Assembly: GCF_024521635.1 (NCBI RefSeq) | Contig: NW_026250423.1 | Coordinates: 62,001 to 126,000, forward strand | Origin: Tricharina praecox | Lineage: Eukaryota | Length of the DNA: 64,000 nucleotides | Direction: 5' to 3' | Shown: in pieces, positions 1 to 64,000 of the stretch | Layout of the letters: each line of letters opens with the position of its first letter | Numbering within the stretch: position 1 is the first letter of the stretch | The notes under the pieces: model-generated | Database searches by the model: none | Seen by the model: the letters and a program-made list of their open reading frames with translations, nothing else | What the model was told of the DNA's origin: nothing | Program-made: the position numbers and the translations under genes

Positions 1-1
1 C

Positions 2-301
2 GATAGCGCCTCAATAAACAGCGAAGACGAACGGAACATGTGGCGAGAAGGCGGCAAGAAGCGGGTACAAGTGCAAAGCCCGTTCCGCGGCCTACGGCGA
101 GAGGGGACGATATACATCGAGGAGGGCGAATCGCCCAAAGATGAAACGATGCCGATGGATACACCGGGCGAAAACGACGCGTTCTCTACACCGCTGGAAC
201 ACCCGCTCTTCAGGAGAGAGCAGTCGTCGAAGTCGGTCTATCAAACGCCAATGGAACACCCGGTGCGACGCGGATCGTATTTCGGCCCGTCGGCACGATG
301 A
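2..301 (+). CDS. 3' end of an unknown protein-coding gene running in from the left edge (DSASINSEDERNMWREGG...GSYFGPSAR*)
   Basis: Frame is open from base 2 to TGA at 299-301 with coding-like composition. It contains two TP[LM]EHP motifs and is followed by a microsatellite-rich 3'-UTR-like region ((GAA)n, (TCAA)n, (TG)n). Confidence 0.6.
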   Translation, partial: DSASINSEDERNMWREGGKKRVQVQSPFRGLRREGTIYIEEGESPKDETMPMDTPGENDAFSTPLEHPLFRREQSSKSVYQTPMEHPVRRGSYFGPSAR

Positions 302-1678
302 TGAAGAGATAACACATTCATTTAACATTTTCCTATGTACTCTACACCCCCGACACTCCTTACTATTTTTCTATGTCTATGATCGAGGTTCGAGATTCGA
401 AGAAGAAGAAGAAGAAGAAGATATAATCAATCAATCAATCAGTATGCTCCTGTGTGTTCTCGTGTGTTTGTGTGTGTGTGTGTGTTGGCATTATTATATA
501 CCCCCTTTTTTTTTGTGTTGCTTCCATTTGCTTCTGCGTGTGTGTGTGTGAAAGTGTCGTCTGTCCATGTATACCGATTCTTTCTGTTTATTTACTATGT
601 GGTGTGGGGTGGGGTGTGTGAGGTGTTGACACTCTTTAAAGAAAGAATGTTTTTCATTTGTTATAAACCACTTGCATGAATGATATCTCTGTTTGCTGTT
701 TGCTCTGTTTGTTTGTTTGTTCGGGAGGCGGGATTGCGATTGGGATGCGGGACTGGGAGGCACAGTGTGTATATATGCGGGAGTTTCGTGGTGGGTTTCT
801 TTTTCTTTTCTTTCTTTCTTTCTTTGCAGTGACTATAACTAGTAGGTTAGCGAAGGGTGTAGTGGGGTCAATGATGATGGTTTTGAAATACATGTGTTGG
901 CCCGTACCGTGCGTGAATGAATGTGTGAGGATGTGTGAGGATGTGTGATGCGTGATAGGTTCTTGGGTGCGATCACTGTACCAGACATTGCCAGTTCCTG
1001 GAGGCTGATATTGGTCTTGACTCGCGAGTGAGACGTCGTAGTGTGCGGTAATGATTGCGACCTGACGATCCCATCCACGACGATCTCCCCCACCAGCCGA
1101 CAGCCGACAGCTTGGAATTGGACGCTTCCTGCGCGATGGCTTCGGTGGCTTCGGTTAGCAGCACGTTACGGAGCGGGAGCTGTAGTGAGACTGTGGTGGA
1201 TCAGGCAAGTGGGTAAGTTGAGTGGGTGTCTGACTGACTGCTTGAGGACTTGGAGGAGGTTGGATGGGCAGCTCTGGCGGCGTGGATATCCAGCACTGGC
1301 TTTGGAGCTCCTGCTCCTGCCGCTGTTCCTCCGTGCCGAGAGCCCTCGGAACACCACATTAGGACACAGCGTTCGGGCCGAGTTGAGCCATCGCGAACTT
1401 GCACACGACATTCACTCAGCCCTCAGCCCTCAGCATTCAGCGACGATGATGATGATGAAGCCGTAGGAATCGTTCGTTCGTTCGTTACACGCACGGAAAC
1501 GGACACGGACGTAAGAAGAAAGTAAGTACAGTACAACTCCCAACCATCCATCGATTCGTTCATTCAATCATCAGACGGTCGCACGCTTCCACCCATTCCA
1601 CCCACATCCTCCCATCCACCCATCGAGTAGTTGAACAGTTGAACAGTATAGTTGGTCCGGGTGTCCCGCTCGCTCCGT

Positions 1679-2607
1679 CTATGCGCAGTACTTATCGAGG
1701 GCAGCCTGCGGTCGATATCATCAGCACCGCACGCCATCCTCACCCCCTCCAACCCACCCCACCTCCATCCTATCCCCGACTGAAAAGGAAGAACATACCT
1801 TCAAAGCACTAGGATTAGCGCCAACAACCTCGGAGACCTTCTTGCCGTCCTTGAAGAACAGGAAGGTAGGCATGGCGCGGACCTCGAGCTCAGCGGCGAT
1901 CTGCTGGTGCTCGTCGACGTCGAGCTTGTAGAAGCTGGCCTTCTCCGCGTAGTCGTTCGAGAACGCATCCACCTTGGGCGCGATCACCCTACACGGACCT
2001 GTTCATGGTGTGAGTGAGTGGAGTGTAAGGGGGTGGGGGTGGGGGTTGGGGATGACGAACCGCACCACACCGCGAAGAAGTCGATCACGACAAGCTTCGT
2101 CTTGGACTCCTCCAACGCCTGGGCGTAGGTATCGGCGCTGTGGCAGAGGCAGAGTTAGTGGTCGTATTCATGGTCATGGTCGTGGTCGTGATCGTGGTCA
2201 TGATAGTCATGCGTGGGAGAGATGGCGGGATGGACGGGATGGCGGGATGGGATGAGGTGGATATGGTTGGTTGGCGGGGTAAACTCTACGGGGTCCCACC
2301 ACCACCATCACCACATCTACGCCGCGAAGATGCGATAGGATGGATGGAATGGAAAGGAGAGAGGGACTTACGCTTCGATCTTGATGACGGTCATTTTTGC
2401 GGTTGAGGTGGTAAAGTTGCGGGGAGTGTTGAGGGTTTGGTGGAGGGTGTTGTTGGTGTAGCGGTAGTGAGGGGTAGTGGTGTTGGTGTTGGTGTTGGTG
2501 TAGGAGGAGGAGGAGGGGTTGCGGGTAAGTAGTAGTAGCGATGACGAGATGCTGTAGTTGCGCAGGTGCGATGACGATAGGAGAGAGCGAATCCGTGGGG
2601 CTGCCAT
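1679..2607 (-). CDS. TRX: Thioredoxin (WCGPC) with a putative N-terminal mitochondrial presequence; exons 2607-2372, 2137-2061, 1998-1799, 1705-1679; second in-frame ATG at 2394
   Basis: Spliced product [44 protein letters not shown]...[36 protein letters not shown]. The WCGPC active site is rebuilt across an intron, and all introns are GT-AG. Confidence 0.95.
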
Positions 2608-3049
2608 TTCTTTTATCGCCTTAAGTACGAGCTCGAGTCCTGGTACTACTTTGTTTCTTTCTTGATTTGATTTTATGAGTATTTGATTTTATGCAGAGGC
2701 TTTTGTTCCGTAAGCAATGGGGAGTGGGAGTGGGAGTGGGAGTGGGAAGGGGGTGGGGAAGGGGTGGGTGGTGGGAGGTGGGGCACAAAGTCGGAGGAGG
2801 GCGGGCGGGCTGAGGAGTTTGTAATCTGCGGCCACTCCCGATTGAGGAAAAATCAATAGTTACATTTCGTTACGTCAACGGCAATGCCGACGCAACACAC
2901 GTTTTTTTGTTTTTTCCCACTGTTGCCTACCAGGCTACCAGGCGACCAGAGCTCGAAACGTCCACCATCCACTCCCCGAGTCGCCGGATACGAATGGGAG
3001 GCGGGGGGCTGCCAATTCTTAAGCTGAGCACGACATCCATGGACGGTGT

Positions 3050-3330
3050 CCAGAACTTCGAGACATGTCAGCATGAGGAATGGAGAAGAACCACGGCGTG
3101 CAGGGCCCTGAGGATTTGGAATGGGCGATGATCTGTGCGGCTGCGGCTATCCAAGCTCATGCACACCTGTGCTTCACTTCACAGCTCCTCGGGCCCTTTC
3201 TTCCATCGGGACTCAAGGAACATCGCAACCTGCACCGGAGGTCCGGAGGAACCCGCACTGCTTGCCGGTGGGACTATTCGGGGCAGGTAGTACTCTAGGG
3301 ATTACCACTGGGATCGCCTTCGGCGCATCA
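3050..3330 (+). mobile_element. Possible highly degenerate 3' remnant of a non-LTR (LINE) ORF2 zinc knuckle
   Basis: Fragments in shifting frames read RTSRHVSMR / NHGVQG / DDLCGCGYP / IQAHAHLCFTSQLL, resembling the generic LINE ORF2 C-terminal pattern R..Q.RTGHG...CxCG...Q...HL.F.C. Frameshifts are needed to join them. Confidence 0.3.
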
Positions 3331-4744
3331 GGGCTCCGTATGTACTCTACAGTACATACCAAGACCTAGAGTAGAGTCGACTGCCGGCATCGCCGCACCG
3401 ATCAGATCAGATCTCGGGGACACGCGTGCGCCGGGAGTCCGGGATCCCTCAAGCATTTCTATGATATGTAGAGTACAGCGGATGTACGCCGGTCTCGAGT
3501 CATCACTCGCCCATGTTTCCGAAATAGGTACTGCCCAGGCCCGCAAGCAGCTGGCCTTCAGGTTCTACATATGTACCGGCTGAAGTTGAAGACGGAGCAC
3601 TGCCTCGTGGGCCAGTACTTCCAGACTCCAGTAGACAAAAGAGCCGCCCCGACGCCCCGACGCTGAGTGCGGGTAATGTCGCTACTTTACAAGACTCGGG
3701 CCCAGACTCGGGAGCACCCCTTCAAGTGCTGCGCCGAGTGGAAGAGCCAGCAGAAGATGTGGTATCGGTACTGTAGACAGAGGTTTGGGAGTAGACAGGG
3801 AGGGGCAAGCCACGGCGCGGCCGCCTGACGAAAGTCGGGACTCGGGTTAGACAGACGGTGGACGATATGGAAACGGAGTGTGTATATAGGGTAGTATTGC
3901 CATGATCTAGGTAGAGCATTTCTGTAGTTCTATAGCTGCCCTCAACAGATACAACAGATACAACAGATAAAGGGACTAACCCGCCCCGCTCCATCCATGG
4001 GTTATGGCAGTTGAAGCGAGTACTTAAGGCCAAAGCCGATTCACGCATCCTCACTCACCTCTAACTAGGTAAACCACTGAGCACTCAATCGCGGTGTGCG
4101 TATGGTACCGCCATATCGCTACATCACCACATCACCACATGCCACTCAATTCACGCGAGAGCCCACAGTGTACATATGTAAGATGCTACGAGTATTCTCC
4201 GCACCCACATCCGCCCCATCCGCTCATCCGCTCATCCACAACCCCCCACAACCCCCCACAATCCCCCGCCCATGCCACCAAGCACCATCTATGTAGCCAC
4301 AACCAAATCGAGAAAGCAAGCACTTGCCATGTCTCAGGGGAGGAGGAGGACAAGCCTCCTTTCCTTCCATTGAGTAGAAGAAAAAAGGAAACGGTAAGAA
4401 ATGAGGAAAGAAAAAAAAACTCCTGAAATGATATGCAGTGTGCGTAAGGAGATACAGGAAAGAAATGAAGAAACAAAACAAAGACGCCATCGAAAAAAAC
4501 CACACCCAAACCGGCCAGACCATCCATGAGGTTGAAGAAAGGAAACGAACGAAAGACAAGACAAGACAACTGCAAAGGGAGGAGAAAAGAAAATAGAAAT
4601 GTAAAGTATACCACCAGAGGATGCAAGTGGAAAGGTAAGTAAGGAAAAACGAGAGATTGCCAACAATTCGCCATACGCCCCGCCCATGTATCCATACCCT
4701 TATTTTCTTCGTTTCGTTTGTACAGGACAAAGAGGAGTGAGCAT

Positions 4745-6751
4745 CTACACGTATAGCTCTTTAATACCCACCGTGACCATTCCGATGCCAGCACCACCAC
4801 GCTTCCGGGTAGTAGCCGGTGTCTTCTTCTTGGTGGCGGCGTTCGCCCGAGGCTTCCGGGGGGTACGAGTATTCTTCGGGGTAGGTGGAGGTGGCGGCGG
4901 CGCTGCGGCCCTCGCGGCGGCTTCTTGCGCGGCGGTTATCGCCTTGGCTTGGATCCTCGGTGATCTTCGCGTGGGCTGCGCGGAAACGGTAGATTTCCTG
5001 GCGGGTTTCCGTCGTCTTCTATCGTTATTGTCCGACATCGAGGACCCAGATGATCCCGCGGAGCTGGTTTCGTCGCTCGAACTGTTGTTCTGGGCTGCGG
5101 TAACCCTAACGGGCGAGCCATCAGGGCTCTTTCTCCGCTTCGCGCCAGAATACTCATCGACGTTGCTGTCGGGCTTTTGTGTGGTGGCCTCGACAGTCAC
5201 CTGGATGGGGAAGGGAACATCTTGGATGAGTGCTGGAGCATCTAGCATGGCCTCATCGACCATTTTAGTCCGAGTCGTAGGCTGGGCCTTGGATGACGGA
5301 AAATCGGCTTTAACCTTTGCCGGGGCGATCGTCTCGATCACTGGCTGAACCACCGGCTGGAGAACCACCGGCTGGACCGCCGGCTGGACCTCAACGCGGA
5401 CTGCCGGCGGCGCCACGGGCTGCACAGTCGGCGCTCGGAAACCTGGCTGAGACATTGCCTTGATATCCGGTCGTGGTATTTCCTGGATGATGGCTCTTGG
5501 CTCCTCCTTCTTGTCCTCGATTAGCTCGACGAGCTGGACGTTTTCGGTCCGAAGGTCTTCCTCATCGTCGAAATCGGGGACAACGCGCTGATAATCGTCA
5601 CCATAGTCGGGTGCGGTGGATTCCGTGTCGAAATTGCTTGCCAAGTCCCATTCATCCTGAAGAAACTTGACCGCCTCGTCCACGCCGCCTTTACACTGCT
5701 CCAGAACCTCCCTGATGCGTTCCGGTGTTTCGTACTGCGGGATGGACGCCGCCACAACGTCCTCCATCCACGGTAATATGGCAGACGCACCGTCCAACAG
5801 CTGTTTCTTCTCTCGCTCGGTAATTGATCTCTGTTCTCGAACGCATGGAGGCCCCGAGTGCGGACCATCTCGATTCCGGATCGACGAATAGTGTTCCCAG
5901 ATCTGTTCGATATCAGCACTTATCCCGCGGCCAATGGGGAAAGGTGGTACTCGCGTGATAGGCAATATGCACCGTGGTCCTATTGTCGTCGCTCAATTTG
6001 GATCCGGCGGTGTTGTCGGGGCATATCACGTACGCGTTCTCCCGCTGGTAGATCTTGACATTGACATCAAACTCTCGGGCAAACGCCTGGATTTCGAGGT
6101 TGTCGCCAAACACACCCTTGTTTGCCATCCGTAGAAGCCGCTCCTCGTATGCCTTGTCGATTTCCGCCTGTGAATGATGTTCGAGATCCGACTTGTGGCT
6201 TGCGGCCGCTCGGCGGCGGGGGGCTCGGCGGACGGGCTGAACATCGATGAAGACCTTGAAGTAGGAAGCGTGGTTGCGTAGATCTGCTCGGAAAACCCCA
6301 CTTAGCACGAAGAACCCCCCATACGAGCAAGATCCCGCCGGGCAGCGTCACTTACGCTGCACCACCCGTTGACGCAGTTCCATATGGCTGTTTTCATGGC
6401 CGTAGAGCTAGTTTGCAAGGAACCGGCGATTAGCATGAGCTGTGGCGTGGAAGAAAATCAACAAAAGACAGAAAATCGCGGCAAGAAATGGCCGTGACAG
6501 GACAGCATCCTCCGGAGTCTCGTTGAAATGCTGGCATTCCCGAGGACTCAACAGAGCCGCAATTTTTTTGTGAGGGAGTGCGAAATCCAGCGAGAGCGAG
6601 AAGGAGAGAATGGGGAGGGGGGGAGGGGATGGCAAACCTGATCGCTCAAGGAATGGAATAGGCAATCCCCATCGCCCGACGTCAAAGCCGCATAGAGTCC
6701 GTTCACCTTCAGCAGAGGAAACTCGTTGTCGTATAAGTTGATATTGGCCAT
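4745..6751 (-). CDS. OTU-domain cysteine protease (deubiquitinase) with a CUE/UBA-like helical segment and a long disordered basic C-terminus; exons 6751-6638, 6407-6356, 6283-5955, 5902-4745 (alternative in-frame ATG at 6793)
   Basis: Catalytic motifs GDGDCLFHSLSDQLYG, FGDNLEIQAFAREF and HIAYH/IWEHYSSIR. The segment IREVLEQCKGGVDEAVKFL is CUE/UBA-like. The third intron is GC-AG. Confidence 0.9.
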
Positions 6752-8012
6752 CCTACCGCTGCCAGGCTGGCCAATGTTTCCAGGGGCGGTCATTCAAGGA
6801 AGTAAGCCCCAGGGACACGAGGCGGGTTGCCGCCGGCCGATACGTTACCCTGTTGTTCGGGCGGTCAACACTATGTATCAGGTTTCTCGTTGCGGGCGGG
6901 TGTCGTTTAAGCCAGAAGGGTGGCAGGCTGCATGTGAGGTGTTGGACAACGATGCGTGTGTGGGAGAGGGAGGGTGGGGAGGGTGGGTGAGGGGGTGGTG
7001 TGAGTGAGTGTGGAACAACGCAGTCGAGAATTGCCACAACACACATCACATTGAAGAGAGTATCCACCTGGCTGTGTTCTGCACCGTCGACGCCGACGTA
7101 AGACGGGCGGCGGGCGAGAGGGAGGGCGAAATAGCGGGCGAGCGGGGCGGGGCGGGCGAGTTGACTTACCGAAAACTCTGCTGGAAGATTGAATGTGGCG
7201 GCAGTGCGTGCGCGTCAAGGAGGATTTCGCTGGCGGGGAGGGCGCGTTGTGTTGTTGGCGGAAGCCGTTGTTGTTTGTTTTGGGGGCGTTTGTCGGGAGC
7301 TGAGAGGCGGTAAAGAGAAGAAGAGTTGTTCTTCTGCTGCTGTTTGTGTCACGTGATGCAGTTGAGGGTCGAGATAGGGGGAAGCTGAAGACAAGCAAAG
7401 ACGCCGAAGACGGGGAGGTTCTCTTTGTCTCGCCTTGGACGAGAAAACACGAAAAGCGCCGCTCATCACATCGGCCCGACCACGCTTGGTCCGTCCCCGG
7501 CACAACCCTGCAGCCGAGAAATCTTAACAGACACCCCCTCGCCCACCCCGCCTCCCCCGGCCGCTTCCCCACAACAACTTCACCCAAGGCACAACAGAGC
7601 TACATACTCGGCGTAACCATCCTCCATCGCTCAGGAGCAAGCATGATCGCGTATACCGTAGCTCACGGATAACTATCCCTATCGCCAATCACCGGCCCAT
7701 TGTTCCGCTTCTCCACACGCATGGACGTTCCAGAAGCATTCTTGCAACTCGACTCTAGCCATTCCGAGCCCATGCAGGTTTAAAGTAGAACGGGGGATCT
7801 AGTGGGGGTCCGGGCTTATTCCCTTCCGGTTCGGACACGGCATAGTTACAGCGATCTCGGCCTTGCATTGATTCCCCATTTTCGTTTACAGAAGAGATAC
7901 TAAACCAAGCATCTACTAGTGGTCACCCGGGTGTCCCCCCACTTCAGCTGCCATTCCCGGCCCTTCTTCACTGAACACAAGCACCACCCCATCTACATGT
8001 CCATTCGTAACA

Positions 8013-9280
8013 ATGACTACCCATAGAGCTAAGCAGAAAATCGTCGTCGTTGGGTATGCCGCTTCGTCGTCGCCTACTCGAGAGCCCACAGATAGCTAAC
8101 GCATCCCAGCGCCGGCGTAGTCGGCCTGACGAGTGCTCTCGCGCTCCTCCGGCGCGGCACCTACAGCGTCACCGTCGTGGGCACACACCTGCCCGGCGAC
8201 TTTGCTTCGACGTACACGTCACCGTGGGCGGGAGCGAATTGGTGGCCGGTCTCGCGCGCCGACACGCGCGAAGCCGAGTGGGACACGCAGACCTTCCGGG
8301 AGCTGTGGCGTCTAGCGAATACCGTCCCCGCCGCCGGAATCGCCGTCAGGGAGTGCCACATCTATAAGCGGAATAAAGATGCGGGCGGCATCATCACCGA
8401 CTGGATCGATAGCTTGTTGAGTGACGAGCCGTGGTTCAGGGAGCTTGCGCCGGGATTCAGGAAGCTGGAGAAGGCGGAGCTGCCCAAGGGCGTGGATAGT
8501 GGGACCACGTTTAGCAGTGTCTGCATCAACCCCGCAATCTTCCTGCCATACGTGCTGGGTGAGTGTTTGCAGCTCGGCGCAACGGTGAGAAGGGGGACGT
8601 TGCGGCATATCGCGGAGGCGGCGGGGATGCATGCGGAGGGGAAGGCGGACGTGGTAGTTAACTGTACCGGCCTGATGGCGGGGAAGCTCGGTGGTGTCAT
8701 GGACGAGAAGGTGATTCCGGCGCGGGGACAGATCGTCGTAGTGCGGAACGAGGCACCGACGATGATGACCATTTCTGGCACCGACGATGGGCCGGAGGAA
8801 AGCACTTATATCATGATGCGGCCCAACGGTAACCCCTCTCACCCGGCACACCCCTGTCGCGTAGGTAGCTGAACAGACATCCCAGGCGGTGGAACCGTAA
8901 TCGGCGGCAGCTACGAAAAGGGTAATTTCGAGACTGCGGTGGATCCCAACCTGACGCAGCGAATCATGAAGCGGGCCATTGAGCTGTGTCCCGAGCTCGT
9001 CAAGCCCGGCCAAGGCGTTGAAGGGCTGGATGTGATCAAGACCTATGCCGGACTGAGGCCGTTCAGGATCGGTGGCGTGAGGCTGGAGAAGGAGGTTATC
9101 GATGACGTCGTGGTGGTTCATAACTATGGCGCTGGTGGATTCGGATGTGAGTGTGGCGTCCAAAAGTCCCGTGGAGATAAGCGTACTGACTTCTGCGCAG
9201 ATCAGGCGAGCTACGGGATGGCGGAGTATGCGGCCAGACTGGTGGACGAACAGTCGCCGGTGGAGAAAGCCAATTTGTAG
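8013..9280 (+). CDS. DAO: D-amino-acid oxidase (FAD-dependent); exons 8013-8053, 8110-8828, 8886-9146, 9201-9280
   Basis: Rossmann motif IVVVGAGVVGLTSA, plus YTSPWAGANW, VVNCTGL, PARGQIVVV, GLRPFR and HNYGAGGFGYQASYG. C-terminus is KANL (PTS1-like). Confidence 0.95.
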
Positions 9281-9868
9281 ATATTCCCGGCCGATTGCTT
9301 GGAGGACTGTGTGGCCTGTTTGGCTGGCATCGGACAGACGTAATCGTGATTGGGTAACTATTGCCGTCTTGCAAATTCACTATTGGCCCAATCGTGAGAA
9401 TCGCGGTGCACCCCTACCGGTAGCAGGTCTAATCGCCACCACCGAAAGCCACTGACACCGGAAAACCACCACCCACATCAAGAGCAAAGTGATCCCACAC
9501 AGCAGGCTGAGCGAGCCGGCAAGCAACCGTCAGTCGTATACTACGAGTTTGCAGATAGCTGTCTCGTCACTCGGCACGACATGCAAACAGATCACAGCCC
9601 CGTCTTCAAGAGATGGCCATGCCAGGCCAAAGCAATACCAATTTCATTCCAACGCCAACGTATTTTGTTAAAGTACATCCATCCTGTATAGTAGCGGTGC
9701 GCACACATCAAGCAGATAAAAAAAAGACATCAAAATGCAACATCGCAGTGTCGTGATATGTAATAATCTCGCGTATCCGTGCTAGCATCAACGGGAGCAC
9801 AAGTAAGAGAGAGAAAAAGGGAAAGAAAAAAAACCAGAGAAACAAAGGAAACGTTCCAAGTTCTTTGT

Positions 9869-10376
9869 TTACAAGTCTCCCGGCCGCTTCGAATTGCACG
9901 ACACGATTTTGATCTTATCAGTCGTGACGCTCGGAGTGGTCCCGCCCTGCTGCTGGAACTTGAAGGTAACGTTCTTGATCAGGAACGTCCACACCTCGTC
10001 GCAGAAGCGGTACGTATCGAGGCTCCCCTACGTGCGGTCTGTTAGCCACCAGCAGCACCAGCAGCACCACCGCCACCATCTTTTCTCCACCCCCAAGAGA
10101 GGGAAGGATAGAGTACCTTAAAGGTCAAGTTGGCTTTGACCTTATCCGCGAGCACATCGGTAACGTGACGATCGAAGTTGGTGAGGATCTTCATTGCCAG
10201 CTGCGGCGCGATGCGGCCCTCCGAGATGAGGTCGTCGAGGGCGTCTGTGAGCGCCATTCCAATGCTGCGGTGGTAGCGGAGTGTCAGTAGAGCCCCACTA
10301 CATTCGCAGGAGGAGAGATGAGGCTGTACGAGGAGCGGCGGTAGAGCTCGTAGTAGGGGGTCTGGGCGGACGCCAT
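9869..10376 (-). CDS. TOA2: Transcription initiation factor IIA small (gamma) subunit; exons 10376-10330, 10264-10117, 10027-9869
   Basis: Spliced product [47 protein letters not shown]...[22 protein letters not shown]...[16 protein letters not shown] matches the TFIIA-gamma signature. Confidence 0.97.
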
Positions 10377-11206
10377 AGCTGTGGGGTGGGGTGCAGCGGT
10401 GGCGAGGTGGGGGACGAGGTGCGCGCGGGAGCTGGTGAAGCTTGGTTGAGACGAAGAAGGCGGGCGGTGATCGTGGTAGCGGTGGTGGTTTGCGTGTTGC
10501 GCGGGTTGGTAGGTTGTGCGGGTTTGGCCGTGGAGCCACTGTTGGAACAAAGATGAGTTGCAGTTGACTAACACGCTAGGCTGCTGTAGGGTAGCTTCTC
10601 TCATGAACCATCACTCGTCGATATAGGGCTACCCATCGGTTTCCAAGAACCGCTTTGCATGGGCCGTTTGAGGACAACGACCGTTTCGACAAATTATTGC
10701 CCATAAATTCAACCCTTTCGGCAAAGGACGGCTTATGTACTCTATGCAGCACATCCAAACAAGCTTTAAGGTACCGAGTGGGGGTACCTTCTGGAGAAGA
10801 TGAGGGCTACGACGCGCCGCGACAGCGCATAACCGATAACTCGAGCTCTTCGGAGGCTCACTTTCAGATATTGCGAGGATAAGGGGATCTGGACTGTCAT
10901 TTCTGTTTCTAGAGTTTGGTGGCGGGATTTCTTTGTCAAATGCATTATTGTAGATAACTCTACCGGCCATAGCCTTAGGGTTCCATGCTGTATGAAATCA
11001 ATCAAACAATTAAACGAGCTTCAAGTACACAATCCAGTAAACAGAGTAGGTAATTTTATCTGCCTAGAAAATACGGAAAGTACACCAGCCAAAACACCGA
11101 AGGAAAAACGATACCGGTACGTATGCAGATCCATTCTCGTGCACTCAAACGAAACCAGGCCATGCAGAAACCAAAATACGCATCCAAGCCTTTTCCTGGA
11201 GAAAGA

Positions 11207-13113
11207 CTAGTCGGAAAAGTCACCATCTTTGTCCTTATCCTCTTTGGGGTATTCCAGGCGCATGAAGAAGCTACACAGGACACCCTATAGAATAATCAGC
11301 ATTTTTCCGGCCAGAATAATGAAGAAGGGAAAATCGCACAGTAACACTGTCGATGAAGATCAGACCATCATCGAACTGGTGCACCTTGGCTTCCACATGC
11401 ATGCCCGGGAAGCAGTACTGCAGGCAGATCTTCTCGAGCCAGATGATGATTTCAAGTCCACGCAGACGGTCCTCGACATTCAACTGATCCTCCTTGAATG
11501 GTTCTTCCGCGACCCAGGGCGTAACCTTGAGGTAGCCGAGAGCCTGCGTGTTGCGGAAGTACTTGTTGTCCGGCAAGGCCATGTCGGCGTTCTCTGGAAG
11601 CGGCGGGCTAGGACCGGGCATGACCACCTCCAGAACCTCAAGTGAAAGGAAGTGCTTAAATTCGGTTAGCTTGCGATCGAGGCCCCTTGCGATCTGTTCC
11701 GGTGTTCCACGTCTGTTGAGGCCGACAAGAATTAATTCCTTGGCCATCTTCGGGTCCAGTCCAGCCATGAGGGAGCGGTCTGTGTCGTCCCACGTCGCTT
11801 CAGGGTCGAAAATACCAGCATAGGATCCGCCATAGATGGTGGAGCAGGCCATGTTCCATGAGCCCGGCAGAAGGTTTGACACGTGTATGCAGAGAACCAA
11901 CTCCTTTTCGGCAAGGTTGCAGAGTTCGATTGCTTCTTTGATATTGTCGATATACTCCGGACAAACGTTGTGGTAAATAACCTGCATTTGATTCCAGTAA
12001 ATAATAGTTACTGGAATCGGTGTAGGAAACACTTACGTAGTTGAGGAAGTTCCTTACGACCTGGCAAGCCATTTCCAACTCAGGGACCTTTCTGATCCCC
12101 AAGCCGTACGGGACCTTGTAGGACAAGAATCCACGGACAACAAATGCGAAGTCCACATCGTACTCCTGGGCATCGTCGCCTCCGTTGTCGTTGAAAGTGA
12201 TGAAATCCGTAGCCGCGAGCAGTCCGATCTGTTCGGCATCCAAATCATCCATCTTCTTCGGGTCGATGCCACCGGAATACTGCTTCTGGCCGGTTTGCAC
12301 ACCTCCCAGCCTCAGGTAGGAATTGAAGATGTTGATACGAAATGCATCAAACTTGCGTCTGGCCTTGTATCTCTGGATGCATGTCTCCATACGTCTACCC
12401 ACCGATTAGCACATCTCCTCTACGAACCGCGATCTCGAGCACTCACTGAGCAAACGGCTTAGAACTTGAAGATCCGACATATTAGTTACGACCGAGCACA
12501 ACGCTTACAGCGGTGATTGCGCACTGAGAACTCACAGAGCGTAGAGAGCTTCTTCAATGTCGGCCTCGGCTTTGGTAAGAGGCCCATCAACCACGTATTC
12601 TGCGCCAAACATTAGCCGCCGTATACCCTTGGTATCGCCACTGTCATTCGCTACCTTCGAATCCAGATGGTTTCGTCTAAAACATTGCCAGCCGCCGCCA
12701 CCGTCAGCACAACCATCCATTCCATTAATGATCAGAAATGCGCTCAAAAGCGCGCACTAGGCGGCTGCGAAGCATGTCGCCCAATCACCACGATGATAAA
12801 CACGGAGGTTAAATAAACAAACCTTGGATTTTCCGGTCGTTCCGCTCTTGGCCGTAGCGGGAGCAGGGCCGTTCCCCCCCTTCTTCTTCTTTCCCTTGCG
12901 CTTCGGCGCGGCGTCTGTCTCGGCTGCGATGTTCACGCCATTTCCAGCAGCTTCGAGATCAGCGGCGACGGCATCAGCAGCAGGAGCGGCAGCAGCAGCA
13001 GTCTCGAGCTTAGTCGATGTTGGTGAAACATCCTTGCTAGCGAGTTCCGGCTCCTCTAGTTTCGCAACCATGGAGGGAGCTGGAGGGCGGATGGGGAGAG
13101 TAATGGTAGGCAT
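11207..13113 (-). CDS. arb1: Argonaute siRNA chaperone (ARC) complex subunit Arb1-like protein; exons 13113-12823, 12676-12655, 12599-12536, 12464-12447, 12394-12037, 11981-11340, 11284-11207
   Basis: Spliced motifs KPSGFEEYVVDGPLT..E...E..LY, PFAQRMETCIQRYKARRKFD, FNSYLRLGGV, VDFAFVVRGFLS, VVRNFLNYVIYHNVCPEY, WNMACS and YCFPGMHVEA are typical of fungal Arb1. Phases are consistent across all introns. Confidence 0.85.
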
Positions 13114-13310
13114 GACGATGTGGGGGCGCCTGTCTGCGGAGTGGGGATGGTGGGAATTGTCGTCGGTGAAATTAAGATGAATCTCTGTGTTTGTGAAATT
13201 TTCGGTGGAATGAATTGTTTGCTTTAGGCAAGGATCCAGTGAGGGGCAAGCCCGCGAAGGGACGCAACCCCACCACCAAGTGTTCCACCACCTCCCAGAC
13301 TAGCTATTAG

Positions 13311-13351
13311 CACCACCACCACCACCACCACCACCACCACCACCACCACCA
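13311..13351. repeat. (CAC)n trinucleotide microsatellite in the approximately 410 bp divergent arb1/IPK intergenic region
   Basis: About 13 perfect CAC units read directly. Confidence 0.95.
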
Positions 13352-13523
13352 CGGCGGCTCTAAATTCTATACCAAGAGCGAGCAGCTTTCTACATAAGCT
13401 GAGCCTACTGCTGCTGGTCAGCTTGGGGAGTCGGTGCTTTCAATTCACATCTCAAAATTAAACATATCCAGGCAACGTCCGCCATCCCGTACAGACACGC
13501 GTCCTCACTCAGTAGTTTTCGGA

Positions 13524-14601
13524 ATGCCGCAACCCGCAAAGAAGCTTAAGGCCTCTGACCTCAAAGCCTTTGAGTTCGCCGCCGCAGGACAGTAAGTGAA
13601 CCTACCACTCCGTCTAGGCTTCCCCACAATCACAAATACGAACTCACCTTCTTCCCCACAAACCCAAAACCAAACTCAACAGCTTTCCCGCTCCCTCCCG
13701 TCCAACTAAAATGTCAAAACGAAGTCTAACCCCCGATCCAATGTCTAGTGAGGGCGTCCTCTCCGACGAATCCGGCACGCTAGTCGTCAAGCCATGCACG
13801 GCGCGCGAAGTAGCCTTCTACGAAGCGGCCATGTCGCACCCCGAGTTCGCCTTTTGGATGCCGACCTTCTTTGGCACGCTTTCCCCGGACGACTCTGTTA
13901 CTGCTGCCGTCGAGGCTGCGACCACCGGCACGCCTGTGGCACCCGTCGCGCACACCCGCCAGTCCTCGCTCGTCCTCCAGAATCTAACGTATGGCTTTGA
14001 GAAGCCGTGCGTGCTCGACGTCAAGCTGGGCGCGCAGCTGTGGGATGAGTTCGCGCCGCAGGCCAAGCGCGATCGTCTCGATGCCGTCAGCGATGCGACT
14101 ACGTCGAGGAGTATGGGATTCCGTGTGGCCGGGATGAAGGTGTGGAAGGGTGAGGAGGAAGGCTACAAGGTCTACGATAAAACCTACGGAAGGGTCTTCA
14201 CCGCCGAAAACGTTATCGACGCTATCAAGGAGTACTTCGCGTCCGGACTCGAGCCCGGGCAGGTCAAGATCGTGGCGAAGCGGTTTTTGGAGAAGGTGAC
14301 GGAGATCAGGGAGGTGCTGGAGGGACAGGAGAGCAGGATGTACTCGGCTAGCTTGTTGTTCGTATTCGAGGGCGACAGCAAGGCGTTCCAGCAGGCGCTC
14401 GAGGACGAGAAGAACCGCAAGCCGCAAGCCGAGGACGAGGATGAGGATGAGGATGAGGAGGAGGAGCAGGACATCAAGAAGGTGGAAGGACTCAAGCTCA
14501 TCGACTTCGCTCACGCCGACTGGACTCCCGGTCAAGGACCTGACGAGAACGCGCTGCAGGGAGTGAGGAGCATGGAGAAACTGCTGGCGCAGCTTGCGTA
14601 G
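13524..14601 (+). CDS. IPK2: Inositol polyphosphate multikinase (Ipk2/Arg82 family); exons 13524-13591, 13749-14601
   Basis: AAAGHEGVLSD across the intron, PxxxDxKxG motif (KPCVLDVKLG), GFRVAGMKVW, SASLLFVFEGD, an acidic insert and LIDFAHA. Confidence 0.93.
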
Positions 14602-14729
14602 GGGGTTACCCTCATCGCTACGGCTTGTTTTGGCGTATCTCATTTCTGATATCCTTTGTCTTCTTTTGGCGTATCTCACTTCTGATATCCTTTTGATTTT
14701 ATCAGAAATAGCTTGCTATATACGCACAT

Positions 14730-16024
14730 CTACAATTTGTATACAAGCTTTCCTGTGGTGCCTCGTCCCTCGATATCCTGCAAACTCGTCAATATATCTC
14801 TCACACACACTCGATGATAAGACAAACGTACCTTATGTGCCTGCTGTGCCTCCTCCAACGAGTAGATCTTGTGGATCTTAACATCCACCTTCTTCTCCTT
14901 TACAAACCGCAGCAACTCAGTCGCCGCCTCCGTAAACTCCTCCTTCGTGGTGAGGTACATAAACAGCGTCGGCCTCAAGACCTTCAGGTTCTTCGCCGAC
15001 AGCCGTCCGATAGAGAACGGCGGGACGACACCACTGGCATTGCCAAACGACACGAGACTGCCCTTCCTCGCCAGCACTTCCAGGTCGCCGTCGAACGTCG
15101 ACTTACCCACACCATCGAAAACCGCAATCACGCCCTGGCCCCCAGTAATCTCCTTAACGCGCGCCACCCAGTCCTCCTTGGAGTAATCAATCCCATGCGT
15201 GGCCCCGTTCTTCTCCGCCAGCTGCAACTTCTCCTTCGTCGACGCCGTCGCAATAATGGTACCCGCACCCACAGCCCTGAGGAGCTGACACAGCAGCAAT
15301 CCCACACCTCCCGCAGCGGCATGCACCAGCACGGCATCTCCCCTCTTAACCTCGTGCGCATCGCGGATCAGCGTGAACGCAGTGAGGCCCTGCAGCAGCA
15401 CGGCGGCGGTCACCCCCGGCTCGACGCCGGCCGGCACAGCGATCACATAGTTCGCGCTCACGGCAGTGTACTCCGCTTGCGACTCTGGCCCCATGTACCC
15501 GACGTAGTCGCCGACTTTGTAGTCGGTCACGGAGCTGCCGATAGCTACTATGGTGCCCTCGCCCTCGCGACCGAGCGTGTACGGCAGCGGCGAAGCGGGG
15601 TATACGCCGCCGCGGAAGTACTAGCACGGACAGACGGACGTGTCAGGGGCAATGCTTCCTAGTGTCAATCGCGAGAGAAACGGGGGGGGGGGAGACAAAC
15701 AGTGTCGATGTAGTTCACGCCAGCGTAGGCGTTCTTGACGAGGATTTGGTCGGGCTTGATGGAGGGCAGCGGGGCGGAAGTGGCGATTTCGAGGACCTCG
15801 GGCCCGCCGACGCGGTTGAACTGCAGCGCACGCTGGGTTTGCGGGAGTCGCGACATCGCGGAATTGATATGTGCGGAGAACGGACGGCTGTGGGGGGAAT
15901 GGCGTGGAGGGGGGGTGACTAAGATCGAGATTGAGATGGTGGGAATGAGGGCGGAGATGTATTTATGTGGCGGATATAGCGGGTGCGATAGTCTTCGTAT
16001 GATGATATTCGCAAGCCGGACCAT
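14730..16024 (-). CDS. NADPH:quinone oxidoreductase (zeta-crystallin/MDR family) with a putative mitochondrial N-extension; exons 16024-15701, 15620-14832, 14777-14730; second in-frame ATG at 15856
   Basis: Motifs GGPEVLE, YAGVNYIDTYFRGGVY, LGREGEG, LLQGLTA, VLVHAAAGGVG, FDGVGKSTF, VSFGNASG and GRGTTGKL. Similar to yeast Zta1. Confidence 0.93.
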
Positions 16025-16827
16025 TGGTATTATACATATACATACGCCGTGCCCTGATTGTTAACTACATACACAGGATGCGGAATGCGGGGGAGGCTGA
16101 GAGGGATTTGTAATTGCGGGGGCGCTCGTATCATAGATCCGCCGCAGTCAGTCGGACATCCGACGCAGTGATTCCCGCACCGCCTGCCCTCCATAGCTAT
16201 GAATGACGAGCTGTGCTGCACGCGTTACGCCATCAAGCTCGGTGTTTGTGCACTGGTGTGGCTGCTGGCTGCTGGCTATCTTCGGGATCGGAGTATGGGC
16301 GCGTTGGATATACACTTTCCTACATCCGTGTGGCTTTAGTAGGCTTACCAATGCATCACGGCGGAGAAAGGGTTCCTAGATAAAAGTGGGGCGACAGTCG
16401 CGAGCACTAGTTACTATCTAGGGGAACTGGTGTAGATATCAAATATTTGGTCCATGCCATTAATCCTATAGCCATAGAAATAAGATGAGATGAGCACGAC
16501 GAAAACCGCAACAGTCGGTAGGGCATAAAAACGGTAGAAAAACGAAACCACCAGACAAAGGCAAAGAAGCAAAGCACATTTCAATCGACACATCGCCATT
16601 CGACTCCATCTCATCGCATCGTACGCGCCCATCAACGCAAGAAAAATCAAAACCTCCCAAAACTCCGCCAGGTACTGTTACAATATCAAAATGAAGCTGC
16701 ACGGCATGCAGTACGAGTTGTCGCGGGGACGCGTGTAGAGTATATAGCTACACACATGTCTGTATGCATAGCATCAAGTTCCGTACTTCCACCTCCACGC
16801 CGGCCAGCGCCGGAAACTCACAAGCCG

Positions 16828-17440
16828 CTAATCATGCTGAACTTTATTGTCGCCCTTAACAACACTAGCATAGCTCGGAGGCTCCTCCCCCTGCGTCTGG
16901 GGACCCGTTCTGCTGCTGCTGCCGGCCGCCGCTTGGTGTGGTTCCGAAGCGGGCGCGACGTTGAAGCTGCCGTAACACTGCTGGTGCGGCGGAGACGCCG
17001 GTGTATACACCAGGCGCGGGTGACGGGGCGGCGGTTGCTGCCGACCGCAACCGCGTGACGGCGTCGCCGAGTACACGATCACTCCGCGTGGCTGCCCGGA
17101 CTCTTGGTCGATTTGTTGGTAGTCGTACTCGTCAAAGGCGTCGGGGTATTTCGCGACGATGTACCATGCATGCAGAAGTCCGGGGACCTAGGTAGCGGGG
17201 CAGGAGGGTTAGTGACTTGGGCGGGGAAGTGGGGGGTCGTCGCGCGGAGACGTACAAAGCCCAACATGCACAGTGCAATGTTGATGAGCGAATCGCAGGA
17301 GCAGATTCCTCGCTTCACCCAGACTACATAAGAGCTGTCAGTATCGAGCTTTTGGACTTCCGAGGAATCGGAAGTTTCTTACCGGGAAGAGGCGGGAACA
17401 GGATGGCGAGAACGATCAAGAAACAGTCTGACGAGCACAT
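16828..17440 (-). CDS. Pmp3/Sna (UPF0057, stress-response RCI) two-helix membrane protein with a C-terminal PPSY motif; exons 17440-17383, 17323-17256, 17187-16828
   Basis: Spliced product MCSSDCFLIVLAILFPPLPVWVKRGICSCDSLINIALCMLGFVPGLLHAWYIVAKYPD...EEPPSYASVVKGDNKVQHD*. Confidence 0.92.
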
Positions 17441-19778
17441 CGTTTTCGAGGCTACTGGGGTGGTGGTTTCGTGGGTTGGGTATCGGTTCTTGAGTGCAGT
17501 TGGTTGGTGCTTGTCGAATATCCGTGGCGACTCGAGTTGAGTCGAGTCGGAGTCGAGGAAAGAGATGAGTTGAAGATTACGGGGGAAAGAAGGTTGCGAG
17601 CGTCGTCATCCGATACCATCCGTTGCACCTGACGCAACACATGCACCGCCTTGGAACAAAGTCTCCCCCGCAAACCCGCCAATGGAAAGCTTGCCGTTCG
17701 CAGGGTTCTTGTGAGTCGATCCCCCGCCCTGCGCTTTCCATAGGTATCCTAGATCTGGATCCGATGAAAGATTTTGGAGCCGTTTGGCGCTCCAGATTTC
17801 CATGAGTAACAACCTCTCGTCCGTTGATGCTTCAAAAAGGACGCCACTGCCAGTTTCCTGCGATATCTGCTGATGTTTCCAAGGGACATTCCGTGACGCG
17901 AGGCAGCTGATCATAAGTGCCCGTTAGGTCTCGCGAAAGACATGTGGTACCTGGTACTTCAGCCACGACGAATACGGAGCATCACGCTTTACAGACCCTA
18001 CCCGCCAGTGGGGTTCAAGGGAGCTCTACTTGGAAAAGCTAGACTGCACTTGTCCACTCGTTCTTCACTGCTGGTCACCCGTTCTCTTATCCACGGTGTG
18101 AGGTAGTGGTTCTCGACTGCATTTCCGACTCCATTCACGGGTATCGACTCGAGCGACAATGACCGCACCGAACGGACCACTATTCACCCGACCCATTCTG
18201 CCATCGTTTGGAGATGTTCGAGCATTGTGGAGAGCCTCGACTCGCCCAGCTTTGTTTTCGGGTCCCGATCGAACACATTCTAACGACACGATAGATATCA
18301 CAATACCTACTTGAAGGCGTACCTACAAACATACATGTCGTCGTCAAGGTGTGGCGAATGACGGTGAAGATATGGAAATTGTACCCAGACATGAGGGGCT
18401 CGAGTATGTAGTGATGAAGGATGAAGGATGAAGTGGAAGCGAAGAGAGAGAGGAAGAGGGTGTGTGTCCCCTGGATGCAATGGACCGTCAACTCACACAC
18501 GACATCCGTCTAGGCCAAGTCGCAGTCCTCATTGCAACCACCTGCCGCCCTTCAAGGCAATGGCTCGCAGACTCGCAGTGACAATTGCAGTTGAGATATT
18601 CTTCAGCAGATGCTATGTACTCCAGAGTCTACACAGACAAAGTGCAACTTCGCGAGACTCGGCAGTTCAGCCCTATCCATACGTCCCACTTGGACCTGCA
18701 CCTTGCTGCCTAGCTTCGTCGCTGATGATTCGTGAATCGCGACTCGTGAGTGCTCCCGCGTCCCTTGCACCAAATACCATAAATACGGGCGGGCTTGGAT
18801 GTAACCGCTTATCATATGCTGTGTGGAGGGCCGGAGGCGAGGATAACATACGCATAGACATGTGTGGACCGTGATAGCCTTTTCCGTTACATACGAGTGG
18901 CTGCTTGCCGCCTGCTGCTACCTGCCGCCTGCCGCCTGCTGCCTTGGAGGATTACATTCCTTCGTTTATGTAGACACAGCGGCGGCAAGGCTCCACGAGT
19001 AAACGAAGCTTTACATTCCTTCGTTGATTCCTCCCAGGTCTCTCAACGCAACAGACAAGGCCCCACAAGTAAACGAAGCTTGCCGTTCGGATGGCGGTGG
19101 TGGTGGTAGAGGCTGTTGTGATTCACATCACTCATAGAGTCAATCATGATTCATCGCTATATAAACCTGACGGTCCTATCGACAACGTTATACCCAAGCA
19201 CCGTACTCTAGTCTGTAAAGGCCGTATGCGACGGTATCGAATTTCTCTCCCTCCCTCCCTCTCCCTCCCTCTCTCCCTATCGGCAACGTGAAGCCAGGCG
19301 ACATCCGCACCGCCTTGCGTTAACGCCACGTTAACGCCGCGACCTCGCCGCACCACAACCTACCATGATGGCGATCACGAGCCAGCAGCCAACACCGGTC
19401 GGTAAAGTTACATAGGGGGTGGAATCTTTCGCTGACAAACCCAAGGACTGTGTGGAAACTCGAATATGTAGGATTTTGATTCGGCCCACGGTGGTTGCTA
19501 TGTTGAATTTGCAGCGGTTACAGAGAGATAACAACGATCGAGGGTACTCTACCCATATCAGTACCGGTAGTAGGTATACCCACTCTGGTAGTATGTATGA
19601 GTACCTGTAGGGTTCGGCATCTGAAGCTCCGAGACAAACCCGCCCTGCCCTGATCTGAGCGCCTACACCTGTACATAGCATAAACACCGATTCAATTCAA
19701 CCTTAACGAAAAGACTGCGCCAAGATCCGCCGGAGTGTTTCCAGCCTTCGAGAATTCGCTTGTACATATGCAAAGTTA

Positions 19779-19886
19779 GGTTCTGTCGGTTCTGTCGGTT
19801 CTGTCCTGTCGGTTCTGTCCTGTCGGTTCTGTCCTGTCGGTTCTGTCCTGTCGGTTCTGTCCTGTCGGTTCTGTCCTGTCGGTTCT
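19779..19886. repeat. Minisatellite: 2 x GGTTCTGTC then 6 x GGTTCTGTCCTGTC
   Basis: Perfect 14-bp units read directly. Confidence 0.95.
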
Positions 19887-22800
19887 TCGAAGCTTGCGTA
19901 TGTAGGGAGAGTAGCGACGTGATGGATACCGTATGTAGTTGTCGTGAATCGCGATGGCTTACCTGCTTGCCTGCTTGACATGCGCATACCTGCATACTGG
20001 AGGCGAGGAAAATCGAGAGCGGGCGAGCTCTGGAGAAAGTCGCCTATATGAGTTCGTATTCTGCCGTATGTACAGAGTAGTACGGTTTCGGGGGCATGCT
20101 CACGCTTGTACATAGACAATGTAGGAAACCTGCCGCCGGAACATATCTGTAATCAGCTATGATCCCACCGGACTGCCAGTCTGGCGGCTTCCCCGAATCT
20201 TGGCCTCGCGGATGTCGCTCGCGAGGGCTACTCTCCGAGACGATAGGTACTCTACGCAGGTACTCGCCATAGGTAGGTAGTCAGTTAACCCTATGATCCA
20301 TCCAGCACCTCGACGGCCCTCCATCTCCATCTTTAAATTTGACGTTAACGTTGACACAGTAATAGTTCTATATAACGAAGCACGGCATCCCCCTACCTAT
20401 GCACCTATGCACCTACATACAGTGTGCTCACACTATCTCGCGTGGTCTTCATGCTGCATGCTTCTGCTGCTTCTGCTTCTGCTTCATGCTACTGCTGCTT
20501 CTGCCGCCGCCACCTTTCGTTCGTTCTCGCATCCTGCAGGGTTCCTTCGAAATCCGAAATTCGAATCTTCGCAGCTGCTGTATGGAAGTACATACTGCTT
20601 CGAGGGAGGGAGGGAGGTAGAGAGGGAGGGGGCTTGCCGTTATGTATGTATGCTACACGCATAGGTAAGCGGCTAGTGCATTATCCGGAAGCGAAGCGAG
20701 AGTTCGCCAACAGCCGGACGTGCGTGGGAGGAAGTCCCTACATACCTGCTGGTAGGTACTGCTACTGCTAGTAGCTATGGGTAGAGTACCTACGGTACGC
20801 CGCGATGCTCTAGAGTTGAGTTGAGGACTCGCCGCCGTGGTTCGAAGTTCGCGGGTTGTTTTTGCGACCAGAACGTTTGTTATGTAGGTGTGTATGCATC
20901 CAGGGACGCTCATTGCTCACGGACGGAGCTGGCCGGGAGCTTGCGAGCTCGAGGTTCTGTGGAGTCCGGACGTCGAGCTGTCGACGAATGTACAGTACAG
21001 CTTATGCATACCATTTTAGAACCAGCTACCGAGCCTGTACTCTACTCTACATATGCATACATAAGCTGTAGAGTACATACATGAATACGTGCAGACATCC
21101 GGCCGGCCCGCCCGCGCTGATCACCAGAGTAGAGTAGAGTGATCGACCGTGAACCGCAGATGCGATCTCATTTTCACCTCGTCGCAGCGCTCGTGCGTTC
21201 CGGATTGGGCTGGGATAGGATGGTGGCGTGGCGTGGCGTGGCGTGGCGTGGCGTAGCGTGAAGTGTGGTGGCTTGGCGATTAAGAAGATTCTCTCTGCCT
21301 TCGATCTGGTTTGCTGGTTGATCGGGGAGGTAATCTACCTTACTCTAGTGCTCTGGTTGTGTATGTAGAGTACTCTATGTATGCTCTGGTTGTGTATGTA
21401 CGATGTGTACGATGTGCGATGTGTAGAGTACTTTACATTAGAATGTGTAGGGTGGTTACTTGGTTATCTACCTCCACGTAGGTAGTTGACTACGAGTACT
21501 TAGATACCGGTATACAGATACTCTTGCAGTGCACATCTTCAATCTACGATGCCTACCGCGCGTCCGTCGACGTCCGGTTCGCCGCCTTCTTCTGACCGCA
21601 GGCCGGAGCCTTGAGAGTGCAAACGACGGTTTGGCTTCTCACCGAGGCCACAGCCTGCCGATCAGCGAAAGGGCTCTGCGGATCGACAACGGTACATGAC
21701 ATTGGGCTCCTATCTATTTGTTTTTTTTAACTGTATATACCGCGGTTTGGTTCGCAGAAGGAGCATGAAGGATTGGAGATAGGTCCGTTGGGTAACTTCA
21801 AGGTGTGCCAACAATAATCAATCGGTCAAGTTCTTGATAGATGGCTCCTTCAGGCTTTCACCTCCAGGCTCCTCCTCATTCACCTCCTCCTCCTCCTCCT
21901 CCTCCTATCACTCGACCAGCCAATCTCCTACAGAGGAGGTATAGTACTCTACCAGCTATAGTCGTTCGGAGTTCAAGTTACCAGGCCATGGACGTACGTA
22001 CTATGAAGTGGAGAATCGAGATACTCCAACCAGGAGACCAGCCACCGCACCCACTCTGTCGCGGGTGAACCGGATAGCCAAAGAACCAGAGCCTTCGCGA
22101 GTCCGACTCCGACTCCGTGCTGCTCGGACTATGTCGGAGAGCCGACCGTAGCGATCGCGGAACGGATCTACTGTACTGTGCGTCATTCGAAAGGATCTCC
22201 ATGGTCGGGGGGAGCGTTGTTGGCATCCCCCCCGCAGTCGGCTGTGCTTCGGAGCGGACGGGGGCTCACAGACGTTGAGCGGTAGTGAGAATGCCCGTGG
22301 ACGAGGTTGGTAGTGGTGGTGGTGATGCTCGGCGATCAATTGCGATTGCTTTTCTTTCTTTCTTCCTGATACATATCTCTTTACCGCCCGAGGATAGCTA
22401 CCTAATACCGTACGTACCCAGCACCCATGGCCCCGAAGCTGGACCACCTCTTCCGGCGCGACTTGGGCTCGGGGGGTTGCCAACTTGCCATCACAAAGCA
22501 AACATCAGTCAGCCACAAACCACACGCATGTAGAAAGCGAAAGTACCCATTGTACCTCCCATGTATACCCACGGGTACCAGGGTTCTGCAAGTCCTCATG
22601 TACTGGTACTCTACCCACATACAAGTGTAGTTACCTGCTCTAGTTATCTACCTACACCAACCGCTGTGCTTGTGGAGGTGAGTTACTCTAGTTATAAGAT
22701 TCTGCGCCTGCGTGCTCCCTTGTCAGTCCACACCGATGCAGTTTGGTGTTCTCATTCGCGGAGCCCATCTCGAGTAGGATGCTGAACAGGCTAGCCTCCG

Positions 22801-23213
22801 CACTAGCTCCACAACACCCCCCTCCCTCGCTCTCGAATCCCGGTCGCAGTCTGCTGTGGACGACCGACACCATCCCCATCATCTCTCTCGCCAGCCTCCT
22901 TCCTGCTCCTCCTCCCACCCACGCTCCCACCCACCACCACCACCTCCACCACCACCCCCCCACCCTCCACCCTCTCCCCAAACTCGTCCAGGCCCTCGCT
23001 CGTTTCGACAAAGTAATCGCCCATCCCGAACACTTTCGAGGATCCCTCCATCGCGATAAAAAATAAAAAATAAAACATCGAAAAGGACTTGCTACCAGAA
23101 GAGAGAGAGATACAGAAGAGAGACCAATGTGAGTACAATGCATTGCTATGCTAGTCCGACCGCCGCCACTCTCTCGCCAATCCCGTACCGCGAAACCGTA
23201 TAGGGGCGGAGGA

Positions 23214-23246
<33 letters not shown>

Positions 23247-23490
23247 GAGGGGTGCTGGAGAAAGCGAACGCGCACGCCCACTCCTCGATTCAAAGTGCCG
23301 CCGTGCTGACCCAGGACATGCAAAGCCGAACCTTGACCACTCAAAAGAAAAAAACGCCTCCACCTTCTTCAACCATCGGACTCGGGCCTCATCGCACATC
23401 ACACAGACGTCGCAGCGATAAAGCATTCATCCTCCGTCAACAGGAAACTCTCTCAACACCAACACCATCAACAACAACACCACACACATC

Positions 23491-24439
23491 ATGTCTCCCG
23501 TACGTTGTCTCCCGTCCATCACCGCCACAAGTTACCCCTTAATCCTCGCTTGTGGCGACCATCGCTATTGCACGTTCTCGCGGGTGCTGATTCCATTCGT
23601 TACAGGCACAGTTTCTGCGCGAATACAAATTGGTCGTGGTAGGAGGAGGAGGCGTCGGCAAATCGTGTTTAACGATCCAGCTCATCCAGAGTCACTTTGT
23701 GGACGAGTATGACCCTACAATTGAAGGTACACGATAGCTCCACAACCCTTCCCTCCGCTGTCGCCGGACTCGGTGCTAACACACGCCACCACCACCAGAC
23801 TCGTACCGCAAGCAGTGCGTGATTGACGATGAAGTCGCACTTCTCGACGTGTTGGATACCGCAGGCCAGGAAGAGTACTCTGCGATGCGGGAGCAGTACA
23901 TGCGCACGGGAGAAGGCTTCCTCTTGGTCTACTCCATCACCAGCCGGACGAGTTTCATCGAGATTGCCACATTCCAACAACAGATTCTGCGAGTGAAGGA
24001 CAAGGATTACTTCCCGGTGATTGTCGTGGGAAACAAGTGCGATCTGGACATGGATCGGGCTGTCAGTCAGCAAGGTATGTTGTGGACATTGGCGCCACCG
24101 TGGGACCTCGTGCCCGCCGCCGCCCATGTGCCTTACCGTTCTCACCGTCCTCGATGCTGATGTTTTTTCTTTCTCTCAGAGGGCCGTGACTTGGCCGCCC
24201 ACTTCTCGTGCCGGTTCATCGAAACCTCGGCGAAAGCTAGAATCAATGTTGACGAGGCCTTCTACAACTTGGTCCGTGAGATCCGTCGGTACAACAAAGA
24301 CCAGGCCGGAGGTTCGGCCTCGCCGGGTGGAGGTCCCGGTACCCAAAGCGGTGGCAACGGTGGAGCCGGCGGTGGCCCAGGATACAACAAGGAACAAGAC
24401 AACAACGCAGGCTGCTGCGGCAGTTGCGTCATCTTGTAA
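23491..24439 (+). CDS. ras1: Ras small GTPase (RasA/Ras1 type); exons 23491-23499, 23606-23726, 23799-24074, 24180-24439
   Basis: [56 protein letters not shown] and ETSAK. C-terminal GCCGSCVIL has palmitoylation cysteines and a CaaX box. Confidence 0.98.
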
Positions 24440-25162
24440 GGTGGTGGCGGCGACGACGATGAGGCGAGTCGAAAAGGAACTTTCAATAAACGATACGACA
24501 CGACACGTCCCCGGGCGGCACCATCAATCGGTTGTACCGCTGGCGCAAAAAACCCCCTTCCTTTTTTCTTTTCCTTACTATTCTCATCTCCATTTCCTCT
24601 CGTCGATTCGTGTTTCCTCTTGTTCTGTTTCTTTTTTTTTTTGCGCCGGTGACGGATAGACGGATTGGCTGGTTAATTTGGGGATAGGATTACGCCTGGT
24701 TTAGTTGTCATTGCAGATGTTGTCTGATCCCACCCCGAGCCAGGCAATAATCATACCTACGCTTTTAGTCGGGTGCTTTACTTCTGGCTCGCAGCCAATT
24801 CTGTTCTCGTGTCTTTTTTTTTTGCTCATAGTTGTTTTTTTTTCCTTTCTTCTTTCTCTTCCTCTTCATTTTCTCGGGGATTTTGTTCTGCGTGATAGGC
24901 GCTGGGCTTTTCGATGAGATATATCAGTAGTAGTAGTAGTAGCATTGCATGGGGTTTTCGTTATTTCCGTCTGTCTGTCTGTCTGTCTGCTTCGTGGTGG
25001 GGATGGGGGGTGGGGGTTGGGGGGGGGCCTCTTTTGATTGATGATGGTTTTGTTTCGATCGACTCTTCTCCTCTGCCTCTGCGTGTGTGTCTCTTGCTCT
25101 CTTGCTCTCCAACTAGCTTTCAATCCTTTGATTTGCGCTTTTCATATCTTGGTTTTTTGTGT

Positions 25163-25560
25163 GTGGTTGTGGTTGTGGTTGTGGTTGTGGTTGTGGTTGT
25201 GGTTGTGGTTGTTCGTCTCTCTGTACGTTTGTGCTGCGATATTGATTGAGGAGGAGTAGGGGAGCGGGTAGGAGGCAGAATGGCAGAGAATGGCTGGCTG
25301 TGCACGAGACGATACTCTGAATGCCAAAACTTTATTGATGAAGTGAAGTGTCGGGGTTTCATTCGCTTTCATTCTTTTTCTTTTTCTTTTTCTTCTTATT
25401 TTACTTCTTATTTTCTATTTTCTATTTCTATTTCTTTTGCTTTTTTACCTTTTTTTTCTTTCTTCTTTTTCTTTCTTTTTTTCTTTTCTTTTCCTTTTCC
25501 CTTTTTCTTTTCTACTTTTTTCTTTCGTTTTTGTCTCAGTACACTGGTCTTTCTTTACTC
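25163..25560. repeat. (GTGGTT)n hexamer run followed by an approximately 200-nt T-rich polypyrimidine low-complexity tract
   Basis: Read directly; the poly-Phe ORFs in the track derive from this tract. Confidence 0.9.
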
Positions 25561-25980
25561 CTCCTTTCCTCTACTCATACCATTTTTCGTTGTTAATATT
25601 AGTCCTCTTGATGAAACCGTTATTTCAATTTTTTCGTTTGGCTACCGTATACATGGTATCATATCGTAGTAGATCTCGAGAGAGTTTAGTAAGGTGCCTG
25701 TACGTATGATATATTCGGTATATAAAAGAAGTATATTTGCCGATGCCATGAAATGAATCGTGCTCAACGTGCTCAGAATGCTCAACGTGCTCAACGTGGT
25801 GTGAATCGTGACGGAACGGTCCGAGCGAAGCGTGATGCAAGTACATACAGTAGACAGAGGCCTAAAAGTATCGCTCACGGGTTACGGGTTGCGGGTGTGC
25901 AATGCATGCATGCAGGCAGGCAGGCAGGCCTGGCGTAGGCTCGGTCGTTGGCGGATCATTGTCGAAGCCTACCCAGCTAC

Positions 25981-26580
25981 TCATCCACCCATACATCGGT
26001 GTCACTCGCTTGCTGGTTTCCTACCTATTCACGCGTTTGTTTCTCTCATGTTCTGGTCATATGTACTATTTGCTCTCTCATTTCTGTACGATTGAGGAAC
26101 TGCTGTCTTGGTACCTGTAAAAGGGCTTGATCCTGCCATCCTAGCTGGACGACATCTTAGACACCTTGGGTATTCGGTTGAATGTTATCACGCATATCCA
26201 CCACCAAAACTTCAACAGTCGTTGATTGTCTCCTGTTTGTCCAATCTAATTCATCCTTCACGGATACCTATCACTCGTTTGCTGGTTTCCAGGAATTGTC
26301 ACGCGCTTGTTTCACTGTTTGTTCCACTGTTTGTCATGTGTCATGTGTTTGTTTCTTCTTATCATACGGCTGACTTGTGGATTGCTCATATATCTCATGT
26401 TCTGACGACTAGGTATCTGCTCGCTTTTCTGTACGATTGGGGATCTACTGTCTTCCAATGATACCTGTGAAAGGGTCTGGTCCTGTCCGTCCACCTACTA
26501 TAGCTAGACGGCATCTTAGACATCTTAGATATTCGGTTGAATATTGTCACGCATATCCACCACCAAAACGTCAACAGTCG
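25981..26580. repeat. Diverged direct duplication (about 25981-26221 vs about 26251-26580)
   Basis: Shared blocks include TCACTCG.TTGCTGGTTTCC, TTTCTGTACGATTG and CATCTTAGACA.CTT.G.TATTCGGTTGAAT.TT.TCACGCATATCCACCACCAAAAC.TCAACAGTCG. Confidence 0.9.
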
Positions 26581-26782
26581 TCCATAGATACAGCATACGG
26601 CTGTGACCGCTGGGGACTGATATCGGCGGGAACAGAGCGCGCGTACTATGCGCGGAGGATGAGGATGGGGATGAGGAGGAAGGTGCAGGTCGCTGTGGAT
26701 GCCCTACAGCGAGGTTAGAGATCGGAGATCGGTACCGCCGAGTGAGCTGTAGTTAGAGTATCCATATGACTTTTTGTTTCCG

Positions 26783-27050
26783 TAGTACTGGCCGCAGGTG
26801 TAAATACCGGTAGGTAGATACTCGCGAGTGCCTGCTGGCTGCTGGGGGTTGCGGGTTACGGCGACTGCGTGGTTATTCCCGAATCCCGAGGTCGCTGGGG
26901 GTTTTTTTTTGTATGTATGTACTTTTTGTTCCCCTAGTACTGACCGCAGGTGTGAATGCTTGTACTCGCGAGTGCCTGCAGGCTGCTGGGGGTTGCGGCG
27001 ACTGGATGGTTATTCCCCGAATCCTGAGGTCGATGGGGGGTTTTCTTTGT
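26783..27050. repeat. Diverged tandem duplication of about 120-130 bp (26783-26911 vs 26935-27050)
   Basis: Both copies contain TAGTACTG.CCGCAGGTGT...TACTCGCGAGTGCCTGC.GGCTGCTGGGGGTTGCGG...GGTTATTCCC.GAATCC.GAGGTCG.TGGGGG followed by a T-tract. Confidence 0.92.
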
Positions 27051-27789
27051 TTTCTTTTCTTTTGTCGGTTCCGTTATGTTATAGACGACCCGTCGTCCGT
27101 CGACCATCGGCTGGATCGTGGTATGATGGATAAGTGTTCCGTCCAATGCTCTCGGGACCCGGGAGTCGGTGTCTCCATCTCGTCTCGCGGGTGCTGGGCG
27201 CCCGAACCAGCGGTCGGCCGAAAGTGATGGCACGGGGAAGCACGGAAATAAACCCGTCATGCATGACCACGCCCGCTGCTTCGTCCGCTGCGTCTTCCTC
27301 CCCCTCCCTTCCCCACGGCGTACCGCTACCGCTAGGTAGGTATGATAGTATCCGCGCTTTCGGGAGGTTGAGTGTGCCGAGCAACGGCACTGTACTAGTA
27401 GATGTTTCCTCTCCGCCTACATCTCTCGCCAGGCCGTCTGGACAGCGATAGCGTTTTCCAAATCCTCGCCAGTCGTCAGCCGTCCAGCAGGCCTCGCCGC
27501 GGCTGCGGAACACTGAACATTCTCCCTTGCGGATCCCCAGGACATGCAGTGATGCAGTGAAGTAGTCATTTGCACGTCACGGACCACCGGCGTTGAACTT
27601 CGCGTCAGGGGCGCTCACGCGTGCGGAATATCGCCCGACTAAGAGTGGTCTCAGTGGACTCGGGCCGGCTCGACGTGGGGGGTGTGTATGGGACACCGAA
27701 CTGCTGAATGTAATCCTTTGTTGTTTGGGATGCGATGTGTGATACGAGGGCCGGTAAAGGAACTCTCTCCCGCCGCCTTGAGGCTTGAG

Positions 27790-28282
27790 TTCCAGGCTGC
27801 GTGCGGAGGTCGACGCCGGTGGGAATGGACATTGGTGTCCTCCAGTATCACAGTGTCGCCGCGGATTGAGTAGCCTACCCCCCGAGAAGTACCATTCTCC
27901 GCCCTCGATGTGCGTGGCTTGCATACCCGGGTCGCATGTCGCGGCTGGGCCAAGGAAGAAACGGTCTTCTCCTCCTCATTCTCCTTGTCAGCGATGCCAG
28001 CAGCTCCAGACAGGAAGGGGATTGGGGATACTGGATGGACCGCTTACGGAAGGTACAGGATCGGACTACACCCTCGTGTGGCGGCGACCCTCGGTTTCGA
28101 GTCTGTGCTCGAGGCGTCGTTGAACCCAAATCGAGTGCGATCTTTGGGTGGTTCGGGTGGTTCGAGGGGCGGCTCGCCTCGGTGGTTGGTGTCCTTATGC
28201 CCGTGGTGCTACCCTGCCAGCTGCGGGATTAGAAGACTTCGTGCTGCGCAGACCTCCATGGACGAAGGTTGCGGGTGGTCAT
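27790..28282 (-). pseudogene. Probable degenerate paralogue of the EGARF small-protein family
   Basis: A 5'-UTR intron (28337-28285, GTACGT..TTTAG) is followed by AG-ATG and MTTRNLRP, as in family members, then an early stop at 28229. There is an internal GTAAGC donor at 28047. Frameshifted fragments RFFLGP..THIEGGEWYFSGGR and MSIPTGVDLR resemble TLVEGARFYLQPGGR and ITVPAEVDLQ. Confidence 0.5.
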
Positions 28283-28682
28283 CTCTAAAGATGAAATCCA
28301 AACCGCCGAGTGATGGGGAGTGAGGGGGTGTACGTACCGCAGGAATGGCCTGGAAAAGGCTGTGGTGAGAGTTCGAAGCTCAAAGCTTGAACCGTGGCGT
28401 ATCGGAAAGAAAGCAAGAAAGAAAGAAAGAAAGAAGTGGGAGATACTAAAAGTGTAGGGGTGAAGAGAAAGAAGAAGAAGAGACGGATACAAAGCAGTTA
28501 CAGAGGGATGAATGTGCATCGCCACCACACATCAGGTATCACTATGGGAAGGAACCTGCGAAAGAAAGGAAAGAAAAGACAAGAAGAAGGACCCAGAAAA
28601 CCCAGTTTACTCCCAAGAGAACGACAACAAGATGAAGAGTGCCAGTCGCAGCATGACCGCGGACTGCAGTCATGGCTTGGAC

Positions 28683-29370
28683 TTACTCAATGGTTCCACC
28701 ATTAACGTCGAGAACCTTGGGGATCAAAACATTCAACCCAACAGGTACCGTAAGCGTAATCTTGGGCAGATGCTTGGGGAGGCGGCAAGGCTTGTCTCCC
28801 GCGAGGTGGAAGCGGGCACCCTCAAAATCACCCTTGGCAGACAAAGCCACGAAGGCATGAGGCTTCATGGTGTAAAAAAAGGTGCTCTCTTTCATTGGAG
28901 GCTTCTTTTCGGCTTTCTTGGGGGTGACCTAAAGGATGTTGGCTGAGTGCATCTTAAATGTGAAAGAGGGCTTACCCGTCGTCCGGCCATCATGATCGCA
29001 ACCATCTCGGCTGTCAAGATACCTTTGCCACCGACCGTCGGCTTAGACTTCTCAACCTGGGACGGGATGTTAGGGGCTGGCTGGATGGATGGATAGGAAG
29101 GGGACTTACCTCGCTCTCAGAATGAGGGGCTGGGGAAACAGGGGCGACTGGGGAGACTGGGGAGTCCGGGGCGACGGGGGTGGCGGCAGCGGGAGCGGAA
29201 GCCATGGCAACCTTGCGGGCCGACCTGCGGATGGGAATAACCTTGCGTCTGGTGGTCTTCTTGGTAGCATTGTCATCCTCGGTGTCCTCGGAAGCATCAG
29301 ACTTGGGATCAGCAGCAGACGCCCCCTTGGCCCTGCTGCGAGCGCTGATGCGGGTGGACTTGCGAGCCAT
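28683..29370 (-). CDS. Hypothetical protein, divergent member of the EGARF family; exons 29370-29110, 29056-28976, 28928-28683 (a further GTAAGT donor at 28686 overlaps the stop)
   Basis: Canonical GT-AG phase-0 introns join a basic, S/P-rich N-terminus (MARKSTRISARSRAK...) to FFYTMKPHAFVALSAKGDFEGARFHLAGDKPCRLPKHLPKITLTVPVGLNV. A 5'-UTR intron ends CTAG-AGAA-ATG. Confidence 0.75.
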
Positions 29371-32300
29371 TTCTCTAGATCCCCAGATCAGTATGTACGG
29401 ACGGGGAGATATGATAGTTGGAATTTCTACTTACTTCTTGTCGTGGGAGGTTAGTTGTCTTGACAACTTTTCGTGGGGATCGCGATGTGAGACTTCTCTG
29501 GATCAGATGGATGGTGTAGTAGAAGAGAAGGAAGAAAATCTCAGGAGCTTTCCGAGGGGTTTTGTTGACGGCACACGGTCACGAGCGTCTTTGTGGCGCG
29601 AGTAGGGCTTCACGACACGCAACCCGCAATGGCGAAGCCCTAACGTCCTCACGCTTGCCTCGAAAACGGAATTGGGGTATCATGAGAGATGACTCGGTTT
29701 TTAATGCACAGAAATCACTCGCTCTCCCTCCATAGTAAATCCTAGGGGATGAGGATACACGGTAATAGTTCCTTGGGGCCGAAGCGGAAGATGGGGGAGA
29801 GAGGCGAGGTGGCAGCAGGAGGAACGCGCATGTAGGCCCATACCGGTCTTTACTGCCAATTCACTTTTTGCTTGTGTCGGCCCGAGGCGGATAGGCAGGG
29901 GAAGTGGGGAGCCGCATCGGACTGGTCGGTACCGGGGCTTTCACGTCAACTGGCCAGGGCGGGCAGGAAAAGGATTTCGTTGGTTCGCCATAGTCTAGAT
30001 AGGCTGCATGCAAAATAAAACAGGAAGATCTCTCTCCGTAGGAGATCCAAATGATTATTGTGTGCATCACTATTCCGCAGCGGCTGCCTGCGTTTAACCA
30101 AGAACCAATTCAAACATCTACAGGATTATCTTTTGGAATCACGTATGGGTACAAACTTCTTTCCGAAGGCGGGATGGGTTTTAACTTCTGGTCCTCAGAA
30201 GGTCTCACAGCCGATCACCTCTTCTCAGTAAGCCACGAAGCTCTACTCTACGGGGGCTTTGCCGTCCGCCCATCCGCATCGGCATCCGCAGCGACCGCAC
30301 AGCTACAGATGGGCACAACTGGTTTCGGTACGTAGTGCTCTCCATCACAGGCTCTCGGCGTTTACAATACTGTACATGCAAGAGCACAAGGCGCTGCCAC
30401 TGGTAGCCAGCATCGGCTACATGACGGTATTGCACTGCTGTTGATCCTCAGCGAATGTCACGAACGAAGCTCGAACAGCATCCCTCCAAGTGTTACTGTG
30501 TTCCGGATCGACCATGATGCAATGGTGCAGCAGCACAGGGTGTATGAAGGTATGTGCGCAATGGCCAGGCCCACCTCTTTCGGATGGACTGCACTGCATC
30601 GAATTTATTCCGCCCCCCTCCCCCTCACGTACTCGATATGCGATCGATACCTAGACAGTTCAGCCATGCACTCGCCCTCGCCCTCACGAAGTCTCACTCG
30701 CGCGACCTCCCTCTTCACACATTCCAACACTCACACACACATGCGCGCACACACCCACATTCCCCGCACGGAAACAAGCGACCATGGAGCGAGTCACCCG
30801 CGGCCAATCGCTTTCCCCGCGCATGATGGTATACATACATACAACTCTAAACGGCGGATCCAGAGCCTCGGAGCCACACACACGCACACGACGCGACGAT
30901 CACCGCCTCAGCCACGGCGCCGGAGTCTCGTCCGATTCGATAATTACGTGTGTACTTACATACATACCTGGTAGGTACGCCGGCTAGAACCCGTCTCGAC
31001 TCCCGCCAGTTTCGTTTCTTTTCGTCCAGCGCACGTATGATAGGCTCGGAGGAGGAGGAGGAGGAGAAGGAGGAGGGTGCCGCCCCCGCTCCCGTTGGTT
31101 GTGCCCGCTCCCGTTGTGCCCAAAACAAAAACTGAAGGAGAGGTCTCAGGCCCGTCGTGCCACCGTCACATGCAGTACTCTGCTGCGCGAGCGCGTAGAC
31201 ACTCACCCACTCACCCACTCACCCACCAGATTGCGCGCGGGAAAATTTCCGGAGCCAATGAGTGCCTGTGCCTGTGCATGGCGTCGTTCCGTGGTACATA
31301 CCGTACGTAGGTATGTATGTAGGACGCCCGGCCTGAAGAACAGGAATTGAATTATTGGCAGGAGGAGCTCAAGAGATGTTGGGTAGGCACTGGGCACTGC
31401 ACTGCAGTGCAGTGCAGTGCAAATCGGATTCAATCCCCCACACCATTGTCGCTTGGCTGACCTGGTGAGTGGATGAATGAAAGCCTACTGTACTCTGTTG
31501 GAGTGGATGTTGGGCATGATGTTGGGGCAAACGGCATGTGTGTGGTTGAGGTGGTTGTCGAGGTGGTGGTATAGGTGGTGGTGGGGTCTACCTATGCGAG
31601 ATAACCCTTCGAGCCGACAAACCCCAATTGCGCCGGTAGAACCAAGCCGGAGGATGGAGTACCGGTATCCAGAACGGCCGAGCCTGGGGAGAAAAAGAAA
31701 AGAAAAAGTCTGATGTCCCATCGCTACTCTAGAGTACTCTATGTAGCCGTCAGCTGGGGGAGGAGGAGGAGGATCTACAGAGCGCGAGTGATAGTTGTGA
31801 TCCGCAGAGTGCAGCTTGCGCGGTTGGCCACTCCCCCAACCCACCAACCACCATCCGCCACTCCCCACTACGCACATAAATTTCTCGGCGCGAATCCAAT
31901 CCACCGTTACGATTGGGCTGGGCTGAAAGGGGGTGGTGGTGGTACTGGTGGGGGTGGTGGTGGTGGTGGTGGTGGTGAAGGTGAAGGTGGAGGTGGGTGC
32001 GCAATCAATCTATCTCCTCCAATATATCAAATCAAATCAATCAATCAGGTCAAAACAAAAAACAAAAACAAAACAAAAACAAAAACAAAAACAAAAGAAA
32101 ACCAGCCAGAGGCAGACAGGCAGGCTGGACTCATGATCAACCGTCGCTCCACTGCCACACACCCAAAAAGCAGAGTGCCCTCCCCCCAAAAGGTGGGTGG
32201 TGGCGATGATGGCAAGTGCTGCATTCATCGGGGTCCTGCAGCTGAGCAGTGTTTCAAACCCCCCTCCCCTCTAGATAAGTAGGTAAATACCCACCCATCC

Positions 32301-35300
32301 GTCCATCCATCCATCCATCCATCTATCAACTGCGGGGCTGGCAACTTATCATGTCCAGCCAGCCAGCCAGAATCCCAATCGACATCCCAGCCCGCTGCCC
32401 AGTCCCAGCCGACCAGCCATCCAGGCAGCACACACGCAACTGACTGGATGCGGCAAACTACCGCGCCTCCAAGCCCGGAATTACCGTAGTTACCTAGATA
32501 CGCACCACCACCACCCAGCCAACCACCCAACCAATCGCAGCCGCCGGTAACCAGTTAACTAAGTCCCTCCCGCCCTCCGCGACGATTTCCGGAAGCTATT
32601 CCGAGAAAGAAGAAAAGAAGAAGGAAAAAACCCACCCCATCTCATTTTGCCGGCGCTGGATGGGACTGGTCTGGCAGGTGTATCATGCGACCAACTACCA
32701 GTGTCCAATTGGCATTTGCCGCGATACGGTAGATGCGTACCGTAGGTAGTAGGTAGTAGGTACGGTACGCCATCACTCGCGCCAGCCAGCGTCTGGACCG
32801 CGGACCGCCCCTTCAGGCTTCATGCTTCAGGCTTCGGCTTCCGGTAAAATGGAATTGGAAAATCTGCTCCCTTCGTTTCCGCCATAGCCATATTACCGCC
32901 CCCCCCCCCCCCCATTCCTCCTCCCCCGTTCCTCCTCCTCCTCCCATAGTATGGTATAGTACGTAGAGTACGTGCCAGACGGCAAACGCCCAAACGCTGA
33001 TCCGATCTGGCCTGTGTGTGCGCAGCAGCGCAGCGGCGCATGTACCGTATGTCGGATATGTCGCCGCGCATGGCGGCCGTGCCGGAGACGCACGACACTC
33101 GCGAGACGAGGACACCCACACTCACACCCACCGGCCCGCTTCTTCTCGTCTCGTTTCTTCTTCTGCGGCGTCGTCGTCGTCTGTTCCTTCCTTCCTTCCC
33201 CATCCCGTCGAACGAAACGAAAGGATCCCGCAGCTGCCCGCTCTAGGCTAGCTTGTTGACCTGTGGAGACTGGAGTGGCAGTGGAGTACGTACCCTATGT
33301 AGAGTACCTGTGTATGTATGTGCGTATGTAAGTAGACACGGAATCTCCCAGCCAGCTGCTGGTTAATGCACGGGCTCGTCGCGCTGCTCTGCACTGCGTG
33401 GGCAGCTAAGGCTTCCACATGTGGGCTCTGCGATGTGATGCGATGTGATGCGATGAAACGCTCCTCCCGTTGGGGGGGGATAAACGCTCGCCTGCCAGGA
33501 CTCCAGGAGGAGCCAGCGTAACTACTTCCTATGTAGAGTAGAGTACGAACAGGCGGCTATGAAAGGAAGTAGGAAGTCGGGACAGCATATGGGATGTGGG
33601 ATGTGGGACGTGGGATGTGGATGTGGGACGTGGACACTGGAGCACTGGGGCAGGACGGGAACTCCGCTGTCGTACGGACGGGGGGCGGCAGGCAGGCAGG
33701 CGGAAGCCGGGTCGCACTCGTCCCAGAAGTTACAGAAGTCGTTCCATAACATCACTCCATCTACTCTATTCATCTAACTGTCTATGACGGAAGGGAAACA
33801 TCGCAACGGCTGCCCCGCAGACAGATGTTTCCACGCCGATGACGCCCGTCCCGTCCCGTAACCAGCAACCCAGGACACCCGAGTAGGCAAGTTGTTCCTA
33901 TTCGAGTTCCTATTCCTGCTCCTGTTCGAGTGCCTGTTCCTGCTCCTGTTCGAGTTCCTGTTTGAGTGCGAGTGCGAGTGCGAAGGAAGAAACGATGGAA
34001 GCAAGGAAGGAAGGAAGTAGCGAAGGAAGTAGCGACACTTATATCTCGATCCAAGTCTCGACATCTGCCCACCGAAAGTAGAAGTACCTAGAAGTGTACA
34101 TAAAATAAAATCCAAAAGCAAAACAAATAATGGATAAAATAAAACCCCATTCATTCCCGCCCAGCAACCCAATCCACATCGAACAAAGAAGTTATCAGTA
34201 CTAGTGCTAGTAGATCGAACGAAGCCCCCACTCCCCCCACTCCCCCCACCCCCACGGCTCGACAAGCACAACGAGCACAACGAAGTTCGAACGCATTAAT
34301 AAGTATCCGGAGAGAGCGTCCAGCCACAGTGCCACATCCCTAATCAGCAGGCACCGTTGACCAGCCAGCCAGCAAGCAGTGCGCTTTGCGCTTAACTTCT
34401 AGTACATAAGGCCTGGATTTACTGGCGAGTGGCCGGTACTTACATACGGGTGGCTGTAGATGTATGTACATACATAGTGGTAAAGAAGATGTTGGTAGTG
34501 GTGGTGGATGCAATGCGCATGCTGCACTGCATGCAATGCAGCATCCGCCCAAACAGTCGTTGGCGCATTTTCAATTTTCCCATTTTTCTTCATTTTTGGT
34601 TGGAGATCGGAGACCACGAGTTCTCTCTCCTCCTTTCTCGAGAGAAAGGAGGGAAAAGAGAAAAGGAAAAAAGGAAGGAAATGATGCAAGTACTCTAGTG
34701 TACTATACGTGTATTGTACAAGTACACCCTTTTCCGGAGTATGTTTCCCTTCCCTACCCTCTACCTTCTATTATACCCTCTTTGTATGTCGAGCCTAGAT
34801 TTTACATACCCTTCCTTCTCCCGTCTCCCTTGTATCATATGGTACAAGTAGAGTACCTAATCTGCTCTGCTCTAACTGAAGGAGCCGTCGAGTCGTCTAG
34901 ATATGTACAATACATGCCAAGCACCCAAGTATGGTACATGCTCACTTCGGCATCTCCCTCTTTCAATTACCCATCCCGGTTCTGACGGCCTCCATCCCAG
35001 GTTCTACTCTACGTAATGACCACCGAGCACCCGGAGAACCCGGAGCGGCGGGAGCGGCGGGCTGTTCGGGAGGAGGAAGGGAGCACTTGACGGGTTCTCG
35101 AACATGCATATCGAGTGACTGAGTAGGAACCATATGCACATGTTATCATAGCGGAGTTGAGTTGAGTTGAGTTGAGTTGAGTGGAGTGGAGTGGAGTGGA
35201 GTGGATTCACCATGGATCACACTACTACCACCACAACTACTAGGTACTAGGTATAGGTACATAACCACATGTTCACCTCGCCGACGCCAAAGTCCGACCC

Positions 35301-37974
35301 ACATGGCACACACGCCCCCCCTCCCCCCCCCTCCCCAGCCTACTCTAGGTACGTTCATAGGGTGGGGTGTAGTTTATATGAACCTGGGTACTGTGGAGCT
35401 GGGTAGAGTACATCGCAAGTGAGGGGGATCGCAATAGAAATGCACTGACGGCAAGCAGGCAGGGAGCGTCGGAGCGAGAACGAGCCCGCGAGAACGAACC
35501 CGCGTGCGCGCGCGGGTGAAGGGTGGATTCAGGCCGCCGCCGCCGCCTAGGTACTCGTATGCACATACATAGACGGGATGGGAAATAGATGGGGAAATAG
35601 GTACGCGCATGTCGGAGGCGAAGCGAGACGAGGCGAGACGCGGCGAGGTATAATGGCACATCTCACATCTCACAGTTCACCGGGTGCATCGGTTTTGTTC
35701 GCTGGTGATGAGTAAATACGGTACATGAGTAGGGTACTCTACATCTACTCTACATATCTGAGTATGATACGGAATGCTTCGGCACATGTATGTGATTCAC
35801 ATATCACAGTTCGAGGTCCGTGGCGTTCACCATCCCCATCCAATCCACGAAGGACAAAATCTCCGAAGAACGAGCATCATCATCAGCATCATCATCAATC
35901 GACGGATTGCCCAAAGCGCGGGTAGAGTGATCCTATGCATGCCTACATAGAGGACATACTAGCAGTCTTCCAATTAGCGGACAACTCGACTGCCATACCC
36001 CGACCAACTAAGCCCGCTTGAGCAAAGCACCAGAGCCCTGACGAAATTTTGGGGTTCATCGCGCTGGCGTCGAACTAAAATTCGTCAGGGTTACCGGTGA
36101 GAGAGGGAGAGAAGGAAAGGGAGGGAAGGGATCGAGTCGGCTGGTCGGTAACGAGCAAGCTGCCTGCGCGGGATCCAGCCACCAAGTCCAAGACCAAGAC
36201 CTGCAATTGATGACAGAGCATCGGTGACTGCTGACCACCTCCATCACCACCGCCGCTACCATTACCACCACTGAGCACCACCATCACTGCGCACCACCAT
36301 CACCACCACCCTATGTGACGTGTCCGTACCGCCAGGCTCCGCGCTCGAGTACGAGGGGACGGGGGGGACGGATTCCGGATGATGGAAGGTGGAAGGTGGA
36401 AGGTGGGTGGATGGTGGAGGGTGCATAAACCGCATAAAAAATGCACATGCCCAACCACCATCCATGGAGGTTCTGGGAGGAGGGTGTGGGTGTGACCGGG
36501 TGAAGCAACTTTTTCCATCTCTCTGGCGAGAGAAAAAAAACAAAAGAAAAAAAAACATCCAACGATTCATCATATGCACCGCCATCCGACGACGAAGATA
36601 TGATGGTTCGTAGGGTAGGCTGTTGCAGTACTAGAGGATGTAGGTTATGTATGTAGGTAGTTGGAGAGTCCAGATAGCCACTTATCTAGATACACGGCAC
36701 CGTCATAACGCCAACGATTGGTCCATGTTATCGACGCATGCGCGTGCGGACCGGGTCCACAGGGAGGAGGAGGAGTAGGAGTAGGAGGAGGAGTAGGAGT
36801 AGGAGGAGGAGGAGGAGTAGGAGGAGGAGAAATGTGACGACTGCCCCAACTAACCAGAGTAGCCCTCACGAAGGATTCACGAAGGAGGAGGAGGAGGAGG
36901 AGGAGGAGGAGGAGAATGTATTGACTGCTCTCAGTAACCGACCTATTAGCCTCTACTCTGTATACCCAGTAATTTTTCGCGGGAGGGGCATTTCTCCACG
37001 GCCGCCCCGACGCCTTGGGACCAATTATGGAGCATTCGTGCCGAAAACGTGAATGCCACACGGCTGCAGCGACCAGCGACCAGGACACCACACACACATG
37101 CATCTCTCTGTCCTCCCCACATCATCATCATCATCCTCTCTCTCTCCTTCCCGGCGGACGCTGGCGAGTGTAAGCTCAAAGTTAACGCCCGCGTTTCGGG
37201 GAGGGAGGGGGGGGTCACTGAAAAAAAATATCCCCCCCTCAAGCTAGGAGGAGCAAGCGCGAAAAGCAGTCGTCGCTGGAACCGGGTTAGACTACCGTAG
37301 CGCGCCACTGAGTGGATCCCGTCCGAAATGCTTGGTGTGTCTAGTGAGTCTGGTGAGTCTGGTGTGGTGGTGGTGGTGGTGGTGGTGGCTGGTGGCGGAG
37401 GACGGGGGGTGGGGACTTGAAAGTGGCATAGAGAACGAAGCGGGCGGCGCGGCGGCGGCGCGGGAAATATGTGGGGGGACGAAAGAGCGAACGGACGGAA
37501 CGGAAGGCAAGGGAAGGATGGGAGGGAAGGATGGGAGGGAAGGAGGGAAGGATGGGAAGGATGGGAGGGGGCATGGGATGCGATGGGATCTAGTTTAGCG
37601 CACGGCTCTAACCAAGGTTCCGACAACTGCGGTCATCAAAGCCATTTTGCTGGGCCCGGGTCGAGTGAGTGGTAGGGTAAGTGCACGCCTAGCAAGGCTG
37701 CGAGCCGACGACGAAGAGGAGGTAGAGAACGAGGAAAACGACGAGGAGGAGGAGAACGACAACGACGATGAGGAGGAGGAGAAGGACGACGACGATGAGA
37801 AGGCAGAGTACCCACGTATCGCCTACCAACCCCCAGCCACCAAGACTCGGAGAAGTGCTTAAGCAGCGTACCCGGGTATTCTCTAGTAGGTGCTATATGT
37901 AAGCACATATAGCCCACGAGCCCTTACACCATACACCTTACATAACCCATCACCAGTGACCAGGCCGCATCCCA

Positions 37975-38031
37975 TCCCCCGCCTCATCCCACGCCTCATT
38001 CCACGCCTCATCCCACGCCTGATCCCACGCC
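37975..38031. repeat. 12-bp minisatellite (CCCACGCCTCAT)-like, about 5 copies
   Basis: Read directly; gives the IPRL repeat in the ORF track. Confidence 0.9.
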
Positions 38032-39247
38032 TTATCGTGGGAAAAAAGGAGTCGGGTTCTCGGGACGCGATGAGACATTTGCCAGGTCCAATCGGGCTCG
38101 ATGCGACGAGTCGTCGGGTCGGTCTGGTGCATCACAGCAGAGGACAGGGACCTTTTGCTTTGCGAGTGTGAGTACCGTCTCTCGTCCCCCGTCCCCCGTC
38201 CCTCCCCCCCCATGCAGAAGTCGTCTCGTCTCGTCTTGTCTCGTCTGCTCCTGTCGGGTTCGGATTCGTCACATATCGTCAAGGAGGGCTCGGACTTGTC
38301 TTGGAGCGGGTATGTACAGTACTCTACAGTACAGTACTGATACGATACTCTATGTTCCTTCCTTCCTTCCTGCCGTGTTCTCTCCCGTATGTACGTGCCA
38401 GGTTCCTCCTCGTCACTTCACGAGTGGCAAAAGCACACGCCTCCCCGTGCACTCATCTCGTCCTCCCCTCGCCCTCGCCCTCGTCCTCGTCCTCCCTAAC
38501 TGCCTCCTTCTCTTTCCGACAGAGTGCAACCCCCCTTCCATCGTGATCAATCCCTAGAACGACGGATGGACAGACGGGTAGCAGCTTCTCGCTCAAGCAA
38601 GCACGTTTGTCGTTGTTGTCGTCGTTGTCGTTTGTTGCTGTTGCTGTTGTACCGGCGACGATTCAAGATTGTGGCGCCATTTCGACAGGAACGGCTCGAC
38701 GGGGGGAGGGAGAGATGAGCGGCGGCGGCGCAAGGTTCTTGGTGTGTAGAGTATGTGCAATACATGGACCATTGGATTGGGTGTCACTTCTGGAATATCT
38801 ACTTGCTTGCTTGCTTATGTGCAGTACATGGAGTACATATAACCGAGAAGTGTGCACATCTTATTGTTGCGCCGTGACGAGGCGAGGGAGGGATGCTGTG
38901 TACGAGGATGTAGATATGTACATGAAGTACGGGTATCGCAATGTACTGCACCAGAGTACATACTGTATGTAGGCACATCGACTGTAGGTACATCACCTCG
39001 ACTCGCCCGACTCCGCAGGAGATCGATTACCATTCGCCACTGCCATTCGCCATTCGCCATCGACTTGCCCTCGTCCTCACCCTCACCCTCGTCCTCACCC
39101 TCGCCATCGGAATCGCAATCGCCATCGCAATCGCCATGACCGGCCGGAAAAGTGCAGAAGTATGTGCAGAAAGAAGGAAGGGATGGGGGATGGGGGATGG
39201 GGGATGGGGGATGGGTATGATCATGATAACGATAGATCAGCACAGGA

Positions 39248-39381
39248 AGCAGCAAGCAGCAAGCAAGCAGCAAGCAAGCAGCAAGCAAGCAGCAAGCAAG
39301 CAGCAAGCAAGCAGCAAGCAAGCAGCAAGCAAGCAGCAAGCAAGCAGCAAGCAAGCAGCAAGCAGCAGCAAGCAGCAAGCA
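39248..39381. repeat. 11-bp minisatellite (AGCAAGCAAGC)n, about 10 copies
   Basis: Read directly; gives the QQASSKQAASK repeats in the ORF track. Confidence 0.95.
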
Positions 39382-42300
39382 AGGTGGATCCCAATGGATC
39401 CCAACATAGAGTAGGTACGGTACGGGAATAGACATCCCCACCACCGTCCCCATCCCCAGCCTTCGTCCCCAATGCCCATCCTCGAGCGGTGGCGGAGGGC
39501 GCGGCACCCAGTGCACCCACGGGGGGGGCAGAAACGACCTCGGGTCACGCACTACCACTGCCACAACCACTACCGCTAGAGTAAATACCAGTAGAGTGGT
39601 CGAGGTTAACTACTCTGGTGAGTGCAAGAAGCGGGGGCCGTTTCTCGTTTCACACCCCCCACCACCCTCGTGCGCTTCTCGAGGATGTGCAGTGTGCGCA
39701 GCCTCGCGCTTAAAAGAGAAGCCGCAGACGAGAAACGAGAAACGAGAGGGAGTGGCGGGGGCTGGGGCTGGGGCTGGGCCGCTGCTGGGGTGGGGTGGGG
39801 TGGGGTTCGTGGGATAGATAGGTGGTTTCGTGGGTCACATATGCGCGGGCCGTGGGCGTGGGCTGCTGCTCACAATGTGCACCTGTGTGCTCAGTGAAGT
39901 GCTCAGTGCTCAGTGAACAGTAATAACTTGGCGGCGGCGTGCTCACTGCTGAGCGGGCTGGGCGGGTGTGCGAAGGCATAGGTACATGGCCAAGAGTAGC
40001 ATGTGCTGACGTCGTGGGGGGAGGTGATAACAGGAGAGCGGGAGCTCGAGAGGCGAAGAAGCACAGAAGAAGAAACAACACTCGCCGCCCGCGGCAGGCG
40101 TGATGATTGAATGATCTGCAACGCAACGGCTCGAAATCAATCTCCATACTCTATCATACCCTACATAGAGTCTAGGTATACGGGCCAGAAGAAGCAAAGA
40201 AAACCCACCCACTGCACCCACCACCCACGCACCCACCACCCACGCACCCACCGCCCACTCACACTCACACCCACCGCCCACTCACACTCACACCCACGCG
40301 CACCCGCGTAGTTCCGTCTGCGCCAACCAACTACTCCAACTACTCCAACTAGAGTAACAGCTCAGCGAGCCAGTGGCATGTACCGTAGTTGCTCATGTAA
40401 GTAAGTACGGTGGTATCCACCAGGCTACTCTACTACTGACTATATACGGTACGGTACTAGGGATGCTCGACTCGTGGTGTGAATGATGGGATGGGTGATG
40501 GGTCCAACAACACCCCACCCACAGCATGTGGCTCTGCTTCCCTGTCGGATGCATTCTTTATGCCACACTCATGCTTTTCTTTGAGCGCAGCGACTGGATG
40601 ATTGAATGAATGAATGAATGATCGACCGAACGAACGACCGAGCGACTGAACGAGCGACTGAACGACTGAACGACCGCTCATCTGGAGTACGGTAGTTACC
40701 TACACATGGGCGAACAGACGCTGCGCACACTCTCATACACTCTCACTGCGGCTGGAGCTGCGACTGGAGCTGCGACTGGATCAATCATCCAGAACCGGTG
40801 CCGCTCCTCCCATCCTCCATTTTCGTACTCCAGAGTCCATAGGTAGAGTACTCTAATTACTCCGCTCAGCCCCGACCCGCGAGCAATAACGCGAGCAATA
40901 CCTAATTACCCGCGGCTGCGGGAGGGACGGAGGGAGGGAGGGCTCAGGAGGGCTCATCACATAACGTCGCATCGCGCGGCCACGGCCGCCGCTCGGTGCC
41001 ATAGTAACTACACCCAGGCGCATTCGAGCGGGATTGCGCGAGTTGCGAGGTGCTGGCGGCTGGGCGGCGGGTGGGTCGAGGGCTTTGGGTTGAGAGCGTT
41101 TGGGGGTCTTCTACGGTGCCTAACAAATGCAATGATTGAACAAAAACAAAGCACAAAACAAGACAGAAAACAAAAAACAAAAAATCGACTCACTGACCAC
41201 TGGCGACTGACCACTGACCAGACGAACGATGACGACGACGACCAACTGACGACGACGACCGACCAACAACGGTACTTAGCTGCGGCTGAACCTTCAACCG
41301 CGTGCAGCAAAGAGAAGGGGAGGAAGAGAAGGGGAGGAAGAGAAGGGAAGAAAGGGTCTGCTGTTGTATGGTATGGTATGTACCGGTGGAAACAACTAAC
41401 CAAGAACTGACCAAGAACTAACCAAGAACTGGCCATAAAAGTGTAGGTGTATGGTAGTTACCGTATGATGGTATGACGGTATGATACTACTCTAGTATGG
41501 TATGATGTGTTATGGTACTTCCCGAGTCTGCACTGTGCAGACTTTTAGAAATACTACTATTATACTTGTGTCTGTATAATACATACCATGATGCAGATAC
41601 TTCTGTAACTACACTTCTTATGTAGACATGTAACTTCACTTCTCATGTATGTACCGGTACTTCCCAGTATAGGTATTATAGGTACGCGGGCGGCAGATGA
41701 ACGAGCTGGCGTCTGGAGGCTGGATAATGGACAGTCACCAGTGGATAGGTAGTGCTGAGTGGACAATCGACCGTGCTGAGTGGACAGTCACCAGTCGCCA
41801 GTTACCAGTCACCAGTAACTAGTCACTAGTGAACAGACTCACAGACCCCGGAGCAGGAAACGAAACCGAAACCTCCGCAATCCTGCCACGAAAACCGGTA
41901 CCGTCCACACCGTCCACACCGTCCACACCGTCTATACCGTCCAAACCTACAACGGATAATTCGAGGTTTTGCACAGTGGTATTCAAGCTGCGAGCAAGAG
42001 CAAAAAGCGCTCTCGTTACAACTTATAATAGAGTGAGGAGCAGGATCAAAAATAATACACGCAATTCATCAACATCATGAGGTCCATCAATACAAAACAA
42101 AGAGTACAGGAGTAAAACGAATGAAGAAAAGGAAAGAAGAAAAAAACAGACAGAAGAAAACGACAATGCAGCAGGGTAAATGAGCTGGTCTGGCGGGAGG
42201 GTCCCATGAGCGTAGGTAAGTACATTAGGTAGGCAGGCAGGTAGATGGGGCCAAAGTGTGAATGCATTCGACCGACCGACCGACCGACCCGACCGACCTA

Positions 42301-42855
42301 AAGGACCTCCATCCCGACCGACGACCTTCTCCGTTCTTTTCCAAACCATCCCACAAGAGTAGAGCAACCGCACGGAAAAGAAACACAACCTCAAAGCTAA
42401 ACGAACGTAGCATGGAACAAGTAATAAGCATCATGAATAATAAAACGAAAAAACGAAAAACTGAATAAAGAAATCCACGTGGAACGACAACGCCGGGATG
42501 CACGCCCATTGGATCCATCGAATTGGTTGGTAACCGTGGCTGGAGTCGCGACAGATCGACATGATAACATAACTGCCTCTGTCACAAACTCGGCCAACGG
42601 CTTCCTTCGATGAACCATCCGTGACTTTGAAGCCCCCCGCCTCCGTCCCATTCCACACACCCTCCTTCACCTTCCCATTCCCCTTCTCCTCCTCCCCGCA
42701 AGGTATATCCCCCGCTAAACCCCCCGAAAAAGAACGAAGCCTTACAAAATTATGCCAACGCAAAACACAATCATCATCGCACACGCAAACAAAAGGAAAC
42801 GCCACTCGCCAACCAATTCGGAATTCATGACTACTTCGACCGTCGCGGGGGTATA

Positions 42856-44099
42856 TTAGGCGGCGGACAACGAGGTCTGTTTCAGACGATCGTTGAGGCG
42901 TTGCACTTCGGAGTCGGTCGGCTTGTACTTGGGCTTCTTGGGACTGTAGCTTGCGTCAGTAAATTGTAGGATAACCTTGCAAATATAAAGGAAACTTACG
43001 GGTCTCTAACACCCGTGTCATCCCGATTGGAGCCACATCCACCACAAAGCTTCGTCTTTTCTATGAAAGTAGCCTGGCAGTTGTTGCAAGTCCAGTGCAC
43101 ACGGCGACGGGGCTTCTTGTAGGTCCGGCGTGGCGGGGCGGGATAATCCGGCTCCGAATCGGTAGGGTCGTTCTTTCCGTAGTCCTTTCCACCCTTGGGA
43201 GATCTGTTGAAAGAAAATAATATTAGACACTGGCTGGTATTGACAGGAGTAAATGGAGGGAATGCATACGGATGACGAGGACACTTCTTGCAACGGTTGT
43301 GCTTGCACTTGCCGCAGACCTTCTCGGAAGCGAAGTCGGTATCGCAACGATGGCACTTGCGATGGACGCGTTGACGAACTTCCTTGCGGACCAGATCCTG
43401 TCCGCCCCTCCTGCCCGGGATGGTGATACCATAGGCGATGTCACCCTTGCGCTTCTTATAGCCAGGGGCGATGCCAGTCTTGGTAGTGACCTTCTCCTTG
43501 CCCTTGTCCTTCGACTTCTTGAGCGGGTGTCGGGGGCACTTCTTGCACCGCTTGTGACCGCACTCGAGGCAGGTCTTGTCGGCACCGTAGGGCGTCTCGC
43601 ACTTGTGGCAGCTGCGATGGACGCGCATGCGGATGTCCTTCTGGACACGGTCCGACTGGGGCGTCGTGGAAAGGGGCAAGTCAGTCGACTTGACGTCGAG
43701 GCCGTGCTTCTTGAACAGGGCCTGAGCACGCTCAGCGGCGCTCATGACGGGAGGAGGGGAGGTGGGGTTCTTGGGAGGGCGGTAAGGCTTGTGGGCGGGC
43801 TTGTGGGCGGGCTTCTCGGTGAGCCTGGTGGGAGCGGGGCTGTGAAGAGCTGTTAGCGAAGTGTTCATCCCATCTCGTGTCTCAACATACGTAGACGCCA
43901 ACACAACGGGAGCAGCAGTAGTGGCAGTAACAGCAGCGGAAGAAGACGCAACAATCGGAGACTGCGGCTCGGAGGCGATCATGGAACCCGAGGACTTATT
44001 GGACTTCGAGGAGGTGTAGCTCATGACACGCTTGATGGAGGTGGTCAGACGTCTACGAATAGACGTCGACTTTTCGGATCTCCCTTCATCTCCAGCCAT
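42856..44099 (-). CDS. Conserved-looking fungal hypothetical protein with three Cys/His zinc-ribbon-like repeats; exons 44099-43891, 43839-43270, 43203-43000, 42943-42856
   Basis: Repeats RVHRSCHKC..C..CGHKRCKKCPRHP, RVHRKCHRC..C..CKHNRCKKCPRHP and RVHWTCNNC..C..CGSNR. It has canonical introns and strong codon bias, and ends ...EVQRLNDRLKQTSLSAA*. Confidence 0.88.
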
Positions 44100-45109
44100 T
44101 TTTGGTGAAGCCTTTGATTGTTTGGTGGACGGAACCGAGACTCGAAGGATGGGATTCGTTGGCTATGCGAGCTACAAGTGGTGGGGGGTGGAGGGTTTAT
44201 GTATTGGATGGGCGGAGCGATTGAATGCTGGCAGTCGAGCGAGCAATTGGGGGGGGGGGGGGGTGTGGGAGAGTGAGTGTGGTCCAACGATAGTAGGCGA
44301 GGTGCTATGGGGTAGTAGTGGTAGTTTGTTGTTGTTGTTGTCGGGACAGAAAGTTTGGCGCGTACCAGGGAGCGGGTAGCTAGTAGGTGGTGGTAATGGA
44401 GGGATGAACCAGTGAACTTGTCTCCTTCACTTTTATTCACTCGTCGGGGTGTAATTGACGAGATGTTGCTGAGGTGTGCGGGGGGAACTCAGGTTGCGGG
44501 TGGGGAGAAGGAAGGGACAAGAAATAGAGGGCGGATCTGGGGTTTTGTTGTTATGGGCGAACCGTAGAGCAATCCATTGTGCTGGGATGGGGGGATGGGG
44601 GGGTGTGTGTTTTTTTTTGGGGTCGGGGGGGGGGTGTGGGTGGGTCGTGTGGGAGGGAGGATGGGGAAGGCGGGTGTGTATGGGATAGGTATGGTACGGG
44701 CTGGTCCGGGGGGGGGGGGGGGGAGTGAGTGGTGTGTGTGGGCCAGCCAGCAGCAACCAAGCAAAGCAGAGCAAGCAGAGCAAGCAAAGCAGAGCAAAGC
44801 AGAGCAGAGCAGGCAAAGCAAAGCGACGCACACCAAGAGAGAGAGAGAGTGCACACACACCACGCTATCACGTTTGGAATTTGGACTGGCCGATACGGTG
44901 GGCAGCCAAACTAACAGGCCCGGCCAGCATGGTACTCGCGACAAGGGGCATTCTACGCAGATGTGCGACGGTTACGGAGAGCGGGATGGCGGGACTCGAG
45001 GCAATGGGGAATTGGCTCCAGCAACACGCCTGCGACTTGCATTGGAGAAAGAAGGACGAGCCAGCCAACCCATTGCGGTGAGGACTGCAAGCGAGGCGGC
45101 CGGAGACGA

Positions 45110-45217
45110 GACGAGACGCGATGGAACATGGGCGGGAAGGGAATAGCTGCGGTGAGGACGAGGCGCGATGGAACATGGGCGGGAAGGGAATAGCTGTGGT
45201 GAGGACGAGGCGCGATG
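45110..45217. repeat. 47-bp tandem repeat, about 2.3 copies
   Basis: GACGAG.CGCGATGGAACATGGGCGGGAAGGGAATAGCTG.GGTGAG at 45110 and 45157, partial at 45204. Confidence 0.92.
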
Positions 45218-47042
45218 CTGCTAGTAGCTGTTCTTCTCGGCGACGAGACGCGATAGAACATCGGCTGGAATAGTGGGCAGAACTATAGCATGAAGCGGTT
45301 CTTCTCAGTGACGCTTCGCTACACGGCTCTATTCTCCTCCGCCTCTTGCGCGGTCTCATGATGATCACCGTGATTCGCATGGAACAATCACACTCTCTAC
45401 TTTACTAGTCGCGCGCTGCAAACGCAGTACCACCCAAAAGAAGGGGGGCGGGGCCGACGAAGAAACAAAAGTGCCTTCGAAGGCGTTCAGGGAACAACCA
45501 CGTTCGCGAGCCGCTCGTCGTCCTGCTCGTCGTCCTGCTCGTCGTCCTGCTCGTCGTCCTGCTCGTCGTCCTCCTTCTCATCGTCCTCCTGCTCGTCCTC
45601 CTGCTCGTCCTCCTTCTGTTCCCGCTGCTCGTCCTCCTCCTGCTCCTCCCTCTCCTCGTGCGGGTACGTACCCGTGGTACTTTAATTCACAGACCGTTCC
45701 CGCCCGAGTCCTCAATAAGCAAACAGGTGCCTACTCTAGCTAAGTAAGAGAGTCGTCGGCTCGTCGGCTGGCTCCCATCACGCTCGAGACATGCTGCTTG
45801 TGGGCTGGCTCTGATGATGCCACCCCTCCCCCGTGCTACTTACATGTGTTTCTCCTCCATCGGGCATGTACACTCCCGCTACGCCACGGTAGGGTATGTG
45901 CTCCTCTACCGTATGTAGAATCCGAGTCTCCAGATTCTCGACGCAGCTGTGGATCCTTCTGGGAAGTAGAGTAGAATAGACTACTCTACATACACATCCT
46001 CACGATCCCCACTGCTGCTGCTGCTCCACTGCTCGACTCCGCTCCGCTCCTTCGTCGTTCGAACGAAGCCAGCCAGCCAGCCACGAAGCCAGCCATTCGA
46101 GAATCGAGACCCACACACGCGGTGGCATGACCCCCCACAAGATTAATTACACGCCTGCTCGGTTCCTGGATCCGGGGCCCAAAGTGTTCGCTACGTACTA
46201 TGTCCGTGTGGCTCAGCAGGGCAGCCAAGCCGCCGGCACTCCCCGTGGCCAGTGGCAATCGACTTCCGCAGCCTCTACTTCCATCGTCCCGCAGAGTTGG
46301 TTGCATGTTGGATATCGTAGAAATCCAGATATCCACTTTTGTGACTTGTCCTACCGCGCTCGTGCTGCGAGGACGGCACTGCATACCCTAGAGTCTAGAG
46401 TATCTCAGTATCATCGTGGAATTACGGTGGAATCTTGCGTTCGTCGCCCTCCCCAGTCCCAGTCCCAGTCCCCTTTTCCGAGGAAACCAATGTGCAGAAC
46501 GGCCGCCACAGGCCCACAGAAACAAGAACGTGCTCGAAGCTCGAATTTAAACTCCCACCTACCTGGCATCTACCACACTGCGCAGCGATTGTGCAAAAAA
46601 AAAGATTCTCTCTCTCTCTTCCCTTGAATCGATTACACAAAGCTCCACAAAGCTCCACAAAGCTCCACAAACCATTGCACAACATCAAGGCCGCGAATAC
46701 TCTATTGCACTCGCAGAACCCGGCGGTTCAGCTCCACAGCCCATATATGCATAGCATCAGACATCCTCGGTGCAGATCGATATCGATATCCCGACGTCTT
46801 AGAGAAGATGATGATGATGCCGATGATGCCGATGATGCCGATGATGCTGATGAGAGATGGGATATGCACATGAACAGCCCTCGACGGTCGCAGCGTCAGC
46901 ACCGGCGACGGGGAAGGAAGTCGGTGCAAGTTGCACCTATTCCCACAGTCCCACTCAAAGCAGCACGTTGACGATCTCATGGAGTCGTGCTGGGACTGTT
47001 GGGCGTTTACGTTTATGCACTGGAACTCCATGCTGTGGCGCC

Positions 47043-47144
47043 GACTCCATGCTCTGGGATTCTATGCTCTAGGACTCCATGCTCTGGGATTCTATGCTCT
47101 AGGACTCCATGCTCTGGGATTCTATGCTCTAGGACTCCATGCTC
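47043..47144. repeat. 30-bp minisatellite, about 3.4 copies, itself a dimer of two related 15-mers
   Basis: GACTCCATGCTCTGGGATTCTATGCTCTAG at 47043, 47073 and 47103. Confidence 0.95.
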
Positions 47145-48565
47145 CTAGAACTCCATCTGCCGACCCCATGTGAGGAGGAGGAGCACTCCCGGAGGAGCAG
47201 TTCTTGCCCATCAACCAGCGGCCAGCCCAGTCTGAAACTGGAGACTCGGTAACACTCGAGGGCTCATCCTTCCCCCACTTTTACCCTTATACCCTTATAC
47301 GCTTAACTACATACACGCAGGTGAAGATGAAGACTGAATGCGGTCCCGATGAACCCACTCGGGGGGATGGGGGTGAGGGGTGAGGGGTGAGGGGTGAGGG
47401 GTGAGAGTATGGGGGGAGAACGACCATCAAGAAGTCGCACATATCCGCCCACCAACCGGATCATACTATACACGCGGAACTGGATGGGGATGGGGATGGG
47501 ACATCAACCATAGAACTCATCGAACTCTACCGGCGGTGCGGTGAGTACAGCTCGAAGGTTCGAGAGTGGTGTGAGGTTGCTCAAAAACTCCCAGGCTCCC
47601 CGTGCACACCTACAGTGTACACCTAGGTACACCCTCAACCACAGATACCGGTACGGCGGTACTGCGGTACATCCCTCGTGGTTTGGTTTGGTTTGGTTTG
47701 ACGATATGTACTCAAACAGACAGGATGATCCTGTATGTCCCCTCCCAGTCGAGCTTTCATTTTCCGGTGAGTTTCATCGTCCGCTCCTATTTGGCGTATA
47801 TAGGACCTAGGTGGGCGAGTAGGTAGGTACGCCGATTCTAGATAGTTTTCCCATCCAAAAATACATACCGACCCAACGACGAGCCACGGCTAACCAGTTA
47901 CCAACCTGCAGCCTCCCAATTGGTTCGAAGCCCTTGAGGCTTAGCCCCTACATATGTGCATACTCTACTTGCTCTACATACTTGCTTGGATGCCTGGGTG
48001 CTTCGTTAACGGTTATCCATGATCTATCGTCCGCAGGCAGTCAGAGCAGCAGTGAAGCATGGCATGGTCTGTCCCGATGGGCCTCGAACGGCTTGGATAG
48101 ATGCAAAATACAAAAACGCCATCCCGGACTTGGATGTGCTCGCCTTACCCCGAGTCGTTGACCAGCATGTGATGGACCGAACGGCTGCTAGAGAAGGGTG
48201 TTAGCGGATCCATATTTCGAGCGGGAACTACTGGAATTGTTGTTGTGGTGGTGGTGATGGGGTTCGGGGCTATCGGTTTCGGGGGCTGTGTATGGTAATA
48301 ATGGGACAGGTCATCGAATATGGAGGATAAGAGGATGAAGATGATGAAGATTATGTCTAGATGATGTCTATACGATTATGAAACAGTGCTACGACCGTAG
48401 GAATACCATATACGCAGGCCTGAAGGATCTACCTATGTACATACTTGAACCTCAGCTCGTTGTATGTACGATATGTACGATATGTACGATATGTATGATA
48501 CCCATCTCCACGTACCCGCACCCGCGAATGCTCTTTCTGTTCCTCACGTCTGACCGAGACCACCC

Positions 48566-48657
48566 ACCCATCCATCTATCCATCCATCCATCCATCCACC
48601 CATCCATCCATCCACCCATCCATCCATCCACCCATCCATCCATCCACCCATCCATCC
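48566..48657. repeat. (CCAT)n microsatellite
   Basis: Read directly. Confidence 0.92.
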
Positions 48658-51600
48658 AGACGATCTATGTATGATATGTACTCTACATATGTGCTCTACA
48701 GTACCTACCAGTACATACATGGCCAGCAGTACGCTAGACAGGCTCGGTTCACTGCCGAAGCACCGGCACTTGCCGTCCGGGCCCGATCCGACTCGCGAAA
48801 CCGTCAAGAAAACGGATTACGGTAATCTCCTCGCCGCCGGTGCCGCTGCCGATTCGTTGCCTGTCTGCCGGTACGTACAAGGTGTACGTGGAAGGCGAGA
48901 CACGGTTAATTGTCGGTCGGGCATCTACGATGGTTGTAGGCGAGCAGAGAAGAATAGAGAAGAGTATACCTACCATGTATCTACTGTATTGTCAAGGGGG
49001 TGTAAAAAACTGGTAGTTCTACCTATCTTCAAGAGAATGGCGGTGATACCTCCGAAACTCCGACATCGATATGCGTCCAGCAAGAACCAACGTTTTCATT
49101 ATATATCCCCCCTTGAACTATATAGCACAGGACGGTACTATAGTTACCGGTATGTACCGGTATGTACCGGCGGCTCGCTTCGCACTGCGCAGGCGTGGGC
49201 GGTCCCCCCACACTGGGAACGCCGAATGCGTTAGGACTCCAGTCATTCACTCGACTCGACGAGGGCGTGCGAAAAAGGGTTTGAAGGGTTTGCAGTACGC
49301 TGCAGTATGCACAAGTAGGTGTGTGCAACGCAGAGCGTAGAAGAATCTTCAGTCACCAGTCGGTACATACTTTGGGGGCGGACGATAGGTTCGTCCTCGT
49401 CCTCGTCCTCGTTGGCACCATCCACCCTCGCAGTAACGCAGAAGGTAACGCAGCATGGGTTCAGTTGAGCACATATGATATGGGGGTACATATGTGAATA
49501 TCGTGGGCACTTGTCTGGGCACTGACCTACCGTAATCCGTCTGGACTGTGGCCTGTGGACTCTCCACTCTATCTAGCATCCGTGTGGGAGTTCTCTCTGG
49601 AACGTGAAGGACTTCTCCCTTTCCCCCGTCTCTTTCCCCCTCGTCCCCCCGTCTCCGCCCGCCTCGTCCCCCTGGTTGGGAGTTCTAACTTCTCGGTAGG
49701 GTGGGGGAGCGAAGCAAGCTACTGGTATAGTCTGGTAGAGTATGATGCTAGTAGTGCAAGGAATGCCCTGGGTTCGGCACGCCAGCCGGCCGGGTGGATG
49801 GAGGGCATCGTGACATATGCTGCGTCGTTGCGAGTCTGGGAATCGTCAGGAATTGAGACTACTACTACTGGGCTAACTACTGGTTACTGGGCTTCTAGAT
49901 GGTGCTATGGTGCTATGTATGGTATACTGCCACCTCGCCCGTCACTGTCACGGTAGAGTAGCGGTGGCGGCGACGATTCATGAAGAGTATTTACCGCTCT
50001 CTTGCAAGCAGCGCAAACCAAAGTAAAGCCAAGCAGAGCAGAGCGAAGCAAATCGGTGCAAAGTACATCGAATCAAAGCACATCGAAGCAAATCGAAGAA
50101 ATCGAAGAAATCGAAGCAAAGCAAACCGATGCAAAGCGGCAATTGTGCGCCAAAGCAGGTCGATGTCGATATAATCGCTCCACCGATGTAACGACATACC
50201 AAACTATGGTCCCGATAGGTTCCAGCAACACGGTCCGACTAGTTTTTACAGAGTAACCAAAGTGAGCAGAGTAAATACAGTAACCATAGCAAGCAGAGCG
50301 AGACTCGAGTACTCGCAACCCATATGGCAGTAGCTGTCGCCGGTCGGTCGGCAATTGCTGCGCTTTTATCGCCGAAATGAGAGCTCAGCCGCGGCATGTG
50401 ACGGATCAGGCGCACAGTCTGTATCTACTCCACCGCACAGTCTGGTGCGGTGCGGGTACTCTCCGTCTCAGTCGCTCATTCGTCGCGAGACGAGCCGGCA
50501 GCGGCAGCAGAGAAAGAGAGAGGATCGTGCCTCGACTTCTCCCCGGCGACGCCTGGCCTCCTGCTTACATGTACATGTACGTGTACCGGTAACCATCGTG
50601 TCGAGAAAGGTTCGGAGGAGAGGGACGAGGAGGAAAGCAAATCGAGACGGCGGGTTGCCAACTGTTGAGTGTTGACTGCGGTAGAGTTCACGGTCGCGTC
50701 GCATCGCATCGCATGCACAACGTGTCTTGCGTGCGTACCATACACACTCTAGGCAAGTCCTTGGTTGCTCTGCTTTACTTCACATCTACCGCGCACGGCC
50801 ATCCTTTTCGAAAAGTCTGTGCGCAAACGACCCTCCTCCTGTGCTCTCCAGTAGAGTACTACAGGATACCCCAGCGGGTTATTCCATAAACCAAAACAAA
50901 AGCAACAAAAGCAACGACGCTTAGCCGAAAGAAAAAAGAAAACCCCGAAAAAGAAAACGAAAACCCCCAAAACAAAGAAAAATCGTAGGACCACCAACCC
51001 GCCGCTGCCGCCAGCGAATTCCCGACCGCCCCACCGTACGTACGAATCTCCTGGCCCGGCAACAGCCGGGCAGCACGCCATAGTATGCCCCGTTTCATCC
51101 GCGTTTGTCGACGGAGCACCCGGGAACTCCAGTCTGGGACTGCCGCCGCTGAGCGCTTGACATGACACGCGGTGACGCGGGTGATGGCTGGTACATACGG
51201 TACTCGCATATTACATGGTCATGCCATTCTGCTTGTTTACCTCCCCTATGTAATAATAATTATTAGACTATGCTGGCCTTTAGCCAGTTGCTTACGGTAC
51301 ATACTGGCGAGTCGCGTCCGTCCGCCCGGCTTGTGGGCCGCCGCCGGCGCTGTGGTCCTTTGCTTGCTTGCCTGCCTGCCTGCCTGCCTCAGATTCTTAT
51401 CCGGACGTGGACACGGACACGGCTATGTGTCCTTGGGTAATCTGTACCGTGGTAGGTACCTGCCCAGGTCCCAGTGGCGGGTGCGGGCAAATACCCATGG
51501 ATAGGACTCCTACTCGAGACTCTGGAGAGGGAGAGGGAGAGGTACATAGAGGGAGAGAGGTGGGCAGTGGGCACTGGAAGGGGGGGGTGATCCTGTCGGA

Positions 51601-52575
51601 TCGTTCAGCACCCGCAACCCCAGGTTTCTTTTTTTTTCTTTTTCCGGCTTCTTTTCCCTGGGGATTTCATGTGGTCCATGCACTCCTTTGTCGCATACCT
51701 AGAGCAGGTACATAGAGTATGTACCTGCCTGCCTGGCCATGTACCTACCTCTAGAGTATGTAGAGTAACTATATTCCTCGCCGCTTTCAAGGCTCAAGGC
51801 TCAAGGCTCATATGATAGATCCCGGTCGCGGCCGGTGCTCACTGCAGGAGGACAGCACCGGCTTGCGAGTCGCAGACTCGCAACCATGGTCTCGGAATTC
51901 CATAGTTGGGCGCATTAAGTACCCTACCTAACCACCAGACATGCCCCCCTGAAACGCAGTCGAGATACGACGCTGACCGCTGACCGCTGACCGAGGGGGC
52001 CAGCGAGGATTGCCATTGGCGGTTGATCGCCGGTATGTATGGATGTGTGTATGGATGTACTCTACTCTACTCCAGAGGTGCCGGATTCCCACAGAGCCGG
52101 TTTGTTCGCTCTGCAATTCGATGGGTGTAGCATACCTACATGCCTGAGTACCTAGGCCTACATAGGTGTCGAGGCGATGGGTCCGACGCCCTGCGATCGG
52201 TCGGCCCGACACCGACACCGACACCGAAATCCGCACCGATGGACATTCCACACCGTCCTGTACCTTCCTTCCTTCCTTCCTTCCTTCCTTTCTCCGGATA
52301 CTCTACCCTACTACCTACTCTATTACCCTATGCTATATACCCCGCCCGCCCGCGGACATCTCCGCAAAACTTGCAGTCGCAGCCGCGATCCATGTACTCT
52401 GCTAGGTATCATAGGAAAATGGAAGCGGTTATGTACGTAACATAGGTACATACCGTACATCACACGCAGAATATCAAACGACCACTTAACTACAGGTTGC
52501 TCACGTATCCATGTCGTGCCATGTCGTGTCTCGTCCACCGTCGACGTCTGTCCAACTCGAGCCACCACGACACAT

Positions 52576-52703
52576 ACACAGACACCGACACAGACACAGA
52601 CACAGACACAGACACAGACACAGACACAGACACAGACACAGACAGACACATACACAGACACAGACAGACACAGAAACAGACACAGACACAGAAACAGACA
52701 CAG
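52576..52703. repeat. (CACAGA)n hexamer microsatellite
   Basis: Read directly. Confidence 0.95.
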
Positions 52704-55700
52704 AACTTACTTTTCCATCATCCCATCCCATGCCGGTCGCCGTCGGGTGGGTGGGTGGGGTTGCGGGTATACCTTGTTTGTCGGTATGTACACCTGTACG
52801 ACGGCCTATCCTATGGCGAACTCGACTCTCGACTCTCGAGTCTTCCTTGCAGCAGCAGCAGCATCAATTCGTTGTCGTTGTCGTTGTGCGACTCGTGCTG
52901 ACTGCCAAACGGCTTCGATCCTAACTACCGGTAACTATCGCCAAACGGAAAACAGCGCAGCGGGGTCGGAGGACAACCCAGTCTGGCTCGGGTCATCCGC
53001 TCACACGCACCCCGCCGCGTACTCTCGACTTGTCGACTCTCGCCTAGGTACTCTGCTCTACTCAGGTATCCCGGAAAGCAGCCAGAGCTGCTCGCAGTCG
53101 CAGTCGCAGTTACGGATGCTCTCGGGAAGTCGGGAAGTCGGGGATTCAGGCATCGGAAATAGTAGATTGCGAATACCGTATGGACGGAGCGAAGTCGTAA
53201 TGGTCGTTCGAGTTCCACTGCGACGCGCGATCGCATCCCTTTCGTCTCGTGTAACCTCCCAAGATCACGGGTGGAGAGGGAGAGGGAGAGCTTCACATGG
53301 TAGGTGCTGGTTTTCTTCCTCGTTTCCTGCACCAGCTCCTCCAGCAGTCGATCGCACGATGACGGAGTCCCTGCTGCTGCTCTCGGAATTGCCACCCTCG
53401 CCGTGGCCAACCAGCAGGTACTATTATACCTATCCTATAGGTACCACGTCCCCATATCCAACAAACCTCTCGCTCCCTTACCCACGTGCGTCAGCCTCGG
53501 CCGGTGGGATCCCGTCCGAATACATACATACATAGAGCTCCCATGTATGTAACATAGGTAGTAACTAGCGACGCAATTCCCACAACCTGGGTTCGCGATG
53601 TCTCAGATGTGAGTGTTTCCCAATGAACAGTCCCCACCGTCCCCACCGTCCGCACATCCACAGCATCCACAGCATCATCAGCAGCATCACAGGGCCCGCC
53701 GCCATCTCGGAGTCAAGACACGTAGGAGGAGATGTGTGGGCTGATCGCAGGGCGGGAGGTCTCGGCCTCTCGGGCTCGACTCGCCGTTTCGTAATAAACT
53801 GGCCGGCCAACCGGCGATATCGCCCCGTTTGGACGGTGTGGCCGCTGGCGACGATACGATTACTACTATTATCGAGTGCTTTTGGTTAGGTACTGCGTAT
53901 AAAAGTAATAGTTGTGTAGAGGTATCGGTGTCCATCGAGACGACTGGGGATGGGTAGTTAGTAGTCATCCGCAGGGCGACTTGTGCTCAATTGGCTGGTT
54001 CACCTTCGGAACTCGGCAAGCTCAAGCTACTTACCTAAGTACTAGGTACGTGCCTACATCGAGAGACTTCGAACACCGACGAGGCTCGAGAGGCTGCGAT
54101 CACATCTGAAAGAGGCCGGTGTTGGCATGTTAACTGCTGTCAATCCACTCGCGGCTCGCCGTTCGCCGTTGCTCAGCGACAGCGGATCATGAAGCTTAAA
54201 CAATTCGGCGTGGTGGACTAACCCCGACGTCCCGATGCGCCGCGGCAGGCCGTTCCTGACATTCATGGAGAATCAATTCCGAGGTTGCGGTTGCTTTACG
54301 GTGGTAGGTATATCTCGCTGCTACGGTACCTTGCAAAACCCTGCCATGTACACACATATGAGGCGTGCGCACCATGACCATCGACGGGGTGAGGCTACCA
54401 TCGTTACCATCATTACCGAGGGAAGAATGTACATATGATAAGTACATACGGCAGATGAAATCACTCCACAGAGCATTCCTTCGGCACTTTGGTGGGTAGG
54501 CCGCTGATGGGACGATGGTGGTGACTTGGAAGCCTTCACCACTTCTAAGTTCTGACCGTGCGGTGTGGTGCGGTGCTGGCGAAACCCCGGCGCCGACAGG
54601 TTAGTTGGTTAGTTGTTCCATCTAGGTCCATCTACATGGTTAACTTGTACAGTATTGTACAGTACGATCCCGACTAACTCATTAACCCCGTCCACATCAG
54701 CACCGCCAGGCCGGCACCCCCAGCACCAGCACCAGCAGTCTCTTGGCTCGTGACTGAGGTATTGTGAGAGTCTAGAGGTCGCCGTCCCGTCCGTCATCAC
54801 CACGAGTTTTCCCAGGGATGACCGCTCCGGAGCAAAGACCGCCAACGGAAGTTGCACCCGACAAGCTCGAGATCAAATCCCACGTTACTCTACGATCCGT
54901 ATAGTAGAGACGGTGATAACTACCTAGCGGGATACCCCGATAGCAAGCCCGTTCATCGGGACATTGTGGACAATGTGGACATTGACACGAGTGGACTTGC
55001 GTGTGGTAGTAGCCTTTCGAGATGAGGCTCCGTCGATCGTGCCCCCCTTCGCCCTGCCAATCTCCTCGTCCGAAATACGGTATGTACTTGTACGAGCTCG
55101 GCTGCTAGTTAGTCCCGGAACCACACTCGGGCCGTTCGCAACTAGCCGTCGGAGAGTGCCCAGCGGACGGACGGACGGGCCGCACCCGAGATCGAACCGT
55201 TCCATCGAGCCGCACCGACCGACGTGCAACCACGGCGGGTGGGTTTTCCCTTGACCTTCCGACAACACAGCCATATTCGAACGGCAGTCGCAGGGAGTGT
55301 GGCGCGGAGTACGGGTACTCCAACTGCACGGGTATACCGGATAATGAGTACTCCAATCACACGGGCACACCAAACAACGTAAACGCTCCGTCCACCGATG
55401 TTGTGGTGCATTGACAGGTCGTAGGTGGGCTGGAGCAGCAGCAGACATCTGTTTCATTCCCAACATGGACTCGATGGGACGATCCGCCACCGGGCAGGTC
55501 AACCGATAGGCAGGTAACCACGCCAACGACCGAAAGCCAGTGGAGACCGGCCATCAGCGGGTAGTGGTGGTAGTGCTGGTGTTTCGATGGATAGTCCTTC
55601 AAGTTACCCTATTCGATCTGAGCATTAGAGCTGTCCATACATAGCGGACCCATCACCACCATGCCATCATGCCATCCCCCATCCAGGAAGGGAACGTTAC

Positions 55701-58700
55701 CGCGTCTGGAGCAACATGCCTCGTGGCCCTCCCAAGTTACCCAGCGCATATTTCTCCCCTTCTCTTTGCGGCCTAAACAAGTGACGGGAAGCCAACTTGC
55801 AGCTCCCGTAGTTACTGCACATCGGGAATATATCCGGTACGGTACTAGCTGGGCGGGACGGAGCGCAGCGCGGCGCGGCGGGGGTACGGCGGCAACTTCG
55901 AAACCGGATGCAACTGGCTGCGCGCATAAAATCGTGCGTCTGCTGCGCTCATCCTCCCTTCGCATCCTACTCTATTCTTCTGGGCGGTCGACTCGCTGTA
56001 TCGCTTCCAGTTTTTCTTCTTCTTTTCTTTCTGCAGGGCGATAATAATTTGTACCTATGGCACATACAAAGAAGATATCTGCCAGACAGCCGCAGCGTAA
56101 GCCATAGTACAATACACACGGGGGAATCCGAATACATCGGTAGGTACATACATACCATGTGCGAAGCCATGCATAACATGCATTCCCGCACACTTGTCAC
56201 TTTGCGGTGCGTGAACGTCGGCCGCTTGTCTGCCTGCCTGCCTGCCTAATCGGAGTGCCTGTGTAAGTATTCACGTTCACTCATGCGGTTCGTACGCACG
56301 CACGTACGTACGTACGGGGGGTGAAGGGGGAGAAAGAGAAAAAAACATCCTTAGCCTTAACTAGCCGAGAGGAACGGGCAGGAATACATGTGTAGATTGT
56401 ATGTATGAGGTATGTACCGACATATCTTCAATCTGGGTATAGTAGAGCACTCTGCCAGACAGTGACAGTGACAGCGGGTTGGATTCGATTCGAAGCGCGG
56501 GATATCGCGCAACAGTGTTGTTTGCCCACTCTGCGTGGCGATAGTGGCGATAATGCCGCCGTCCAGTCCCGCGCCGGTCGACCGAATCGCGGGCAAGGCG
56601 TGCAAACTCGGAGGAGAAAACTGCTGCGTAACGCCCGTGAGTGCCAGTGCCCGTGAAGTTGCGGTGTCCATAGCGGCTGTGGAGATTCCGACGCCGGTTA
56701 CTGAGTGTGGGTGTGAGTGTGAGTGTTTCACGGCAGAGCTGCCATCATCTATGCGGTAGTTAGACGTGGAGATTTCCGGTGCGAAATGGCAGGTGTCCCC
56801 AGGTGTCCCCAGTACCGTTCCCGACTGATGCCTCATGCCTCGTGCCTCATGTCTGATGAAACGGCCGGAAAGTCGGCGCGGTAATTCCGGCGCTTAGGAT
56901 GTATTGGGAGCCGGGGGCGGGAGTGAGCGGCCATGATTCGCGTATGCGACTCGACCCCAAACCAGATCCTGTGCGCACGTAGTTAGAGTAATCACGTCGG
57001 TCTGGATCGCTCTGTCCGGATCAGTCGCTCCGGCATCCCCCGGGCGCGGTAGAGTACATGACCGAGAGTTGATTGATGCGCCGCGCGAGTGATCAGTTGT
57101 GATCCGCCCTGCCCGCACCTCCTATCGTCGCCCGAATTCACACACAGCGCTGGTTAGCTCGGCCGAGCCTTCCGTGTGTTGCGGGCACTCAATACTAAAC
57201 CGGACTTGTAGCGGTATGGTCCGGTGCGGTGCGAGTGATTCCCCGCGCTGCAACTGGGAGCCGAATGTACATACCAACGAACGCTGCGTGCCTCGGAATG
57301 AACGGCTTCGCAAACAAGCCCGCTCATGTCGTTTCTAGTCTACCTATCTTCTGCCTCACGTCTCTCCCGTCAGTGGCTCGCCAATAGGTAGTACGCCGTG
57401 TCTTCGGATGACGCTGCTGTTGTCCTCGATCTCATCCGCACTCAGGGCGTGCATGTACGGAGCTGGATGGACTTATGTACTCTACTAGCATATCCCCAAC
57501 GCCTATTCCACTCCATACAGTGCTGGCGGTCCCCGCGCCTCACTGAATAACTCCGCAGCTGTGTTTCGTACTGGATCTTGGCCGCAGCCTGCGTACCAGC
57601 GTTACTGTTACATTCCCGCTCTTGTCTCGCCTCGGGGATATAGAGTAGAGGATAGAGGGTAGAGAGCAACTTCGGCACGGGGTTCTCCCCGTAGTTGTGG
57701 CGGAACGAAAATCAGAACATTGCGGAATGCAGGAGCTGGACGGATTTTGCTGCTGTTGAACGCGCCGAAGCAACTACATACAGAAATGGGGAACAGAAAA
57801 AACAAGCCGCCATCAGTCAGGACTCAGCCCCGTCCATCCTCCGCACACCGCTGCCAGCTCCTCGTCCCCCGGCTCCACACTTTCACCTCGCGGGTGATGT
57901 ATCATGACGCCAAGCCACACAGACGAGGAGCCAGCCCAGCCCATGAGCCGTCCTCTATGGACGATGGGGATGCCAGCGCTGCAATAACGGCGTCAATGGA
58001 GTGGGAGGAGTGGTGGAGGACGAGACTGTGTGGGACATCGAGGAGGCTCTGGACCGGTCAGAGCAGGCGGTTCAGTGACGGAAGGTTCAGTGACGGGAGG
58101 GTGAGGCGACGGCGGAGTTTCCTCGATCCGATCACTATCAGGAGCTCTCTTGGGGCTGGTGCCCTTGGATCCTACGTAGAGCGCGGGAAACCAGCCAGTC
58201 TTCTGGACTGTGGATAGGTATCAGGACACCGCTTCCCACAATGGACTGCACAGTGCACGCGGATTATGAGCGGTGAAGCAAGCAGGCAAGCAAACAGGCG
58301 GGGCGAAACGCTCGCTTTTTGATGATTAGCCAGTAACTACTGCCTGGTGGTCTGGAGGAGATGTTTACTCCGTCATGGTAGCCTTCCGGAATGTTCTGTC
58401 ATGCATTCCGCGGCAAGATCCGATCAATGGTCCGGACAGCGCAAGCGGTATCACCGCTCGGTGAGATTCAATGGCCCCGCGAGATTACTACTAGGCCTTC
58501 CCTCACCATCTGCCATTGAATCTCGCCAGCCTCAGATATTGAAGCTTCACCCCCACACCTACAAAACCCCTACTCCCACCCACCAACTTCTCTTCTTCTC
58601 TTCATCACACGTATCGGACATTCACACAACTCTCTGCGAGAACTAAAACGCAACATTTGAATATCCGAAGTAAGTAAATCCGCCTTATCACACAAATCAC

Positions 58701-58734
58701 TCGCAGATCACAAATACTAACTCGGATACCAGAG

Positions 58735-59337
58735 ATTTCCGGACAGCGATACAACCTGCGCAAGCGCGCCGCGAAGCCCGCAGCCACCGTCAATACTCCC
58801 GGCCGCAAGGCCAACAAGGTAAGCACAAGCCCACCCGCACTCCCACCCAATGCACGACATCTGACACCGCTCTGACAGAACCCCAAGTCCGCCAGCGGCG
58901 GCATCTCCAAGGCCGCGCGGGCGCCGAAGACATACGTCTACTGCATAAAGCCCAGCAGCATGGCTCGGCTCGCCGAATTGGAGTTCGGCGAGCACACCAC
59001 GCTCGTGGAGGGCGCGCGTTTCTACCTCCTGCCTGGAGGAAAGAAGCGCGCCCCGAGCGGCGTGGTGTCCATGAGGGTCACCGTGCCCGCTGGAGTTGAC
59101 GCCAAGTGGCTGGTGGAAATGGACTTGGAGGAGGAGTTCTTGGGGGAGGCGGATGAGCAGGTGATGGAGGAGGAGCGCCAGGCGGCGGCGGCGGAGCACG
59201 AGCAGGAGGAGAAGCTGGAACAGCAGATCCAGCAACAGCTGGAAAATGAACAGCTGGGGGAAGAGGAGCAAGCAGAAGTGGATAAAGAGGAGGAGGCGGC
59301 TGGCAACACCAGCCGCCGGAGTTGCATCGTAATGTAG
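58735..59337 (+). CDS. EGARF-family copy A; exons 58735-58818, 58879-59337; ATT in place of the paralogues' ATG (or start at internal ATG 58960); acidic coiled-coil tail ending in CaaX CIVM
   Basis: (I)SGQRYNLRKRAAKP..GRKANK/NPKSASGGISKAARAPKTYVYCIKPSSMARLAELEFGEHTTLVEGARFYLLPGGKKRAPSGVVSMRVTVPAGVDAKWLVEMDLEEEF...NTSRRSCIVM*. The phase-0 GTAAGC..CAG intron is at the same position as in copies B and C. Confidence 0.7.
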
Positions 59338-60399
59338 AAGACATTACTTTTTTTTCCATCTTCTTTCTTTTTTGCTTCCCGCGGCTAACCCCGACAGGGC
59401 TCCCTCATTCCCCGCTGCTGTCTACTGTCAGAGTAGAAGTGACAGACGCCGCTTCTCACGGCCATGGACTGCTCAGTGCATGCGGATGATGGGCGGCGAA
59501 GCAAGCAAGCGGGCAAAGCGCTCGCTTTTAATGATTGGGTAGTACTGACCGGCGGTGTGGAGGAGATGTTTACTCCGTGATGGTAGCCTCCTAGAACGTT
59601 CTGTGAAATCCGTGGGAAGATCTGATTAGAGGCCCTGACGGCGCTCGGTGAGGTTCAATAGCCTCCGCGAGGCTATTGCGTGGAATAGTGTTTTCTGAGG
59701 GATGACAATGTGCTTCAGGACGGCAGCTGTTACACTATGAAACGGCTCTCTACCACGACATGAACGAGGTATGGGGAACGAAAGCAAGATGATCGTCACG
59801 GCCGAGGCGCGAGCCTAAAATTATCTGTAGAAAAAGTGCTAAAGCCAAAACCCCGTGAAAACACACTAGCAAGCTTCGAAGCTTGCACGATTCTAAGCTC
59901 ACACCACCTATAAAACCACCCCTTCCCTCCTTCCATCTCTCCTTTCCTTTTTCTTCTTCAAGCACAGGCATGAGCAAAGCACAACAGCAGTGGCAAGAGT
60001 AAAGAGCAAGCACAGCAGTGGCAAGAGCACAGCGGATTGATATAACGCCCCTTACGTGGTCGAGGTTTTTTTCCTACGGGTTTCCTCATAAAAAACATCA
60101 TCTTCCTGGCTGCAATGCGAGGGGGTGAGATTTTTTTCTGGCTCTTCTCGGTCTAGGGTGGTAGCGGAGAGGCTCGGAGATCACGGTTCGTCGCAGATCG
60201 GCACGGTGATTCATCAGCATCCGGCGACGGGTGTGTGGGATCGTTGCCCATTATCGAGACACGCAGCAGTTGATCCGAAAGACCATCGCCGCACCGGTGA
60301 AGACGCCAGACGATCAAAGTCTCCACCACCAGCAGCAGCACGGGAGCCTCCGGTGGAGCACAGGGACCAAGAGTGGCCTGGAGGCACGCCGGTGTGCAG

Positions 60400-60560
60400 C
60401 GTTGGCAGTAGCTAGCCTATAGCCAAGATGGGCGCTTGACTCTGCCACGGCTACGTCCTCGGGAAGTAGTCGCCGTATGGTTGTCCTGAACAGTTCTTTC
60501 ATACCGATGGAACAACGTATCACTGAAGCGACGGCCTGAATCCGAGCAATCACTGGCCAG
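60400..60560 (-). mobile_element. Possible degenerate hAT-type transposase fragment within the insert between units A and B
   Basis: VIARIQAVASVIRCSIGMKELFRTTIRRLLPEDVAVAESSAHLGYRLA loosely resembles the hAT pattern I.K.R.....IR.S....F ... L..DV.TRWNST..ML.R. The RW core is missing. Confidence 0.2.
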
Positions 60561-60960
60561 TACCAAGATTGTGACCAGCAGCTAGGTCCGAATCTACTGA
60601 AGAGTGCGAAATATGCTCATCCGGCTTATATGTCGACTGTAGTTTTCTACAGCTGGTAAACCAAACAGCGTGCTTTCGTAATCGATTTGTCTGTGATAAC
60701 GAGGAAATGGAGCCTCTACTATTGCGTATTCGCAACTGGTATTACAGGCACAAATCACAGTATTGGGTTTGCAGGCTACTAAGGGTATCGCAGGCTCAAG
60801 CTCCGAAGTGCCTAGTCCTCCCGCTCAAACGCCTTGGAGGGCCGCGCCAGGGTAAGCCCTCCCGGAGACCTAGCCCCGCGCTGCCCGCTGGTGTACATAG
60901 AAGGGTTTCTTTTTGAATCCCGCTAGCCTCAGATGTTGAAGTTTCACCAACATATTCACC

Positions 60961-60967
60961 TATAAAA
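60961..60967 (+). promoter_or_regulatory. TATA box of copy B (TATAAAA); equivalents are TATAAAT at 63506 (copy C), TACAAAA at 58560 (copy A) and an orphan TATAAAA at 59909
   Basis: Positionally conserved within the repeated promoter block and followed by a pyrimidine-rich tract typical of fungal core promoters. Confidence 0.6.
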
Positions 60968-61133
60968 CCCCACGTCCGCCACCCACTTCTCTTCTTCTCT
61001 TCATCACACATATCGGACATTCACAAAATTCTCTGCGAAAACTAAAACGCAACATTTGAATATCCAAAGTAAGTAGATCCGTCTTATCACACAAATCACT
61101 CGCAGATCACAAATGCTAACTCGGATACCAGAG

Positions 61134-61605
61134 ATGTCAAAACACTCCTACAACCTGCGCAAGCGGGCTCCAAAGCCCGCTACCGCCATTCCGCATGGCC
61201 GCAAAGCTCCCGAGGTAGTTTGGCCCAACCCACACTCCTATCCGGCCGCATCTGACATCGTGTCCACAGATCTCCAAGTGCCTACAGATCTCCAAGTGCG
61301 CACGCGCACCGAAGACACACGTCTACTGCCTAAAGCCCGGCAGCATGGCTCGGCCCGCCGAAATAAATTTCGGCGAGCACACCACGCTCGTGGAGGGTGC
61401 GCGCTTCTACCTCCAGCCTGGAGGCAGGAAGTGCGCCCCACGCGGCGTGGTGTCCATGGTGATCACCGTGCCAGCTGAAGTCGACCTCCAGTGGCCGGTA
61501 GTAATGGACTTGGGGGAGGAGATCTCGGGGAAGGCGGAGGCGGGCACCAGGTGGAAGACACAAGGGAACCGAGAATTGTATCATCCGGTTCGACTCAGAC
61601 CCTGA
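61134..61605 (+). CDS. EGARF-family copy B; exons 61134-61214, 61270-61605; C-terminal tail apparently frameshifted
   Basis: MSKHSYNLRKRAPKP..GRKAPE/ISKCLQISKCARAPKTHVYCLKPGSMARPAEINFGEHTTLVEGARFYLQPGGRKCAPRGVVSMVITVPAEVDLQWPVVMDLGEE... An acidic tail (FDSDPESESEEPLISDEARRAIEEV...) lies in another frame at about 61589-61746. Confidence 0.7.
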
Positions 61606-61743
61606 GTCCGAGAGCGAAGAGCCCCTCATATCCGACGAAGCCCGCCGTGCAATCGAGGAGGTTGCCGGACACGACGGCGAAGAGCAGGAGCAGAATCTGC
61701 TGTTGCTCCCTGGCCTGGATCCGTGCGGAGCTATCGGCATTGA

Positions 61744-62055
61744 TTGAGATGGCACTCGGCAGTAACCTATATCACTAGAGATGGCGAAGCGGTATCCACA
61801 AGCTTGAGTGAAAGGGATAGTGCGGATGGACTGGAAAAATATGCTGTTTATGTCCGCCCCATGTGTAAAGATGTGGTGGCGGCGTTTATGGGGAGTACCA
61901 CTGGTGGCGGTAGATCCCAGGTGCTGGCAAGTGGGCCTGCGGGAATGGCGAGCGAATTGAGGGTTGCAGTCGCGGAATGCAACGACGCAGCGAGTGTCTG
62001 GAGGGGTGAAGAAGCGGCGGATGTGGGCCTGTATTGGGATAGCCGTTATTTGTGA
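61744..62055 (+). pseudogene. C-terminal fragment resembling the NAD-binding end of a fungal ferric-reductase (FRE/NOX-like) protein
   Basis: YITR...RPMCKDVVAAFM....RSQVLASGPAGMASELRVAVAECNDAASVWRGEEAADVGLYWDSR matches my recollection of the RP..V..F...SGP.GM...R..VA pattern of FRE NAD-binding domains. No N-terminal part is present. Confidence 0.6.
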
Positions 62056-63685
62056 GGAGTTCGTGCTTTTTCCTTTAGACTAATCCCCCAACGGTGGTTA
62101 ATTTCTTTTCTATTTTCTTTATTTTTGCTTCTCTCTCGCGACGCATCCTAAACGGCTGCGTGTGGTTGATTTGGTCCACAGGCGGATTGGCAAGAACACA
62201 ATCCGTTTCCTGCCCCTCCAAGCTGCCGGAGCGGCTGACCCGACAAGGCTCCCTCATTCCCCACTGTCCACTGTCAGAGCAGAAGTGACAGACACCGCTT
62301 CTCGCCATGGACTGCACAGTGCACGCGGGTAATGGGCGGCGAAGCAAGCGGACAAGCGGACAAGCGGACAAGCGAGCATGCGCTCCCTTTTTGATGATCA
62401 GCTAGTAACTGCTGCACGGTGGATGTTCGTTACGTCCAAGGTGGGCTACGAAGGAAGCCGCTGCTGCTGGCTTCATATTTCTTCTGCCCTAAGCGTAATA
62501 AGTAATTCCTGCTGAGGGAGGAGATCATTACTCCGTCATGGTAGCCTTCTAGAAAGTTTTGTGCAATCTATGGGAAGATCTGCATCAGGAAAAAAGAGAG
62601 TGCACGCCCGATACAACCGGGTGTCCGAGGTGTTTGACAGGCCTCGGACAGTAACTCCCTCTACCGTACGAGGCTAGTCGAGGGGTTTTGCTTGAACGCA
62701 GCATGGCAGGCTGTTTGGTGTTCCCCACGGAGCGCTTGACTCTTTAAGCGCGATTTAACGCCCAGCGGCAGTATAAAACGTAGCACTCCCAGCGTGCCTC
62801 TTTACAGGCACTAGACGGTAACGCCTCTATCCGGACGTGACGGTCGAGGCACTCGACAAGTTTGAACGTAGCAAGCGGGGCGTTTGGGGTTCCACGCTGG
62901 GTCTTCGAATCTTCAGATACAGTATAACTCCTTGCCCTCTTCATCGGTTGAAGGGATGAACATTCACTGATCCAAACATATATTGCGTCTAGCCTTCGAG
63001 GCGCAATACATCTTCTCAACCTGAGGTTCCATTTTTTCTATCTAATCAATCCTACATATTTAAAGCGAGTCTGACGCGATACACCCGGCTAGCAGCCAGC
63101 AAAAAATGCGAGGGGAAGAAGGTGTTGTATCCACGGCGAGGAAATTGTGGTATCCGCGGGGGGACAGGCTAAATACTGTAGGAAGGCATATGAGGATGAT
63201 ACATAGCGGCTGTAGTTGGAAGATCAGAGGCTATCCGACAGCGAAGGACACCGAGGAAAGCGTGCTATCCACGGCGAAGAGAGTGTGGTATCTGCGGCGA
63301 GAAAGGGCTGATAGTACTACAGAGCGGCTTAGGGGGAGAATACGGCAGTCATATGAGGTCCGGACGGCGCGAGCGGTATAGCCGCTCGGTGAGGTTTAAT
63401 AGCCCCATGAGGTTATTACTAGTCCTGCCCTCACCATCTGCGATTGAATCTCGTCAGCCTCTGACAGGTATTGAAGCTTATCCTCAAGCCTGGATCACCA
63501 ACACCTATAAATCCCCACGTCCACCCACTTCTCTTCTTCTTCTCCTCTTCTCTTCATCACACACACCGCACATTCACTCAACTCTCTGCGTAAACCAAAA
63601 CGCAAAATTTGAATATCCAAAGTAGATCCATCTTATCACACACACTCACTCGCAATAATGTATGCTGACATGATATCTACTAAAG

Positions 63686-64000
63686 ATGTCCGGACACAAT
63701 CACAACCTGCAGAAGCGCGCCACCAAGGCCGCTACCACCGTCAAGCCTGCCCGCAACTCCCCCAAGGTGAGCATGACCCGCACTCCTATCGCACTGCATC
63801 TGACACGGCGCTCGTAGATCCCCAAGGCCGCGAGCGGCATTTCCAAGTCCGCCCGCGCCAAGAAGTACATATACGCCCTCAAGCCCACCACCATGGCTCG
63901 GCTCGCGGACATCGAGTTCGACGAGCACACCACGCTGGTGGAGGGTGCGCGTTTCTACCTCCAGCCTGGAGGTAGGAAGCGCGCCCCCAGCGGCGTGGTG
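63686..64000 (+). CDS. EGARF-family copy C (truncated by the window end); exons 63686-63766, 63818->64000
   Basis: MSGHNHNLQKRATKAATTVKPARNSPK/IPKAASGISKSARAKKYIYALKPTTMARLADIEFDEHTTLVEGARFYLQPGGRKRAPSGVV. The GTGAGC..TAG phase-0 intron is at the same position as in copies A and B. Confidence 0.8.

Follow-up and report, generated by a model that had tools for sequence, protein, structure and literature searches.

The question raised by this locus is why one nine-letter word, GTAGAGTAC / GTACTCTAC, should recur so often in the non-coding DNA of a soil fungus, the filamentous ascomycete Tricharina praecox. An earlier note on the same 64,000-nucleotide stretch of DNA (the window) had read the word either as a genome-wide site bound by an abundant DNA-binding or chromatin-organising factor or as the footprint of a sequence-specific mutational or modification process. 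We consider it probable that the words are accumulated excision footprints of Tc1/mariner transposons, in a process that reinforces itself since scars create targets.

Results

All 24 starts listed in the note proved to be exact matches, and one more at 32963 brings the window to 25 (13 on the forward and 12 on the reverse strand) across 337..57485, with starts at 337, 3342, 3468, 19544, 20247, 20781, 21037, 21068, 21365, 21423, 21944 and 22606 in the first half and at 32963, 33299, 33538, 34848, 35403, 35734, 38319, 40843, 48678, 50851, 52057, 57049 and 57477 in the second. Dinucleotide shuffles of the 64-kb window gave a mean of 0.28 copies and a maximum of 2. As had been claimed, none of the 25 falls within the approximately 10.5 kb of hand-annotated coding sequence, where the core 7-mer TAGAGTA has 1 of its 74 copies, at an approximate exon edge; none lies in the paralogue array at 58–64 kb; and the palindrome TAGAGTACTCTA is present at 21366, 31730 and 40844. 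The enrichment, which the note allowed might disappear against a higher-order Markov background, stays at fourth order (22 observed vs 2.9 expected in 33.7 kb of intergenic DNA), while a fifth-order model, trained on the motif itself, expects 12.3 against the same 22. It extends to the 38-Mb genome, with 1,891 + 1,808 (= 3,699) copies vs 164 + 154 (= 318) of the reversed word, or 96 per Mb as against 391 per Mb in the window, which is about four times richer because two apparently gene-free stretches of 13–14 kb lie inside it (29500..42800 and 44200..58200), both with many TA-N2-3-TA words. Simple repeats in the window fill 119 rows.

What did not stand was the 9-mer as the unit. Its core is TA-GAG-TA, one of a family of words made of TA, two to four letters and TA, with spacers CA, CC, CTC, AC, CCG, CTA and CAG and with chains of mixed orientation; G...C flanks occur at 66 of 229 TAGAGTA vs a background of 11%. 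Spectra were taken from a chosen 264 kb, in which the 9-mer is 2.6 times as dense as in the whole genome, and counts over local shuffles there were CA 435/82, CC 330/85, CTC 229/23, AC 151/60, CCG 89/21, CAG 58/25, CTA 56/20, TCA 55/19 and CCGG 20/2. The excess of three-letter spacers was confined there to those with C first or G last (652 vs 275; the rest 274 vs 294), and TA-CAC-TA was not enriched (15 vs 24), though CAC accounts for 9 of the 79 element ends described below. The prediction for joints keeping both overhangs held in the 264 kb for CCGG and CATG and failed for CTCGAG (1 vs 0.2) and ACGT (0 vs 2.7). Self-spacing showed a sharp peak at 4–5 letters for TA only. The inverted doublets TAGAGTACTCTA and TACTCTAGAGTA were found at 223 and 122 sites, with 1 and 0 for their controls, and this ranking agrees with the prediction from GTAC preference. 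Unchained TAGAGTA had mildly asymmetric flanks (preceding G in 42 of 71, following C in 25 of 71), and strictly isolated copies numbered 25, about the chance level.

The longest chain in the window (38311..38352) has nine TA, with spacers TG, CAG, CTC, CAG, CAG, CTGA, CGA and CTC. That at 31725..31745 (CTC, GAG, CTC, TG) holds both inverted doublets together, and the palindromes at 21366 and 40844 sit in chains at 21362..21381 (TG, GAG, CTC, TG) and 40840..40859 (GG, GAG, CTC, AT); further chains are at 3339..3358 (TG, CTC, CAG, CA), 21038..21063 (CTC, CTC, CA, TGCA, CA) and 51742..51771 (CC, CCTC, GAG, TG, GAG, AC).

Sister copies of dispersed repeats were used to test for insertions at TA, family A being represented in the window at 10772..11025 and family B, a second test bed, at 29743..30030 (both on the forward strand), with 33 of 220 candidate copies of family B entering the count. 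Across 70 copies from three repeat families there were 37 private insertions of 3–15 letters: 13 TA-duplicating and non-tandem, 5 TA-duplicating and tandem, 8 tandem and 11 other. One of the 13 is a TATATA stutter, leaving 12 strictly, so that 12–13 of 24 non-tandem insertions duplicate TA, compared with 0.7% of random insertions (p ~3e-22 for 13 of 24). Paralogues in the window at 58–64 kb and 26 kb gave a few ambiguous cases, which were left out. Spacers inserted in the TA-duplicating events were CC/GG, CA/TG, TCA, TCAA, CAA and CT. At one site CA-TA-GT became CA-TA-CC-TA-GT or CA-TA-GG-TA-GT three times; either orientation is kept, with GG in some copies and CC in others at a shared site, as both inverted doublets also attest. 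A clean CTC/GAG spacer appeared in 0 of the 18 TA-duplicating insertions in the 70 copies, where about 3 were expected, and one TAGAG doubling (L122) is ambiguous with slippage. The rate, 11 events per 62.7 TA-site x substitution units, predicts that about 3% of TAs lie in a scar, and the genome-wide estimate, by rough arithmetic, is 4–5%.

TA-flanked inverted-repeat elements in this genome have the ends CTC, CAC, CAT, CCA, CTG, CAG and CTA, and the inner letters of the 9-mer (CTC) are the terminus of elements in the same genome. Elements with terminal inverted repeats, a TA target duplication and a DDE_3 domain (PF13358 matches) are present, and MITEs of 87 and 200 bp share ends with a DDE_3 transposase element, a likeness to known Tc1-like systems that extends to short non-autonomous copies with the same ends. 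The Tc1-like MITEs end in CTC next to TA, or in CCA, CAC or CAT, and 48 ends read TA-CTC in G-TA-C targets. In a set of 79 element ends (81 calls minus two false), G precedes TA in 77, giving a GTAC target. A TA word adjoins 43 of the 79 vs 28% of genomic GTAC sites, with TATG at 24 (7% of such sites) and TAGAG at 7 (3.9%); element ends adjoin existing scars above chance. A match to TACTCGGGTG at about 33876 was judged not to be an element end. We prefer a duplication of TA within GTAC to one of all four letters with a shorter element, two readings that are alike by element sequence, on three grounds: the DDE_3 domain, the two flanks that lack G, and the way the 9-mer is built.

Spacers and element ends match for CTC, CA, CC/CCA, CTA and CAG/CTG; for AC, TCA, GA and CCG a partial element search found none with a matching end. 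Pogo-like loci (L010, L011, L066, L067) had no clear TA-flanked ends and therefore supplied no element for AC, TCA or CCG. All three Tc1-like transposase frames read were damaged, none being intact. Tc1 is described as DD34E (PMC7913693), whereas 33 residues separate the second D from E in L013 and L015, and L014 has 34 only through a short repeat expansion; the elements are therefore classed as Tc1-like. They also differ from known systems in ending with CTC, CCA or CAC rather than CAG, in the two unlike ends of the 200-bp MITE, and in a near-absolute GTAC target as opposed to the AT repeats reported as preferred by ZB (PMC7913693).

Discussion

The 25 words parse as G-TA-GAG-TA-C and are putative scars left at GTAC targets by the excision of elements ending in CTC. 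A CTC-ended Tc1-like element would insert into TA within GTAC and duplicate that TA, as the targets and ends of surviving copies indicate; staggered cuts three letters inside the ends, as in established Tc1/mariner biochemistry, would release it, and end-joining that retains one overhang would leave G-TA-CTC-TA-C or G-TA-GAG-TA-C. Elements with other ends would leave TACATA, TACCTA, TACTATA and TACAGTA, the insertions being observed and excision their probable source. Each scar would add a TA in a favoured context and invite repeat hits and mixed chains, in keeping with the clustering, and direct runs (TAGAG)n may be lengthened afterwards by slippage. Scars in coding sequence would be purged by selection because they shift the frame, and would build up in long intergenic stretches.

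Excision footprints of comparable form are known (10.1101/659086; PMC2874221; PMC7913693). Sleeping Beauty leaves TACAGTA/TACTGTA and Tc3 TACATA/TATGTA, that is, TA, two to three terminal letters and TA in either orientation, made by end-joining (10.1101/659086; PMC2874221), and TACATA and TACAGTA are also enriched in this genome. Those footprints are single events at donor sites. In the present genome, by contrast, words of this type rank first in non-coding DNA once microsatellites are set aside, have several end types and form chains that reach nine TA in the window and, in the relative L049, nineteen. Several observations run against the excision reading. A clean CTC/GAG spacer is missing from the 18 TA-duplicating insertions, TA-CAC-TA shows no excess, AC, TCA, GA and CCG lack a matching end in the partial element search, the three transposase frames read are damaged, and none of the strain indels listed is a scar. 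No passage from filled site to scar was seen at any locus, the read comparison described below having covered no element. The elements have a near-absolute GTAC preference while just 66 of 229 TAGAGTA have G...C flanks, and the approximately 3,400 excess 9-mers, set against some 100–200 inferred elements of the CTC family, imply that each surviving element accounts for tens of scars. The note's suggestion of a mutational footprint is nonetheless supported, and the process can be named: micro-insertions that duplicate TA and have as inner letters those found at the termini of the genome's TA-targeting transposons; DNA modification leaves the insertions unexplained.

An alternative explanation, which we regard as unlikely, is transposon-independent breakage and repair, in which a host nuclease, a topoisomerase-like enzyme or a domesticated transposase makes cuts at TA with a two-letter stagger, after which the polymerase of end-joining inserts a small number of biased letters without a template, elements just sharing the hot spots. 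This would explain the insertions without tens of jumps per element, would accommodate the AC, TCA and GA spacers that lack a matching element among those examined, and suits the lack of an intact transposase in the three frames read. It would not readily account for spacers that are few and specific, the top three-letter one matching the terminus of a plentiful MITE family, or for the target of the CTC MITE family being the flanks of the word. The spectrum of TA words is also unlike between related species, which would resemble transposon content and differ from the usual host repair.

Less probable again is the note's other proposal, here taken to mean that selection maintains the words as sites bound by an abundant transcription or chromatin factor. 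The words are non-coding, strand-symmetric and concentrated about a single gene whose flanks are very long, and there is precedent: PsMyb37 binds TACATGTA in Phytophthora sojae (PMC11134190) and TACGGAGTA is among the UvCGBP1 ChIP-seq motifs (PMC8344781). Such a factor is not needed, however, for words that arise afresh in dead repeats, that have many spacers, variable length and free orientation, and whose spectrum changes between related species. When read sets were compared with 29800-39200 (X1 hardly differing, X2 diverging by about 1.5% along part of it, X3 and X4 giving short pieces), point changes at 30964 and 38757 were seen to make or break TA words, 2 cases among 40 listed of 84 substitutions. 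No scar was present among the 12 listed of 27 indels at about 1.5% divergence, too small a sample to judge by. In a more distant relative (L052, L054) the orthologous region lacks the word; non-coding DNA is mostly unalignable with L049–L054, and the non-coding blocks that can be aligned contain no TAGAGTA. Indels between contigs of relatives (15 for L049/L050, 12 for L052/L053, 2 for L053/L054) were mostly homopolymer or tandem, with one four-letter gain at TA in L050 a possible scar. Phytophthora motif-1 / AM-20 (TACATGTA) is likewise a very abundant non-coding TA-N4-TA word, and TA-CATG-TA is enriched here (10 vs 2.3 in 264 kb). Seidl et al. remarked that it resembles a Tc1 footprint, an origin they dismissed because of its abundance and conservation (PMC3520976), and a binding protein was reported later (PMC11134190). 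Our comparison with the oomycete motif is by published description; unlike that case, insertions were seen directly here.

Replication slippage and microsatellite turnover acting alone on short tandem duplications are slightly more doubtful still. The window is full of simple repeats, direct doublets TAGAGTAGAGTA (592 + 589) exceed inverted ones (345), and perfect tandem copies make up 13 of the 37 insertions; but inverted doublets, mixed chains and the CC/GG insertions at CA-TA-GT are impossible by slippage, and the 13 non-tandem TA-duplicating insertions contradict it as sole cause. Slippage is a secondary amplifier. RIP, which in filamentous ascomycetes turns CA into TA, or other methylation-driven C-to-T change could have decayed CCA or CGA spacers to TCA/TGA, but is very improbable as the source of TA-rich words, as it yields substitutions where the observed events are insertions, motif-rich DNA is 50–57% G+C, and strain substitutions of A>G and T>C (29) exceed C>T and G>A (18).

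The mechanism favored here, excision scarring, is known and the footprint is a textbook one; its scale is unusual. We did not find any printed account of footprints accumulating until they dominate the non-coding words of a genome, in a search whose coverage of subscription journals was thin. More tentatively, such scars may be a major self-amplifying class of mutation, in this lineage occupying a few per cent of TAs and seeding further insertions and microsatellites; and the lineage-specific TA-N-TA words of numerous oomycetes and filamentous fungi, TACATGTA of Phytophthora and TACGGAGTA of Ustilaginoidea among them, may preserve a legible history of transposon families that have since disappeared, with some of the words taken up later as sites for protein binding. 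Piled up by thousands between genes, the probable scars can pass for regulatory motifs. If the account is true, it would explain in neutral terms a class of motif that motif finders call binding sites, past transposition would be countable where the elements themselves have vanished, and the question of TACATGTA in Phytophthora would be directly testable by looking for TA-duplicating insertions in aligned old repeats.

Results

The 9-mer GTAGAGTAC is real and genome-wide, with 25 copies in the window compared with 0.28 in shuffles, and 3,699 copies across the genome (38.4 Mb, 104 contigs) compared with 318 of the reversed word. All 24 positions reported in the earlier note were correct, one further copy at 32963 having been overlooked, and its description of the word as non-coding holds, since no copy lies within the approximately 10.5 kb of hand-annotated coding sequence of the window. 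Enrichment persisted against a higher-order background, with 22 copies seen and 2.9 expected in intergenic DNA under a 4th-order model. TA words, i.e. TA, a spacer of two to four letters and TA, are excluded from coding DNA. TA alone among the 16 dinucleotides showed a sharp self-spacing excess (3.25 at 4 letters, 2.17 at 5), and spacers between two TA were strongly selective compared with local shuffles in 264 kb comprising the window and twenty chosen 10-kb stretches, several of them picked for motif clusters or transposases (2.6-fold richness of the sample). Observed and shuffled counts were 435 vs 82 for CA/TG, 330 vs 85 for CC/GG and 151 vs 60 for AC/GT; among 3-letter spacers, 229 vs 23 for CTC/GAG, 89 vs 21 for CCG, 58 vs 25 for CAG, 56 vs 20 for CTA, 55 vs 19 for TCA and 44 vs 22 for CCA; and 20 vs 2 for CCGG. 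TA words join through a common TA, with 162 chains of at least three TA in the window vs 54 shuffled, the longest having nine TA (at 38311), and TAGAGTA adjoined another TA word in 158 of 229 cases compared with 71 of 165 for unenriched spacers. The 9-mer thus reads G-TA-GAG-TA-C, as one word of this grammar.

Insertions could be observed in copies of two dispersed repeat families, A and B (window copies 10772-11025 and 29743-30030), and of a Tc1-like element. The families number at least 40 and as many as 220 copies, end in (ATCA)n and (TC)n tails, resemble SINE or LINE fragments by eye, and family B is deeply covered in soil runs. The alignments took in 32 of the 40 copies listed for A, 33 of the 40 for B (220 candidates) and five of the Tc1-like element; the repeat copies omitted were either short or nearly identical, which tilts the set toward older ones. 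The 37 private insertions of 3-15 letters comprised 13 that were TA-duplicating and non-tandem (one a TATATA stutter), 5 TA-duplicating and possibly tandem, 8 tandem and 11 other, several of these last being one change short of TA duplication. The non-tandem TA duplications (13/24) compare with 0.7% for random insertions (p ~3e-22). TA-duplicating insertions carry specific spacers (CC/GG 6, CA/TG 5, others single). At one family B site a single copy acquired GG and two further copies CC, a GTAC within the transposase acquired TCA in one copy and TCAA in a second, and one family A TA expanded into a three-unit chain. At eleven events per 62.7 TA-site x substitution units, approximately 3% of TAs would be kept in scars, which by rough arithmetic agrees in order with the TA excess of the sample (~12%, or 4-5% once scaled by its 2.6-fold richness).

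Transposase domain matches in the genome include at least four each of DDE_1, DDE_3 and HTH_Tnp_Tc5, and near them lie TA-flanked inverted-repeat elements with ends CTG, CAG, CTA and CTC. In all, ends CTC, CCA, CAC, CAT, CTG, CAG and CTA are represented, and a GTAC target is seen. The ends of the Tc1-like element (stretch L013) are common to an 87-bp MITE (20 copies, and four more stretches) and to a 200-bp MITE whose two ends differ (CTC and CCA); the latter (L148-L167) has evidently spread, GTAC holding nearly all copies. In the Tc1-like transposase the second D and the E are separated by 33 residues, and all three copies read were damaged. TACTCGGGTG had 141 matches in the genome (control 58), and 19 of 33 previously unassigned matches, taken in list order, were element ends. 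At 79 element ends (81 calls minus two false), the letters were CTC 48, CCA 16, CAC 9, CAT 2 and other 4, with G preceding TA at 77. Existing TA words adjoined 43 of the 79, vs 28% of genomic GTAC sites; 24 were next to TATG (7% of such sites) and 7 next to TAGAG (3.9%), and at L029 a single TA is common to two MITEs. Scar-rich sites are thus re-used. A pogo-like element of 3,050 bp (L009 4313-7366) sits in GTAC with ends CTG and contains nested inverted repeats, and small inverted-repeat elements (L012 542-690, L014 6052-6155, L014 6513-7074, L016 4629-4954) have ends CTG, CAG, GAGAG or TAGAG, and CTA, with TA-word flanks in three.

Around the orthologous gene, a relative's contig at 88% protein identity (L049) has a spectrum of its own (TACATA 80 vs 6.8, TAGATA 35 vs 2.5, TACTCTA 8 vs 0.8), and at 5939-6110 a 19-TA mixed chain preceding a (TACA)n microsatellite, where a scar chain is turning into simple repeat. 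Contigs at 78% (L052, L054) showed weak excess at most (TACTCTA 3 vs 2; TACATA 24 vs 15 and 18 vs 12). Reads of other strains gave no scars among 12 indels listed of 27, a small sample, and two substitutions altering TA words.

The organism, with spliced genes and Pezizomycotina homologues of the gene at 42850-44098, is a filamentous ascomycete. Ordinary genes in window 1794-24440 are, by eye, thioredoxin-like, OTU-like, D-amino-acid-oxidase-like, TFIIA-gamma-like and Ras and, by Pfam, Arb1, inositol polyphosphate kinase and zinc-binding dehydrogenase. In the Ras 3' region (26030-26580 and 26765-27050), stretches of 150-190 bp are locally duplicated at ~78% identity. The gene at 42850-44098 (-) encodes a protein rich in Cys/His that contains two internal repeats, is conserved in Pezizomycotina (named homologues at 38-51% identity) and has no Pfam match. 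No genes are evident in the 13 kb and 14 kb on either side of this gene, which has several upstream non-coding blocks conserved in relatives' contigs L049 and L051 (44928-45015, 44471-44610, 45660-45893) and looks heavily regulated. Across 58200-64000 and L018 1-1100 lie four to five spliced paralogues in tandem, 73-84% alike including promoters, one copy ending in a CC-VM-like acidic tail.

Discussion

Of the two origins proposed in the earlier note, the patterns favor a mutational process, in which TA-duplicating insertions bring in specific spacers. If an element enters GTAC and is then lost, leaving three of its letters behind, the outcome is precisely GTAGAGTAC, in either orientation. Excision would be staggered, with end-joining keeping one overhang, as in established biochemistry; CTC words may derive from the CTC-ended family found, and each surviving element may stand for tens of jumps or losses. 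Against a footprint count that TA-CAC-TA is not enriched, that spacers AC, TCA, GA and CCG have so far no matching element, and that both G and C flanks are kept in only 29% of TAGAGTA. The main gap is that no clean CTC/GAG spacer occurred among 18 TA-duplicating insertions in the aligned repeat copies, where approximately 3 were expected.

Slippage yields direct repeats only. Inverted doublets were frequent genome-wide, TAGAGTACTCTA occurring 223 times (control 1) and TACTCTAGAGTA 122 times (control 0), and TAGAGTACTCTA is what results when a second hit falls on the TA that keeps the GTAC context. Direct doublets (1,181, control 87) exceeded the 345 predicted by free orientation, so slippage later amplifies direct runs.

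Other fungal genomes probably also carry an excess of similar words bounded by TA. A binding site, the other origin proposed, has parallels in the Phytophthora word TACATGTA, which is bound by a MYB protein (PMC11134190), and in TACGGAGTA among Ustilaginoidea ChIP-seq motifs (PMC8344781), as far as the accessible text of these papers goes; an excision scar is preferred here as the most likely reading. For the abundant TACATGTA, the accessible text of Seidl et al. (PMC3520976) raised a likeness to Tc1 footprints and dismissed that origin on abundance and conservation. The literature covered, with few subscription journals and no supplements, was searched both for these words and for footprints accumulating genome-wide and held no such account, although one may already be in print. 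Behind the words there very probably lies some kind of TA-duplicating insertion process, and GTAGAGTAC itself is probably an excision footprint, a fossil record of cut-and-paste transposition.

Follow-up and report, generated by a model that had tools for sequence, protein, structure and literature searches.

Gene D of Tricharina praecox, a probable diverged relative of a gene family in which most expanded copies carry a coding hairpin

Results

Gene D and its locus

The window (the whole stretch of DNA that we analysed, 64,000 nt in length) corresponds to positions 62001-126000 of contig C19 in an assembly of 38.4 Mb and 104 contigs. It contains a Ras gene at 23491-24440 on the plus strand, recognised by a Pfam Ras match and with introns shown by RNA, and, on the opposite strand and about 4 kb downstream of that gene, the gene that we call D. 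Gene D runs from an ATG at 29370 to a stop at 28683, and its three coding exons (29370-29110, 29056-28976 and 28928-28683), with predicted phase-0 introns of 53 and 47 nt between them, encode a product of 195 aa with a basic N-terminus and, for the whole protein, a pI of 10.15. Its features are the following:

29435..29504, minus strand: 5′-UTR exon (upper end approximate); one RNA contig joins 29435 to 29374
29375..29434, minus strand: 5′-UTR intron, 60 nt, GT..AG, from the sequence and skipped in one contig of RNA run X1
29110..29370, minus strand: coding exon 1, 87 codons, an open frame from the ATG to a GTAAGT donor
29215..29229, minus strand: pentapeptide RRSAR at aa 48-52, the same as the nucleosome-binding core of HMGN
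29057..29109, minus strand: predicted phase-0 intron, 53 nt, from splice signals; absent from copies A-C
28976..29056, minus strand: coding exon 2, 27 codons, with a homologous exon in L022 and no counterpart in copies A-C
28929..28975, minus strand: predicted phase-0 intron before the domain exon, 47 nt, from splice signals
28683..28928, minus strand: last exon, 81 codons, with the shared domain of about 60 aa
28444..28626, minus strand: probable 3′-UTR, matched by a contig of RNA run X2 over 183 letters with no difference, the contig itself being strandless

The 3′ end of the 5′-UTR intron lies 4 nt before the ATG. Exon 1, which had no Pfam match, is basic and then rich in Ala, Pro and Ser, and on this composition it is probably disordered. 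The last exon is without hairpin, acidic tail or CaaX, and the stop follows directly after the domain.

A broken paralog on contig C39 (L022) matches D from the last part of exon 1 through intron 1 and exon 2 to the donor that follows, which supports these boundaries of the model. Intron 1 differs between the two at 4 of 53 nt, and in exon 2 there are silent differences at 5 of the 7 degenerate codons of identical residues. No domain exon was found within about 7 kb downstream of L022.

Expression of D

Four RNA runs were compared. In X1, the source of the 5′-UTR joint and a run that we only presume to be RNA, one contig with a depth of 2 skips exactly the 5′-UTR intron of D (the spliced Ras contig of the same run has a depth of 545), and exon 1 is partially covered at a depth below 2. 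The 5′-UTR intron is the only one of D with an RNA joint, the coding introns being outside the contig cover and the domain exon likewise having no joint. Nothing of D was found in runs X3 and X4, and bins of X1 and X2 with no cover are not to be read as absence. We consider D to be a real gene because its 5′-UTR intron is spliced in a low-depth RNA contig; it is intact and weakly transcribed. Since the protein collection, searched at lengths of 143-2000 aa, did not return D, its gene model is without an independent gene call.

Copies A-C and the spread of their family

The other members of the family in the window are three copies close to its end:

58735..59337, plus strand: copy A, with exon 58735-58818, phase-0 intron 58819-58878 and domain exon 58879-59337
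61134..61605, plus strand: copy B, with exon 61134-61214, intron 61215-61269 and domain exon from 61270
63686..64000, plus strand: copy C, with exon 63686-63766, intron 63767-63817 and domain exon from 63818

The domain exon of copy A ends in an acidic tail and a CaaX, and in this copy ATT replaces the ATG of B and C. Copy B lacks a CaaX, and its acidic tail is out of frame; in copy C the domain exon continues beyond the end of the window to an acidic tail and a CaaX. Copy A as a query gave 14 genome matches (5 on C19, 5 on C18, 2 on C8, 1 on C9 and 1 on C39), with D absent from them, and the D exon as a query matched only itself. The 20 kb that precede the window and the 29 kb beyond copy C contained no further copies. 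The preliminary description had seen two subclusters bracketing a gene desert. In fact, D is a single gene and the family is dispersed over C8, C9, C18, C19 and C39, and the supposed desert holds a four-exon gene with repeated CxxC pairs at about 42.8-44.1 kb.

A CaaX is in frame at 3 of the 14 loci (A, C and L017) and lies behind a stop or out of frame at 3 more. Stops, frameshifts, deletions and a lost ATG are scattered over many copies, and the dN/dS of 0.6-0.7 (45 non-independent pairs) corresponds to weak protein constraint. The introns of the family differ mutually by 0.23-0.27, and the shared non-coding blocks that flank A, B and C are consistent with tandem duplication.

In protein searches, copies A and B matched proteins annotated as hypothetical in the pezizomycete Tricharina praecox, and no homologs of the family were found in other named species. 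Five of the 16 matches of one of these searches (P0009, P0010, P0014, P0015 and P0016) were long repeat proteins, which we excluded as summed weak repeats after the sequences of two of them had been inspected. With a wider profile, 8000 candidates were scored, and the only ones returned were 7 proteins of T. praecox.

Likeness of D to the family

The last exon of D had been aligned by eye with copy A, and this alignment is borne out. Precisely, we built an HMM from 10 of the 14 family matches, leaving out D and the four matches whose domain has a stop, a deletion or a frameshift. It scored the last exon of D at 16.4 bits (E=4.4e-4), rank 4 of the 1472 ORFs of the window behind A, B and C. The ORF ranked next had 7.8 bits, and 10,000 shuffles gave 11.8 bits at most. 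The profile-profile comparison that had been proposed as a check, the D exon against the family of copies A-C, was also significant (hhalign probability 94%, E=1.3e-7, 62 columns, 29% identity). Pairwise identity of D to family members is 18-32%, and the BLAST E value is 3e-4 in a 64-kb database. As a score, 16.4 bits is modest, and too weak for a large database.

Counted from the phase-0 intron, the conserved Tyr occupies codon 19 in D, B, C and L010 and codon 16-24 across 9 intact family members, the intron of D being a predicted one. From this Tyr to the EGARF block D is shorter by 6 residues (17 versus 23), and it is there that the outer 5′ arm of the hairpin sits in the copies.

The shared architecture that had been claimed holds in part: the position of the 5′-UTR intron, which fits the family pattern of ending 0-4 nt before the start codon, the basic N-terminus and the phase-0 intron are common to D and the copies, no likeness above chance was found for the sequence of the intron or for exon 1, and D has an additional exon. 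DNA profiles of the family promoter/5′-UTR and of the 5′-UTR intron gave no match at D up to E=50. Against a profile of 9 family exon-1 peptides (one of which, from L015, is mis-cut into its intron), 980 of 5000 shuffles were as good as exon 1 of D, and no YNLRKR-type motif, as in the A-type first exon of 27-29 codons, was found in D.

The common start of the 5′-UTR intron, GTAAGTAGA, had also been offered as evidence of kinship, and we set it aside: it is weak evidence because it consists of the donor consensus plus three bases and the donors of the family vary. D and B are two of the 3 GTAAGT sites, out of 35 in 114 kb, that continue with AGA.

From the likeness of the domain and the position of the intron we consider it very probable that D is homologous to the A/B/C family. 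By domain and intron position it is a member of the wider family, and it stands outside the expanded branch, since the hairpin, the acidic tail/CaaX and the YNLRKR-type first exon are all missing from it.

Depth of the split

Between D and the 10 family members, identity at codon positions 1, 2 and 3 was 0.35-0.47, 0.46-0.57 and 0.28-0.35, respectively, values obtained from a protein-based alignment, which favours positions 1-2. The sole DNA-level match was a patch of 23 nt with E=0.78 (DNA profile). With third positions at background and both promoter and 5′-UTR intron lacking a match, the split is a deep one, and the claim that D is not a recent segmental duplication is upheld. We place the split long before the expansion because the third positions of D agree with the family at 0.28-0.35 while the introns of the family differ only by 0.23-0.27. 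The further claim that the family is old stands in relative terms, as a deep split, and not as a date: there is no named homolog outside T. praecox, constraint is weak, and in the tree D is unplaced on a long branch (about 2 changes per site) with the root unresolved.

D is more distant from the family than are two metagenome proteins with no organism given, P0012 and P0017, which would fit an early split of D; BLASTP of P0012 against D gave no alignment. No ortholog of D was found among 58 candidate proteins of 143-2000 aa or among 591 pattern matches in metagenome contigs, and in the search for DNA surrounding P0012 and P0017 none of 195 matches was confirmed.

The coding hairpin of the copies

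Conservation within the family is highest in an inverted repeat of 73 nt that lies inside the reading frame:

58995..59067, plus strand: inverted repeat of copy A, 73 nt, in the coding domain; -54.2 kcal/mol over 84 nt, z -6.5
61380..61452, plus strand: coding inverted repeat of copy B; z -6.7
63928..64000, plus strand: coding inverted repeat of copy C, the most perfect one, found as a blastn self-match; -66.2 kcal/mol, z -9.9

A consensus structure was computed for it, and a long stable stem, imperfect (28 pairs with bulges), is predicted in A-C and none in D. Against dinucleotide shuffles, z was between -3.6 and -9.9 in 10 of the 11 foldable copies, -1.0 in L015 and +1.0 in D. When codons were replaced by random synonymous ones in 300 trials per sequence, the real energy was reached once or never in 9 of the 10 testable copies, 11 times in L015 and 155 times in D. 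Of the 3044 windows of 84 nt that were scanned, the 4 most stable are all family hairpins.

Inside the hairpin dS was 0.21 and dN 0.15, outside it 0.55 and 0.33, with dN/dS at 0.6-0.7 throughout; as both rates are about halved and their ratio is unchanged, the constraint of the hairpin acts on nucleotides. The paired state is found in 95% of 308 pair cells. Covariation was not above shuffles, a double change being present in 1 of 28 pairs and 485 of 500 shuffles being equal (11 close sequences), and Rfam gave no match in the window. Many copies, L013 and L016 among them, have a broken frame and an intact stem. In L020 the entire hairpin is gone, removed by a deletion of 93 nt that is bounded by 7-nt repeats and is of the kind expected if replication slips past a folded stem, and the lesions of the broken copies L018 and L020 fall in the Tyr-EGARF segment.

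D was also considered as a target of small RNAs from the family hairpins and was rejected as such: for the 6 copies tested the best ungapped antisense match was 13-14 of 21 nt, and the duplex of the D patch with the arms of C, A and B ranks 39th, 234th and 324th, respectively, of 10,662 stretches of the window.

Domain structure and short motifs

The domain of D and of the family had no significant Pfam match and no PDB sequence match. The AlphaFold2 model of D (pLDDT 71, pTM 0.56) has the order strand-helix-strand-strand-strand, and the model of copy C is poor (pLDDT 54). Fold searches with the D model, one of moderate confidence, gave no fold match (best Z 2.0, best E 1.5), and the ESM Atlas returned no match at >=0.9 and no structure row at TM 0.5. 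The lack of a fold match does not make the fold new.

The pattern RRS[AS]R, picked after it had been seen, arises in 0.4% of 20,000 shuffles of D exon 1, and the codon of its first Arg is changed in L022. A Tyr and an Arg of the YNLR type, likewise spotted after the fact, are found at 9 of the 14 family loci. In disordered regions of basic composition, short motifs rich in Arg occur frequently.

Discussion

Origin of D and alternative explanations

Our preferred reading, which we hold to be probable on balance, is that D is a deeply diverged paralog in a lineage-restricted birth-and-death family; its function is a separate and more doubtful matter. The ancestral gene would have had a 5′-UTR intron, a basic N-terminal exon, a phase-0 intron and an alpha/beta domain of about 60 aa, and would have been duplicated long ago. 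One lineage would have led to D, with its additional exon, and to the broken relative on C39, and the other would have expanded, through tandem as well as dispersed duplications, to 14 copies or more. The hairpin and the acidic tail, with the CaaX in part of the copies, may have been gained in the expanded lineage or lost in D, and template switching between the arms at replication would keep the arms alike. Such template switching, with no function involved, would be the simplest cause of the repeat and of the similarity of its arms. Because D keeps the domain with no hairpin, the conserved residues of the domain are independent of the palindrome.

Chance or convergence on short motifs might be suspected behind the likeness itself, given an identity of 18-32%, a BLAST E that is no lower than 3e-4 although the database has only 64 kb, no similarity at the DNA level and an exon 1 with no match. 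We regard it as very improbable, since none of 10,000 shuffles reached the HMM score, the match covers 62 columns, and intron phase and Tyr distance agree independently. It is also unlikely, although clearly less so, that D is an ordinary copy which evolved at a very high rate after losing hairpin, tail and CaaX. Its long terminal branch and the unresolved root would allow this, as would the weak constraint of the family and the 6 residues missing at the outer 5′ arm, the very segment in which L018 and L020 have their lesions; however, fast protein evolution would leave third positions, promoter and introns in place, and these align within the family and not to D, and the additional exon is common to a separate, silently diverged paralog (L022). 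Least probable of all, in our judgement, is that the family is the cargo or remnant of a mobile element with the hairpin as a signal for its spread: the dispersal over five contigs and the non-coding blocks common to the surroundings of A, B and C speak for it, but the blocks fit tandem duplication, and retroposition is excluded because the copies keep introns and promoters.

A different question is what is selected in the expanded copies. There may be doubt that they make a folded, selected protein, because of the dN/dS of 0.6-0.7 and the poor model of copy C, and it could be that selection acts on the hairpin as RNA, either as a structural signal or as a substrate of Dicer, while the frames decay, with D as the protein-coding relative in which the hairpin-free state is seen. 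The halving of dS and dN in the hairpin, the pairing in 95% of the pair cells and the stems of the broken-frame copies L013 and L016 agree with this. Nevertheless, covariation is no better than in shuffles, Rfam has no match in the window, D is no special target of the arms, and homogenisation of the arms at the DNA level would yield the identical pattern with no RNA function, so that we consider a selected RNA unlikely, about as much as a fast-evolving ordinary copy. Our preferred reading remains the early split of D followed by expansion of the other lineage.

Possible function

The most likely mode of action of D, put forward tentatively, is that of a small chromatin-binding nuclear protein. 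D might dock on the H2A-H2B acidic patch of the nucleosome through the arginine anchor of RRSAR and so bring its domain to chromatin, the expanded copies might dock through their YNLR(K)R motif, and those with a CaaX might in addition be farnesylated and membrane-bound. The RRSAR core is that of HMGN nucleosome binding, with close variants in Dsup and yeast Dot5, as described in the relevant passages of PMC12487698 and PMC13347269. D carries RRSAR exactly, all three arginines included, and, as in the fungal Dot5 portrayed there, in a basic and probably disordered region; it is unlike HMGN, Dsup and Dot5 in that KVA follows the core instead of LSA, LTS or IAT (a Lys where HMGN and Dot5 have Leu or Ile) and in that there is no homology elsewhere. 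For the family, 9 of the 14 loci have a Tyr and an Arg spaced as Tyr537 and the anchor Arg540 in the chromatin-binding sequence of the prototype foamy virus Gag, whose role at the acidic patch is described in PMC12125541; that motif is absent from D, the likeness of the family extends over 4-6 residues, and there is no sign of a viral origin.

According to the passages of PMC2947476 on Kugelkern and lamins, in animal cells a basic signal together with a CaaX is sufficient for an effect on the nuclear membrane. A, C and L017 resemble these proteins in having a basic NLS-like segment and a C-terminal CaaX, but the family has no homology to them and D is without CaaX, and both localisation and prenylation of the copies are putative.

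We mention, as an improbable extension, that the branch, after the split from D, could have acquired the palindrome in its coding core and become dual-purpose, the palindrome giving a hairpin RNA for the fungal small-RNA pathway and the product being a Kugelkern-like protein, anchored by arginine at one end and by farnesyl at the other, that ties nucleosomes to the nuclear membrane. Lamins are not known from fungi. If the reading of chromatin plus membrane held, it would point to a species-level invention in nuclear organisation, and if the dual-purpose reading were true, the condition that preceded the hairpin would survive in D, through which the origin of the hairpin could be dated and tested.

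Comparison with known systems and meaning of D

For Pyronema confluens, 5,737 orphan genes were reported, with multi-copy families left out of the orphan analysis, in the passages on orphan genes of PMC3778014. D and its family are like the Pezizomycete orphan families described in that text in having short proteins, low expression and no homolog in other named fungi, and unlike them, as far as that description goes, in the coding hairpin. Orphan genes abound in the Pezizomycetes, where diverged paralogs of such families are nothing unusual, and D as such means little, beyond adding a small domain for which the libraries that were searched gave no match.

For yeast, PMC8604942 documents that template switching occurs in coding DNA. 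As in the coding palindromes and the template-switch homogenisation of PMC6649704 and PMC8604942, to the extent that these are described there, both arms of the family repeat encode conserved residues; unlike those palindromes, the repeat of the family is nuclear, imperfect and confined to one orphan branch.

What deserves to be followed up is the hairpin in the coding sequence of the copies, for which D serves as the control. D is in fact a natural control, having kept the domain with no hairpin, and together with the copies it makes a pair for studying how coding inverted repeats arise and persist.

Genes in the window

Two further minus-strand genes lie in the window:
11271-12405, minus strand: gene encoding Arb1, a subunit of the Argonaute chaperone (Pfam PF09692)
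~42820-44100, minus strand: gene of four exons whose paired CxxC motifs fall into three blocks

The Arb1 gene probably bears no relation to the hairpins, that is, the 73-nt coding inverted repeats of the family copies. The four-exon gene, which is flanked on both sides by gene-poor stretches of ~13-14 kb, matched nothing in Pfam; to judge by its CxxC motifs, its product is probably zinc-binding.

Repeats around D

Repeats were found on both sides of D, the deeply diverged minus-strand paralog of the A/B/C family:
26044-26581 and 26765-27050: degenerate direct repeats in two pairs, lying in the stretch that separates D from the Ras gene
29743-30036: interspersed repeat of ~295 bp, ~370 bp upstream of the ATG of D

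The direct repeats are 135-190 bp long with 78-79% identity, and the cover of the sequencing run X1 (presumed RNA) is low over both pairs; over the ~295-bp repeat it is high. In the 40 places scored out of 245 candidates for the latter, identity was 84-94% and one end was missing in many copies. This repeat, which had no match in Rfam, ends in a (CT)n tail and shows apparent target-site duplications; with the shortened copies, these features make it SINE-like. A 53-bp piece of it is inserted directly at the start codon of the family copy L016 (L016:1262-1312).

Family copies and relatives of D

At the start position there is ATT in copy A (58735-58737) and ATG in copies B and C; the public protein model P0001 instead takes in an upstream segment. 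A fourth, truncated unit, consisting of the promoter and start region without the domain, lies ~0.7-1.5 kb beyond the window end (L002:1667-2500). Within the window, the family promoter profile matches 59877-59959 weakly (E=0.22), and a short unrelated frame comes after the match.

The N-terminal residues of D are MARKST (29353-29370), which we take to resemble the K9 context of histone H3; by this analogy, D could possibly be a histone mimic.

One D-type relative was found on another contig:
L022:1501-1715 (G000:C39:510017-510231), minus strand: broken D-type paralog

Compared with D, it differs at 4 of 53 sites in intron 1 and at 27 of 79 sites in exon 2 (Fisher P=3e-4). The closer likeness of the intron may reflect either gene conversion in the recent past or constraint on the intron itself.

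Follow-up and report, generated by a model that had tools for sequence, protein, structure and literature searches.

The 3′ end of the 64-kb window (the whole stretch of Tricharina praecox DNA that was analysed, 64,000 nucleotides) carries a tandem array of three homologous units, “A,” “B,” and “C,” which lie head-to-tail on the + strand with start positions at 58735, 61134, and 63686, respectively. The units have in common a promoter, a 5′-UTR exon, a 5′-UTR intron, a basic first coding exon, a phase-0 intron, and a domain of ~65 amino acids. The 5′-UTR introns (63, 63, and 64 nt in A, B, and C, all GT..AG) end 2, 2, and 0 nt ahead of the start position, the first coding exons are 28, 27, and 27 codons long, and the coding introns, all in phase 0, measure 60, 55, and 51 nt. 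Inspection of the sequence confirmed these exon/intron borders as the preliminary description had drawn them, and its three head-to-tail homologous genes are borne out by both the repeat search and blastn.

Array and flanking DNA

The repeat search recovered a 141-nt core at 58927, 61312, and 63860 (identity 89% and 85%), the copies being spaced 2385 and 2548 nt apart, and an 86-nt 5′-UTR block at 58587, 60986, and 63539 (88–94% identity). With positions 56000–64000 as the blastn query against the whole window, A aligned to B (58516–59153 with 60913–61538, 80.8%, E 3e-167) and to C (58429–59067 with 63357–64000, 75.8%, E 1e-128), and B to C (60957–61452 with 63502–64000, 74.6%); this search found no further copy of the unit in the window beyond A, B, and C. 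Duplicated flanking segments, all found by repeat search and blastn, are as follows:

58225..58442, + strand: upstream module copy 1, co-duplicated
59381..59644, + strand: 3′ flank of A and upstream module copy 2
62231..62582, + strand: 3′ flank of B and upstream module copy 3

Copy 2 of the module itself (59445–59644) is 73% identical to 58225–58442, and copy 3 comprises 62291–62422 and 62517–62582 (80–87% identity). The co-duplication of non-coding flank proposed earlier is thus real but patchy, with unrelated DNA interposed between the upstream module and the promoter in units B (1.27 kb) and C (0.77 kb). Copy 1 also holds the sole perfect TTCnnGAAnnTTC of the window (58384–58396). The G+C content of the copies, 53–56%, is normal.

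Three copies in three states

Copy C is made up as follows:

63357..63621, + strand: promoter-proximal block (TATAAAT) and 5′-UTR exon (X1 contig colinear from about 63513)
63622..63685, + strand: 5′-UTR intron, ending directly before the ATG (X1 joint skips 64 nt, GT..AG)
63686..63766, + strand: first coding exon, ATG, 27 codons (same as the start of P0004)
63767..63817, + strand: phase-0 intron (X1 joint skips 51 nt, GT..AG; cut +2)
63818..64000, + strand: domain exon, running past the window end (alignment, X1 contig)

The full product, P0004, has 160 residues and ends in an acidic tail and CIVM. One 566-nt contig of run X1 omits both introns (63622–63685 and 63767–63817) exactly; this is a single contig, the RNA nature of the run is a guess, albeit a probable one, and the same contig could arise from a processed DNA copy elsewhere. 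Copy C is intact and, from this one contig of a run that is probably RNA, probably transcribed and spliced, so that the spliced transcript proposed as a check is present for one copy.

Copy A lacks its start codon:

58516..58669, + strand: promoter-proximal block and 5′-UTR exon (repeats, alignment)
58670..58732, + strand: 5′-UTR intron, GTAAGT..CAG with a TACTAAC branch site (predicted by homology to C)
58735..58818, + strand: basic first coding exon, 28 codons, ATT at the start position
58819..58878, + strand: phase-0 intron, GTAAGC..CAG
58879..59338, + strand: second coding exon with the ~65-residue domain, an acidic Glu/Gln-rich tail, and a conserved C-terminus ending Cys-Ile-Val-Met before the stop (translation)

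A gene start had been assigned to A at 58735, and this does not hold: the ATG of B and C is replaced there by ATT, and the earliest ATG of the spliced model, at 58960, lies within the domain. Its TATA-like box has the sequence TACAAAA, where B and C have TATAAA, and the 5′-UTR exon is 94% identical to that of B and 87% to that of C. The public model of this copy takes in exons from 2 kb upstream.

Copy B begins with an ATG and has a different end:

60913..61068, + strand: promoter-proximal block (TATAAAA) and 5′-UTR exon (repeats, alignment)
61069..61131, + strand: 5′-UTR intron (95% identity to the A intron)
61134..61214, + strand: first coding exon, ATG, 27 codons (sequence)
61215..61269, + strand: phase-0 intron (sequence, alignment)
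61270..61747, + strand: domain exon and non-homologous replacement tail, without CaaX box

An 18-nt duplication (61270–61287) repeats the acceptor and creates a second in-frame acceptor at 61287/61288. The acidic tail formerly ascribed to B has no homologous counterpart there: the unspliced frame stops at 61600–61602, and the acidic stretch downstream occupies a different frame and shows no alignment with A. In the public model, P0007, a third intron (61491–61557) is spliced out and the end lies at 61747; an X1 contig of 241 nt is colinear with 61591–61831.

The array thus holds one intact copy, one without a start codon, and one without the family tail, in keeping with the birth and death suggested at the outset. 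Coding indels among the three copies are multiples of three in all five cases (3, 6, 3, 3, and 18 nt), while the intron length differences are not. The dN/dS values among A, B, and C are 0.48–0.81 (Fisher p 0.066–1.0), significantly below 1 in none of the six comparisons and hence indistinguishable from 1, so that they give no significant sign of ongoing selection on the three copies. The preliminary description had named a well-characterised family, a lack of spliced transcripts, or a dN/dS near 1 as findings that would count against it; none was encountered outright, as there is no known family, one copy is spliced, and the ratios (0.5–0.8) lie below 1 in all pairs, even if statistically they cannot be told from it.

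Protein architecture

The intact family product of ~160 residues has four parts: a basic tail, the domain, an acidic helical tail, and a 13-residue C-terminus. The N-terminal tail is rich in Lys, Arg, Ala, and Pro, with 11–14 K/R against 0–2 D/E in the 45 residues ahead of the domain, and 15–50 D/E follow the domain. In the AF2 model, which was built on 8–9 paralogous sequences, the domain (pLDDT about 77–80) has four strands and a helix and the tail forms a long helix; Atlas models the same protein with a pLDDT of 0.41. As modelled, the domain is small, beta-rich, and without recognisable relatives.

No family protein matched Pfam-A at the gathering cut-off, the best matches, to DUF4746 (14.7 bits, cut-off 27) and SAM_LFY (19.8, cut-off 25.2), being to low-complexity or short stretches. 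Neither a known family nor a known fold emerged from searches with Pfam, PDB sequences, Foldseek, VIA-align, or Atlas. With the domain model (pLDDT 76.8, of uncertain accuracy), Foldseek gave best E-values of 1.7 in the PDB and 0.61 in BFVD, and VIA-align placed 0 of 48,161 chains at Z ≥ 2; the full-length model matched other structures by its helix only (Z about 4). The domain, reported as unrecognised from the start, has remained so within the uncertain accuracy of the model. Cadherin-like repeats, a lead from the HMMER match P0010 (a long cadherin-repeat protein whose E-value sums five weak stretches), were rejected at an hhalign probability of 2% over 26 columns.

The conserved 13-residue C-terminus with its CaaX box is found in A, in C, and in two or three paralogues elsewhere. 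Over 10 pairs, mean identity is 64% in the last 13 residues, 66% in the domain, and 47% in the acidic linker. The endings are CIVM in A, C (P0004), and P0016, and CINM, with a non-aliphatic second “a” residue, in P0006; in the fused model P0008, Cys-Ile-Asp is followed by read-through, and 3/8 models (B/P0007, P0005, and P0015) lack the box. A final Met, Ser, Gln, Ala, or Cys in a CaaX box directs farnesyl rather than geranylgeranyl addition, and all four models with Cys fourth from the end finish in Met. Judged by this four-residue motif alone, the family proteins are probably farnesylated. The highest 19-residue Kyte–Doolittle mean is 0.49–1.35 across the eight models (the usual cut-off for a membrane span is 1.6), and because hydropathy gives no hydrophobic segment, the C-terminus should be cytosol-accessible. 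The preliminary description had passed over the CaaX box, the ATT of copy A, and the loss of the tail in copy B. The nuclear or chromatin role that it suggested is weakly indicated: a pattern scan with the bipartite NLS consensus hit the basic tail of 4/8 models and did not hit the intact expressed copy C, and the conserved CaaX box speaks rather for a membrane anchor.

A family so far found in one species

Lineage specificity, also proposed earlier, holds for all of the annotated relatives: eight gene models, every one from T. praecox, spread over three contigs at about four locations. An initial search gave three family proteins. An HMMER scan of 1.84 billion representatives gave 12 proteins at E ≤ 0.001, of which seven belong to the family (six T. 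praecox models and one Logan fragment of B), and a profile search gave nine matches, all family, adding P0015 and P0016. Neither the exhaustive HMMER scan nor the profile search yielded a credible relative outside T. praecox, a distribution that hinges on the Pezizomycete genomes present in the searched databases; so far, the family appears to be restricted to this Pezizomycete. With accession order taken as gene order, A and B are consecutive and P0015 follows 37 accessions later on that contig; P0008, P0006, and P0016 belong to a second contig, all within a span of 14 accessions. The paralogues on the three contigs are 53–72% identical to C, keep the invariant residues and the four-part layout, and range from 103 to 306 residues (160 in C); two are annotated as fused models.

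A further candidate lies in the window itself:

28683..29370, − strand: gene D, tentative distant paralogue (tblastn, BLASTP, family HMM)
29370–29110, 29056–28976, and 28928–28686 plus stop, − strand: predicted exons of gene D (our own three-exon model)

In this model, a 5′-UTR intron ends 4 nt before the ATG, the N-terminus is basic, and the last exon carries Y..KP, EGARF, and TVPxG motifs. Gene D was found by tblastn with three queries (E 0.002–0.004), is 31% identical over 65 residues by BLASTP (E 1e-6, pairwise), and is the best non-family match of the family HMM (E 0.0098 among 1472 ORF pieces). We tentatively regard it as a distant paralogue.

Discussion

The tandem array of three units is real, and the reading that we favor, with rather more confidence than doubt, is that these are units of a taxon-restricted family undergoing birth and death, whose small proteins are probably farnesylated. 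The CaaX box would, as the motif implies, be farnesylated, AAX-trimmed, and methylated via the standard eukaryotic pathway; the lipid would then anchor the protein to a membrane on its cytosolic or nucleoplasmic side, leaving the domain and basic tail free for partner binding. The family would evolve by tandem duplication and then decay, through loss of the ATG and alteration of the TATA-like box in A and replacement of the tail and CaaX box in B, with C retained intact.

Like CaaX prenylated proteins such as Ras-family GTPases and fungal a-factors, the family proteins end in Cys-aliphatic-aliphatic-Met, have no membrane span or signal peptide (here by hydropathy), and carry one or two basic residues immediately before the Cys; unlike them, lipidation is here predicted, 3/8 paralogues lack the motif, and no likeness extends to the remainder of the protein. 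B-type lamins and Drosophila Kugelkern combine a CaaX box with a helical region and a basic stretch for nuclear targeting, and are tethered to the inner nuclear membrane as a result. The same trio of basic tail, helical segment, and C-terminal farnesylation signal occurs here, but with no similarity in sequence or fold and with the NLS-like pattern missing from C. Taxonomically restricted, tandemly duplicated families of small-protein genes are a general fungal phenomenon, and the present family, likewise species-limited and clustered with intact beside decayed and fused copies, is ordinary as a phenomenon. Most effector-type families are secreted or cysteine-rich, whereas this one is charged, predicted to be intracellular, and equipped with a CaaX box.

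Could the copies be young, largely functionless ORFs, drifting frames in a duplicated transcribed stretch whose CaaX box and “domain” look conserved merely through recency? The dN/dS values, two visibly damaged copies out of three, the lack of any relative found outside T. praecox, and the low single-sequence structure confidence (Atlas) fit this reading, but the in-frame coding indels (5/5), the invariant residues and layout kept by paralogues only 53–72% identical to C, a C-terminus more conserved than the linker before it, and the precise splicing of C do not, and we consider it rather unlikely. For a selfish or conflict locus (a meiotic driver, spore killer, allorecognition gene, or similar rapidly turning-over element) the evidence is circumstantial, namely a species-restricted, multi-copy, clustered family in which copies are rapidly gained and lost; none of the analyses supports drive or allorecognition, Pfam gives no similarity to known driver or het domains, and dN/dS below 1 in all pairs gives no sign of positive selection, making such a locus quite improbable. 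That the unit is the cargo or remnant of a transposable element, and its protein a transposon protein, has the least to commend it and is extremely unlikely: repetition of the unit, its dispersal over three contigs, and unrelated insertions inside B and C would fit, but neither the family proteins nor 30 window ORFs (≥150 residues) showed a transposase, reverse-transcriptase, or integrase domain, the promoters and spliceosomal introns are those of ordinary fungal genes, the G+C content is normal, and the window holds no other copy of the unit.

The CaaX box also invites comparison with lipopeptide pheromones, the genes being unusually long a-factor-like farnesylated precursors from which the C-terminal peptide is released and exported, with the rest as pro-region. 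Pheromones of the a-factor type depend on mating type for their expression and act through a Ste3-type receptor. In the available portions of PMC10569646, a-factor-like precursors end in CAAX or CPAX, CIVM is among the putative a-factor endings of Leotiomycetes, and a-factor is described as previously not found beyond Sordariomycetes and yeasts. As far as PMC10569646 and PMC3068285 could be drawn upon, a-factor-like and h-type precursors share with the family a C-x-V-M type ending, a conserved short C-terminal peptide (here the last 13 residues, behind a variable acidic stretch), and multi-copy genes poorly handled by automatic annotation. Against this, the precursors have fewer than 100 residues (45–64 in Leotiomycetes; PMC10569646, same portions), the family proteins at least 160, at least three times longer; the conserved folded domain and long acidic helix are foreign to such precursors, as the Kex2-type repeats of the h-type are to the family (PMC10569646, PMC3068285, in the same parts). 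Furthermore, the N-terminus is Lys/Arg/Ala/Pro-rich rather than Ser/Thr-rich as in a-factor-like precursors, Gly-Tyr is absent from the last 21 alignment columns of all five CaaX-type models, the peptide that would be released is polar and basic, the CaaX box is missing from two paralogues that keep the domain, and the searches gave no homologue in other fungi. We therefore hold a pheromone precursor to be very unlikely, and it is just as hard to believe that the CIVM peptide is the functional product of the missing a-factor-type pheromone system of Pezizomycetes, with the domain and acidic helix as its pro-region.

If the reading as a birth-and-death family of probably farnesylated proteins is true, the array documents a gene family born and expanded inside one fungal lineage. 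The public model of A with its upstream exons and the two fused paralogue models flag annotation problems, and the conserved CaaX box offers a cheap, testable handle on function via localisation and lipidation. As no relative of the domain is detectable in sequence or fold databases, its structure, once solved, might turn out to be a new small fold. With intact copies found together with start-less, tail-swapped, and fused ones, the family would be useful material on the birth and death of genes.

Architecture of the array

The three head-to-tail homologous units that the preliminary description had claimed were recovered by a repeat search as a 141-nt core in direct copies at 58927, 61312, and 63860 (89% and 85% identity; spacing 2385 and 2548 nt), belonging to copies A, B, and C of a small-protein gene, and an 86-nt block in three copies (88–94% identity) corresponds to the 5′-UTR exon. 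By blastn of 56000–64000 against the whole window, A and B align over 642 columns (80.8% identity), A and C over 669 (75.8%), and B and C over 516 (74.6%), with no further copy of the unit within the 64 kb. The proposed two-exon layout, with a 5′-UTR intron and a phase-0 intron, is likewise seen in all three units with the same segment borders, and all six introns have GT..AG ends. The features of the units are:

5′-UTR exon: 83 nt, common to A, B, and C
5′-UTR intron: 63, 63, and 64 nt in A, B, and C, ending 2, 2, and 0 nt before the start position
First coding exon: 28, 27, and 27 codons in A, B, and C
Phase-0 intron: 60, 55, and 51 nt in A, B, and C
Domain exon: the last shared segment of A, B, and C
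59645–60912 (unit B) and 62583–63356 (unit C): unrelated insertions lying between the upstream module and the promoter

Between A and B, the 5′-UTR exon is 94% and the 5′-UTR intron 95% identical, the first coding exon only 70% (58587–58732 and 60986–61131; C counterpart 63539–63685). That the leader is more alike than the coding exon may reflect gene conversion, constraint acting on the leader, or rapid change in the basic tail.

About 500 bp of flank had been described as co-duplicated; the duplication is real, but it comes in pieces and not as one continuous block. The upstream module (58225–58442) is found again after A (59445–59644) and after B (62291–62582), and the gap from module to promoter is filled by unrelated DNA, 1.27 kb in unit B and 0.77 kb in unit C. 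The unit B insertion contains a further copy, the fourth, of the TATA/pyrimidine block, weaker than the others (59905–59953; 67%), and that of unit C a pair of 54-nt direct repeats (63115 and 63253; 78%). Within the first module, 58384–58396 (+) reads TTCCGGAATGTTC, the sole perfect match in the 64 kb to the heat-shock-element-like TTCnnGAAnnTTC; two of the three units of the motif are retained in the remaining two module copies, and at least one perfect TTCnnGAAnnTTC occurred in 30 of 100 shuffles. A heat-shock element upstream of these genes in a fire-following fungus would be only a lead.

Rfam and tRNA scans of the window found nothing, the units and their neighbourhood contain no transposon domain, and the base composition is even. 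The long ORFs that match Pfam (DAO, Arb1, inositol polyphosphate kinase, zinc alcohol dehydrogenase, and TFIIA gamma) are confined to the first 16 kb. Of the 20 long ORFs examined from 22 to 62 kb, none has such a match, which places the array in an orphan-rich stretch.

One intact and two damaged copies

Copy C is intact and spliced, and probably transcribed. A 566-nt contig of X1, a small sequencing run labelled “RNA?” by guess, matches copy C colinearly from about 63513 onward, continues beyond the window end, and skips 63622–63685 and 63767–63817 at GT..AG ends, bearing out both introns claimed for this copy, including the 5′-UTR intron that ends directly at the ATG. The skipped introns favour a cDNA origin of the contig, a processed DNA copy being a possible alternative. 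A second X1 contig (241 nt) is colinear with 61591–61831, the 3′ part of B. X1 contigs cover neither copy A nor the 5′ half of B, a gap uninformative on the expression of either, and three soil metatranscriptome runs (X2–X4) gave no alignment to the window.

Copy A has lost its start. The start position given as 58735 reads ATT, as against ATG in B and C, and the first ATG of the spliced model falls at 58960, within the domain; the TATA-like box is TACAAAA in A versus TATAAA in B and C. The public model of copy A (P0003, 255 aa) takes its first 75 residues from 56553–56714 and 56869–56946 (+), about 2 kb upstream, and likely borrows these two exons because copy A is without an ATG of its own; they are probably an annotation artefact.

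In copy B it is the tail that has been replaced. A homologous acidic tail had been attributed to it, but the A–B alignment ends after the domain, and about 0.5–0.7 kb of unrelated sequence stands in place of the tail of A. The frame stops at 61600–61602, and the public model (P0007) removes a third intron and so reaches a different acidic C-terminus. An 18-nt tandem duplication (61270–61299 (+)) repeats the coding-intron acceptor and the first 12 exon bases, giving two in-frame acceptor sites 18 nt apart. P0009, a fragment of copy B from a 1579-nt Logan contig of another assembly, has a single residue change, Trp in place of Arg following the internal Met, and continues in frame across the third intron removed in P0007.

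Over the 88–91 codons shared by A, B, and C, the Nei–Gojobori dN/dS is 0.57–0.59 overall, 0.48–0.62 in the basic part, and 0.52–0.81 in the domain; the estimates are thus below 1, but the difference from 1 is not significant for any pair (Fisher p 0.066 to 1.0). Each of the five indels that separate the coding parts of the copies has a length divisible by three, the intron lengths differ by non-multiples, and paralogues just 53–72% identical retain the invariant residues and the layout. We read this pattern in the sequences as constraint on the coding parts that would be real but relaxed, part of the reason being the damage to two of the three copies in the comparison.

Extent of the family

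Copies outside the 64 kb were studied as annotated proteins only. A word-indexed search returned three proteins, and an exhaustive phmmer search with the 84-residue domain region of A against 1.84 billion cluster representatives returned 12 at E ≤ 0.001, seven of them family (P0003–P0008, including the full 160-aa copy C, P0004, and the paralogues P0005, P0006, and P0008 outside the array; and P0009). The other five (P0010–P0014) are long repetitive proteins with 4–8 weak stretches each. The four inspected as possible relatives (P0011, 6707 aa, was left out) proved to be cadherin repeats, SprB repeats, DUF7507/SpaA repeats, and one protein without a Pfam family, and P0010, the best non-family match, reached 2% probability in hhalign against the family profile. 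A profile search returned nine proteins, all family, adding the paralogues P0015 and P0016. Every named member is a T. praecox hypothetical protein, and the HMM-type searches are therefore in line with the lineage-specific family proposed earlier. In the JGI metagenome contigs, a peptide-pattern scan matched 129 stretches with none confirmed, and a degenerate DNA pattern of the best-conserved motif had no matches. Among the listed papers that mention Tricharina praecox, no title or abstract concerns the family.

With gene order taken from accession order, we infer that A and B are adjacent, that P0015 shares their contig at a distance of 37 models, and that P0008, P0006, and P0016 fall within 14 models on a contig of 758,898 bp; P0005 is the only member on a third contig. 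Two subtypes can be distinguished: the CaaX type (A, C, P0006, P0008, and P0016), and that of P0005 and P0015, whose longer Asp/Glu-rich tail finishes with a Glu and is without a CaaX box. Both P0006 and P0008 are fused models, comprising two domains or one and a half.

A distant paralogue is possible within the window itself, at 28683–29370 (−), the match being marginal. With three family proteins, tblastn gave E 0.002–0.004 at 28707–28922 (−); the ORF of this gene D has the Y..KP, EGARF, and TVPxG positions, with 31% identity over 65 residues, and gave the best non-family score of the family HMM (E 0.0098 among 1472 ORF pieces). The surrounding sequence supports three exons, a basic N-terminus, and a 5′-UTR intron ending 4 nt before the ATG. 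Its last exon had no match among 58 candidates in proteins of 143–2000 aa. The predicted N-terminus is Met-Ala-Arg-Lys-Ser-Thr, which we take to resemble the ARKS motif of histone H3 tails, perhaps by chance.

Domain, tails, and CaaX box

The domain had been called unrecognised, and neither the exon translations nor the full proteins match a Pfam family at cut-off. AlphaFold2 on the paralogue alignment gives a pLDDT of about 80 for copy C residues 41–110, with strands 42–48, 72–75, 89–94, and 105–107, a helix 50–57, and a long helix 116–144 in the acidic tail; the domain alone gives a pLDDT of 76.8 and a pTM of 0.61. Because the alignment is so shallow the model may be wrong, and the structural comparisons made with it, none of which gave a match to a known fold, are to be read accordingly: a Foldseek search of the PDB (best E 0.46 with the full model, 1.7 with the domain), VIA-align against 48,161 chains (for the full model only the helix, at Z ≈ 4; for the domain no chain at Z ≥ 2), and BFVD (best E 0.61). 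A sequence profile search of the PDB gave at best insignificant Hsp70 substrate-binding fragments (E 0.11). In Protein Atlas, the whole protein had no usable feature match and the domain scored at best 0.83 with unnamed clusters, all structure TM values being below 0.5. Complex prediction for two domain copies scored 0.00, making no call either way. Within the databases searched, the domain is a new one.

Lys/Arg number 11–14 and Asp/Glu 0–2 in the 45 residues that precede the domain; the tail has 15–50 Asp/Glu. A nuclear destination is weakly suggested by the composition of the basic tail; the general bipartite NLS consensus occurs in four of the eight models and is absent from copy C. Over windows of 19 residues, the hydrophobicity stays too low for a membrane span, and the protein is soluble and highly charged.

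The intact product terminates in a CaaX box, which the preliminary description had overlooked. The C-terminus is Cys-Ile-Val-Met in copy A, in P0004, whose first 88 residues are the window's exons, and in P0016, and Cys-Ile-Asn-Met in P0006. Among the five CaaX-type models (10 pairs), mean identity is 64% in the last 13 residues, 66% in the domain, and 47% in the acidic linker. A final Met in a CaaX box favours farnesyl, and because the box ends in Met we infer that its Cys would be farnesylated, then trimmed and methylated. The lipid would tether the protein to one face of a membrane and leave the domain and the basic tail as the working end.

One comparison is with a-factor-type precursors, which are described as being under 100 aa, have CAAX as their sole strict feature, include CIVM among their endings, and are undiscovered outside a few classes (PMC10569646). 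The family resembles them in the CIVM ending and the conserved terminal peptide, but falls outside the length and Gly-Tyr criteria and carries a folded domain. HPP1, an h-type precursor, has repeated CaaX-like motifs and Kex2 sites (PMC3068285); the family has neither. Our search of the literature, supplements being outside its scope, found no account of a Pezizomycete a-factor or of the A/B/C family.

The tandem family is clustered and species-limited, and the birth-and-death process suggested in the preliminary description fits its state: C is intact, A is without its start ATG, and B has had its tail replaced, leaving one intact copy beside two decayed ones. The family is genuine and taxon-restricted, with textbook birth-and-death dynamics and an unannotated function; as a phenomenon, such a family is nothing unusual in fungal genomes. 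The sole concrete clue to what these proteins do is the conserved CaaX box.
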